DNA of 64,000 bases from Orbicella franksi. Taxonomy: Eukaryota. The position numbers and the translations under genes are program-made. The stretch spans positions 20,522,001-20,586,000 of the forward strand of contig OZ116703.1 of assembly GCA_964199315.1 (NCBI GenBank). Direction: 5' to 3'. Of the stretch, positions 1 through 64,000 are shown in pieces (the first letter of the stretch is position 1; every line of letters begins with the position of its first letter). Below the pieces are notes generated by a model that searched no databases, had not been told where the DNA came from, and saw nothing but the letters and a program-made list of their open reading frames with translations.

Positions 1-711
1 CTTTTACAATGTAAATGGCATTTGTCGCTTTTTAATGATATTCCCGCGCACAAGCCTCTATTGCAAGCTAGTTTTAGTCTAATACCGAGAATACGAATAT
101 GGCCTATTCACTGCATGAAAAATGAGTAGCGTTCAATAGACTATAGCGAGCCCCAAATCTACATTTACACTTATAATATGGAGGAAGCAGTCCAAAAAAC
201 AAACCTCTCGGAAAATTCTTTCCAAATTCTCCCTTAATCTCTTAACACATGATTTTGCTTTCTAAAATAAGAAAAAAATGCTTAGTACCGAGCATCGTTA
301 ACGTTGATGTTAACGAAACGCTTCACTCACGTACGTCAATCTGTAGTTGAAGTAACGATATAAGTATAGATGTTGCATAGACTCCAAAGATTCTTCTAAG
401 CTTTCATTTGCTACGAATTGAATAACAGAAGATGGCTGACCTTTCTAAGTAAGACAGTTAAAAGACCGTTTGAAGAAACAACTCAAGAACTTTCTCTTAT
501 AAAAACGTATCGTATAATACCATTCCCATATATGCGATAGTAAATAATCAAATCTCAGTCGCCTAGTAAAACTAGTCTTATGCATCACTAAGAAAGGGTA
601 AAGAACAGTATATAACATCATAATAACTCTTATGAGTCTCTTAGTTTACCCCAAACTAAGAGTGTTATCTCCCTTATCCACTTAGAATATCAACTAGCTG
701 TAAAAGAGTAA

Positions 712-915
712 GTGGACCCCTCAAGGCAAGCGGCATAGAGGAAGGCCAAAGGCCACCTGGCTGAAAACTGTGACCGCAGACCTCAAGAGCTTGGCTTGGT
801 CTGGGCGGAGGCTGAAAAGATCGTCAGGGACCGCGAAAAGTGGAGAACTAAAGTCTTGAAGGCCTTATGTCTCAGTCGCGAAGATGAGAATGAGCGAGTG
901 AGTAAGTGAGTGAGA
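712..915 (+). mobile_element. 3' end of an RTE-clade LINE with a (GAGT)n-like tail
   Basis: WTPQGKRHRGRPKATWLKTV..DL(frameshift)LGLVWAEAEK..RDREKWR...ALC matches the RTE ORF2 C-terminus. Confidence 0.7.
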
Positions 916-1082
916 ACAGCAAACGTACTTGACCATGCAGAGAGGACGCTATTTTGAGTAAAAAAACCAAGAACAATTCCGATCAAGTGATAAGTAACAA
1001 TCTTAGTCACCTTCATGGGTTGCGTCACTTCTTGTCGCGTAAGTAATGCAGCTTCTACATAGACATCATTCAATTTATTTAC

Positions 1083-3988
1083 CTTGAAATCTAAAGTCTT
1101 AAGGAGTACCGCCAGTTGAAAAGCACCTTGAATTTCACCAGTTACTTCAAGAGTACATGTCTTGAGCATTATCGCTTCAAAAATTCCCTCTTGGAAGCCT
1201 ATCGCTGTACTGATATTCAAAGCTGTAGACATTACAGCAAAGAAGAGAACAAGAACAAAACAACAACGATTATCAATTTTGACTGATAACAATTACAATA
1301 ACGTCAAACAGAATTAATGTATGTTATTTAGACCAAGAAACATTGTTTAGAATAGTATTGATAAAGATTTGTTACATACAATACATAGCAGCTAGTGGCA
1401 AAATAATTCGAGGAAGCTGTATATTGTTTTTCTTTGTTTCATTAAAATTGAAAATGAAACTCATTACAGTTTTGTTGGCGAACAAAACTTACTAATTAAG
1501 TTATTTTCATTTATAACAGCAGATTTTTGCCACCAGTGAAAATTAGAAAAAGCGAGAAAATACAGTCAAGAATTGCCAAACACACACATTGGTTAGTACA
1601 TGTACAAATTTCAATACACTATATCTTGAAACCTAACGTTTAAGTATTGGATCGGCATTTGGCGCACATTTATAGATTAAATTAGATTGATAAGATAATG
1701 TAAAAAAGAGCCTTTTTAAAAATTTCCTAGTCTTTCTTAACATATAAATTGAATAGAATGTAGAGCATTAATAGTTAAACACTGAATACACCGACCTTTC
1801 GTACAGTCTCGTACGGATTGGTCAAGATAACCCTGTGTGAATGAGGCAAACAAAAGAAGTTCACAATCTTTTATGCATTATTTAGAAAAATACTGGGCTG
1901 CAACAACCTTTTCTTTTACTGAATCATGGATAAGAACGAGGGAACATGGTATTCTTTATGTAAGCATAAAGAATATATAAAAGAAGTTACCATATACCAC
2001 TTTGTACCCTTAACGGTTCACATAATAATAGTATGTGTTGCATCTTTGTGTTTTGAGTCAAGCAAGACTTCACAGATTTCACTTCCTTTAATTTTGACTG
2101 ATGAAAACGTTTTTGCAGGGAAACTCATCGTGCATACACTTTGTAATGGCGCTAGGGATGATAGACTAGATCTTGTTTTTTAGGGAACCCTTTAAATCGC
2201 AATAGGGATCATTGCTACAATCCAGTTTCTTCTTACAACATAGTTCATACATTACCGAGTGATGACATTAATAAGTAAAATTAAAAAGAACAGTCCTAAG
2301 AGAATACGCGCGCTGATTGGTTAAAAATCGTATTTCTATAACTCGATAGAAACACAGAACTAGCACGAGCTCTTGACGTAATGATGGCGCGAACAAAGAG
2401 AATTTACATTTTGATAATCAAACTTAACAAGTTGTCTTCCTTTTTTTCGTCACGGTGCTTTCTAAAAGAAATAGAAAACATGTTTTCCGTGTTTCTATCA
2501 AGTTATAGAAACACAGTGTAGTATAAGTATCACTTTATAAGTAGTATAGGTTAAGTAGTGTGTTGTAATTTGTTGTGCATGAAACAAATAGATTAAATTA
2601 TAATAATAATAATAAAAATAAATATATAAAGCTATCCATTTTGCGTTAAAAAAAAGGGTTATAGAAACACTCGTGAAAGTTTGGGAGAACTCGAAAAAGC
2701 TGTGGAAACACTCGCCTGCCGCTCGTGTTCTCACAGCATTTCTCATTCTACCAAGTTCCACTCATGTTTCTATAACTTGATAGAAACACGGTACATGTTT
2801 TCTATTTCTTACACGAAAAATGAAAACGAAATATCCTTGAAGAACTATTTCCCCTAAGCAACCAGGAACGAAAATAGACTTAATAAAGGCATTAACCTTA
2901 TTATTTTGTTTACTTAAGATCTATGGCTAACTGATATACCACCACAAATGTAAAGGGTCAGAGTCTTACCGGGAGAAAAAAGAAACACTGTGCTCTCCTA
3001 AGTAAAGCTTTAACTCTCAATTCAGCATGAAGAGGCGACGTAGAGATGTGCTCCAATATGTTCAGAGCTATGCTGAAATATTGTATGGCACCACCAAGGT
3101 TTCCATCATGAAATTCTGATTCTCCTTGTAGAAAAAAAGGCAAACCTGGATTCTATGAAAACCAAGAGAAAATAAAATCAGTGAAGGGTAATGGCCATAC
3201 ATATTTTACAAGTTTTTGGCATGATTGCGAGTAGATTGTAGGTTTACATCAATTGGAGAGGACATCTTCTCCTTACTCGGCAGTGTTTGTTAGAGACTTA
3301 TTGGCTAACTGGTGCAAAGACTTACCACTACAACAATTTGGCCCACTTCATCCTGACTTCGAGACCTAAAGTAGTAAATATACATGAAGAAAAACAAAAT
3401 AAAAAAAAACCTAGCCATAATGCAACCAAGCACACAAACAAACTTAACGTATGGTGCTTGCTTCTTGAATAGAATATTAAGGGCACTAAAATTGTGTTCC
3501 AGGATTTAAAACCAAAGATGCATCTGGTGAATTCAGCCCTTGAAGTGTGTAGATGCTTTGAACATGAAATTAATTAGATATATATCTGGCAGATTTAAGT
3601 TTCGTTAACGTTTTCGTCAAGCATTTGTATTTAATTTGTTATAGTTTGCATTTGTTGTCATTTCTATGGTGTTAAAAAAATACATCTAGTTACGGCATTA
3701 AAGGTGACGTTACAAAAAAACGTTTCATACACAGCCACATAGAGTACTATCTATCATTATGGTTTAACTTGTTTATGCAGCCTGGTCTGCTGAGCAACCC
3801 ATTACCAACTCGCCATCAATTATCCATTGCCATCAAATATAAGAAGCTAAAACGATTTCAGAACTTAATGATACCTAGCATCGGTGGGAAGTGTCTTAGC
3901 AACAAAACAAATTGATCATGAAACAATTACAAGCTTACCTTGCTCTTCTCGGTGAGACGACCTTATGCCGCCGCTTACCGTGAGGCAT
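1083..3988 (-). CDS. 5' part of a second TPR-containing gene, paralogous to the N-terminus of the HELZ2-like gene; exons 3939-3988, 3326-3365, 2970-3152, 1796-1832, 1083-1222; probably continues leftwards
   Basis: ATG at 3986-3988 and five phase-compatible GT-AG exons: MPHGKRRHK...GAIQYFSIALNIL...ALLRRAQCFFFLP|GYLDQSVRDCTK|ALNI...LEVTGEIQGAFQLAVLLKTLDFK. Same 37-nt exon and phases as TPR cassette A. Confidence 0.75.
2290..2812. mobile_element. Non-autonomous dispersed repeat with internal inverted arms, carrying a 143-bp AT-rich insertion
   Basis: gaaatagaaaacatg..ccgtgtttctatcaagttatagaaac (about 2468-2512) is inverted at about 2766-2810. Confidence 0.6.
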
Positions 3989-6900
3989 GGTGCTGAACCA
4001 CGCAAATTACCAAGAAACTCTATGGTGAGACATCGCACTAATAGAAAAGTTTGTTAAAGTCAAAACGTGGGATAAGCTTGCCCTTAGTTTAATATTCGAG
4101 CCAAAGGCTCATGCAGTAAACACTTGACTATATATACGAGAGAAATACAAAGGAACTGACTGAAGTAAATATAATTTAAATATGACTTATACTATACTTA
4201 TTGCATGACTAAAACGTTGGTATTCTCAACGCTCAAATTAAATTCATGGTAAGGTTTCAATTTTGAGATAAAAATAAAGAAATAAGACATAAATAAATTT
4301 CTTGGAGCTTTGATTAATTTCTGTCAAGTTCGTATATGTACAAGTCATTTAACTATTTCAGTTGGAACAGTCATAAATTGTGGTAACACATGGCGAATTA
4401 GGAAATTAATGCAGCTTTTCGTTTGACAAAATAATCGATGCCTCAGATGCAAAGACCTTTGGATTTAGAGGAATTGTTGGCTAGTCCTGCCGTGAACCAT
4501 GTCATTACGTTAAATACAGACTACAAGCCGCTCCTCTTCCTCTTTTTATTTGTCCGTCGAATAATTGTAAAGATGACTTGATTGAAAGAGTGGGAATAGC
4601 ACTTTTGGACTAGCTAGTCTACGACTTATAGCCACCCTCTCAGTCAACCATTAAATGTCATTTTCATTACGTCGTACCCTAGAACTATCATCGTGACTCG
4701 ATCTCAAAGTTTGCCAAAAGTTTGATGACGATCCTCTTAAGACATTTCAGTAATAATAAGACCATATGGGCGAAATGTTAACCAGGATAGTGATACAGTC
4801 GTTAGCTGTCATCCTAATGTACCATACGTTTCCTCTTACAATCATTCAAGCAAATATTTTATTGGAAATAAACAAATTGCGGTCTCAAATTTTGTTAAAA
4901 AAGATGGATGTTTCTCATGTTCTGCTATGGAGTTTTTTAAACACGCATGATTGTCATTGGACGAGTGAGTGTGTTCTATGACTCTATAATAATTCATTTT
5001 GATTTCCTTCTTCGACACAGCGATCGTGCGGGGATCAAGATTTCTTTCAAACCTGCAGACAGTTTATTTCAAATAAAAACCTCATAATATTATCTCATTG
5101 GATCGGTACTCATTCAAAATGTAGCAAATATAATATCTCTAAGACATGAACCAATATTGCATTTCGTTGATCACTGGAAGTTTTCCCTCCAGAAATGTTA
5201 AGCCGTTCAGTTATACGCTAAACTTTTTTTTTAATCACCATATTGAACTTTTGTTATTATAATATGGACGAATATCGATATCAGATTCATTAATAGCAAT
5301 CTCATGAAACTGATTGCTGGCTTAGCCAGCTGCTGTCGTCTAAATCAAAACAGCGATTATTTAAAGAAAACGATTAATGCTTGAACAAGTGAACGTACTA
5401 TTGTGTCGAGCGTTTGTCTCGTTAAAAGACGCCTACATAATTAGGACATATCGATGCACATGTCGATGCCTGTTCCTCATCTGGAAGTACTCCGCTCGGA
5501 CTTGTAGGTCTTGATATACTGCACATTGGTAAAATTATCGTGAAGGTTTTTTCATTTTTTGTCAAAGACGTTAATGGCTATTCCCACACGAGAATCTTCT
5601 GGCATCATCACCTTACACTAACTTTAAATTACAATTTAAAGGCATCATTTCCTCATAGACGTCACTGTATCTCTCGTATTCGAAATTCGTCTCAAGTCAT
5701 CGTTTGTTCGTACTTTCTAAAGGACATACATGTAGTTAGAAACGATCGATTGCATCGGTTAATCAAGATTTTGCTGGCGACTATATTTATTATGACGACA
5801 TAAAAATATCTTTGTATTGACCGATCCTCAACCAAAATTCAATTAACAAAACTTCAATCATCTTTGCGCTGCCAAACTCACCTGAAATCCACAAGAAATT
5901 TCACTGATCTTTGCAAAAATAATGTTGGGTATATTTTTTAGTTCTCCGTATTCAGATCGTTTGCCGGAAAATACGAAATATTTTCCCTTTAAATGAAATT
6001 GAAAGTGTTATTTTCTCGGAAAACTGGCACTGATTGGCATGAATTTTGTTTTGCTGTACCGCTGACTAGGAAACGCACCTGCTCGTGAACACGTTATTGA
6101 GTTTGACCTAAAGTGAAGGACTGGAACTAACCGAAGCAGCAAAACGGAATACGGAAAAAAGAAAAATTTCGGGAAGAAATAAAAGAAAAAACTCTTTATG
6201 CCCTAGAGAAAATCGTAGCATATTGTATTAAATAATTTATGCACAACCGTCAGGTTTCTCGGAATTAGGCGAATAAAAATTACAAACATTTTAACATTTC
6301 TCGGAAAAGCCATGGGATACCCAGAATCACAACACGAATATCAATCATTATTATGACTGGGACGAGCCCAGTCAGACCACATAACAAAAGAAACAAACAA
6401 GCTTTTCTTCTGCTGATAATTAGGTCATATATTTATATTTTTTCATTTTTATTAGTATCTACAATACGTGTCACGGAATCACCCGTTAGGATCGTCATTT
6501 CCTGCTTGCTGGTTCCACGAAAATGTCCTAAATATTGTACCTTACACTTTCAGTAAACGTCAGATTTCTCGGAATTCACATAACAATGTTAAAACGAAAG
6601 CTTTCAGCATTTCCTGGAAGAGCCACAGGATACTCAGAATAATAAACATGCTACGTCATAATAGGACTAGAAATATCAGGAACTTGAACCTGACCTTTAT
6701 CCGTACATTAGCCATCATCATCTGGACTCGTGAAAGGGAAAAACAAAACGTACCCTTTCCTACCGCTGCAAATTAGGAGTTTCTCATCCACCGGATTATC
6801 AGTTCCAGTTTTATCAGTTTCAAAAGTGACAAGCATCCCCGACCTTTTCATATGGGAGTCTGCACCTCCCCCCCACCCCCCCCCCCTCCAACCCTCCAGG

Positions 6901-7952
6901 GAAATTATCGTCCGTCAGCTTTCTGAAAATCGGCTGGATAAAATCAGAGGTCCTGTCCACACGTCCACGTTTACGCCCGTAGAGCGACATTTCCTCGCCT
7001 TTCGCCCACCCGTAAAATACATAAAGGCATAAGTTAAGGCGAGGGTTTCACGGTTCGGCGCATGTCTCTAAATCAAAATATTTTTGTTCGCTTCTTATCA
7101 ATGTTATCGCTTTAAAACCCTACTCAAATGTAGTTCAGTAACCACATGCTATAGTTAGTCGTGGCAAAATGACGGATAACCAAAATTCCCAGACGATTTC
7201 AATGGATTCTACCGACGCTGTCGACCGTTGAATTCAGTTTTGACCCATACGATATATTCTACGGTTGATGATTTTACGGTTATTTGCATTCGAAATTAGG
7301 AAAATTGCTTACGATTGGTTCATAAACAATGGAAAGCTGAGCCTGTGCCAAAAAGCGTGCTCGGGCGAATAAATAATACAGACGTGAAACCCTCCCTTCA
7401 AAGCGAGCTCTCCAAATTGAATCAATTCGTGGACGGAGAACCATCCTGGTTTACTTATTCCCGTGTGGACGGGATAAACAGATACACATGTTAACGATGC
7501 TGTCACGTGCAGTAATTTACGTATGCTTTACGCAGAAGCTCTAGTTTAATAGATATTTCGTTTGTACGTATCCGTTTATCGTTTCCGTGTGGGCATGCGT
7601 TTACGCAGAGTAAACCATATGGAAACGATCGCCGGACTCTTGCGAACAGAAATTATTCATATTCGCCTACAGACGTTACGTACAAATACGTGGACAGCCT
7701 AAGGGCAACATTTCTAGGAAATGCCAGAGTTATCACAAAGGGATACTACCGTAGCTATGGCAATCTTACCACGAATTCTTTGACGTGGTGATTTTATAAG
7801 TTATCCGCTGTACGTAAGTCACAAGATCGCTACCAATGAACCTCACTGTAGCTTCACATTTAGAAGAATTGAATTTTAACATCATCGTCAATATCCCTAA
7901 TGCCTTGCAATAGCTTCATAAATGGTACTGTTTGAACAAACGGGTGGTAAAT

Positions 7953-8465
7953 GAGGGTGGTAAAGGGTATTTTCGTGATTCGTGAATGGCCTAATTTTTC
8001 CCCGTGAAATGTGGAATGGCTGGTTTTTTTTTGTTTTATATTTCTCGTGAATCGTGATTTCATTAGATGCCGTGAACCGTGATTTTCCAAAATAATTCTC
8101 CGTGAAATGAGAAAGAAGTATTCAATTCGTCGCGAACAGTGATTTTGCATTGGTTGTGTCTTCCATTGCTTTCGACCGTAATTGCGTGACCGTGACAGCA
8201 CAATCATCGCTCTTCGTGCACTTGCTCGGATTTCATTCTTTTTGGTGCGCGCAGAACTAGAAGCGGACGGATGAAAAAGACATCTAACAAGGCTGCACTT
8301 TGGGCGTAACTTTTCAAATATCAAAAGTTACATAAGTTCGGGTCAAAAAATGCCATTTTTTCGTGAAACGTGAAGTGCCGATTTTATTTCCCGTGAATTG
8401 TGAAAGGACCAATGTATTTTCCGTAAAACGTGATCTTGACCTCTCCTCCCCCCTTTACCACCCTC
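7953..8465. mobile_element. MITE with 15-bp TIRs
   Basis: gagggtggtaaaggg / ccctttaccaccctc; many internal (t/c)cgtga repeats. Confidence 0.8.
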
Positions 8466-9403
8466 GTAAATAATATTTTTCGATGACTTAATTGAAACGC
8501 AAATATTAATTATGATTAGTAGTAATCACCTTGAAAGAGTGAAAATTCCAACTGGTCCACTTCCATATTCTTCCCCACGAATGTAGACGAACTGGCCGTA
8601 ATTCCAACCGCCAAACATTGTATCACAACCTTCTCTCACGGGGGCTTTCGGGAAAACTTCTCCAGAAGATTGCGAGACGTAACATTATTAGTCAGTTTTA
8701 TTTGCGAATTTATTAAAAACTGTAGTGTTTCCTCAGAATAATTAATAAGTAGTTATTATTATACCGTGCTATTAGGTTGTTTTCGAATCTTATGAATGGA
8801 TGGAACGAATTGACAAACCTACACTTGAATAAAAAGAGATTTTATTTCCCAAGTTCCCACGTTTTCAGATTTTTAAAATTTAAGACTGTTAATATCTCCT
8901 AAAGTATACATTTGGGGCACACATCACTTCACGGTTACGTAAGGTCACGTAAGTTATCTAGATATCAATGTAATTATAACTTACAAATATACATATTGAT
9001 GTTGGATGCGTGCACATCCTAAATTTATAAATTAACCCTGAAAAGTCTAGTTATGATGTTTACTCTCATAAGTGTCTATAAAAGGGTTGTTTTCGGGCTA
9101 AGCCTATAGGATTAAAAGCATAAAATTAAAACTTTAAAAATATTTGCGTGTAAGTTAATTGTATCTAGATAACATTAATATTTACAAATATACATATTGA
9201 TGTTAGTTGCCAATTCAGTACAGGCTAAGATTTATATCTCTTTTAATAGCCTTTGGAAAGCCTTGTTATATTATCTACACTGATAAGTGTCTATAAAAGG
9301 TTTTTTCTCGTGTGAGGGGTTTTTTCTTCAGGTTAAAACTATAGGATTAAAAACATAAACTTTAACCATTTGCATGTTCTCGCTTCACACTTGTTTTTTC
9401 CTT

Positions 9404-10141
9404 GAGGGGTGGCGAATGGTAAATGCGAGACTTTGCGAGACAGGCGTTTTTACTTTGCGAGCCCGAGACATTTTGACCTTTTAGATTGCGAGACCGAGAC
9501 TTCAAAGTGTTTTGAGTGCAAGCGCGAGACGTTCAGGCTCTAGCCTGCAGAACGGGCGGATTAGCGGGCACTCACCGGGGCGCTTATATGCACCCGGCCT
9601 TTTTCCGCCCTACTCTCACGCTTCGCGCGCGCACTCGTGTATCGCGCTAGAATCCGCTAATCCGCCTGTTCTGCAGACTATTCAGACTCTTAAAATTCGA
9701 GCCCCAGATTTAGTTGAGAGCTAGAATGAGCTTGTACAGCCTCAAGCCAGCTTCTTGGAACTGACTGGAACTGGAAATACGATTATAACACACTACGTTA
9801 TGATATCCTAGAGAAAAATAACTGTTTTTCTGGCGCCAAAACGGACGTTGCGGTAGGTTTTGTACCTTTTTATGGAATTAAGACAATAAGGAGAAGTTAG
9901 GATTAACTTTTTCCCGGAAAATTTTTAAGTTGCTTCATTGAAATTCCATATCAAGTAAAGAGAAGACGTCATTTATAAAAACAGATAAAGGAACAAATTG
10001 GGACTTCCAGACCCTTAACCTTGCGAAAAATCGAGACTGCGAGACGCACATAACCGCTAAAAGACGAGACTGCGAAACCCGTGAAATTCGACTAAAATTT
10101 TACGAGACCCAGAGCTTTTGAAGGACCATTCGCCACCCCTC
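9404..10141. mobile_element. MITE with 17-bp TIRs containing a nested MITE (9541-9680)
   Basis: Outer gaggggtggcgaatggt / accattcgccacccctc; inner tagcctgcagaac..gcggattagcgg / ccgctaatccgcc..gttctgcagacta. Confidence 0.85.
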
Positions 10142-10578
10142 TTGAGTGAACAGTAACATTTATAACCGTGCACTCAATAGGTCCCTTTCGACATATTAGA
10201 AGTCAGATAGTAAGGCCTATTGGACATAAACAAAGAAATGAATAAACATGTCATTCAATTCCCTTCGTCTGTGTCCTTCAGGCCTCACTACCAAGCTGAA
10301 TTTTAATATATCGAAAACACTCTATTAGAATCGTGTCCTAATCCCAGCAAGTCATGCGAGCTAGCTGTAAAGGACTGAGTAGGACGTTGATCGAGTTAGC
10401 AGCGTGGGCTTCTAAGAAATGATTTAATCCTCGCTCAGGTTTGTTCCCTGGCCACGCCAAAAGCAACTGCTCTGCAGGTTACATACAGAGCCAATTTCAA
10501 TAATATCAAAGTGTGCTGTCTAATTATTAACAATTAGATTGTGAACTCGAGATTGCTATTAGGTCGTGTAATAGGTAG

Positions 10579-10682
10579 TTAAATCCAAGGCCAGTCTGCA
10601 CCTTCTACAAAACATGCTTTCTTTTTGTAATGATCGATAAGGTAACTCCACATTTCACAAACCTTAAGCAAATTCTTGTTAC
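10579..10682 (-). CDS. HELZ2-like exon 33 (terminal)
   Basis: ttacag|GNKNLLKVCEMWSYLIDHY...WI*. Confidence 0.92.
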
Positions 10683-13600
10683 CTGTAATAGAGAAAACAA
10701 CAAAAAAATTATAATCATTATGGGATTCACAAGAAAGACGGGGTTTTTCACTTAGTGTAGAGAATAAGCTGGAGTGTAGAGAATACATTATAAGGATATC
10801 GCCGATCTATATTACAAACAAACACTTACAGGTTCGAACTTATCTTACCGATGATAACAAGTCCTCGTTTCGCTCTGGTCAGAGCAACATTGATTTGATG
10901 CTCATCGGTTACAAATCCCAGGTTCTCTCCTAGCCATCCACCGTCAGGCTCGTGGTTTATCTGGGAGTCTGGTAACGACCGGACCAAGGATATGATCACA
11001 AAATCGAATTCACTGCCTACGGGGAAAATGATTCAAATGGTCACCAGTTTCCAGTGAAAATATGTGCAAGGAATTTCGAGTCTGACTCCATAACCAGAAG
11101 GGCATCGCCGAGTTGTTGTCGCTGTTTTCTTTTCTTTTCTTTTTTTTTTTTTAATAGCAATTAAACAATGCATAACTACTACAAGATACTGAGGCTACAC
11201 AGAGAGTGGGAGCTACGCACCTACATACAAGGCTAAAAATACACAAAACATTATCACCGAAAGAAAGGAAAAATAAGCTAAACGCTAGCAAATTAAAGCA
11301 AACTAGAAGATCTGTTAGATCTTGTAACCGCGCTTTTAAAATTTAACTGTTTTCTTAGCACTACAGTCGCAACGCAGTGTACATTCCAAAGCAATCCTTG
11401 ATGATTCATTGATTACTGTAGACACCACATTGCTTGATCAACACAAACTGCATTATTGCACCATCAGTCGTAACCGGTGTGAAATCTCCGATGACGTAAT
11501 AGTCTTAATCTGGAACTTTCTTCGGAATACGTATGGGCATGAAGATACGAACACTATTAACAACAGCTTTCTTTCTCAAAAGTCACGATTAAATTAAATT
11601 GTTTTTTCCCTTGAGTTAAGGGCCAGCAAAGAAGTCACACAAGTCACATAATTCAAGAATTGCGTTATCCACGGCTATCTTCAGTACGGTGGTTATTTCC
11701 CTACCAATGACGTAATCCTTGCACGTTCTGACAAGTTCGTTGCTTGGCTTGCAAATATTTAATTTTCCTTCCGATCTATGAACTCACTGCGATGAAACAG
11801 CCAAAGAATTTACTTCATTTGCCTAAAACCACAAGAAATACTCGCAAAATTACAAATAAATTAATGAACGTCGCTTCTGGCGAAATAAACTTGCAAAGTA
11901 AACACGATCTTATTTGTCACGTAGCGAAAGTGAAAGCTGCAACGTCAACTTATTCCATGGCTGACGTAATACCTTTTTTTTAGCGTATTTATTATTCCCT
12001 TTAAATCCAACGCTTTGATAAAACGAAAAGAAAATATATTTTATTCACAAAAAAGAAAACAATATCCGTAAAATTGTCCGTGTATTTATGTTTTAACAGC
12101 TTCTGCCGCAAAAACATCACACGTTGCGTGACGAGCGGAGGTCTGCGTCTGGTCACCGACAAAAAAAAAAACAAGAAGATCTGTTAGATCTTATAACCGC
12201 GCTTTTAAAATTTAACTGTTTTCTTAGCACTACAGTCGCAACGCAGTGTACATTCCAAAGCAATCCTTGATGATTCATTGATTACTGTAGACACCACATT
12301 ACTTGATCAACACAAACTGTATTATTGCACCATCAGTCGTAACCGGTGTGAAATCTCCGATGAGGTAATAGTCTTAATCTGGAACTTTCTTCGGGATACG
12401 TATGGGCATGAAGATACGAACACTATTAACAACAGCTTTCTTTCTTAAAAATCACGATTAAATTAAATTGTTTTTTCCCTTGAGTAAAGGGCTAGCAAAG
12501 AAGTCACACAAGTCACATAATTCAAGAATTGCGTTATCCACGGCTATCTTCAGTACGGTGGTTATTTCCCTACCGATGACGTAATCCTTGCACGTTCTGA
12601 CAAGTTCGTTGCTTGGCTTGCAAATATTTAATTTTTCTTCCGATCTATGAACTTGCTGCGATGAGACAGCCAAAGAATTTACTTCATTTGCCTAAAACCA
12701 CAAGAAATACTCGCAAAATTACAAATAAATTAATGAACGTCGCTTCTGGCGAAATAAACTTGCAAAGTAAACACGATCTTATTTGTCACGTAGCGAAAGT
12801 GAAAGCTGCAACGTCGACGCATTCCATGGCTGACGTAATACCTTTTTTTAGCGTATTTATTATTCCCTTTAAATCCAACGCTTTGATAAAACGAAAAGAA
12901 AAAATATTTTTTCCACAAAAAAGAAAACAATATCCGTAAAATTGTCCGTGTATTTATGTTTTAACAGCTTCTGCCGCAAAAACATCACACGTTGCGCGAC
13001 TCAAAATTTGGCCGAGCGGAGGTCTGCGTCTGGTCACCGACAAAAACACACAAGAAGATCTGTTAGATCTTATAACCGCGCTTTTAAAATTTAACTGTTT
13101 TCTTAGTACTACAGTCGCAACGCAGTGCATATTCCAAAGCAATCTCTGATGATTCATTGATTACTGTAGACATCACAGCACTTGATCAACACAAACTCTA
13201 TTATCGCACCATCAGTCGTAGCCGTTGTGACATCTCCGATGACGTAATAGTCTTAATCTGGAACTTTCTTCGGGATATGTACGTGCATGAAGATACGAAC
13301 ACTATTACAAACCGCTTTCTTTCTTTAAAGTCACGATTAAATTTAATTGTTTTTTTCCCTTGAGTTAAGGGTTAGCAAAGAAGTCACACAAGTCACATAA
13401 TTCAAGAATTGCGTTATCCACGGCTATCTTTAGTACGGTGGTTATTTCCCTATCAATGACGTAATCTTTGCACGTTCTGACAAGTTCTTTGCTTGGCTTG
13501 CAAATATTTAATTTTCCTTCCGATCTGTGAACTCGCTGCGATGACACAGCCAAAGGATTTACTTCATTTGCCTAAAACCGCAAGAAATACTGGGAAAATT

Positions 13601-16600
13601 ACAAATAAATTAATGACCGTCGCTTCTGCCGATATAAACTTGCAAAGTAAACACGATCTTATTTGTCACGTAGCGAAAGTGAAAGCTGCAACGTCAGCGC
13701 ATTCCATGGCTGACGTAATACCTTTTTTCAGCGTATTTATTATTCCCTTTAAATCCAACGCTTTGATAAAAAAAAAAAAAAGAAAATATATTTTACCCAC
13801 AAAAAAGAAAACAATATCCGTAAAACTGTCCGTGTATTTATGTTTTAACAGCTTCTGGCGGAAAAACATCACACGTTGCGTGACTCAAAGTTTGGCCGAG
13901 CGGAGGTCTGCGTCTGGTCACCGACAAAAAAAAAAAAATTATAAACCACGGGTAAACCTAGAACCGCGCTCGGCCCATGGCCGCGCGGTTAAAAAAAATA
14001 ATAAACCCCGGGTAAACCTAGAACTGCGCTCGGCCCATGGCCGCGCGGTTAATAAAGCTAAGACGAGGATAAAGGTGCAACTCAATAGCTCACATACTTC
14101 TACAAGTTGTTTGTGCTTTTGTATTAGTACTGATCATTTTAAGCAGATCAGAGTACGAGTAATTAGATTGGAATAATCAAACGCACGGAGGTTGTTATTA
14201 GTTGAAGAAGAACTCAGTGCCACAAATACGAAACTTTTCAAGTTTTGTCAGGTTGCGAAATTCAGGATGGCTTTAATCATCGATCTACTTGCAGTGGCAG
14301 GATAGCGGATGAAAACCTGGCCACGATTTGGATCGGAAGTTGGCAATCCTTTGACTACCAACTTTATGAGCAAAAGAAAGAAAGACACAACAATACTGCG
14401 TCATTGCAGCATTCCCGTAATTAAAATACGTCACCCAAGTCAGGATCCAATGCTTAAGCACGTTAGCATCGGTGTTTAATCCCCAACAATACTCTCACCA
14501 AGGTAACAGAAATGTACAGCTTTCCACAGAAAAACAGTGGCGTTGCTCAGGTATGTTATTAATTTTTGTTAGGTTCAAAAACCCGATAAACGTTTCCTTG
14601 TGATTGGCATATATAGTATAGATTTTCCTACTAAAAATTAAATATCAAGACCTACCTTGGCTTCTGACAATGGAAATAACGGGGACATCATTTGCGAGTT
14701 CTTTCCGAATTATATGACATTGAGCTCGGTAAGGAGACAGAACGACCATTCGATCCATCATCACACCGCAATTACTGAGTTTGTTTACCACCTCAACCTG
14801 GAATTAAAATCTAAATTAGTAGATCTAATAGCGCCACGTGCAAGTATGCTATTTAATTTGAAATAATTTGATGGGGCCGTTAGCCAAGTCCAACAGCTCA
14901 TATTCGTATTCTCGGTACTGGTTTTGAACCGGAACTAACTTGCAATGCGGGGAGTCTTTTCAGATGCAAATGACATTAATCTCTCTTAAAGCTAGTTCCA
15001 GTCCAATACCGAGGATACGAATAGGGCCTATTTGATAGTCAGGGGGGAATTCTTTGAGTCCAATTCAGAAATCCCGATCACCGTATGAAAAAGATGGGGA
15101 CTAGATAGTTAAACCACCCTTAATTCATAGGGCAAGAAAACCCCAAAAAGGCTCATATAATGTGATTAATGGGGTTCCACTTTACCAGATTGATCGATTG
15201 ATCGATCGATCGATCGATCAATCAATCAATCAATCAATCGATCGATCTTCATTCATAGAAGGTAACACCTAATAGTTAAATAACTAGTAAGCTTCAACCT
15301 GAAGGGATAGAATGGGAACTGGAAAAATTGGATTTGGGTATCTGGGGCTGTGAATCACAGAAATAAAATGGTGATTGAACTGGGATTTGGGTAAAAAAGT
15401 AAGCTGTGAAATGGTACTTTTGCGTATACCCCCTCCCCTCCATGAGGACTCCCCACATAATCCCCAATAATATCTCACCACTTTGTCCCTCTCTTTCAGG
15501 TTACTCTTGGATCGTTGATTGCCTTCCTCTGTTGTCACAACTAACTCTTCCTCCTCGCCAACCACATTACAAAACACGAGGGGTACGTAATCTGCATCAC
15601 TATGGGAAGGCCAGAAATTTATAAATCTTCTCCGCAGCCTCGTCTCTCTATCACGGTCAATAACCGATAGTGGCGTGACCAATTTGCCACCGTAGAAGTG
15701 TTGGGAAGGAAATTCGCAGATATCCGGGTGCTGAAGCAAAGATATAATTAGGAAGAAATTCAAGATAAGGAAGGGCACCTAGAATTCGGAACTATTTGGC
15801 TATAAACAGGCATTGAAGAGTACTCATAGGTAGTTATCTATCACTCAGCTATCGCTACAATCTTCTGGGACACCGAGATGAATTCAGACTCTCGCCAGAT
15901 AAAGTATACATGTCACGGCTGCATCCCAACGGGTGGTGCGACTTAATTTGCGTTACGTTCGCTAGCAGTATGCAATCAGTGGGCAATCTTTTATAAGCGG
16001 CTTCAGGATAAAATTTCTACCAACTGAAATTTTGTGAGTGATAAGTTCAAAAAATTTCACTTACCATTCTGTATTGTTCTTCAAGCATAAACGCATTGTC
16101 GGAGAAACGTTCGAACATGGATATCCTCAAGCCAAGAGACCTGGCAAGTCTGTTCTTTACAATTGGTTGCAGCTGCATGTGATCTCCTATTAGAACCACT
16201 TGCTGTGCTTTTGAGTAAACAATCGGAATAAGAGTTTCCGGTTCCATACACATACCGCATTCGTCGACTATGCACTGCATGACGTTGTTACACGCCTCTC
16301 TTATTCTTTGACTTCCAGCAGAGGAACAGGTGCAAAGCACGATCTGAACGTGTTCCCCTTTACTCCGCCTTCTTATGGCCCACTGTTCAGCCTTCCTTAT
16401 TAGCTGTAATTGCAAGATGTTTAAAACTGAAGTGTGTTAATACGTCTATGCATGTGTTTCGATTACGAGTAAAGAAAAATCGTGCAACCAATCAAACAAA
16501 AGCTAGAGTTTGTTGGTGAGTAATGTCACCCAATCAGGTGTTGACCGACACAACTTCATCTGCACTTACCATAGGAACTACAGCCCGAGTTTTAAATGAC

Positions 16601-19600
16601 TCTTATCAAGATGTGACTAAGGAACAAACCATTATTGTTTTGAGGTGGGATTGGATAATTTTCCTGGGCATGATATTTTTTCTCACCTTAAGGATGTGCA
16701 TGTTTTGCTTTTGGTGGGCAATAGCTTGTGGAAGATTTTTTTTTATATAGTCAAGCACAGGACCAGGAAAGTGGAAAGCACTTGCTCGATTTTTCTTTCT
16801 TCATGGCCCCTCTTGTGCAATTTTTTTCAGCAGTTTTTGTTGTGCGGGAAGCTTTTTTTTTTTGTCCTTTAGGACTCGATGCCGAGTCGATAGTGCGATC
16901 AAATAGTTATTCATCTCCATAATGATTATCAGATATCTTAAGCATTAATGTGTTCTTACCTCTAAGTACTCTTCGACTTTTGCCTCCTCCACTTTCTCCT
17001 TCTTTTTCTTCTTTGCTGCAAAAAATCTTTCGAGGCGCCTCAGCTTTTCTGCATAGTACGGTGACTTTTTCTTGTGTCTGATCACGTAATGTAACGCAAT
17101 CCTTTTCAATTTCTTAGGTACCCTCAATTCGCCCTTGCTGGCGACTGGTCGAGTTGGTTGAATTTTGTTTGGTATTGGAAACCTTTTCTGCTCGATGAAA
17201 TTTCCGTACACTCGAAGAATCTTAATGCCCTTGATTTTCATCAAATACTCTGCAAATTAAAATAGCCTCATAAAAACCGAAGAAAGATAAAGAAACAACT
17301 AAAACGTCAGTCTCCTTTTTTAAAGCGTGTTTGCCAATCAAATAGGTTGCAAATACATATTTTTTCTCATATTTAGACATCGGCCGAACAGAGAGTTCGG
17401 GTTGTGACAAAAACCCATTCAATAAGATATACGTCCTGACCGGAACAAGTCTGAAACGTTACTATGCCTGAAATATTCGCCACAACGCCTTTCTAATTAA
17501 ACATATCATTTTCAGACCACACCTGCAACGACATCCACAGATTTGTTTGAAGGACCACAGTACAGAACTTGTGGTGGTGCTTTCTTGGGTATTTCTTCAG
17601 CTGGGGTAGTTCTTTCAGGTGGAGTATTTTGTCTGTTAATTTCAGCAAACCAATAGGCGATGTGAACTCCAGTGATCGTCTTCCCAGTTCCTATAAGGTG
17701 TATCGTATACATGTATGATGTCCAGCACAAGCAAATGTCACTGATGAGGTAACTATATTCAGACATTCTGGGGTAACAGTTTAAAGAGCGCGCAAATAAA
17801 AACAACCACCACCACCACCAAAACAACAACAACAACAGCAAACTAAAATCAATGAAATTAGTAAACGATTTTGTTCACTCTAGGAGATTGTTTTGCTAAG
17901 CTCATTTTCAGAAATGAAGACTTATGGTTGAAGGGGCTCATCCAAAGCAAAGTTTCGTTAGAACAGTACAAAAAAGTATAAGAGACCTTGCAGGATCAAA
18001 TAAAAGTGGCTGCATGGTCAGTGTCTATGAAACGAAAATCACAACTTGTCTAAAGACAATCATGTCAGTAGTTCGTATAGTAGTTCGTATATGGTCATCC
18101 GGGTGAGGGTAGTTCTGAAAAGAACTGTTGTTGGTGACGGACGTTTCGACAACCTGAGCGGAAATCATCTTCAGAGTCAAGTGAATAGTTTTTCTCAGGC
18201 GATAATGTTATAAGTCTGGTCCGTTGAGCGTGATTGGTCAGTTGAGCCATGATGGTATTGGCTGAAAGACTCGTGTAAAGTTTGTAATCAGTCATTGGTC
18301 GGTTTACTTTCGGATTTAGCAGGCAAAAGGGGCCGCTACTTTAGGATGGCCTCCAACCAGCCACATAAATTCTACGGTATTATGCGGAAGAAGCGCTAAA
18401 GTAGGGCACTCATATCCAAACGATTAGGTATAAAAATCCGTCACGAGAACTTACCGGGAGGTCCTTGAATGAGAGTGAAGAGCCCTCGAAGGGATCTTTT
18501 GACAGCCGTCTCTTGGCTGGTGTTCAGTCTTTCTAGGTCACATCCTTGGACATGAGCAGCAACTGAGAGGTTATCAGCCGGTAAACGAATATGTAGACCT
18601 GAAATTAAAAATAACGATAACTAATTTTAAACGGTATATGTTTTGCTGATCATAGACAGAACTGAGAAATGCGTTGTCGCGGAGACTCGACCACCAAATA
18701 CGAGGTACTACAACTATCTAGCAAAGCGTACAATACAAAGACTTGCTTGCTTCACCTGCCCGGGAAAATAAATACCATAATAATGAATTTCGAATGAAAA
18801 AGACCAAGGTAAAAGTCGGTTCGGATAACAGTGTACAATACATCTGAAATTGCAAGTTCCCAACAGTTGTATACTTTCAAACAGTTTAACATTTCTTTCG
18901 TTTGATGTTTCGTAAATATGTAAAGAGCTTATCATAGAATATCGTAATATTGGATTCTCGTCACCAAGCTTTGTCATTTCCTAAGGTTCTGTCCTGCTTT
19001 TACTGCGTCAAATGCGACCAAACAAAGCTTCTCCATCACACTTTCAACACCGCACTTACGTAACCAATAACTGGATTACTCGAGCAGTTATAAATATCCC
19101 TTACCTTCCAATCGAGTTGCATTTCCCAGGCAGATGTCATGAGCAAGTGGCGTGCCCTTCAATGGCAGATCTTCCACAGTTTTGATCATTCGCCTGAAAA
19201 AAAGGGAAGTTACGTTAGAAAACAAATACCAGAAATCATGTTTAACAGTGTTATGCTCAGAAACTTTCACATGTGTTTCTAGTGGTCAGGTGTATTGGTA
19301 ATGTTTGGACAAAATCTCCTCCACAATAAGAACAACCTGCTATCCAGAGCTGAAAGCTACAAAGCTGACAGAGGGGTGGGGAAGACATTGGTCTCTACAA
19401 CAGCCGACCACAGTAAATATGAGATTTTGATTATTGCATTCGATCAGGAAGCTCTTAATTAAACTTGAAGAAAAATGTCCGGCTTGTTGTTTCATCTCCC
19501 TCGCGTTGGACAAATGTTATCGATATAATCATAACATACTTGCTTATAGCTAGCTAGAGCTTCGAACTCGTTAGAGATTGGGGAGAGCGTCCATTGAATA

Positions 19601-22600
19601 CATCACAAACCTCACCGGCAGAAGCGGATTTGCGGAGAAAAACGAAGCGTGGCCATGCTCTTAAACCAATAGGCCAAAGGGCTGCTAGCACTGATTTTAC
19701 GCTAGGTGCAACTTTCTTCAAGTTATCGGCAATACAGTCGGAGTAAACAAGGCCACAATTTCACGGGCGGTTTATTCGTCGGGGAAGCCCTTTTAAAAAC
19801 AAAAGTTTCGCGCAATTCTATGACGTAAAATAGCGTAAGAATACATTCTAATCAATTAAAATAATACCCTTTACGCTTAATCGCGGATTAGTTAATCGAC
19901 GGATTAATCTTCTTTTGAACAACCGTTTTCTAACCCACGATTAGGAAATTTAATCAACGATTAGGCTTAGTCGGAGGTTAGTTTAATCGCGGTTTTGAAC
20001 AACCGGGCCCAGGAGTTAAGTCCGAGCTAGCGTTGTGATTAGGTCCTTCATGGTCTGGATTTTGCCACAAGGGCTGTTTTTATCGGAACGGTCATCCGCC
20101 GAGTATGTTTTGTTTTCGGAAGCCGGAAACTTCAAAATTGCGACTGCGAAAAGAAAGACTGCGAAAAGAAAACGTGTAGATATTCTCGTTCTTCGTAAAA
20201 AAACACGTTACGGCGGAAGTCCTTTGAATTCAAGTGACTAGAAATGCGTTTAGGAGAAACATAAACAAGTATGGCGCGAGTGCCATATAATAGGCTAATT
20301 ATCTACCTTGCTTGCTTGAGCCTTACTGAGGAATATTTACCCTCGTTCGTTTGCACGTGTGCTTGCTCCGTAGGACCCTCGCGCTCCGTAAGTAAGAGGT
20401 TACTGATATATAGATTTAGAGATCCTGGGCCGGATAGTTCAAAACCCGATTAAGATAACCCAAGATACGCGAAAATTTGATTTGAGTTTTGTAACTTTGT
20501 GGTGAGGTTTTCTGTTTATATAGTTTGGCCCTCTGTTTAGGGTTTGAATAATCGCAAACTACACAAAACATAAGCAGTAAAAACATTTTTATACAAGAAA
20601 AAAATTATTTTTCGGTTAACTTTTAATCCTGAGTTAGTGTTAACCGGCTTTCAAACAACCTGGCCGTGATTACAACAGAGCTCTAAACTGGAGCCCGCGA
20701 TATGCTCACGTGATACTGGTCTGTGGATACCTTATTTTGACAGGTGTCAATTGACGGCAACATGGATGTCCGATATCAAAGAAGTACGCTGTAAACCAAG
20801 GCTGCATGTCTCCGTCAACCTATTAGCTGGAGTATGGCCGCCATGTTGCGCGACTCCGTCGTCGTCGTCGTCGTCGTCGTGCGTAAGCGCCCATGGGCAA
20901 TACCGCTAGCCATGATAACCATGAGAAAATCAATTCAGGTCTCTTTTTCTTTCCTTTATGAGTATGTGCCTCGCTTGACGGCCCTTCGGGTCGCCGGAGC
21001 TCCGCTATTAGTGTTTTTTACAAAAAGTGAAAAGTGCATAGTGCGCGACACTTTTTTCCCTCTATGTTTGCAGAGATAGTTAACTACACACGAGCAGGTT
21101 ATTATTTGCAGCCACTAGAATGATACCAGGGGTAATGCGCATGAGTAGGACATTACTTGTATGCAGTTATCTGTAGTGACAAAGTCAATCAAAATCAAAG
21201 AAAATATATCGAAATACCAATTTGCACAAAACAAAACAAACCAAAGCAAAGAAAAACAAAGCAAAACAAAACAAAACAAAACAAACAAAGCAAAAAGCAA
21301 ACACAAAAACGAATGTATATGTATGGCCTATAATTACCTGGAAGGGATAGCTTGCTTTATTATCTCCACGATACATCTCCGAGTTCCCCCACTTCGAAGA
21401 ACTTGAGGGATGCTCATTGAGTGCTGGAACAGCTGAAGGGTGAATTTCAGAGATGTGTCTGCACCAGTGAAGATACAGTGACCAACCCAATATCGTTCTA
21501 CAGCTTCCCCTCCAGCGGTGAAACTTTCCTTGTCATTCTCATCTTCGCCTTCACTTCCAGTTGATGCTTCTTCTCCATGTTCGTCTAAAAACACACTTTT
21601 GATTGCTGAAGACAACTCTGAATTAGGCGAACTGTTCGAAACAGACGTGGAGCAGGAAACTCGCACACAAGCATAATCTCCACAAAAAATCTCGATTTGC
21701 CTGGTTTCGCTGAACATCTTATCTAGCCGAAACTTGCCGACAAGTTTAGAGTCATCGTCCACTTTCCACGTTACTTCAATACCTTGAAGAACTAATGCAT
21801 CATCATTCCGTGTGGCCACGGTCGCAGCCTCCATGTTCAGCAGAGGATTCCAAGCATTGACGTACGCTCTGATGTTTCTATAGCGCTGCTTTGACGCTTT
21901 TTCTGAAGCAGTTTCTGCAAAGCACTTATCAGCGAGCTTCCTGTGTTCCAGACAGATGTTGATGCCAGGCGCAAGGTTGAACAGCTGAATGTCAGGTGCC
22001 ATGAGTGGTCCAATATCGTTGGCTGATAGCTGTACGCTAACTTTGTCGGAAACTTTGAAAGCATGAGTCGCCTCAATGAAATGTAATTCACTTTCTTCCT
22101 CATCTTTAGGTGACTCCGTATCACTTTCGCTATCGCTCTCGTCGACTTCGTCAATTACTTCGTCAGAGTCATCATCTCCGTCGTGGTCATCATCGTCATC
22201 TTCATCGTCATCGTCATCGTCATCGTCATCTTCATCGTCATCTTCATCGTCATCTTCATCGTTGTGTTCGTCATCTTCGTCGCGGTCATGGTCGTTTTCT
22301 TCCTCTCCCTGCTCTCCTTGTCGTTCTTGTCGTATCTTTTCATTCGAAGCTTCCCTCCTTTGACGAGAAATGATCTTATACACTTCCCTCAATCCTTGCT
22401 TCAGCCTTTTCAAATCGTTGTCTTTAACAGCATTCACGACTTCTAGCCAATAATCGCTAGGAATGTGGTAATCAATACTTGAACAGTTTAAGACAGCGTA
22501 CAACAATGCTTCAATCTTGCTTCTGTCTTCACGGAGATGTCTCTCCTGATCCCTGAACTGCCTTGCATGCTTCATATTTTCAGCAGAAGCATCGTGCACC

Positions 22601-25600
22601 CTAAATTTCCACTTCAGTTCAACGGAAGTTGACGATTCATCCAACTGAGGTTGCTCAATTGGTCCCAAGTCACTAATCCGGACTCTCCTTTGCTTGAGAG
22701 TGAGGTACTGGTTTGCATCAGACAGAAGTTGCAGTTGAATAAAATCCCGCGTGATGACTTCAACGACAGCGGCAGTTTCGCAAGTGTTCTCCTTAAGATC
22801 GGCAGCGAACTGAACTTGGCCACAATCTCTCTCAAACTTACTCGATCTGTCGGATAGAAATGAACACCTGCCATAAAGCTCGGAGATATCCTCAGGCGCC
22901 GTGTTTTGCCCTTCGTTCTCTAGTAACAAGCGATGAACTTCAATATCAAGATAACGACGAATCGGAGAAGTAAAGCGAGTGTATTCCAACACGTTCAAGG
23001 ACCAATGAACTCTGTGATCTACTTCCACGTCAGCTGCTCTTACATCTTCAGCTTTTCTTTGCAGACAATTCAGTTGCGAACGTGCAGCAGCAAGTTGAGG
23101 ATAGATGTTATCATTGCAAATTAAGTGCGTTAACCTTCTGAGATCCTGTTTGCGCAGCGCTTTATTGATGTCATTCCATGTAGACGTTGGCACAACAAAG
23201 GACTCCGTGCAGTGACCATCTTGACGCAGATGCGCTCTAAGAGAAAGAGAAAGCATAGCAAACTCGCCAAACCTCTCTATCCATTCATCTAGTTTACGCC
23301 TCTTGGGAGGAAGTTGAATTCGCAAAGGCGCAGACAACACTGCTTGTATCCGAACAAGGAACTCAGCCACAGATGTGTTTGCAAGGATCATCATTTCTTC
23401 TACTAACTCATGAGCTTCAAGGTCTTCCTTTCGGTCTGCGTGGTCGAAATGATAGAACGATTTGTCACCAAGACGCAACTGCCTCCTTTTTTGAGCTAAG
23501 AAACTAAGGGTGCGGATGCTTTGTTCGATCACCGGTGTCACTTCCCCTTCACTGACAGGCTTACCTCTGATGGGCTCTCCAAGAATGACTTTTTGTGCTT
23601 CAGCATAAGTCAAACGACATTGTGAGGTCACAATCGTTCGACAAAAATCGAGCTCTTCCTGTACACCACCATCTTGGTCCAGAACCAGGAAAACAGAAAC
23701 TGCAAGTCGTTCTTGGTTCGGCAACAGGCTGCAGATGCAATGGCTTAGGTCTTCCGGAAGCATAAGAACGTCTCCAAAACTGTGACCTGGAAAGTAAGAA
23801 GTTCCTCTCTTTCGCGCCTCGGTATCGATTCTACTCCCCTTTGTCACAAAGTAAGACACATCAGCAATGTGAACGCCGACTTTGTAAAGACCATTCTCTA
23901 GTTCCTCAATCGTCAAGGCATCATCCAAAGCTCTACTTCCAGGAGGATCAATTGTAAATGCGTTTTTCACATGTGGGCGGCTATTTCTTTCACGATTTGG
24001 GCTGGCTGACCACTCGTCAATCTGTCTTTCTACCTCTCTATCAACCTCATCTGGAAAAAGTTCCTTCAGTTGGTACTCAGCAGCTAGAAGTTTGAAAGCT
24101 TCAGAAAGATCAGAGGTTCTACGGATCTTCTTTGTTACAATGCCAAGTGGATATGGAAATTCACGTTTCCATTGCAAATATTGCACGACAAAGAGGTAGT
24201 TGCCACTCAATGCCTCTCTTAACGATAGCGTGCCCACTCGCACTGCTTTCTCCGCATGTCCAGGATGAACTCTTTTGTAAATTGGAACTCCTCTGCAAGA
24301 TTCATCTCTCAAGTTTCCGATGGGTGTCATCGATCTGTTTATTGGGTACATCACCCAGGGGTTGTTTCTGTTGATTGTACAAACAAACTGAAGTTCACGA
24401 AGACTGATCGGGCGATTCCATCTCCCAACTATCTCACCTTTCATTCTTTCCGAGCTACTGGAAGGTAAGTTGGTCAGTTTTACCAAGACCCTGTCTCGAT
24501 CAAAGTACTGACGAGTGTTTCCTTCGATCAAAATATCGTCAGTAGCAAGATCTTGAATCTCTCCATACAAAGTTCTTGATCTCTCGTGGCTAATGTGCAA
24601 GGAGCATGTGCGATATGAATGAGGATCGTCCCTTAACAGACGATCAAGATACTCTGGCTGTAGGCTCTCTTGCTCTTTCTGTTTGGGTTCACGAAGTAGT
24701 CGTTGCGTACGCTCGCTGTATTTGACGTTCCAGTTCACCAGAAAAATACGAGTTTCACCTTTCCTTGTGGTCATTTTGTAGTCTTCGTGAACAACGTTGT
24801 TTCCCACGTCATTAAAACCAGAATGAGTAGTAAGGGGACTTGTATTGCTCTTTGTGCTGTCTTCTGGTGGAATATTTGGTCTCATATCGACTTTCTCTTC
24901 CTTTGCTTCTCCTTTCGCTTTTCTTTTCATTTTTTTTTCTTCACACTTGGCCTTCAAGGCAAGGATGATTTCATCCATGTACTCTGGGGGCACTGTCTCA
25001 TCCATATTCCCATACTCGGCAAAGTCATCGGCACCTCCCAGGTCGTCACTCTCAGACAATTCGTCCCCCGCATCGTCGGAATCAGATGCACTTGCAAGTT
25101 CACTCTCGTCTAAGTTTTCAAGGTCAGTAGGGACTGTGTCGGCATCGTCACTAAAATGGCCCTTTCCCTTGGAAAGGAAAGTGCGGTCACCCCTTTTGAA
25201 ATTTGACTCAAGTTCCTGAGGCGAAGGAGGTGACATACTGCTGGCCGTAACGTTAAGGCCACAGTCTTGGTTTTTAGCAGCCGGATGACTGGTGTTTGAG
25301 AACGCACCTGGCATAAACTCGGTAGCATTGACATTAAGTCCACTCTGCGATATACTTTCTTCAAGCTCGTTGGGTTCAATTCCAAACAGGCGTCCCTGGT
25401 CACTACATCTCTTGATAAATTCTTCCCACAGCCCTTGGCAAGCACCCACGGTTCTCAAAGAAAATGGATCACCAACAACTGCGATGAGAGACTGGGCACG
25501 TGTAAGAGCGGTGTTTAGCAGCTTAGGGTCTGACAGGAAATACAGGTATGGACTCTCGTTCTCCCCAAGGTCGCGCTCACCGAACTCTTTGCAGGTATGA

Positions 25601-28600
25601 AAAGTTCGAACTGTGCTGATGAAAAGAGCACGGAACTGTTTTCCTAATAAAGCGAAAAAGATTGGAAAAGATAAAGAGAACATAATTATATCATTAGTGT
25701 GTGGAGAATTGTTTCACTGATATTTATAATTTTCCTTGTGAATGTGCACATGACAAAACACATTCAATCAATGCTACAGTTTGACCAAAGCTGATTACAA
25801 GGAAACATCTCAAATGAAGTAAATCTCGAAAAGCATACTACCCTTACTCACCTTGAACGTTTTCAATGGTTTCTACATCAACCTGTCCTAGACCAACTTT
25901 CCTAAGCCCATCTCGAATTGTCCTAACCTAAAAAACGAAAATATATTTCATACTTCAAATATTTATGGTTAACCTTGAGGTGATTCCTCACATTTGCATT
26001 GCGCATCCTTACTGCGCATAATTTATGTTTGAACGGAGAATTACCTTAAAATAACTAGAATGCTGCATGAAACATATTTACCCACATTGCTATCCTTTAT
26101 AAGTTAACGATTATACTTTAAGTACCTGGTAACGGTAGGAAGAAACCACAGCAACTTGTTTCAGATCTTTTGGACCCCATTCAGCGCCAGGCCACGAATC
26201 GGTGAGCTCTTTGACTCGCTTCACCACTTCATTGACTTCAGCCAAGTTGCGATATGAGGAGTGGCTATGTTCAATCTCTTCCTTGCCAAGAGCAGAATAA
26301 AACACAAGTGGTCCAAGTAGAGGGTGTAAGGGTTGTTTGCTACCAGAAGAAAGCTTTCCACCGTAAAACATGTCGGACGAGAACTGAAGAACCTGCTCGT
26401 TTGAGCGGTAGTTCTCTGTTAATAAGATGAGATTTGGATCCAGCGTTTTCTCTTTTCGCCGCTCCTTGTAATCGTGAAAGAGCCTTTCTTGTAAGGAAAT
26501 TTGGTATCCCCACTTCACTGCTTGTGGGGAAAACACATCAGGACTCATCTAAGGGATAATGAAGAAGAAAATAAACGACACGAAGAACAAGATTTTCCGC
26601 GCTTTACAAAAATCTCACTTTCAGTGCAATATCTGTAAGGGCCTGCTAGATGCTCCATATAGATTCTTGGCTATACAGGCTATAATACCATTTCCTTAAA
26701 AGTGTTTTTTTCCAAATGATCGTGCGAGTTTAGGAAGACGTCTACGTGCATATTATAGTTGAAGTCTCAAATTTTTAAGGGTTGCTTGCAACGCTTAATA
26801 AAGTGCCGTGTTTTCTATCGTTATTACGTACGTAAGTTTTTTTTTATTCCTGTCATTCTTTAACATCACTACAATGCCAGAAACTGTAAGTAGGGGAATT
26901 GCATATAATAAGCTGGCCGCATACCGGCTTCCACCCCAGTGAACGTACCTGCATATGATCGCCGGTGAAAACTATTTTGGTGTTGTTCCCTGCGAGTGTG
27001 ATTGGTGTAAGTGTTTCAGTTTCCAGTGCCTGAGCCGCTTCATCGATTAAGATGTGCGAAAAAAATCCACGATGAAGTTCCATGTCAAAAAGTGCCCTGG
27101 ACATGCCCAAAGTCGATACAACGACTCGGTGACTTAACACCTCATGGCGAGTTGGAAGTCTGAAGGCTTCTGTTGGCTTCCCTTTGTCGGTGATGAGGCA
27201 ATATTGTTTGATTTTGTCAGAAACGGTTGACAGTTTACGCATAGGTGTGTAAATCCTCAAAGGTCTGCAGGCAGCTATTCCACGTTGCTCCTTCAGATAT
27301 TCATCCAGAAGTTCTACGTGCACATCTGCGGCACTGTTTGAGTGTGTGCAGATGAGCACCCGGTTGTTAAGGTTGACGGCGATACGTCGAACAGCTTGGT
27401 TCAATGTGAATGTTTTTCCCGTTCCAAAAGGACCAAATACCACGAGAGGGGGTGCATCAATTGACGGTGCTGCTATTTTCCTGATGATCTCTTTCTGGTC
27501 TTCATTCAAGCTTGGGTCAAGAATCCAAGGAAGATGATGAATCTAAAATAAAAGATGCCATTGAAACAAAGTTCGACACAAAAAGCTTCATTAAAAATCC
27601 GCAACACAGCATATACTTTCGTTTGATAACGATATGAACAATGCTATAACGACTAATGAGTGGCTCAATGTTTCCAATTCCATAATAAAAATGTTAATAC
27701 AATTAAAATTGAAGCTATTAAATTTGATATCAAAACGAAAATGTGTTGAGACCTATAGCCTAATATATTTAAAAAACGAACCTTCATGAGATTACAAGTC
27801 AAGATTTGATACATTGGAAGGGTAACATATGGAGCCATATCCCGTGTAATTTCTCAAAGCATCTCACTAAGAAGAAGTATTAATCATTTGCTTTAGTATT
27901 TACAGTAGTCAATGACTGCGTCCTTGACTCTAGTTGACTCTAGCAATTCTAGTTTCTACGCGGTAAGTCATCGACGGTCAGTATGCAATGTGGATATCTA
28001 CACTATGGCCAGGTGAACTCTCATTTTTTTCTATTTCTGGTTGGATTAAAGAAGAACCTAACTAAATACAGTATTTGTCGTTTGAAACGTAGATGAGTGA
28101 TGATTGTTACATTGCACTTCTTACCTTCTCCTCCAAACCAACACTACTAAACTCCGGAAACAATATTCGCACGTGCTCAGGACCAAGTCTGTCAATGTTG
28201 TCGTGCATCTCACATAGAGGAAGTCTGTTAATGTGAAACTGAACGTCCACTGTGACATCACTGTTATTCGACAGCGCCAGATCTTCACAGCACCGTGAAG
28301 ATAGCTTTAATATGACTCGACTGTCCTCGACCGAGTCTACTAATGCTTCATAAACCACAGAATCAGGGATTTGGGATTTGGCTATGAGAACCGAGCCCAT
28401 GCTTCCAAAAAGATTCCTCAGCAAGAGTCGTCCATTCGCGTCATCGGGTGTTATTGGCCGGGAGACATGAAAGGAGCCATAGAGCCATCCTTCCTGGGCA
28501 CACAAGACTTCGTCTGTCTTCACCAGCAATTTTGTAGCGTACATGTTTACACCCTGTACGTTAAAACTGTAAAGCAAAAGAAAGCAGTCAACATATGGGT

Positions 28601-31600
28601 GAGGAACAATCATCATTCATCTAATNNNNNNNNNNNNNNNNNNNNNNNNNNNNNNNNNNNNNNNNNNNNNNNNNNNNNNNNNNNNNNNNNNNNNNNNNNN
28701 NNNNNNNNNNNNNNNNNNNNNNNNNNNNNNNNNNNNNNNNNNNNNNNNNNNNNNNNNTTTAAATTTCAATAAGTGGGACATCCCTAAGATGGTGCCATTG
28801 CGCTTGTTTGTTTGTTTGCTTTTAGTTAGTTATCTTAATTTTTCATAATGTATTCGTATTTGAGCTTGGGCTTCGGTGGCGAGAAATGACTGCAATTTTA
28901 ACTACTTTTCCTAAATGCTAGTCTACTGGAGGTTACCCGGGGCTCCGGCTGAGAATTTGTGAGTTTTCCCTTTCACCAATTCACCAGCATCCATTAGTAT
29001 TCCTGGTACAAGCTGGGGATAGACATTGTAAGACTACGGCACCTTGCCTCGAACAAAAAAACTATGTTAATCACTGGCAAAATCTCGAGCCCAGATCTCT
29101 CGAGATCACTCCCGAATCCGATGTTCTTACAGCTTAGAACACCAAAGGGTTTTATGCCAGGACAGTCGAAAGCAGAATTTACATTCACTCACTGACTGTA
29201 CACAAGCTTGCCTTCTCTGAGGTTAGGCAAGAAACTGTTGCGAGACTGCATAGTCTTAGATGTGTCAAGTACGCCCTTAAAGGAGAAATAACCTGCTATA
29301 TTAATACATGCATGCATTTCTTTCCTTCTTGATTTTACCTGGCAAATTGCTGTCGAATGTAGAACTCCTCTACGAATAATAGTTGATGCATGACGTCTTT
29401 GTAGTTGTCCTTGCTCAAGCCTTTAGACCCATCAAGGAGGGTGGAAGGAACTATATCTTCCCGTTTGGGAAGCTTGTACTTGGCTACCAAATGTTCGTTG
29501 TTGAACACTGAAGGACGTTTGGGCTCAAACTTGATAATGTCTCGAGATCCGTCATCCCACAACGGCCAATCCAACGTTAAGTTTGCCTTCGCTTCGCCAA
29601 ACTCTTGTAGAAATTTTTGACTACCAACCTCTACAGTCATTTTCACAGCAAGATGTTTTGCCTTCCCGAAATCGAGCACCAAGACTTGAGCAAAGTATCC
29701 AAACACAAGAGTCGAAAATGAAACTACGATCTCCACTTCACAACTGCCGCGCGACTCTTGAAGATTAGGTTTTACTGGGTAATGAAACATGTCAACAGAA
29801 AGCTCTTCAGAGTCTGATGCTTTCACGGTTGTTGGCGCAGCACTGGCGTCTGTCACTGCACGGTTAAATTTGACACTTGAAAGGGTGTAGCATCTGTGGT
29901 GCTGCGGTAAGAGCACTACATCTTGCAGTTTGCCAGTGGCACTTGGCTATAGCAGAATATAGAAATCGTATTCAGAGAACTACTTATTGCTGTGTTTAAA
30001 GTTCATTACAGTTAAAGGTTAAAGTGCAATGAAAAGCCCAAGTTGTTGCTTTCCAGCTAAGTTCTAAAATTGTCTAACGCCACGATGATGTTGATTTTTC
30101 GACTTTTCTAACATTGGAGTACGAAATATACGGGATTGATTTTAGGTTCCCTGCTAGCAGAGGCTGTTTTCCTGGTGTTCGCTGACGGGAGAAAGAGACC
30201 TCTGCCATGGGTAGAAAATGGCTATATTGAGCATGCTCCGCGGCTTAGCGACCGAGCCATCACGTGGTGTTCGTAGCACGTGACGAAAATAAAACCTTTC
30301 ACTCAAATATCAAACATCAAACATCGACAAACCGAGATTAGGCTTACCAGCTCACTACACAATGTGATTCGTCCACAACAATTCCAATCAACCGATCGTC
30401 CATCCTCAAAAGGAACTGCTTGGATCGGATGTTTTCCAAGGTTTCCCCTTCCCATTCGTGCAACAAGTACAGCAATCTGGTAGCCCGGTCTGGTAGCTCG
30501 GTCGGCAAGCACGCAAACGTGTCTCGTGAGTTAAAATAATGAAACAGGGCCTTGAACTGCTCGTCACTCAATTTTTTTTTCTTTCCATCGTCGAGGTTAT
30601 CCAAAACGGAAGAAAGCAAACTTAGTAACTCTTAACGATTGAACTCTTTCGAGCACGCCGATGAGCACTCCATGTTTACAGTGTGGGCTCAATAAACGAC
30701 AGCGGAATTAATGTAAAGAAATGCGCGAGACGCAACGGGCTCAAGTTGCGGTCAGCAAACAAGGCAAGGAGCATACGTTTTAATAGAGCTGTCCTAGACT
30801 GTGGACGGCGGTTAAATCAAAGCCATTTTCCATCCATAGCAGAGGTCTCTTTTCTCCCGTCAGCGAACACCAGGAAAAGAGCCTCGGCCAGCAGGGAAGA
30901 TTTTAGGCCAAGGGAAACAGAAATCAGTGTGAAATAGCGGGAAGTCACCGAGTTCAAAATAGCTGTAAAATAATTAAAATATATGATCCACGTCTGCAAC
31001 AAAGCATGAAATTCTAAGAAAGTGCAAAACTTGTTAAATTCTTGACCCGGTTTTCAGTCTTACCTCATAGCAGATTTGCAGGGACCAGCTATATCTGTTT
31101 TCTCCTTCGCTGTTCAGAGGCACCTGCAATGAGACATCAAGATCCCCGGGCTCACAATTAACAGTCACTCCTGGAAGCCTGGACACTAGGTCCTCGACCT
31201 GATGAAAAACGAGAGCAAAATATTCACGTCTCATTTGGCACAGAGTATGTGCTCATAAAATAAGTTTAATCGTACTGGAAATATATATCAAGCTTGTTTT
31301 TTTGCATTTTTTTTGAAGGCTAGTGTTGAATGTTAATAAGCTACAACTAGCTAGTTCTCAGGCATGCACTTAAACTGAAAAAAAAAAAAAACCATTTCCA
31401 ATATCAACTTAATTATGGCACTTATTTAAAACGTAACGCTGGCTAAATAGAGCGAAGCATCTTTCTTGGAGTTCTTTTGTAGCACATGCTGAATTTATAC
31501 GAGTGTACGGAGCAGCGGTTACCTCGTACAAACAAATGTACCAACCCATGCATAAAGACTGCTAATCGTGATAGCCATTACCTTGTACGTAGGAGTCGGT

Positions 31601-34600
31601 CGCTCACCCTCCACAGGTGAACTGACTTTACTTTCCTCTGCGGAGTCGACATCTTTCATCTCCACCTTCATTGTTTCCAGTTCAGAGTCTTTAGCAATTT
31701 CTTGCTCCATTTTTTCCAAGTGATTATTCCATGCTGTGAGTTCTGTCTCCCCATGTGCAAATGTACATACTCTGCCGAGTTTGCAACTTCCCTTTGTCCA
31801 TCTTGGTTTAGGGGAAAAAAAAAAGAAAGAACAAAAGTGGATTGTGGACAATCTAAATATAAGGCAGTAAACCCAGTAATATCAAGCGAAACACAAGGCC
31901 AGTTTAGTCGAGTTGTACCAAGGGATGTCGTGAAAATCTAGGCTCTACACAATGCTAGAATGCTGTATTTAGAGTACTTAGACGTTTAAAGTGTGCGAAG
32001 GTCAGGAACTGGTGAAGAAGGATCTGAGCCACGCAGATCCTACGGAGTTCGAGTCAGCGCCTTGTCCATTGGTCACGCCAACTCCCTTAGAATTTCACTC
32101 AAAACGCTCAAATTACATTACCGACAAGGCGAATTATTGAAATTACATGCTTCTCACTATTAATTATGAAGTTAAGAGAGTTGGCTTACTCAGGACATAT
32201 TCTGTACTTTTCGCCTTTGTTTGGAATCCGTAAGGGTGCTCGGCAGCCAGTTGGTCCCCTAAATGCGTGGCGCCATTCTTTCAGTGTAATTAAAAAGGCT
32301 CCTTTCGCTTTTTGTTTCTTGGAATTGCCTTTTTGGGCGGCTGGTTTAAAAGAACCTAAAATATGAATAACATTTAAAACAAATGAAATTTAAAGACACA
32401 ATGTTTACATATATATGTATATCTCACAAGTTGCTTAAGTCATTTTTCGAACGAAGAAGCTACCAATAACAAGTTTACAACTTACAAAATAACGAAGGAA
32501 TTTTAATACACCGCAGGACAGCTATGATGAACACCTCGCAGTTTCATGTAAAGTAAGAGGTCTGTTTAATGGGAGGGATTCATTGCTCGGCGCATGAGCA
32601 AGCTAGCTACAACGTTAATCATTTAATCTCATTGTTTATAAAACAATCGGAAGCGTGTAAATGACTCTTGCGGGAAGTTTGCCTTTGAAAATCTCTCGGT
32701 CAGTCGTGAAAACGTAACGATAGAGCTAGAGACGAAATTTCTAATTAGAATCCCTTTAGTATGTTCCAACTCCATGCGTAAAGTAGATTTTCGTTTCCGT
32801 ATCAACAACATGTGTTCAGTAATTGTCGACAATAATATTGTGAAACCAGAATGATCGCCTTATTCTGGACCGGCCTCTCGAGTTATCTACCTGTATCTCA
32901 TTGGTTCATAAACAATGGAATTGGGTGCGTGGAGCACATCACTGCTTGCACATATGCCTAACCTTCATGTGCCCCGAAACGTGATACTTATGGTTCCTAC
33001 ATGTATTTTGACGAGAAGCAGAGAGCCAAAATACTCACCAAAATAAGCTAAGCCTGATTTGCTGCCAAAGCGTAAGAAGAAGTAACGATTAGGTGTTCAC
33101 CGTATCCAAATCCGGCCAAGAATCTGACGATGTTGGGTCAGTGACTTTATATCACAGGAAATCAGGCTAGTAGACCGGGCTAAGTTCAAATCTTGGTACG
33201 GTAATGAACTTTCTAACAGATCATCAGGTATGACTTTTGTTACGTTGTCAAAAAGTGTCAAATGCTTTCGGAGTATTAAGAAGTGAATTTATTTAACTTG
33301 AGGCCAGCATTGCCATTTTCAGATTCATGTACAACCATTAAAATACATAGTTCACAACGCCGTTGCTTTGGGAACTACAGTGCATCTTAGTTGCAGGGTA
33401 TAGGTACCTTTTTCCCGGTCTTCTTCCCACGCGATCCTCTCCACCTCGCTGTGGGGAAAACTGCATCGGTCACCTGTAGGACAACTTTTTCGAACGCTGT
33501 AATGAGGACAGAGGCGAAAGGCACCATACACATTCTTTGGCCGAGGTCGAATTCCATTACCTTGTTTATCCGACTTTGCAGCTGCCTTTGAGACACTAGG
33601 ATCCACAGTCACTTCGGAAACGTTGTCAAGCTAAGATAAAACAAAAGATAAACGTTGAAAGTTTACTTAATGGCTCTTTCACACTACGAATCGATTAATT
33701 AAATTAACTTAAATTCTACAATATATCGGTGTTCAGATGGTTACCGCTTTTATAAGTACAGAGGGACCAACCATCGGGCAACCAAGAAAAGGTCATAATA
33801 ACGGAATGGTCACGTTAAAGAAGTAATTGACTGAGGACAGGTTTTCTTTGCCCCAATAAAAAACCATACTGTTGTAATTACAACGTGGTTGCATGCCATA
33901 ATAGTTAACCTTGTTTGAGGAACTCTTAGGTTGCCCGTCCGTTGTCTTCACCTCTTTCTCCTCTTCTGTTTTTATTTTCCTTTCTTTTTCCATCTTCTTT
34001 AAGTGTTCATTCCACGCTTCGAGTTCTTTCTCCCCGTGCGCAAAGGTACATGTTCTACGAAGCTTGCAAGTTCCATTTGCCCACCTACAGTGAGGAAAAA
34101 TCAAGAAAATTTTAATGTCTAAATTCTAACAGTGGCGATAAAGTGCGGTTAAAGAATTGTGGAAGAGTGTTGGCGATTCAACAGTTATCCTGACATAACC
34201 ATGTTGGGGATGTTCCAGAAAATGGCGCAATTTCCGACTATGTCTTCCCCATTTCTTCGGTTTGACTATGGGGAGATGATATCACCTCAAGATAGTTGCA
34301 ATATTAAAATTTAATAACAAAAAATACTTACTTAGGACACATTTTGTACTTTCCTCCTTTCTTAGGAATGTGCCAGGGTGCTCGGCATTGCCCCCTAAAT
34401 GCTTCTCTCCATTCTTTCAGTGAAATGGAATAGCCTTCTCTTGTTTTATCCTGTTCTGCCTTCTCTTTCTTAGCAATCAGTTTCCTACTGTTTTCTGAAA
34501 TACAATAAATAGTGTATAATATTGAAAACGACTAGCAACGTCCAGATTTTGGCCTCCAGGTAATAAGCGAAGTAATGAACATGCGAGAGCTGCATTTTAA

Positions 34601-36282
34601 AGGCATAGAACAAGAGAAATTATCTTTCCCGTTGTTATCGATTTCTTATTGTCCTTCCCCCCACCCCCGTCCCCCTCCACCGCCGTCATCATTTCTTTGT
34701 CTCGTACGACGTGCATTCTTGATTTTAAGTAATGGCGTTTTAAGTGCATGTTAGAATTTATCTCGATGATTTTAAAGGCAGAAATGGTATAATACTCTCT
34801 GAATTTTCCCTGGCTTCCTGACTGGACAGAATATGAACTGCTCAAATGAAAAGAATCCAATTTATGCTTTTAACATTGACAAATATTCCTCGATATATTT
34901 ACTGAAAACGATTTTACTTTTCCAGCGATCATTACTAACAGTACTCAACGTTAACGAACGCCGTGACTTCTCAATAAAATCCATCTACATTAATTTTGAA
35001 CATTCAGATAGTAAATTCACTAAGTTATTATCCGTTTCCTTGAGAGCAACGCCTTAATAATTCCATGACCGGCCTGTGGCAGCCTTAAGTAATATACCTT
35101 TTTTCCTGTCTTCTTCCCAAGCTACTCTCTCTGCTTCATTGTGCGCATAGACGCATAGTTTCCCTTGCCAACAAAGCTCCGGACGATCGTGGTACCTACA
35201 GAGACGGTAGGGGCCTTGAACATCAGTAGGTCTACGACGGATTCCCAAGCTTTGTTTATTGGACGACTTCTCGGCTGCTTTCTTCGTTTGACGAGATGAC
35301 GATTTAGGTTGATCACTGACAATACCCTGATCGCTGTCTTCAAACGTCGGCATCCTGGGGCGGTAGTTCGTTCTGTAATCCAAATCGCCCGGGCAAGTAC
35401 TAATGCTGCAAACACTGCTCGCGTCAGAGTCGTCATTTAACCCTTAATAAAATAACACAAATTTAAAACTGAGGACGTTACACTAGATGAGAATGCTGAC
35501 CGTAAATTTGCTTCCTTTGAAAATGTTGTGTGCACCGCGTAGACTGTAACATTCTGCTGTAATCAAGGACGGCTGACTTGAAATGCATCTCGGATATCTC
35601 TTTAGATCCGGCCTGTTTTTCCAAATCGCCTTGAATGCTCAAGGTGTACATCAGGCATTACGTGCGGCATGAATACTTCTTCAACGCTCCTCACATATGT
35701 AGAAGTTCACAACTTAATCAGAAGCCAACAACAAGTAAACACCGTCAAGAAAACAACTAATCCAACTTATCCGGATAAACTCTGCGATAATGAACTTTTG
35801 GTACAAGCAAACATTCAGTCTTGAGGCCAAAACGTCTTCAGTAAAAGCGGTGAAAGAATTCATCGTGGGTCAACAGCAAGAAAACACCGAGTCAGACCCG
35901 TGAAGAAAACAAAGTAAGACTTACGATATAAGCGTTTTCTTCAAGTCTCTGGGAGAAGTCGGAGAAACCAGAGAAATTTTGCTTGAAAACATACCTTGTG
36001 TACATTACGATAAATTGTTTTGCGGTTTCTACATCAGCGTTCTTTGAAGAGACAAAAATGATGTCCAAACACAAGTTCATTACCGTGCAGTTTATCCAGA
36101 TAAGCTGAATAGCTTAAAACTCGCTTGTTCAATTCCTGTTAGCGTACTTTCGCGGCGCTGACCTCGAACCAAATATTTTCCTGTCCGGCTCTCCAACTCA
36201 GTCACTAATTAACAATTAGACCCGTAGCCCTTGCGGGCTACGGGTCAATAGCCCATTCGGCTTCGCCTCATGGGCTATTGAC

Positions 36283-36316
<34 letters not shown>

Positions 36317-36473
36317 TAGTATCACCGAACTAGTCGGACAGAAAAGGTAATAATAAAGTTAGCAAATGCAAGTTGAAGAAATATTTATTTGGGAATAAAA
36401 CGAAAGAAAGCGTCACGCTCGATGGCGCCAATTTCGCTACTCGATGACTATTACTAATAGTCATCGAGTAACC

Positions 36474-36510
<37 letters not shown>

Positions 36511-39500
36511 GTTGGGTGATACTAATTATAAGTACTGATAGTATGAAAGAGTTAAACAATACGCAGTCACGGTTGAAAATCGCCGCGGTTGAGCTATCAA
36601 TGAGTGAGAAACCGCCCTATTATGTTAGAATTTTATAGTTTAAATTACAGATCTCGGCCGTTTTACATAAAAACGAACCACTCGGGTCACGCCGGTAGGG
36701 TTGAGCTGACTAGAGCACCTGAAAGCGTTCGCAGGCTTTCCTTTTCACAATAACCAGATATTTCGAACTACTACAGTAGGCTTTAATAACTGTGTACCTT
36801 GCCTTGCAGCCCTTAAAGTTCTGGTTTTCCGTCTCATCTTTCGTTTTCTTGATCGCTCTGGGAAAGAAGGACCTACAAATAAATTAAAACCATGTTAAAA
36901 TTTCCCTTTAATATTCAAAAAGTCCATTTGGATTCTATACCACCCCTCTGCTAAGTGTGGTACAAAGGTTCTGTAATTTCTGTCATTCAAACACTAATAC
37001 TCGAGCTTAGGCGTTCACACAAAAAGAATTCCAACATACGCTCGCCAGGTAAAGCTGCAGGTGTAGCCATGGATGGCGTTGTGTCTTCTGTTGCAACTGC
37101 TCCTAAAACCAGTAAATATTTTTCGTTATTGTTAATCATAAATTGCCGGAAGCCATAAACGATTCAATTCCTTTGGCAAATGGAGCCTTCTTACTCGCCT
37201 ATCCTGGAGCAGTATCTATCTGAGGTAAAGTTTGTGATCGTTGTCTGTGCTCTGGCTACATGCGTCTCAGTTGTGAAAAAAAAAAAGTGTAATTGGGTAC
37301 CAGGATTATATAAACTTTCAATCTGAATTAAAAGGTAGGATAAGTTTGAGATGGAGACGATTATCGGTGAACTGGTTGACTTGTTAAGTTTTTACGTTGA
37401 TCTCATTTGTGTAACTACAATTTTGAAAATGTTGAAGCGTGCAGTCATCGATCGAGGTCTGGAATCGCATTTTCAGGGAATGTTCGATATATAGTACGAC
37501 CCACCAGATGGACAGAAAGTATATAACCGTTTGGTAACAGGCCTCGGCTAGCTAACCAGTATTCTTTTAGCTGTTTAGTAAGCATTTAAACAGACTATTA
37601 CCCTTGGTCTTTTCACATGCTCCATGTTGCTCTTCTCTCGTCGGGGCTTGAGCTTTAACCTGTATTTAAAATAAGTGGTAAGTTGCTAGAAGACAATCAG
37701 AAGTGTATGTAATTACATTTTTCAGGTCGTATATGCTATGCAATACATGTAGCTGCATGGAAGAATAAATGTCATCGTTTGTTCCTCTAATTACCCGGGA
37801 ACATAAGGAATCTTCAGTTTGTCGTCTGCCGTTTGCTGTATTTACGTGAAAGTGAAAAGATTCGAGTTGTGTAGTCAGGATTGTGAAGATGCTTGTTTTT
37901 GTCTTTATGAAAGATTATCCACAATAAGGCGACGCATAAGGCGACGTGCTTAAATTATCATCACTGGGTTAAAAGCCCCCCTCCGGGGGTGGGGGGGGGG
38001 GTTAATCCCCAAAGTCTTGGCTGGGGTGTGCTGCCCAATACTTGTACACAAAACGGTCACCCTATTTCAGACCAAAATCTGTAATTTTCCATACCCTATC
38101 TAGGACCGGAGGCAAAAATAAATACGCACCCCATTTCAGACTTTTTTCAGACTAGTACACAGCTCTAATATATGACCACAGCTAACCAAAAATGGCTTTC
38201 ATTTACTGGCATGAACATTTTAGGAGGACTTTAAATTTGCCAATGTCGATGGTTAAAAAAATTAGTTCCTTGTGAACAAAATACCCAATGCCAAGCCAGA
38301 GTTAAAAACATACCCTCTGTCAGACCAAAATATTCAAAATCTATACCCTTTCCCAGACCAAAACAGCATAAAAACTATATCCTTTTCAGAGCTACACATA
38401 CCTATATATAGCCCACATAAAAAGAACCTCCCGCATCCGGGGGTTTAAACGTTTGTTGACAACCATACAAGAATGTTATTGTTCCTTGAATAGTGTGATT
38501 TATTTACAATAAAAATTTTTTCAATGGGAAGTCGGTAGCAAGGCACCCAAAATAACTATAATAGGTAGGGCTAGTTGTGTGCTCAAGAAGTAATACAATT
38601 ATTAAATTTTGTAATGGTCGAGCAATTTATACCAATTTCTTAGAACGTTATTTTAATTCATCCACAGCAAGTTATCAAACACATACCTTCTTACTTTTAC
38701 TTTCTTCCTGCTTTCGCCTTTCTCCCAATTCACGAGCTATCTCTTGGCGTTCCTGAAAGCAATACATAACACCTTTTATTATATATGACAACGTTGTGAT
38801 AGTTGGAGAGGACAGGTACCTTAAATTCTCTTCAAAAAATTTTACTGCTAATCCACTCCGGCTTTCAATACCACAGAAAAAAGAGATGGAAAAGAGCACT
38901 AGCAGCCTCTATATTGTCGTTATTATTTCTTTTGTCCGGTAGAACGCTGGTATTTGGATGGCACCGGGACATCGGGTTTTGCAGTTTCGTCGCTTAGGTC
39001 CATGTTTTTTCCAGTTCTTTGGGCCGGCGACTCACTGCAAATGTATTTTGCAAGGCCGAAGCAATCCAAAACGAAGTCGTAAGGCACAAAGCAACCGAGA
39101 GGAAACAAAGCACTTTAAAACTCGGGAACAAAGCAGTCAAAACACTGAGACAAATTACCCAAAACTGTCTGAAATTTGGACTAAAACGTGACGCAATTCA
39201 AGCTACCAAAGATTCGCATGCGACCACACTCGAAGTACGATTATTATCATGATTATCCGTTTTCAAATGTTGGATGCTTTTTGTAAAGACTTAGATCTCC
39301 GTTTGTCAGTGTTCTTTTTTCTTTTTTTTTTGACTGACTACATAAGCGGAATGCCAAATTCTGTTTCCTTCTTTGCTTTGACTTGATTGCACGTCATCCT
39401 CTTACTAAAGGCCGTATAGTGATATAACCAGATAAATATTTACCTTTTCCCTCTGCCGCTCTTCTCGTTGTAGTTCTTTTTTATTCTTTGGCTTTAAAAT

Positions 39501-42500
39501 AAACAAACAAAGTAAACGTAACAAATGAATATTGTCACACGGAAAGCTTTATTCATTCGTAATTTCATATTTTGTCAGGCCGGTGAATCTACAATCATGG
39601 GCAAAAGTCTTCAGACAAATTTGCACTTTTGGCGCTCCTGCATACACGCCAGACGCGGATACCTCTACACCTGCCTAAATCTAGAACATGCAATTTCTCC
39701 TGATTTTCAACATTGTATTGGCTGGGGAGGGGGAACAGCAACAGGCTTTTAACAGGAGAAAACTCAGATAATTCACTACATTACATTAGTGTCCCAATTA
39801 AGGACTTTTGTCCACGATAATAGAAGTCGGTAGTTACGTGCTTATAAGTTATCATTTAACTTTAACCCATTGACCCCCGGAGCTTTTTGCCACAAACGAA
39901 TTTTTTGGACATTTTGGAGATTTTCAGACAGGATATGGGCCAAATTAGCTCCAATCTACTCAAAAAAGCATTTGCAACATGAAGGGAAGCCTTTTTTCCA
40001 CTAGCATCACGTTTTACAAGGGCGGTTACGGACGGCACGGGAGCCAATGAGTTAAGGCGAGTTTACAGATATCGGATTCTTTTGCTGCCTTTGGCCCAGG
40101 TCATTGAAATAAAACATTTGCGAGTTTGCTGACCTTCGCATTGCCGCTTTGACTCCAGGCTTGGTTGGTTCTTTTTTTCGTTGTCATTTCATGACCTGAC
40201 TCGTGGCCACATGACAAATCGGAAAGCTGAAAAGGTAAAACGCTCTTTCACGTGACGACAGACTTAAACAACAACTTTCTGACAACGTTCAGCATACATT
40301 AGCAAGAATAAATCAAAAGGGATTTTGGATGCATGGTTAGTTCTAGATAAAAACTGAAAGATTAGTCAGTTTTCAGTGTGACAGTAAGCAGTTTATCAGT
40401 TCTCAGTTAGATATCGATGAAAGCTTATTCCCCACTCCAGAATTTCAGGTCCTTTATAACGCCATTATAACTTCTCAGCCCAGTTTCATAAAGTCTCGTG
40501 ATGTCACGTTGTCGCACGACTAATGACAAGTCGTGTGTTGTCTTTGGATGCCAAGTCCTACTGTATGCTGCATGCAACATCGAAAGCAACCTTATAACGA
40601 ACAGCTTTGAGTCGCTCCCATCGTGCCCTTCCAGACCGTCTCTTACAACAGAGACAAGTTCACGCTGTGGATATGAGATTCACAGCTGTGCAGTAGCTTA
40701 TTTTTGTAACTTACCGACTGACATCGGCTCATCTCCGCTGTTCCACTCCTAGGTTGCGCCGCCACCAATTTTTGAGTCATTTGCATTTTAACCATGTCGA
40801 GTTCTGCATTCTTTTAAGAAAAAAAAAAAAAAAACTAAAAAACGGCTGCATACATTGCCCTGAGAGAGTCTGCATAACTATAGCAAAGAAATAAAGATAC
40901 ACTAAAAAAACCTAGAAGAGACAAAAATTTTATGAATTGTACGATTTAGCTGTCTGTGACTTCAGTTCCTGATAACAAGAGCTATTGGTTTCTAAACAAA
41001 CTATTGTGCTTCGTCGGCGGGAAAGTAAAGCAAGAAACTAGCTAATTACCAACTTAAAGATTATTAGCTTAAAAGACGTGAATTAATAGTCGTAGAGCTG
41101 ACGTTTTGAGCATCATCCCTTCATCGAAGCAAATTAAGCGACGAAACGTTAGGAATGTTTACCTTTTGAACTACAAGTCCAGTACAGCAATTAGATAAGT
41201 GCTACCTAAGCGAAATATCCTCTCTTACATTAAGTTTTCAAATAATGTTTTTTTCCATAATATTCCATTTTCCCATAAACAAATATTAGACTAGTACATG
41301 TATTTATCAATAAGTGACAACAGAGACTGAAGAGTTCATCAAAGTTTTCTCTCACTTCGGGATCAATAAATTGCCATTCATTCACTAATTCCAGAGCCTC
41401 CGCAAACTCTCCCTGCCGGATCTTGATTTTTATTTTTGTATCAAATGCTGCCGCACTTGTGCGTTGCGTCAAATTGAGAGCTGCAAAAGGAAAAAAAAGA
41501 TAATGACAACGCTGGCAATAAGGTCTGGAAAGAAATGGGTGAATCCGAAGTCTGTGTCATACGACAACCTACTAAAAATAGCTGAGATGATGTCTTTGGA
41601 ACAACGTAGGCAATTTCAATCACAAGTTATGTTGCACAAGTGCTTGTACGACAGTGGAGCACCCTATATTATTAATTTTTTTTTAATTTTATGGTGGTAC
41701 ATACGATTTACGTGGGTTCAGCACAAGGCTTGAACTTCCTCCATTCAATTTGGAGTGCATGCATCGATCTTTTATATCTTTAGTCAGTAAACTTTGGAAT
41801 GCGTTGCCTCTAATGGTTAGAGAATCGAAAGACATTTTATCTTTTAAGCGAACTCTTAAAGTTCATATGCCTTAAAGCGTGCTTTTTAAAGTTTTAAATT
41901 TTGTATATAGTGTTAGTTCAAGATTTTTAAAATAGCGCCTGTATATACTATTGTAAATATCAATGATAATTTTTTTAGCCTCTCTAAATACTAACTACTA
42001 GTTAGTATTTGCTTGGCGTTTACGAATTGATAATATTTATTATTTTATATTTCCTACCAGTACACACGTAGGTGTTGTGTGTTTAAATAAAGGTTAAGGC
42101 TCTTCTTCGCTTTTTCCTTTCCTTATTTCTTTAATCGCAAAGAGCCTGCTCGCAGGCTGAGCCGCCAATTCTCAGTTACTGACGTTCTACAGCGGTCAAA
42201 CGCACTGCGCAGGCGCATTTCCGCCAACACTTGTACTGTCACTTATATACACGTCTCAACTGTTTTCGAAATAACTCTTGCTCATTTTTGCTTCAAACTC
42301 TCAATAAATTTCGAGGCGACGGAAACTGAAAGAAACTGAAAGTGGTGCTGAATTTTTGCCTTTTATCGCTGTGAAACGTTGTAAAACGAGGTGTAACGTT
42401 ACCTTTAGCCTGCGAGCAGGCTCATCTTTGAGTCACGCGCGCGAGTAGTGAAGAGCAAAACGATCCGGCAGTAAGGAGGCGCGCTTGTGCTCCAACGTGA

Positions 42501-42774
42501 GCCTGCTCGCGGACTACGTTAACTTTAAAGCGACACCCGAGCCAACAGGAACTGTTTCGCTCATGTCCATACTGTCATCTGAGTGAGCATGAAAAAAGCC
42601 GCAAGTTGCATTTTTCATAAAATGATATATGTATATTGAAGTGTAGGAGGCCAAGGCTTTTTCAGTAGAATTTGCAAAACTGACCTGTGATTATTAATTC
42701 GAAAGCAAAGTTTATAACAAATACGACAGGTTACACGATCTGGAAGGAAATGAATGTAGTCAATGGTATTGTCA

Positions 42775-42855
<81 letters not shown>

Positions 42856-45662
42856 TACCTCTATTGCAGTCCTGCTCAGCTTGAAGAAACTCACCCTGTG
42901 GAATATAAATGAGCCATGAGTGCAAAACATATATTTCCATTCACTCATCAACAGTCTTCCCAAGGTGTTCTAATAAGGAGCTAATTCGCGAATATGTTCC
43001 GCACTTGTAAAGAACGCGGTCACATCAACAGACTATAGGGGTGTGACCAACAAGAGAGGTAACAAGGCAAAATAACTCTTTAAGCTCTCGGCAGAAAAAG
43101 AAATTATCAAGAGTTCGAAAACGATAACAGAAGCGCTACCATCGACCAGAGATCCATACTACCGAAATCAAGGATTAAGTATTCGCTCACAAACTTCTCT
43201 TCATAACAGCTGGCCAACATAGCTATATTCTTACCAAAATGGAGAAGCATTTCGCTCGATATTCGTGAGCATCCGGAAATTCTGGAAAAAGATTCACAAC
43301 TTCTGTGAAAAAGGCTAAGGCCACCTTTGTCTTAGAGTCTGAGAGCGACAGCTCGCCTTGTGTCATCAGGACGTCAAGAGTGCTGTGAACTTGATGATAT
43401 CCCTAAAAATAAGGTCAAAAGAAACACTGTTTGGATTAACATTTTAATTAGGCCTGAAAGAAAAAAAAAAAAAAAAAACAGTAAGGAATTTCAAAGGCAT
43501 CCCAAGACGTAGAGAAAACACGAGAAACAACAAATACATGTATGATATAACAATATACATAGAAATAATTTTGGTAACAAAGAATAAGAGAAAATTAATG
43601 AAGAATGTGAATCAGCATTTTGGGAAAAGCACCTCAGAAAGCAATCTAACATCTCAGAGCTGATCGAGTCTGACAATGAAATGTTTTTAAGAAATTCAAA
43701 TCTTGCGTACCTTTGATTTTTGAAAATAGACTTAAAGTTGAATGAATTACTAAAATGCACATCTCTGTTAAAAATAAAAAAATGCACCCTTTGTACAAAA
43801 AAGTGCTTGGAAATGAATCGGATGAAAGGAACATTCCGAGGACTGCCAAAATTGGGCGAGGCCACTGAGAAAGCCATTAGCATTCGAACGATTACAGTTA
43901 CGGAATTGTCTAAATAACTTGTTAATCAGGACACTACCCAAATTCAGAGTTATTTGAACGCTTTACAAAGTAATGAAATAATCTTACGCGGGCTTCAATG
44001 AAATCATGGGCTGACAGTACAATTAAGATAGATACCTGGCCACACAACCACTTCACTTTCATTCTTAACCTTCTCATAATATCCTTGTCTCTTGATATCT
44101 ATAAAATAAAACTTGTACTATTAAGAAGGATGGATTGAAGAAATTGTGATAGAGTAGCGCGCACTGGCAAGCTGCAGTGAATGCAAAAGGTTGCTAAGTA
44201 AGACAGCCGTAAAAATTGAATGGCCTTACCCCTCTCCTCCTAAAACGTGCGCTATCACTTGGAGGTGTACAGTTAAGGAGTTTGCCATTTCATTTATAGT
44301 CTTTATAGCGTATATTGCGGTCACCTTTGATTTGGAGAAACTTAACTGATAATAAAACACCAGGATTTTTCCTAATGTTAAGAGGGACCTGCCAAAAGTG
44401 GGATACGATTCGAACAAATACCTACGAGCACACATGGTCATGAACAAACCCACCACATTGTAACCATCTCCGTTTCCTTTTATCACATAAGAACTTCCTC
44501 AGCCTACTCAATGCGAAGTCTTGTTTTACGTTTGTGACGCAACGTAGTTATTTTACATAAAATGTTGCGTTTTCGATAAATACCCGAGGATCAAGAGACT
44601 TGTATATGACGGCGTGCATAAAAGCCTTCTGTACTTCTCCCTGTAGCTCTAGAGCTTGTGAAGATAGAAATGCTATGTGTTCGTTGTCACTCCCCAGTTT
44701 GCTCTTAGCTAAAAACATCAGAAAGAATTGTAAGCAAATATATTACTATACAGCAACCAGAACTAATGGTAAGGGGGATTTTGCTCTTAGCTTCAAGCAA
44801 GAGAACGAATTGTTCGTAAACATCGTACGAAAACAACAACTGGTGGTTAGAGGGATAAAATTATGGTCTGGAAGGCCCGGTGCATTCATTGTCCCGAATT
44901 CAACTCCTCCACGTTTTGTAACTAACTAACGGGCCAGCCTGCTACCAGTTTGGATTTCTCACTTTTTTAATGATCCAAGTTATCTTGGATCACTGATACT
45001 GATCGGATTATGCCAAAGAAATGCAACCAAGTGTCATGAATACTTGCGTCTGCGCCGCAGTAAATTACAACTGTTGCAATATCAACTTACAACAACAACA
45101 AAAGTCTGCCGAAACCGGAATCCGTATTACACTTCTTAAAGACAAGACTAAAAATGTCATCTCACTACTGCTGTTTCCTCAGTGAACATGTTCAGATCGT
45201 CAGGAAACCTACTCTCCTATCCTCCTCTTTCCGCCCCTGATCTGTGACTGCTGTGTGGTATACGTAAAAATCGTTGTTTACGTTTTACATTAAAGTAAAA
45301 GCTTTATTCATCTTCAGTTCTATACTCACCATCTCTGCAATCTCGTAAAACGTGCTGTACGTAACTCTGAAAGTGAAGTGTATTGCTGTGGTCACAAAAG
45401 TAAACTAACTTAGTGTCAACTCAAACATGTTTCAAGTTCTTTAACCAGGAAGAAAGATACTAACCAAGCGAAGTAAACATTCAGCTCGCTTGCATAGAAT
45501 AGCGGCGACCAATCCAGGGGAAGAATCAGCTTCGAGGTACCGTAGTGCCACAGTATATAGCATGGCAGATGTACGATAGTCCTTGATCAACATGAACTGT
45601 TCAGCATTTTTCAGCGGGGTTTCCACAGGGTCAGCTGACACAAGAACCGAGCTAAGCAGAGC
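10579..45662 (-). CDS. HELZ2: HELZ2-like helicase-exoribonuclease (TPR-CCCH x4-SF1 helicase-PAM2-RNB-SF1 helicase), 33 coding exons, about 3520 aa, start codon unresolved
   Basis: 33 GT-AG exons with compatible phases total 10572 nt with no internal stop. Helicase 1 has GPFGTGKT, IDEAAQ and NTALTRA. RNB has IDPPGSRALDDA and YTRFTSPIRRY. Helicase 2 has GPPGTGKT, VDECG, SPYRAQ and NVALTRA. The helicase-RNB-helicase order is the HELZ2 architecture. Confidence 0.9.
10849..11016 (-). CDS. HELZ2-like exon 32 (helicase 2 motifs V-VI)
   Basis: GSEFDFVIISLVRS...LGFVTDEHQINVALTRAKRGLVIIG; absent from the ORF track. Confidence 0.95.
11305..13936. repeat. Tandem array of three ~870-bp units (starts 11305, 12174, 13053) in intron 31
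   Basis: Each unit begins agaagatctgttagatctt and ends ggtctgcgtctggtcaccgacaaaa; near-identical ORF-track peptides recur. Confidence 0.95.
13941..14050. repeat. Two 50-bp GC-hairpin repeats, period 60
   Basis: ataaacc.cgggtaaacctagaac.gcgctcggcccatggccgcgcggtt x2. Confidence 0.9.
14656..14797 (-). CDS. HELZ2-like exon 31
   Basis: VVLSPYRAQ...SIVRSQG|gtaggt; absent from the ORF track. Confidence 0.92.
14901..15023. mobile_element. Short palindromic MITE-like repeat; related end at about 65-110
   Basis: tattcgtattctcggtactgg / ccaataccgaggatacgaata. Confidence 0.6.
15188..15247. repeat. Compound (GATC/ATCG/ATCA)n microsatellite
   Basis: Seen directly. Confidence 0.9.
15479..15730 (-). CDS. 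HELZ2-like exon 30
   Basis: HPDICEFPSQHFYGGKL...SKSNLKERDKV|gtgaga. Confidence 0.92.
16065..16403 (-). CDS. HELZ2-like exon 29 (helicase 2 motifs II-III)
   Basis: IVDECGM, LIGDHMQLQP, LEEQYRM|gtaagt. Confidence 0.95.
16960..17249 (-). CDS. HELZ2-like exon 28
   Basis: ILRVYG...IALHYVIR, phase 1-0. Confidence 0.92.
17523..17690 (-). CDS. HELZ2-like exon 27 (helicase 2 motifs I, Ia)
   Basis: GTGKTITGVHIAYWF...YCGPSNKSVDVVA. Confidence 0.95.
18136..18178 (-). ncRNA. Minimal type I hammerhead ribozyme motif in a Penelope-like terminal repeat (mutated copy)
   Basis: GACU-CUGAAGA-UGAU..GUC-GAAA-C-GUC-CGUC: conserved core boxes plus palindromic ACGU stem III. Confidence 0.6.
18455..18598 (-). CDS. 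HELZ2-like exon 26 (helicase 2 Q motif, start of Walker A)
   Basis: LNTSQETAVKRSLRGLFTLIQGPP|gtaagt. Confidence 0.92.
19105..19193 (-). CDS. HELZ2-like exon 25
   Basis: RMIKTVEDL...LAHDICLG|gtaagg, phase 2-1. Confidence 0.85.
20426..20667. mobile_element. Harbinger-like MITE
   Basis: Imperfect TIR gggccggatagttcaaa / tttcaaacaacctggcc; a related right end lies at about 19993-20011. Confidence 0.5.
21338..25643 (-). CDS. HELZ2-like exon 24 (4306 nt: helicase 1 motif VI, PAM2, RNB, acidic tract)
   Basis: Lies within the 1449-aa ORF; ttag|GA...AG|gtaatt, phase 1-2. Confidence 0.97.
25852..25927 (-). CDS. HELZ2-like exon 23 (helicase 1 motif V)
   Basis: VRTIRDGLRKVGLGQVDVETIENVQG|gtgagt; absent from the ORF track. 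Confidence 0.9.
25975..26049. mobile_element. 75-bp mini-element of the same family as 50373-51400
   Basis: Ends aggtgattcct / gagaattaccttaa; internal gcattgcgcatcct matches the reverse complement of the right end of the larger element. Confidence 0.6.
26126..26548 (-). CDS. HELZ2-like exon 22 (helicase 1)
   Basis: LTENYRS...SDMFY...NLAEV...SSYRYQ|gtactt. Confidence 0.95.
26949..27542 (-). CDS. HELZ2-like exon 21 (helicase 1 motifs I-III)
   Basis: GPFGTGKT, THSNSAAD, LIDEAAQ, GDHMQ; phase 0-0. Confidence 0.95.
28125..28566 (-). CDS. HELZ2-like exon 20 (1B barrel)
   Basis: ttacag|...DVQFHINRLPLCEMHDNIDRL|gtaaga, phase 2-0. Confidence 0.9.
28626..28757. other. Assembly gap (132 N) in intron 19
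   Basis: Run of N; flanking exons are phase-compatible, so no coding exon needs to be missing. Confidence 0.99.
29339..29946 (-). CDS. HELZ2-like exon 19 (Ig-like region, pre-helicase)
   Basis: FGYFAQVLVLDFG...NYKDVMHQLLFVEE, typical HELZ/MOV10-type segment; phase 0-2. Confidence 0.9.
30147..30898 (-). mobile_element. Non-autonomous AcademH-like DNA transposon derivative
   Basis: About 77-bp TIRs, perfect 9-bp TSD GATTTTAGG (30138-30146, 30899-30907), internal RecQ-like remnant LSDEQFKALFHYFNSRDTFACLPT. Confidence 0.75.
31064..31198 (-). CDS. HELZ2-like exon 18
   Basis: catcag|VEDLVSRLPG...WSLQICYE|gtaaga, phase 0-0. Confidence 0.8.
31582..31801 (-). CDS. HELZ2-like exon 17 (CCCH 4)
   Basis: WTKGSCKLGRVCTFAHGETELTAW, phase 2-0. 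Confidence 0.85.
32190..32355 (-). CDS. HELZ2-like exon 16 (start of CCCH 4)
   Basis: ...LKEWRHAFRG...KYRICP|gtaagc, phase 1-2. Confidence 0.85.
33408..33630 (-). CDS. HELZ2-like exon 15 (CCCH 3)
   Basis: CPHYSVRKSCPTGDRCSFPHSEVERIAW, phase 0-1. Confidence 0.85.
33910..34084 (-). CDS. HELZ2-like exon 14 (CCCH 2)
   Basis: WANGTCKLRRTCTFAHGEKELEAW, phase 2-0. Confidence 0.85.
34332..34494 (-). CDS. HELZ2-like exon 13 (start of CCCH 2)
   Basis: ...LKEWREAFRG...KYKMCP|gtaagt, phase 1-2. Confidence 0.85.
35098..35442 (-). CDS. HELZ2-like exon 12 (CCCH finger 1)
   Basis: CRYHDRPELCWQGKLCVYAH (C-x8-C-x5-C-x3-H), phase 1-1. Confidence 0.85.
36211..36315. repeat. 105-bp near-perfect palindrome within a dispersed repeat
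   Basis: aacaattagaccc..gggtcaatagcccat / atgggctattgaccc..gggtctaattgtt. Confidence 0.85.
36798..36872 (-). CDS. HELZ2-like exon 11 (basic, NLS-like linker)
   Basis: ttgtag|PSFPERSRKRKMRRKTRTLRAARQ|gtacac, phase 1-1. Confidence 0.55.
37040..37102 (-). CDS. HELZ2-like exon 10 (linker)
   Basis: ttttag|AVATEDTTPSMATPAALPGE|gtatgt, phase 1-1. Confidence 0.55.
37602..37659 (-). CDS. HELZ2-like exon 9 (linker)
   Basis: atacag|VKAQAPTREEQHGACEKTK|gtaata, phase 0-1. Confidence 0.55.
38687..38752 (-). CDS. HELZ2-like exon 8 (charged linker)
   Basis: tttcag|ERQEIARELGERRKQEESKSKK|gtatgt, phase 0-0. Confidence 0.65.
39444..39491 (-). CDS. HELZ2-like exon 7 (charged linker)
   Basis: PKNKKELQREERQREK|gtaaat, phase 0-0. 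Confidence 0.6.
39862..40055. mobile_element. piggyBac-like MITE
   Basis: TTAA at both ends; cccattg / caatgag termini. Confidence 0.65.
41356..41480 (-). CDS. HELZ2-like exon 6 (TPR B)
   Basis: ttgcag|ALNL...GEFAEALELVNEWQFIDPE|gtgaga, phase 1-0. Confidence 0.8.
41510..41965 (+). mobile_element. 3' fragment of a CR1/L2-type LINE
   Basis: SYDNLLK..MSLEQRRQFQ..LHKCLY...YDLRG...SKLWNALP..VRES...SFKRTLK. Confidence 0.75.
42406..42516. mobile_element. TAG...CTA MITE (Academ-like)
   Basis: tagcctgcgagcaggctca / tgagcctgctcgcggacta; flanked by cgttacctt / cgttaactt. Confidence 0.7.
42776..42853. repeat. Poly-A plus (AAT)n microsatellite abutting the exon 5 donor
   Basis: Seen directly. Confidence 0.95.
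42859..42895 (-). CDS. HELZ2-like exon 5 (37 nt, TPR B)
   Basis: ccacag|GEFLQAEQDCNR|gtatat, phase 0-1. Confidence 0.8.
43235..43402 (-). CDS. HELZ2-like exon 4 (TPR cassette B)
   Basis: ...ALAFFTEVVNLFPEFPDAHEYRAKCFSIL|gtaaga, phase 0-0. Confidence 0.8.
44584..44708 (-). CDS. HELZ2-like exon 3 (TPR A)
   Basis: ttttag|...QALELQGEVQKAFMHAVIYKSLDPR|gtattt, phase 1-0. Confidence 0.75.
45330..45366 (-). CDS. HELZ2-like exon 2 (37 nt, TPR A)
   Basis: tttcag|SYVQHVLRDCRD|gtgagt, phase 0-1. Confidence 0.75.
45465..45662 (-). CDS. HELZ2-like exon 1 (TPR cassette A)
   Basis: cag|GCT...TTG|gttagt, phase 0-0; ...SAMLYTVALRYL...AAILCKRAECLLRL. Confidence 0.75.
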
Positions 45663-46629
45663 CTGTGAATAAACAAGTTGAAAACAAGTTATGGACTGAT
45701 TCTGGCTGAAGTTTTCTTTCGTAGCCTATAACAAAAACAGAAGTGGGTTGTGTTACCATGATGTACTGACACTCGAATCATGTCCATGACCTGGCATTAT
45801 TTCATACATCTTTTTGGGGGGTGACTATAATGAGCGATCTTCATAATAACAAAAGATAGTATTTTGTGTTTCAACACTGTAAAAACCTTCATCTTGTACA
45901 TGATATGAAGAGGTTTCATTCACCAAAATAAATGCACAAAAAGAGACATGTCAAATGTTATGGATAGCGTGTCCTTACCTTATGTTGATGGGGTGAGTGC
46001 TTGGTGAAGGTTGCTAAATCGAATCGTTGCCATGATTATGGCGCTGTGATAAATTCAACGAGGAAATCAAGCCGGGCTATGGCCTGAGTAGACTAACAGG
46101 TGGTGCTCGTATAAAAGTGAACACGAGAAGTGGTATAATGAGGTGATGCATGGTATTGTAGGGTCTTCCACGGTAAATATTAATTCATACAGAATGGTAC
46201 AGCAACAAGAAAACACCAATAACAGACAAACAAGCAAGGTATATTTCAAATTGAACAAAAACAGTTGCGATAGATACGACAATTCTTTTACAAACCGGCG
46301 ATATCGTGAAAGGTAGGTCTGCAAGCCCTGTATCAAAGGAGGCGGAACTGTAAAAAAAGCTTCTAATTAGGACAAAATGTTTTGATACATATATTCAATG
46401 CATTTTCTTTTTGAAACACATTAACATTTAAAAGAGAGGCTTCAATGTAGTAAAGGAATTCAACTAAAAGACGTTTCCGATCCAGAATTGACTAATTGAA
46501 AATTGGAAAAAAAAAATAGAAAGAAATCTGCGATACCGGTGCACTTCTCTTTCAACTGGGCTACCAATCCAACTGGGAGGTAATCACTTTGAGAGTTCGT
46601 TATATACAGGTACCCGTAAGGTTAGGCAA

Positions 46630-47560
46630 TATCATATATTGGAAAGTATAGATTACTTCATGGAAAGTGCGCGCGTACGGCATTTACGCACGAGTTGTTG
46701 ACGTATCAGAAAACGAACGAGCGAGTTTTCTGATGCAAAACCAACGAGTTCGGAAATACCGTGCATTAAAGCAGTTTCCAAGCTTTAATTTGTTTATTTT
46801 ATACTTACTGAGATTTTCACGCTCAGCATTCTAATAAAATTTAATTGCTTTTTCATTCGGCAGAACAAATGTCAAGTAATGTTTTTATTCCGACTTGGTC
46901 GCTTCTTCAAAAGCCTATAGTGTAAATATTTTTCGTACAGAGTGTTTACTCCGTCATCGGTCAACGCTTTAGCTGCGTTTGATTTGCTTCGTTTGCCTTG
47001 CCTTTTTTTAAGTCGTTTGCTTCGAGCGTCCAGAATTTTTCTTGCTCTTTGTCGTCGATAATGCTTAGGGGATATTTGCCTTCTTTAAAACTTTTCTGGC
47101 CTCTTCCTTCTGAGGAACTCGCTAAACAAGCTGACCTTAACGTCTCGTCGGGTTTTTGCCCGAGTGTTTTTGTGCTGGTGTTCCTGGATGCAATTTTAAA
47201 TGGTTTTATCTAAAGCGATAAACCTGTTCGAGCTTTCCGCCAGTATCTGTGGTTTATAGCTAATTTGCGAGAAAACTAGTGTAAACTTGTGGAAACTCTA
47301 CAAGCTTCTGTGAATGAGGATTGAAGAGGAGCCAACAGCAACGTGAACGCGTTGCGAACTGACTGATTCACTTTGACAGCTGATTTCTGATTGGATGAAA
47401 CGCTTTTCCCCCGTGTGAGAAAGACGTTTCACGATTGTGATTGGATCGGAAAAAATTTTCGTATGACTGAGTTTTTCATGCGGTCGATTCTATCCGAAAA
47501 TCTCAGTAAGTATGAAATAATGCATAATATTTCACATGTTCACTTGGATAACCAATTTCT
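46630..47560 (-). mobile_element. Crypton-like (tyrosine recombinase) remnant, frameshifted
   Basis: GKYPLSIIDDKE and KRLKKRQGKRSKSNAAKALTDDGVNTLYEKYL in two frames resemble Crypton/DUF3504 recombinases; boundaries approximate. Confidence 0.5.
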
Positions 47561-49086
47561 GGAGGATGATCTAAGGAACGATTCCCGCTGTTTGATTATC
47601 ATCGTAACTGACTTGGTCCTCATTATCATGTTTTTTGTGACCTCTTCGTTGAGGCAACATCCCGATTTTTCGCGCCTCGAGATGAAACAACAGGCGATAG
47701 CATAAAAATAAACGATCAATGCAATGTTACAGTAGTTCTATGTACTAATGCGTGCACAGTGTTTGTCCTATCAGAAATCTTATTTAAAATAGCCGTTGTC
47801 TAAAAACAGATTAATTCAATATTTAGCAAACAGTTACACTGTAAAATATCAAAGACGAAATCTGGATACATTAACACGTTTTATAATATGCGTTAAATAT
47901 ACCAAGAAGATTGTGGTTTAGTTAGAGCCAATCAATAATTTGTCTATGATCAAAATCGATCATAGGCGTACGTAGTACCTCTTGACTCCACTTGAGGAGC
48001 CACGAGCTAATAACAATAGCCTAGCTACATCGTAACAAAGAAACGCATGCACCGGGTGCGTTCTGGTCATGTGTCCTGTGCCACAATCGATCGGTGATAA
48101 TGACAATGTACGTAAAGTCGTGTTCTATTGGGATCAACCGCTTCTGGTTGGTTGGGTTTTCTTCGTGTTCTTTTGGGGGAAAAACCGTTCTCGGTTGTTT
48201 TGGCTGATCATCTTTTTCATCCGGCCTCATAACAGGTTGAAAGGTCTTGAAACGGTTGAAAACGTATTCGCGTGATCATGTCGCGTGATTGTAGCTATCG
48301 TAAAAGACTATTCCCAGGAGTTACCCCGTTTCAACCGAGAACGGTTGGAAGGATATGCTATTGAGAACACAGACACAGGCAGACCACTCTATGTGTTCGT
48401 GGCTAATAAAAGTATATGAAACGAACAGAATCTATGAGGGTTATGAATAAAGCTCTGAAATTGCATATCTAAATTACATCTCGGTCTGAATATCCCAATA
48501 AGGTTAAATGAAACGTTAATCGACTCATGTGTGATGTTTGTTCGACTTCCTGTGCTGTCTGAAGCGTCTTTTTACGAAATTACTTTTGGCCCAATAGAAC
48601 ACGACCTAAGAGTTAAGGATGACATGAATAAATTTATGTAAAGTGCGTTAAAGCACAATATCGATGAAGTTACCAGACTGATTAATTTAATGCAAAGAAG
48701 ACACAGTCTATAATGAACTGTCTGAATGGTAATTACCTCTGACACGCCATTTCTGGTTCTCGATGCAGATTTCCTTGCTTCACCACGGTCTGACAAGCAG
48801 CAACGAAAAGAAAAAAAAAAAAAAAAAAAAAAACAGAGAGAAAATTCCAAAATTGAAACTAAGAGGACCTTTCAATCATCGCCGAGATAAGTTCCATTTA
48901 AGACATTTGTTTGTCGAAGCTACGCGTGAGATATGCATGTAGGCTTCACTTTCGCATATACAGCAAATCGAGATTGTTCAGTGTTACTATGGGTTTTCTT
49001 CGGCAGGCTCAAAGACCGTCTACTCGGGAGGTTAAATGTCTTGTGTTACTAAGTCAGCCTTACTGGCAATCTTTTAGAGATAATGA

Positions 49087-49240
49087 TTAGAGCGGTTTTC
49101 AATTGAGTGTCGTAAAACCAAAACCAAACCAATTACTTACCAGTTGGACTACTCAGCCAATCTCAAACCGTAGTAAAACCAAAACCAAAACCAAAGTAAT
49201 TGTCTAATTACTTTCGACACTCGATTGAAAACCGCTCTAA
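49087..49240. mobile_element. MITE with about 28-bp TIRs
   Basis: ttagagcggttttcaattgagtgtcg / cgacactcgattgaaaaccgctctaa. Confidence 0.85.
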
Positions 49241-49964
49241 GGAGTTACTGATTAAACTACACCTGAAACGAAGGTCGAATCCGAAGGTCGAAGTCGAAGA
49301 GGATTTAAATTCTTCTTACTTACTATAGTCCTGCTGTTGAGAGCCAAAAATAACCAGAATTGTTCATTTTGTGATAAAAGCATGAAACTTCCCAGGATGA
49401 CTAACCTCTATAAGGTAAACATTTTCTGATATGGAGCCATCCCAAATTTCTACCTAGAAGCACGCTACGCGCATGTCAAAAAATGACATATTAGGCCCCT
49501 GCATGGGAGCGAGGCTGAGTTGAAATGTTTATTTCTAGGCCTTTTCCGGAGTACTTTGCCTAGATTTCTTGCTTTTTAATATAACAGCAACTTACAAAGT
49601 ATCTGGGAGTCGAAAAATTTGTCACGTGATTAGTCACGTGGCCATCATTTTCAATAAACAATCAAATAATACCGAATATTGCATTAATACGATTAATATA
49701 TTTTTTTTCTCCTCTTCTTTCTCGTTTTTCTTCTCAAATAAAAAGAAGTAATTATTTTGAACATTACAATATAGAGTAATAAGATATTCAAACTTAGAAA
49801 CCTGTGTTTCGGCATGCACAATGTCATATTGGGGCTTTGCATCAAATCGAGGCCGAGACAAAGGATGGATCTATGTTGGCTATTGAGGTGATTTGCTTAA
49901 GTCTGGCTTAACGGGATATAACTAATTTCGGTGCGGAATTCAAGAAAAAACTCTTGATTGGTTT

Positions 49965-51960
49965 AAATCGTATTTGACTAAGCGCACACAATGGTGCTCC
50001 GTTAATGGCTGTCACTCTCTGAAATGTGGCGTGCGACAGGGAACGATCCTTGGTCCTCTTTTATTTCTAATTTATATTAACGATTTTCCTAACTGTCTAT
50101 CATTTAGCATACCTAGAATGTATGCTGATGACACCCACATTAATTACGCTGGTTCTGATTTGCATCCGATTGAGTCTAGTCTATCTGACGACCTTGAAAA
50201 ACTAAGCAAATAGCTTGTGTCTAATACACTCGAACTCTCCGATAATAATGTTTCGATTGAACAAGTTTTCTCTGCGAAATCACTTGGAGTAAATGTCAAT
50301 GAAAATCTGACGTGGCATTCCCACATCAACTGTGTAAAAAGATCGCTTCTGCAATTGGAGCCATAAATTTAGTTAAGGTAATTCCCTTGAAATTGTTCTA
50401 CTATCAAACTTTTTTTGCAACTTGGGATAATTAACATTCATGATATCAACATTAAAAAAATGCAATAAAAAAGGGGTCACCGTGCTTGTTAACGCGTCAG
50501 CAGGCTCTTAAAATGGGGTGTTTTTACTGGTTGCGCGTTAAAAATTCGAATCACCTTAGGTAGCTGCCGGTTTCGCCCCATGGTGAGTTCGCCCCCACCG
50601 AGTTCGCCCCTACATCGACTTAACTTGATCGAGTTCACCCCCAACCAGATCGAGTCGCATATAGAGATTATTCCTCGTTCTTTTACCCACTGCCTTATTA
50701 GATTACTGGTGGCGAGGAAACTCGCTTGGTGGCGAGGTGACTTCGCTTGGCGCGAGTTGACTTCGCTCGGTGGCGACCGGGAGTTCGTTGGTGGCGAGAC
50801 TCCCTGATGGCGAGATGACATAAACATACATAGATTGAAATGATTCTTCGAAAACTTTTAATAACTCAATGACAACTACGTAAACACGAACACAAAAGTT
50901 TGGGGCGAACTCGAAATAGAAATTTTATAGTGGGCGCGAACTCGCCATGGGGCGAAACCGGTATCATTCCAGAAATAAGTCTTGGTTGCTTGAAAGACAC
51001 AAAATTTTATGCTGAAAGTAAAGCTTCTTTCATTCACATAAGCAGTATTGCTTTATTTAAGCCGTTTTTGATTGCCTGGTTGTGGGAATATTGCACTTTT
51101 TCGGACGGTTCCGTGGTTAGCTTGAAGTCCGCGCCTTGGCCAAAATACACCCAGTATGGAGCTATTTTATAAAAAAAATCATGTTCTACTATGAAACTTT
51201 TTTTCTTCCTTAAATATGTTCTTTATTAGACTGTTCTTAGCAAATACCCGAAGAAAGATCGGGGGTCACCATGCTCGTTTAAGAGAAAAGGAGCATTTAT
51301 TTCGCTATCGAGCTTAGTTTGAGGGAAATCTCTTACGTTTTGCACGCGCACGGGCTCATGACTTAGGGATGCGTAATGCAATACTAAGGAATCACCTTGA
51401 GTCATTTGTGCCTCAATCTACCCTACTCTGCAATGCAACATCACTACCTCAACCTCACTTTGATTACTGCAGCCTAGTCTGGGGTAATTGTGGCAAAACA
51501 TTATCTAACAGGCTACAAAAACTACAAAACCATGCTGCACGAGTAATAACTTCATCGGGCTATGACGCTGATGTCGATCCCTTGTTTCACAAACTCAGCT
51601 GGAAAGACTTGCAATTTCAATGTCAAATTCAGAAAGTTCTAATGGTTTTCAAATCTTTAAACGGTCTGGTTCCCGAGTATCTCACTTCTAAATTTGTAAC
51701 ACGAAATGAATCAAATTATGCTCTGAGGGACTCGGTTAACAAACTTGTTGTTCCCTCTCCGAGAACTAACTACATGAAAAATAGTTTTAGTTACAGCGGC
51801 GCAACCCTTTGGAACAGGCTACCCTGTAATCACGGAAATCAGGTTTATAAGCATAATGTTGTTGTAAGTTAATATGATATTAGGATTAGAATTTTAGGTT
51901 TAGGATCTTAGACATGTTATTCTTACCGTATATAAATAATGATTAAAGATTAAAGATTAC
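49965..51960 (+). mobile_element. Degenerate CR1/L2-type LINE reverse transcriptase, interrupted at 50373-51400
   Basis: GVRQGTILGPLLFLIYINDF, MYADDT, then QPHFDYCS..WG...LQKLQN.AAR..., LWNRLP. Confidence 0.9.
50373..51400. mobile_element. Kolobok-like TIR element (TTAA/TTGA ends) with nested MITE 50567-50961
   Basis: ttaaggtaattccc / ggaatcaccttga; inner ccggtttcgccccatgg / ccatggggcgaaaccgg. Confidence 0.7.
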
Positions 51961-54900
51961 AAACTGAATAACATTTCTCACAGACATAAAATATACCAAC
52001 CAGTAGGTCGTATTACAAGTTTCCTTGGTTCTCATTTAAGTTTAGAACGTACTTTAAAAGCAACCTAAACAAATTCATAGGCTGCATTATCTAAATTGAC
52101 AGGATTGATGTATTTTACATTTTAATGCTATTTACATTTTTTCTGCATTTCCTTTGAAAGATACTACAGCAAAGTGATTGGAAATTCCTGTTCTCTTAAA
52201 AAATTAACATATGCTTGAAGGCTAATCTTGACTGTACCGGTTTGTGCAGTTGTGGTGGAAATTACAACTAAAAGAACCTTCATTCAGCTAGTGTTTTTAA
52301 AAGCAGGCTTCGGAACGTTACAGCCAATAAAAGCTGTTTTTCAAAACGTTTCCTTCAGACCAAAAAGTTCAGCTAGTGTTGTGACATACCTGATCTACTC
52401 CGGCATATTTAAAAGTTTCAAACGCGAAATAGAAAAGGTGTCTCAATCACAGTAAGCAAGTAACTCAAGAAAATCATGTCAATCAAACCTATATAAATTG
52501 ACTCTGTATCTCAGTCTCGATTTGATGCATAGTTTTGATATTACGTTTTTGGCACATACAAAACATACATTCAAGGTTTGAATTTCCTAGTCTAGATATT
52601 AGAATCTACATTGCAAATAATAAAATTGGTATGTAAAAAATCGTCATCATTCCTCATCATTTTATTTCTTAATAAAACGATTTTACAGTTGCACTGGCCC
52701 GCGGATAGCTATGCTAGTCTAGGCGGGCCAGTCTATCAATAGTTACAAAGGATCTATTATAATTATTACTTTTATTACTATTATTATTACCATGATAAAT
52801 AGAGAAAAATAGAAAGTTAGAAAAAAAGTGAACAAAATAAAAAGAAAAACTGGGAAAAGAATGTGATTTAATAGATAAGATTTTTTTTTGTTTGTTTGTT
52901 TGATTGTTGGTTGTATTTTTTTACTATTGCTACTGGCATTTTAATTTACAAATGATCCTGCAAACCTCAATGAAGGAATCTTCATCTTCGAGAACACTTA
53001 GTAGTTTGTTTTTAATTCTGAGTTTGAATGATTTCTTTCGTAGTTCTAACAATGGTAATGATTTCATCAGTGCGTATTGCTTTGCTTGTAGTTGAACATA
53101 ATGGTCACGTGACTATCACGTGACATAATTTAAGACTCATAGGCAATGGTTAATTTGTCGTTGTATTAAGAAAGCAAGACACTAGGCAAAGTAGTCCCAG
53201 AAGGCAAAAAAAAATTGGTATTTTGCATCAGCCTCGTTTCCATGTAAGGGCCTTGTATGCCATATTTTTGACATGCGCATTCCATGGTTCTGGAAGAAAA
53301 TTTGGCATGGCTCCATATCAGGAAATATTTGTCTTATAGAGCTTAGTAACCCTGCCAAGTTTGATGCTTTTATCAAAAAACGAACAATTTTGTCCCTTAA
53401 CAGCTGGACTACTAAAACATCCAACTCTATTGCGCTTTATGCGGCTTTCATGCGCTCTCATTGAACTGAACTTGCCCTTATTTAAAAGTTGAAAGTTGTC
53501 GTTCGTTTCCCAAAGTAGATAATGTGTGTGTATCCCGGCCTCACTTATTTATCCATCTGTCTGCCGCTAGTTATCGTTTTGAACTGCCATCCTTCAACTT
53601 TTGTGTATTTTCGTACATATTTTATCCGTGACATATTATGAAAGATGTCGACTTACCTTAAAGCGACATCATTCTTGCCATCATGAGCGAACACGTCGCC
53701 ATTGTGTTCGGACAAGTATATATTCTTTTGTTGGCACTATTTTCCAAGCCTCACAACTGGTCAATTGCTTTAAAACGACGGTGAAGACACTTCGAAGCGG
53801 TATCCAGGTCGACCTGATAATATATCTGGTGAGAATTTGGACAATAACAAACTTTCAGGACTTTGTTTTGTCTCGTGAACAAATCAGCAACCCAAACAAC
53901 GACGGCCAAGTTGCCTTTAATCAATGCAGTGCGGAAAACAGCACAGCGTGACAACATGACAGGTCATATAATTATTTGGTCCACAAACTTCCGGGTACGA
54001 AAACAAAATAAAATATGGAAAAAATAAACAAAATAATAATAATAAGAAAAAAGATAAGTAATACTGAAAACTTTACCGGCGAGCTAGGAACACAGACAGA
54101 CGTATATACATGCAGTATGTTACATTTCATAATTCACTATTCATGCTTTCGGGGTAAAATTCGTCATATTGCAAATGGGAACTCAGCTTCCAATAACTTT
54201 AACAAATTGTACAATATTCACAATTGAAAAATGAGAGAAAAAACTCTAAAGAAAATGGGCACAAGTTACGATGCAATGGCTCAAATACGAGTAATTTTAG
54301 GCCACAGTGTTAAACTTGAAATCGCATTTTAGATTTGCATACATTTGTGCACGAGAAGATGATGGCTGTGGATGCCTGTACTTAACATGATTGTACGAAA
54401 ATATCACATTTCTTGAATGATGAAATTCTTAACCAAATGACATATATTAAATGGCAAAATCCGCCACCAAAGTAGCAATTCACTTTTGAATAATTTACTC
54501 TGTCGAAATCGAATTCGAAATTTCTGAACTTCAGCTCTGCTTTCGGGGTAGACATCGTTATGTAACACCCAGTAAAAATATAATTATCATAATATTGTCA
54601 AATGTGTAGTTTTTCTGCGGTCACTCAGCACCAACTCCATCAATCCATGATTATATAGGGAGTTTCAGACGTTAAAGAAAGGAACCCCTATCTCTCACTT
54701 TTTTCAATTGATCTAATGATATCTAGGTTGCGTTTATGAATTTTAACAAGGGCCCAGCAACGAAGCGTGTCTGGGTTTATCTCGAAGTCACGTAGTCGTT
54801 GTCGGACATACATAGAAGACAACGGCTTCCTATAACTAGACTTCTAGATAGAATGTCATGAGTAGATCTGGTTCCGAATAAGGCAAAACTACATTATTTA

Positions 54901-56448
54901 GCGATACACGTTTGATATAGGGAAACAGGCGAAAATATCGCTTTAAGATGTAAGATTTTGCCGGCGGTATGAAATTCGAGACACTTCGATTCATCACGAG
55001 ATCGCGGATGAAACACATTTTAAAACACACTTTGAAACAAATTCCGAACGTGCAACTGAGAGTATTATGAACGAAACTTTCTGTGATTTTGCTTATTCAA
55101 CGTTCTTGATACATTAAATGTTGAAGAAGGTGGTTTAAGCCAGACTTTACCATGGTCGCTAGACAAAAGTCTATAAGATATTTACTCACCCAGTATTCTT
55201 TTGTTTTCTTTCACCGCTGGCTAAAAGTCCGATAAATGATCATAATTCGATTATGAGTGACATATGTTCACCAAATGACATTAAAACGTACTGTAGGAAA
55301 CATTTTTGGAAGTCAAAGGGTCTGAAAAAGTTCGATTTCCTCGGAAAACTAGGTATTTGTCTTTGTCCTTCCGCTGACCCATAAGTTACGCATGTTGAGC
55401 ATGAACATATATTGAATAGGCAGCTGGGCACACACACAGCCAATGAAACACATCATACTACTCATAAAGTAGTGTATAACATCGAAAGGAATTAAAAAAA
55501 AAAAAAAACCCAACGTTTTCTGTCAATAAATCCAGCTACATTCTGTCTTTGACATTCTACACAAATCCAGCTTTACTTTATTTCACTCAATATGCGGTCT
55601 TTCACGCTGTTTTGTTCTGACTTTGTCTCGAAAATTTTATGAATATTCAAGTGCATCCGAGTTTTTACCGTTTACAGCTTCATGATTACACAGGGAATTA
55701 TAAGTTAAGCGAGTGCTAAGTATGTCACACAATTCAAGTGTAAATCTATACACATTATTTTACGTCGTTCACTCAAACAACTGGAGGTAACTTTTTCACA
55801 GATGTGTGAAGACAGTGAAGCAGAGGCAATGGAAATTTACGCATAATATTCTCTAAAACAAACGAACAAATAAATAATTAACCCATCCTGATAAAAAAAA
55901 GGGGGGGGGAATTGTGGGTGGATGCCCCTTAGGTCACAGTTTCGTCGTAAAACATATGTTAAATTACTTTGCATGTAACAGTTAATTAGCTTACTCTGCA
56001 AGAATCAACCTTTTTGACGCCTGATATGACCACCATCTTGGGTCCGCCATCTTGAATTGTACTATTTTCTCAGAAGGTCCAGATATGACGCAAATTTATC
56101 GAAAATAAATCCAAGAATATAATGGATTGTAAACCGGCAGTAATACTACGATGCTACTCAATAAAACGGGAAGGAAGATTATTCTAGATGTTAAACTGTG
56201 GTTGCTATGGAAATGTCAAATGACGTTGAGAAACAGCTGGAATATTACGCCTTTCCACAAGTGTTGAATAAACCTTTGCTATCTTGGCAAGTAAACATGG
56301 CGGACAGGTGTTGCGTTAAATTTTTATTTAATCGGAAGACATCACTCGAGCTCGAATCAAGTCCAGGAACCGGATATCAATTTTAAAGTATAAGGAATTT
56401 TCAAAATGACTACCGTCGCCCTTGGTTGCGGAACACTGACAAATCATG

Positions 56449-56482
<34 letters not shown>

Positions 56483-57789
56483 ATCATTCGATCACCACGT
56501 TTGCATTCATATTTAAAACACTCTCTGACAACTCAGGGATGCGATCTGTCATTTTTCTGACAAGAACGTGGTTAAAATTACGCATGAGCAGAATATTATT
56601 TGCAGCAAAAACACATTTAGTCGGTATTACGAATGAGCGGATCATTATTTGTAGGCAGTTATTTGCAGGTCACATGGTGGTCTCTCGGCCAGGACGAAAA
56701 AATGCATGAATGATAATGGTTAATATTTACTTTTACTTCATCTCAGTAAATATTCACCACAGTTCTCTTCGCCTTCGAAGAATAATTGTTAAATTTGTTA
56801 AATATAGCCTTAATATCTCGCCCAGATGAGGCTAGCCGCTGAAAGTAATATACCAGAAACGAGAGACCGTGTTTCGTTTCATTTTCAAACGCCGAGGAGA
56901 GAGTTCAAATGTAATTTTGCTGCGCGTCGCATTTTTAACTCTCTCTATATACTCTGCTAGCCTCATTATCGTTGCTTAACTCAATTCAGACCGGACGTGC
57001 TAATGCTGGAGAGAAACCTGCGATAGAATAGCACCTCATCCAAGAGGAGTAACAGATACCCCTAGCCACTTCTTGCTACAGAAACCGGAGATAAACGCCG
57101 AGAGCTATGAGACAGTTGGGCTGAAGACAGTTTACGCTGTATTGTCATAACTGCAGCAACTCATCCAGTAGCAGTACTCCTGGTTCTTTCGTGTGACCCA
57201 GTGTTGACCTTAACTTAATCCTAAAAAAATTTACACAGATTTTCTTTTAAAATTGAATTGTCTCAGGTCTAACTACTTTATATTTTACTTTATTCGAAAA
57301 CTTGAAGCCAATAACAATGCAATAAACTGAGCTCTTAAGACACTGCCGTCTGGCAATCCAGTAATGACAAGAACATCATCAGATGGACAGCTACCGCAGG
57401 AACCTTCTTTTCCTTTTAAGGCCGTGTTTAATTAATCAGCTGACTATCTTAAATTGACACTGCTTATGAACTATAGACGTAATGTTTCTTTTAGATAGAC
57501 GTCACTATTCCCCATTTGTGATATTTCATGTTAATGAAAGGAGGATCAAAGAGGCGCTTGGATTAATATCAGACCTTTTAGTAAATAAGAAAAACCCATC
57601 AGGATAGAGTCGCCATAACAAGGCCAACATTTAGGGAGAAACATACGCCTTGACGATTGTCAAGATTTATGAAGCCTGACAATATGGTCTGAAACACCTG
57701 CGTCTTAGGAAACATTTTATATGCGCGTCAGTGAACGAAAGAGTAATTCAGCGCTGACCCAAAAAGATAAGTTTTAAGTTTTTTCAGAT

Positions 57790-57883
57790 GTTCGTTCATA
57801 AGTCTGTTCAGAAATACGTTCAGAAATCTGTTCAAAAGTCTGTTCAGAAATCCTTTCAGAAGTCCATTCAAAAGTCTGATCAG
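57790..57883. repeat. Degenerate 12-bp minisatellite (tctgttcagaaa-like, about 7 copies)
   Basis: Seen directly. Confidence 0.8.
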
Positions 57884-58418
57884 CAGTCATTATATTAGAC
57901 CTTTAGTCTAACAAATTCTATGCGATGAAACTTGATCATTTGTTCCCCTGTCGCGTTTTACCTCACCATATCATGCATTTAATAAGTCCATATAAATGGA
58001 GTGAAAGATAAATTTCGTATTGGTGAGTTGGGTTCTTCATTAATCTACCCAATCTTGATCGCCGCAGAATAGATAAGTTCCTTGCAAACGTCAATTCATA
58101 GTATGTGATGATAAACAAAGTAAGAGCACAAAATTTGTTCATTACAGTAAGAAAATGCTTTCAACGTAGTCAGCAAATGAAGCAAAACCACAGTTCATTA
58201 AAATGCAGACAAAGATGTGGTTTAGTTTCTTGAAAGCAGACAACACAATTTACCACAGTTTGCTATTCAATTTCCCTTGAAAATTCTGAAAAAAAAAAAT
58301 CATTCTTAGATTATTTATGATAAGTTGTTGACTTCAAATTTTCTCGAATTTCCCATTCGAAAACACGACGGTCTCCGTCATTTATTTTTCCTCAGTAGGT
58401 GTGGCGTAAAGGTCTGTA

Positions 58419-59516
58419 TTATGCCTTAGGCGGCTCGGCTAGATAACTTTCATGAATTTTGAGCTTTCCTCTTTTCCCGTCACTAATGCGTGACTTGGAC
58501 GAATATTTTTCCGTAATTCCGTAAGTATTTCGAAGACTTAACGATGGTCCTTCGTTTCGTGAAGCTCCAGATCTTCCTATCATTGCTCGGATGGCTTGCC
58601 GGAAGTCGTGCTTGCGATATACGTAAAGAAGAGGATCCAAAACAGAGTTCAAAAACTTAGGATAATAAAACACTACGTATTCAACGGAGACAGGTAACGA
58701 GAAGAAATCATTCCCAAACTGGTGCTGCAGGTCAAGAAGGAAATAAGGAAGCCAGCAAATTATATAAACAACGATCATACTCAGGAAAATTATGGCCGCG
58801 CGTCTTTCACGAGAGTGGGAACGCCGCTGTTCCAGTTTAACACACAGGCCCACGTTGTTCTTCTTGATTGCTCGCAGCTGTTGTCTCAAAGCAAGAAATA
58901 TTGTAGTGTAGCAGAATATCATTGTTATAAGTGGTACCAAGAAGAACGAGATGATGCAAAATATGTCATATATGATGTTTATTCTTGCGGTTTTCTCGTC
59001 GCTGTCTTCGTTAACATTTACATCGAGACCAAGCCATGAGAGTTGAATCAGGGCGACAAAGATGGCGGTTAACCACACTGAGAGAAATAATGAGAGTATC
59101 CTTCGCTTCGTAACCAAGGAGCGATAGCGAATGGCGTGGACAACAGCGACATGGCGATCGACGGAAACTAGAAGGAGGTGAAGAACAATAGAAATCGAGA
59201 AGAATCTCGTCAGCATCTGGGTGATGCCGCAAACCGCGGTCTTTTGAATTGCAGAGCAAGCCAAATACAAAGGTATTCCAATTACACCACTGAGCAAGTC
59301 TGAAAACGCCAAGCTCCCTAGGATTAAGTTCGTTACCGTTCGAAGAGACTTCACTTTTACAGTGAGAAACAAGATAAGGGAATTCAACGCTGCGGTGAAA
59401 ATGGCAAGGAGTAACGGAAACGTATCAAATTCTGGGCTGAAGCCAAGGATATTCTGTTCTTCATCGTCCATACCTTTCAGCAGGTCGTTTTGAAGATTAC
59501 TTGTCGAGTTATCCAT
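58419..59516 (-). CDS. Class A (rhodopsin-like) GPCR, intronless, 365 aa, adenosine/amine-receptor-like orphan
   Basis: Seven hydrophobic segments; SLAFSDLL, DRH, CWLP and DPLLY motifs. Confidence 0.93.
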   Translation of the reverse strand: MDNSTSNLQNDLLKGMDDEEQNILGFSPEFDTFPLLLAIFTAALNSLILFLTVKVKSLRTVTNLILGSLAFSDLLSGVIGIPLYLACSAIQKTAVCGITQMLTRFFSISIVLHLLLVSVDRHVAVVHAIRYRSLVTKRRILSLFLSVWLTAIFVALIQLSWLGLDVNVNEDSDEKTARINIIYDIFCIISFFLVPLITMIFCYTTIFLALRQQLRAIKKNNVGLCVKLEQRRSHSRERRAAIIFLSMIVVYIICWLPYFLLDLQHQFGNDFFSLPVSVEYVVFYYPKFLNSVLDPLLYVYRKHDFRQAIRAMIGRSGASRNEGPSLSLRNTYGITEKYSSKSRISDGKRGKLKIHESYLAEPPKA

Positions 59517-62008
59517 ACTAAAAAAAATTCGTGCTCACATTTGGGCTGATAGTGAGCTGTTGATAGCGATAGTTACTTATGAAAACAAATTAATGGCGAA
59601 TAAAGCATTCAAACGAAAGACAGTCGATGTGCGTCATCAAACACGCTGCAGGGACAATGTATGCATGAGCCTCGCGAGAAATGGAGGCATAAATAAAACT
59701 AAAAACTGATGAAAATTTAGCATCTAACAGCTGTCAGTTTTAAGAGTTTGTATACAACTGTTTTTTTTTTTTTTTTTTTTTCGGTCTTGGTGGACTGCCA
59801 TCTCGAAAAAAGCAATTATATGTGATAGATAAATAAGTAAATAACATATACTACATTGTTTAGAGAGGAAGCTACATCAGCACTGGCGGGTTTTCAGCCC
59901 TTTCACGCGGGACCCCTATCCAGGCCAAATTGGAATACATGATATTATCTACGTTGTGCAACAAAACGGTTGCCCAGTTCTGTATTATTTGTTCTCTTCC
60001 TATTGATAATTTTAAATATGACCTAGAATAATTATGTCAAAGGCGATGACAATTATAGGTGATTACGGAGGCCCGAAATTGTTAACCCGAAAATGTCCAT
60101 CGTATGCAAAAATTGCTTTTTTTTTTCATTCTGAAAAACTGATTATTGTGGTTTCACGGTGTAACAATCATGTTATCAAGTTTGGTACCGAGTCTGCTTA
60201 TATAATTATGCACTTGCCACAATATTACCACCCGCCTCCTAAGGGCGATTGTATAATTAACACACAAAGATATTGAGATAACCATCAACACAAGTCAAAT
60301 GTCATCATAGCTATTTTCAAGCACAGTCAGAAGTTACTGTCGAAACGAGCACTATTAAAATAATGAATTAGATAAGACAAGATTTTTTATATAGATCCTA
60401 CGTATAAGCCATGCTTAGACCCTAAGGGCCCGAGAAAAGTTGACAATATAATAGGTTAGCCACAATAAGTATAGAAGTCTCCAACTTCGAGTACGTGATT
60501 ACACAGGACGAGTGCTTTAGTGAACGCTTTCACGAGCCTTTAGGCGGGTGCAATTTGTGAGCTTTCAAAACATCGTGAGTAGTAACTATTAATCACGAAT
60601 CAGCTGCTGTGTGCTGAGAAGTACTTTTTTTTATATTTCAAATCATTTAGTAAAATTAAAATAATTGAAGAAAGAAAATATAAATAAAAGCTTGTGTTGA
60701 TCTCAAACCTACCTCTCTTGTTCCCTAAATCGTATTCACGTGTCTCCCATAACTCCGGCCTCATGTATTCTGAGCACGTTTAAATTTGACAACAATTTTT
60801 CATTGGGTAAAGCCACTACTGACAGTCACTTATATTCGTTCGTGTTACAATTGTCAAGTTTTTATACTCACTTTCACATTTTTGTGCTTATGCACTGTTT
60901 ACAAAGAAACACAAAGGCCATTTTAAGGAGTACAACTTGGGTTTAAATCTACTGCTCTTAAAAAATCAGAATCGAAGACGTTTGTTAACTACATACTGTA
61001 AAAGATAATCAACAAAATATGATTATCAGCAATAAAACATTAGAAAAAAAAAATGTTAATGCAAATTAATTATATATCAATACAAAAGAAAAAAGCGATT
61101 AAAACTGGGACCTGTGAAAGATCTATTTCCTCTTTCACTTCTTCTCTTTTACATTGTACAAGGATATCTTAGACACTTTTTTTATAAGATTTCAAAGAGA
61201 AACCGCAATTAGGAAACATTTCCTTAAAATAAAATGAAACTCATTTTAAACGTAGACACAACTGTCTCCTTATTTGAAAGTCTCTGTCTGATATGATCTA
61301 TAATACAAAATTTCAATGTCATGCATCACGCATCAGGCGGTTGACCCTTCTACGTTGACAAGGAAGACCGCAAATGATTAACGACAAAGTACGTATGTGG
61401 GATGCATGTTTGACAAAGGGACTAAAACAAATTGCTGTTTAAAAAAAACCTTAATAGGATTCGTGCATCAATAACCAGAAAATAGAGTTATAAAGTCAGA
61501 AAGATCAACTTAAAGTCAATTAGCTGGAATACGGCAGAATTACAGCCTAATCTGATCCGCGTGCTTCCTGTACAGCAATCGTATTTTCACAGACACGATT
61601 TCCCAAACTTGGAATTGTATCTATTTCCTTTGAGAAAATTTAACTTTTAATGCAGCTGTCTTCACATGTTTAGGAGTTGTTAGCACTGGTTTATTGACTT
61701 TGCTTAGGTTGGACCAATTTTGGTGGTTTCCTGACGTTTTGTAATAATAATAATTAAAAAAAAAAAAACAAGATGGTGGATTCAAGGCGTCCTCATCTTA
61801 TGTCACATATTTTGAACGTACTATGTACACGGTACCTTGTACGTTTCACTATCATTGCTTACATTTTCATGAGGTTTACGGAGGGAAGGATGGACTCCGA
61901 CCACTCTTGGTGGACCAGGATTAAAAACTTCCCGTTTTAAACAGGGTTAAAGTTCTTAAATGACTTTCATTTATTGGTTGGCAATGTCAACACAATTCGC
62001 TGAAGAAG

Positions 62009-63064
62009 TTAGACACGATTTGATGGTAAGTGTTCCAAATAATGACCTTCCCTATTTTGTCCCCGCTGAGATCCTTTTCCGTAGGATTTTTGCAGACTCA
62101 ACGATGACCCCTTATTTGTTTTTCTTCTGATTACACGAAAGGCCTGCCGGAAGTCGTGCTTGCAGAATACGTAAAGCAGTGGGTTTAAAAGAGAGTTCAA
62201 AAATTTAGGATAGTAGAACAGCGTGTATTCAACTGAGATTGGTAACGTGAAAAAGTCATTCCCAATCAGATGGAACAGGCCAAGCAGAAAATAAGGAAGC
62301 CAGCAGAAAATATAAATGCTTATCATGATCACGAAAATTACTGCGGCGCGCCTTTAGCGCGCACTGGATCGTCGTACGTTCTTCCTAAAAGACGGCGTGT
62401 TGTTTTGCTCGATTACTCGCAGCTGTTTTCTCAAAACAAGAAATATTGTGATGTAGCAAAAGATCATTGTTATAAGTGGTACCAAGAAGAATAAGATGAT
62501 ACAAAATATATCATATATGATTATTATTCTTGCGGTTTTCTCCTCGATACCTTCGTTAACATTCATGTCGAGGCCTATCCATGAGAGTTGAATCAGGGAG
62601 ACAAAGACGGCGGTTAACCACACCGAGAGAAGTAAGGAGAGTATCCTTCGCTTCGTAATCAAAGAGCTATAGCGTATGGCGTGGATAACAGCGACATGGC
62701 GATCGACAGAAACTAGAAAGAGGTGCAGAACAATCGAAATCGAGAAGAACCTCGTGAGCATCTGAGTGATCCCGCAAACCACTCTCTCTTGAATTGCAGA
62801 GCAAGCCAAGTAGAAAGGTATTCCAAGTACACCACTAAGCAAGTCTGAAAACGCCAAGCTGCCAAGGATTAAGTTCGTTACCGTTCGAAGAGATCGAACC
62901 CTTGTAGTGAGAAACAGAACAAGTGAGTTGAACATCGCGATAAAAACTGCTAGGACAATTGGAAACGTATCGAATTCTGGACTGAAGCCGAGAATTGTCT
63001 CCTCTTGCTTATCGTCCAGATCATCTAGTGCGTCGTTGTCCATATGCCTTGATAAGTTCACCAT
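62009..63064 (-). pseudogene. Paralogous class A GPCR with an in-frame TAA at 62354-62356
   Basis: ORFs 62354..63151 and 62009..62332 share one frame. SAR*RRAAVIF aligns with HSRERRAAIIF of the intact copy (GAA to TAA). Confidence 0.8.
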
Positions 63065-64000
63065 ATTAAAATGAAAAGATTGGCGAGGGATGACAACCTC
63101 CTGTTGCCGCCGGCGGATAGTAAGAGTGACCGATGGAAACAATATCGACAATCTTTAAACAGTATCTTATGTAGATGTGCGTCATGAAACGCGCCGCCGC
63201 ACGAAGAAGAGTAATAAAAAGAATAAATACTGTTCCAGCTGAACACCGTAAGACCACTTATAATCGCTGACGCTTACCATGTAGCTGACAAAGCGGTAAA
63301 CAAAACATAACAAACACAACAGGCGTATGGTCCTAAGAACTCCTAATGCTTGCTTTTCAGGATTCTGACTGTGTTTTCACCTGGACCAAGCTTTTAACTT
63401 TCTGAAATATGCATTTTGCAACGTTAATTATATCACTTCTGTAAAATGACAACGTGATGCTTCCTTCGTTCCCTAGTGTTCAGTTAACACCCATGAATTA
63501 GGAAGTATTGAAATATACCAGGCAGGCGATGACCATTACATCGCTGATCATCCGAGAAATTACGAGGGTCCGCCACCAAACGTTTGCGCAACGATTTTCA
63601 TCGGACTGAGAAAAAAAAATCATTTGCATCTCAGACAAAGTGATTGCTACTAAAAAATGTAAAGGTTAAAGAGTTTTACGTCTTCTTTCGGGGCTATTGT
63701 ATTACCATTAAGCACTTTTACGTGGTTTGCAATTTGTAAAGATTGGGTTACCAAGCAAAGTAAAACGCCTCTAAACATTTTGGACAGCGAGAAAACACTG
63801 AAGCCATTGGCGAAGTTGTCATTTTTTAAAGATGCACTTGCAATCTGTCAAGCAGTCTTTTGGTTCTGTTTGTTTTTCTTTTAACACTGAATACTGAGAC
63901 CAGAAAGATAATCATCCTTCTTGCGGGGAGGATGTGTGCGAGGGAAAATAATGAATATTCTAACTAGAAATTTCCTGGATTAACAAAAAAAAAAGGATAT

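Follow-up and report, generated by a model that had tools for sequence, protein, structure and literature searches.

We conclude that the 64,000-nucleotide stretch of DNA analysed here (the window, C6:20522001-20586000) carries one minus-strand gene of a scleractinian coral, encoding an ATP-dependent 3'-5' exoribonuclease of the HELZ2 family, at least 3562 residues long and equipped with an N-terminal TPR array, a reading to which we assign a probability of roughly 0.85. The gene model, which was built from tblastn matches to coral homologues, a junction solver weighing GT/AG sites, phase and homologue fit, and RNA-seq joints where these were at hand (35400-41399), comprises 34 exons. They run from 45662, the 5' end lying at high coordinates, down to the stop codon at 10579-10581 as one open frame of 3562 codons, and all introns are GT-AG. 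An earlier note on this DNA had joined 33 exons without a stop; the open frame was borne out, and the count became 34 exons plus a cassette exon. When amphioxus, hemichordate and echinoderm HELZ2-like proteins and coral proteins were compared with the window by tblastn, their exon matches were strictly collinear from 45.7 kb down to 10.6 kb, and the encoded domains follow in the order TPR array, linker, four CCCH fingers, pre-helicase domain, helicase 1, PAM2-like motif, OB_HELZ2, RNB and helicase 2 (Table 1). The claim of one chain holding TPRs, zinc fingers, two intact SF1 helicases and an RNB domain is upheld by the single frame, the motifs and the collinearity with homologues.

Table 1. 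Features of the HELZ2-like gene, in window coordinates
Feature	Span	Strand	Exons	Remarks
Probable extra 5' coding exon	46296..46347	-		…LADLPFTISP; AG/GT sites; phase fits 45662 acceptor
TPR head, exons 1-6	41356..45662	-	45662-45465, 44703-44584, 44098-44036, 43402-43235, 42895-42859, 41480-41356	aa 1-237
Low-complexity linker, exons 7-12	36798..40810	-	40810-40715, 39491-39444, 38752-38687, 37659-37602, 37102-37040, 36872-36798	
Cassette exon	40134..40226	-	40226-40134	in-frame, in linker; additional to the 34; from RNA-seq joints
Zinc-finger array, exons 13-18	31582..35442	-		
Pre-helicase domain, exons 19-21	28125..31198	-	31198-31064, 29946-29339, 28566-28125	
Assembly gap	28626..28757			132 N, inside intron 20
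Helicase 1 core, exons 22-24	25852..27542	-	27542-26949, 26548-26126, 25927-25852	Walker A and DEAAQ
Giant exon 25	21338..25643	-	25643-21338	1435 codons; helicase 1 motif VI, PAM2-like motif, acidic linker, OB_HELZ2, RNB, C-terminal region
Exon 26, small connector	19105..19193	-	19193-19105	matches P0196 and P0212
Helicase 2, exons 27-34	10579..18598	-	18598-18455, 17690-17523, 17249-16960, 16403-16065, 15730-15479, 14797-14656, 11016-10849, 10682-10579	

Two alternative segments were tried in building the chain and set aside. Direct joins from the strong donor at 21338 to 18620, 18598 or 18562 broke the frame, so exon 26 is required between exon 25 and helicase 2. The stop-free piece 40679-40428 was considered as a TPR or linker exon; the RNA puts exon 7 in another frame, at the position given in Table 1. 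The helicase 2 exons are collinear with the spliced Logan ORF P0196 up to the end of P0196.

The catalytic part of the predicted protein is well preserved. All Walker A, Walker B and motif VI residues, previously described as intact in both helicases, were located in the spliced model: helicase 1 reads GPFGTGKT at Walker A (1235), DEAAQ at motif II (1365) and TALTRA at motif VI (1607), and helicase 2 reads GPPGTGKT (3073), DECGM (3275) and VALTRA (3516) at the same motifs. Pfam AAA_11/AAA_12 matched both helicase exon sets (exons 22-23 and 28-33), with E values of 3e-27 (AAA_11) and 1e-16 (AAA_12) for the helicase 1 core. These two UPF1-like SF1 cores lie one on either side of the RNB nuclease. 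A 1449-codon ORF (25683-21334) contains the end of AAA_12, OB_HELZ2 (PF25049; 35.9 bits against a cut-off of 29.3) and, behind it, RNB (PF00773; E 9.3e-67, 226 bits). The pre-helicase domain matched no Pfam family and is conserved in every HELZ2-like protein compared by tblastn (amphioxus, hemichordate, echinoderm and coral). Downstream of helicase 1 we found a PAM2-like motif, LNVNATEFMP (~25306-25341), which scored 19.1 bits against a Pfam PAM2 cut-off of 20; PAM2-like matches are also present in Stylophora, Desmophyllum and the HELZ2-like protein P0012.

The RNB motif I reads DPPGSRALDDA (window ~23940-23972, aa 2128-2138), with the first, third and fourth aspartates present and alanine in place of the second. 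All corals checked have Ala at this position; other invertebrates and most vertebrates have Asp, and placentals (tenrec) have Asn. Human HELZ2 also has Asn there and is active (PMC10516660). Given the alanine at the second of the four RNB aspartates, we infer nuclease activity rather than regard it as assured.

The assembly gap does not affect the continuity of the frame, since it is intronic, exons 20 and 21 join in phase and homologues span their junction. Intron 20 has a donor after 29339 (CAG/GTAAAA) and an acceptor before 28566 (TTTACAG/TT), with 59 read bases between the gap and the acceptor. The proteins P0202, P0199, P0212, P0213, P0214 and P0215 all align through the exon 20-21 junction and lose no residue there; in Stylophora, residues 778-980 and 978-1127 match on either side of it, and the flanks of the gap are also collinear with the paralogous copy.

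A further challenge to a single gene concerns the next junction. The locus could instead consist of two adjacent same-strand genes, one a ZC3H7-like TPR/finger gene ending after exon 21 and the other a separate helicase-RNB-helicase gene, the continuous frame being an in-silico artefact. Two Acropora digitifera RefSeq models (P0214 and P0215; 1069 and 1045 aa) do consist of the head alone and stop after the equivalent of exon 21, ending by read-through of the donor equivalent to 28125, with a 2143-aa model 1.2 kb downstream; in the window, read-through of donor 28125 meets a stop after 5 codons, and our RNA placement covered 35400-41399, upstream of the 28125/27542 junction. Against this, the donor and acceptor at 28125/27542 are strong and in phase (AAG/GTAAGA … TTTTAG/AT), the Stylophora, Desmophyllum and Montipora models run across the exon 21-22 junction, and bilaterian HELZ2 proteins all hold the fingers, pre-helicase domain and helicase 1 in one chain. 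In the Acropora locus, moreover, no trace of the Walker-A half of the helicase exon was found, pointing to a damaged copy or a misassembly. We therefore consider two separate genes very unlikely and retain the single transcription unit.

The Acropora digitifera arrangement was seen on DF971550.1 (L006) 10001-38967, where the 1069-aa head-only model is followed on the same strand by the 2143-aa model, and the Walker-A half of the helicase 1 exon was undetectable between the two. We read this arrangement as a damaged copy or an annotation split, a head-only isoform being the less likely alternative. If the latter, corals might still be making a ZC3H7-like, head-only isoform that ends in intron 21, as the Acropora models hint.

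Four RNA-seq runs (X21, X23, X6 and X14), of which two were raw poly(A) libraries from 2026 and two were sets of contigs, were placed on 35400-41399. They revealed introns with CT..AC ends, i.e., GT..AG on the minus strand, at 35443-36797, 36873-37039, 37103-37601, 37660-38686, 38753-39443 and 39492-40714, which link exon 7 through to the first finger exon; the joint 35441/36797 was found in 4 of 4 runs, and the others were recorded as 36870/37038, 37101/37601, 37657/38685, 38751/39443 and 39491/40715. In the stranded run X21, first mates mapped to the plus strand alone, as a minus-strand mRNA predicts. The 93-nt cassette exon provides an in-frame alternative route and was present in roughly half of the junction reads. 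The gene is thus expressed and polyadenylated, with its linker and first finger exons spliced, and this poly(A) signal over 35400-41399 represents expression at baseline level. Two intronic stretches, 36200-36600 and 39800-40000, exceeded the exons 100-1000x in RNA depth, were rich in loose ends and variants, and are probably fragments of highly expressed repeats or transposons.

The RNA also bears on the attachment of the TPR head. Whereas RNA-seq joints connect exon 7 with the first finger exon, the splice that would bring the last TPR exon onto exon 7 (41356/40810) is absent from the joints listed for 35400-41399, because placements at the poly-T tract 40808-40846 were dropped. This tract is the polypyrimidine tract of the exon 7 acceptor and abuts 40810. 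Together with an unspliced contig over 40793-41385 in X6, the missing joint might be taken to mean that the TPR exons belong to another gene upstream and that the HELZ2-like gene starts in the linker, at exon 7 or later. Exons 6 and 7, however, have canonical sites and join in phase, five coral models read straight across them (…DP/KNA…), the paralogue retains the same arrangement of TPR exons and linker, and the dropped placements directly abut the acceptor concerned. Of the alternatives considered, a foreign origin of the TPR exons is in our view the least probable, and we keep the head in the gene, with the join to exon 7 predicted from phase, splice sites and the coral models.

The model remains open at its 5' end. 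The earlier note had drawn the boundary at 45662; this position is a splice acceptor that is conserved in the 94% identical paralogue, not a start, so the gene extends further upstream. No in-frame ATG was present upstream of 45662 within that exon. A further 5' exon at 46347-46296 is probable, supported, if weakly, by its splice sites, its phase and an 8-residue match: its "LADLPFTISP" resembles "LEDLPFPIPR" (match, LEDLPFPI) at the N-terminus of the Montipora protein. Our search of the 5' region did not find the start-codon exon, which would lie upstream of 46347-46296.

The exon 1-2 junction of the model is uncertain. Homologues have 16-20 more residues at this point, forming the second helix of a TPR, and in the window an 82-bp insert breaks up the DNA that matches these residues, while the paralogous DNA contains stop codons. 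A 5' extension of exon 2 (…NHQLLFSYDVYEQFVLLLEAKSK) was accordingly rejected. A candidate 33-nt mini-exon (44842-44810) would keep the frame. We noted that 44710-44860 preserves what is left of an earlier 5' portion of exon 2 (NHQLLFSYDVYEQFVLLLEAKSK), with the 82-bp insert between this remnant and the present exon, and that the insert is flanked by a 12-bp direct repeat (GCTAAGAGCAAA).

The gene lies in a tandem family. A region of ~300 kb (G000:C6:20259934-20547683) carries six or more minus-strand RNB exons of the HELZ2-like type, of which window 21338-25643 is the last copy; one member of the cluster shows 94% RNB identity to this copy, and the remaining ones show 40-43%. The 94% paralogue lies 125 kb away and retains the same head-body unit. 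Its identity to our gene is uneven: 22192-35682 and G000:C6:20419597-20433061 are 97.6-99.2% identical, introns included, and the TPR head and 3' part are 83-93% identical, which looks like recent gene conversion or mosaic duplication. One further HELZ2-like copy, head-less, is found on C14 (G000:C14:7451271-7463934). It is orthologous to the Nematostella "helicase with zinc finger domain 2" (47-59% identity per exon), a HELZ2 that likewise is without the head.

Such a setting invites the suspicion that the locus is a decaying, non-functional duplicate that is transcribed without yielding a working enzyme. The presence of six or more paralogues within 300 kb would fit this, as would the missing start codon, the apparent disruption of the ancestral 5' part of exon 2 (an 82-bp insert in the window, stop codons in the paralogous copy) and the D…A.DD reading of RNB motif I. 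Yet a 10.7-kb coding frame has been kept with zero stops and all ATPase motifs intact, and the gene is correctly spliced and polyadenylated. The Asp-to-Ala change is shared by distant corals, and this conservation argues that it is not a private lesion. Decay of the copy is therefore a reading that we judge very unlikely, and we continue to treat the locus as coding for a HELZ2-like protein.

Other coding traces were seen near the gene. Window 1080-3152 contains TPR-like exon pieces of the next downstream gene (QGESEFHDGNLGGAIQYFSIALN…RRAQCF, and GYLDQSVRDCTK as a separate mini-exon). These pieces lie ~14 kb upstream of that gene's helicase 1 matches and reach a Pfam TPR E value of 0.1. Coral heads compared with window 1-10500 gave nothing significant, and only one exon piece of the present gene matched within the same interval, weakly (E 1e-4). 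Intron 32 (3.6 kb) contains, at 11600-13600, three near-identical repeats ~900 bp apart, i.e., a tandemly repeated element, each with a minus-strand stop-free stretch (…VHRSEGKLNICKPS.ELVRTCKDYVI…).

We then considered what the TPR head is and where it occurs. Exons 1-6 are collinear with the heads of Stylophora P0202, Desmophyllum P0213, Montipora P0212 and Acropora P0214/P0215, and an HMM of five coral heads matched the window model over its whole length (E 2e-96). The individual TPR exons of the window gave no Pfam match, being too short, so the assignment rests on orthologues and fold. The orthologous coral heads have Pfam TPR_1/TPR_2 matches, and the Stylophora head is predicted to fold into 15 helices (pLDDT 92.8) that Foldseek, run against Swiss-Prot models, placed with the TPR co-chaperones SPAG1, TOM34, HOP and RPAP3 at a probability of 1.00. 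ZC3H7 was outside the top 30 of these structure matches. A language-model feature search with the TPR part alone returned generic TPR families at 0.93, and word-indexed protein searches with coral heads returned only coral proteins and no ZC3H7. ZC3H7A/B clusters came first in a look-alike search with P0213 aa 1-690 at scores of 0.78-0.80, which are below the trust level and serve as a lead only.

Joined heads of this kind are found in several public protein models. The Montipora foliosa RefSeq "3'-5' exoribonuclease HELZ2-like" (P0212; 3106 aa) contains TPR, CCCH, helicase, OB_HELZ2, RNB and helicase domains, in the Stylophora and Desmophyllum models the TPR head continues into helicase 1 and further, and HELZ2-like proteins of amphioxus (Branchiostoma P0010) and Glandiceps (P0014/P0103) have N-terminal TPR matches. 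Coral and deuterostome head profiles aligned with an hhalign E value of 1.7e-9, a type of score that repeat profiles can inflate. No TPR was found in vertebrate HELZ2 N-termini. Judged from these protein models, the TPR head is common to the invertebrate HELZ2-like genes of corals, amphioxus and hemichordates and is not unique to this genome; neither vertebrate HELZ2 nor the second cnidarian lineage (the Nematostella type, C14) has it. The earlier note had named as a refutation of its reading that this architecture is already described as the standard invertebrate HELZ2; public models largely bear this out, although we found no paper in the searchable literature that describes TPRs in HELZ2. 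The head may be ancestral and may later have been lost or split in vertebrates.

The zinc fingers were central to the earlier note's proposal that a ZC3H7/RoXaN-like head had been fused to a HELZ2 body. The four CCCH fingers that had been claimed, each with an H-x3-E-x3-W tail, were recovered by regular expression on the model at aa 454, 540, 641 and 728. The finger region (31582-35442) consists of two tandem three-exon units, each with a CCCH exon, a conserved exon without a Pfam match and a second CCCH exon, that are 42-52% identical. Exon 16 matched Pfam zf-CCCH at 23.7 bits, and the best PDB match of two finger exons was the ZC3H7A finger 2D9M (E 6.4e-4 and 0.27). We did not identify in the window model the C2H2-like fingers described for human HELZ2. 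Huntzinger et al. 2023 (PMC10516660), however, describe a high degree of relatedness between the six N-terminal fingers of human HELZ2 and the ZC3H7A/B fingers, and a CCCH + H-x3-E-x3-W finger occurs in the HELZ2 of turtle, tenrec, fish, frog and lamprey. Because the same finger occurs in HELZ2 from lamprey to mammals, and because the model is collinear with tenrec HELZ2, we take the fingers to be native to HELZ2 and not a ZC3H7 graft. What stands of the fusion proposal is the co-occurrence of TPRs with fingers of the ZC3H7 subtype; the graft itself does not, the fingers belonging to HELZ2. Beside its generic TPR matches, the TPR part may or may not have a specific relation to that of ZC3H7.

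Across the whole genome the finger array turned up in this gene and its 94% copy alone; at the sensitivity of that search there was thus no sign of a free-standing ZC3H7-like gene. We put forward a common origin of ZC3H7 and the HELZ2 N-terminus as a testable hypothesis. Its fuller form, in which the TPR array and the alternating finger array are an ancestral HELZ2 N-terminal module that is still undivided in invertebrates and was kept twice by vertebrates, as ZC3H7A/B and as TPR-less HELZ2, is in our judgement doubtful, and we offer it tentatively.

Placement of the gene within the HELZ2 family was consistent across comparisons. Model aa 399-3556, running from the first finger through to the C-terminus, align collinearly with tenrec HELZ2, which leaves the TPR head and linker as ~400 N-terminal residues beyond the HELZ2-collinear part. 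The model is collinear end to end with Montipora P0212 (42-56% identity), and its body exons are 60-87% identical to Stylophora and Desmophyllum. In a maximum-likelihood tree of the OB-RNB region, the window gene grouped with Montipora and another coral (100/100) as sister to the Nematostella/C14 lineage (90/89). In this tree, from which DIS3-type outgroups were left out, it fell inside the animal HELZ2 clade as against bacterial RNase R. HELZ2 is already known to occur in corals and molluscs, and in full-length human HELZ2 the helicases and RNB cooperate in degrading structured RNA (Huntzinger et al. 2023, PMC10516660).

All functions that we assign to the coral protein are by analogy, and its nuclease activity would be of the HELZ2 type. 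The fingers would bind RNA, as in human HELZ2 (Huntzinger 2023), and the two helicases would open up structured RNA and pass its 3' end on to the RNB channel, with decay of structured viral or transposon RNA as the presumed outcome. The TPR array is most likely a protein-docking platform, as its fold matches TPRs of the Hsp70/Hsp90 co-chaperone type, and poly(A)-binding protein is probably recruited through the PAM2-like motif.

HELZ2, whose targeting is not understood, is induced by interferon and acts against RNA viruses and LINE-1. A coral HELZ2-like enzyme that combines a TPR docking array with a PAM2-like motif, supported at both the sequence and the RNA level, is of interest in this respect, and the locus, with its tandem family of six or more copies, offers a non-vertebrate model of how HELZ2-type enzymes reach their substrates. 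The same locus bears on whether ZC3H7 proteins and the HELZ2 N-terminus share one origin. Since RefSeq annotation already predicts the TPR head, the gain is one of description and evolutionary reading and not a new type of system.

By its sequence, the window gene belongs to the known HELZ2 family, in a build already predicted in other coral, amphioxus and acorn worms. Montipora P0212, Branchiostoma P0010 and Glandiceps P0014/P0103 have the same full architecture, including N-terminal TPRs, and Stylophora P0202 and Desmophyllum P0199/P0213 are partial models of the same type. The window gene has four CCCH fingers where other corals have 2-3, and the coral head is related to the deuterostome heads at the level of TPR profiles only. 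With vertebrate HELZ2 it shares CCCH + H-x3-E-x3-W fingers, the pre-helicase domain, a UPF1-like helicase 1, OB_HELZ2, RNB and helicase 2, all in the same order. It differs in its ~400 extra N-terminal residues (TPR and linker), in having four CCCH fingers in two duplicated trios, in the PAM2-like motif after helicase 1 and in the alanine at the second RNB aspartate. HELZ resembles the gene in its UPF1-like helicase, CCCH finger and PAM2 motif; it has one helicase and neither RNB nor OB_HELZ2, whereas the window gene has two helicase cores and an RNB domain. ZC3H7A/B (RoXaN), finally, likewise begin with N-terminal TPRs followed by CCCH fingers of the same subtype, but these proteins are ~970 aa long, with no helicase or nuclease, whereas the coral chain runs on into two helicases and an RNB domain.
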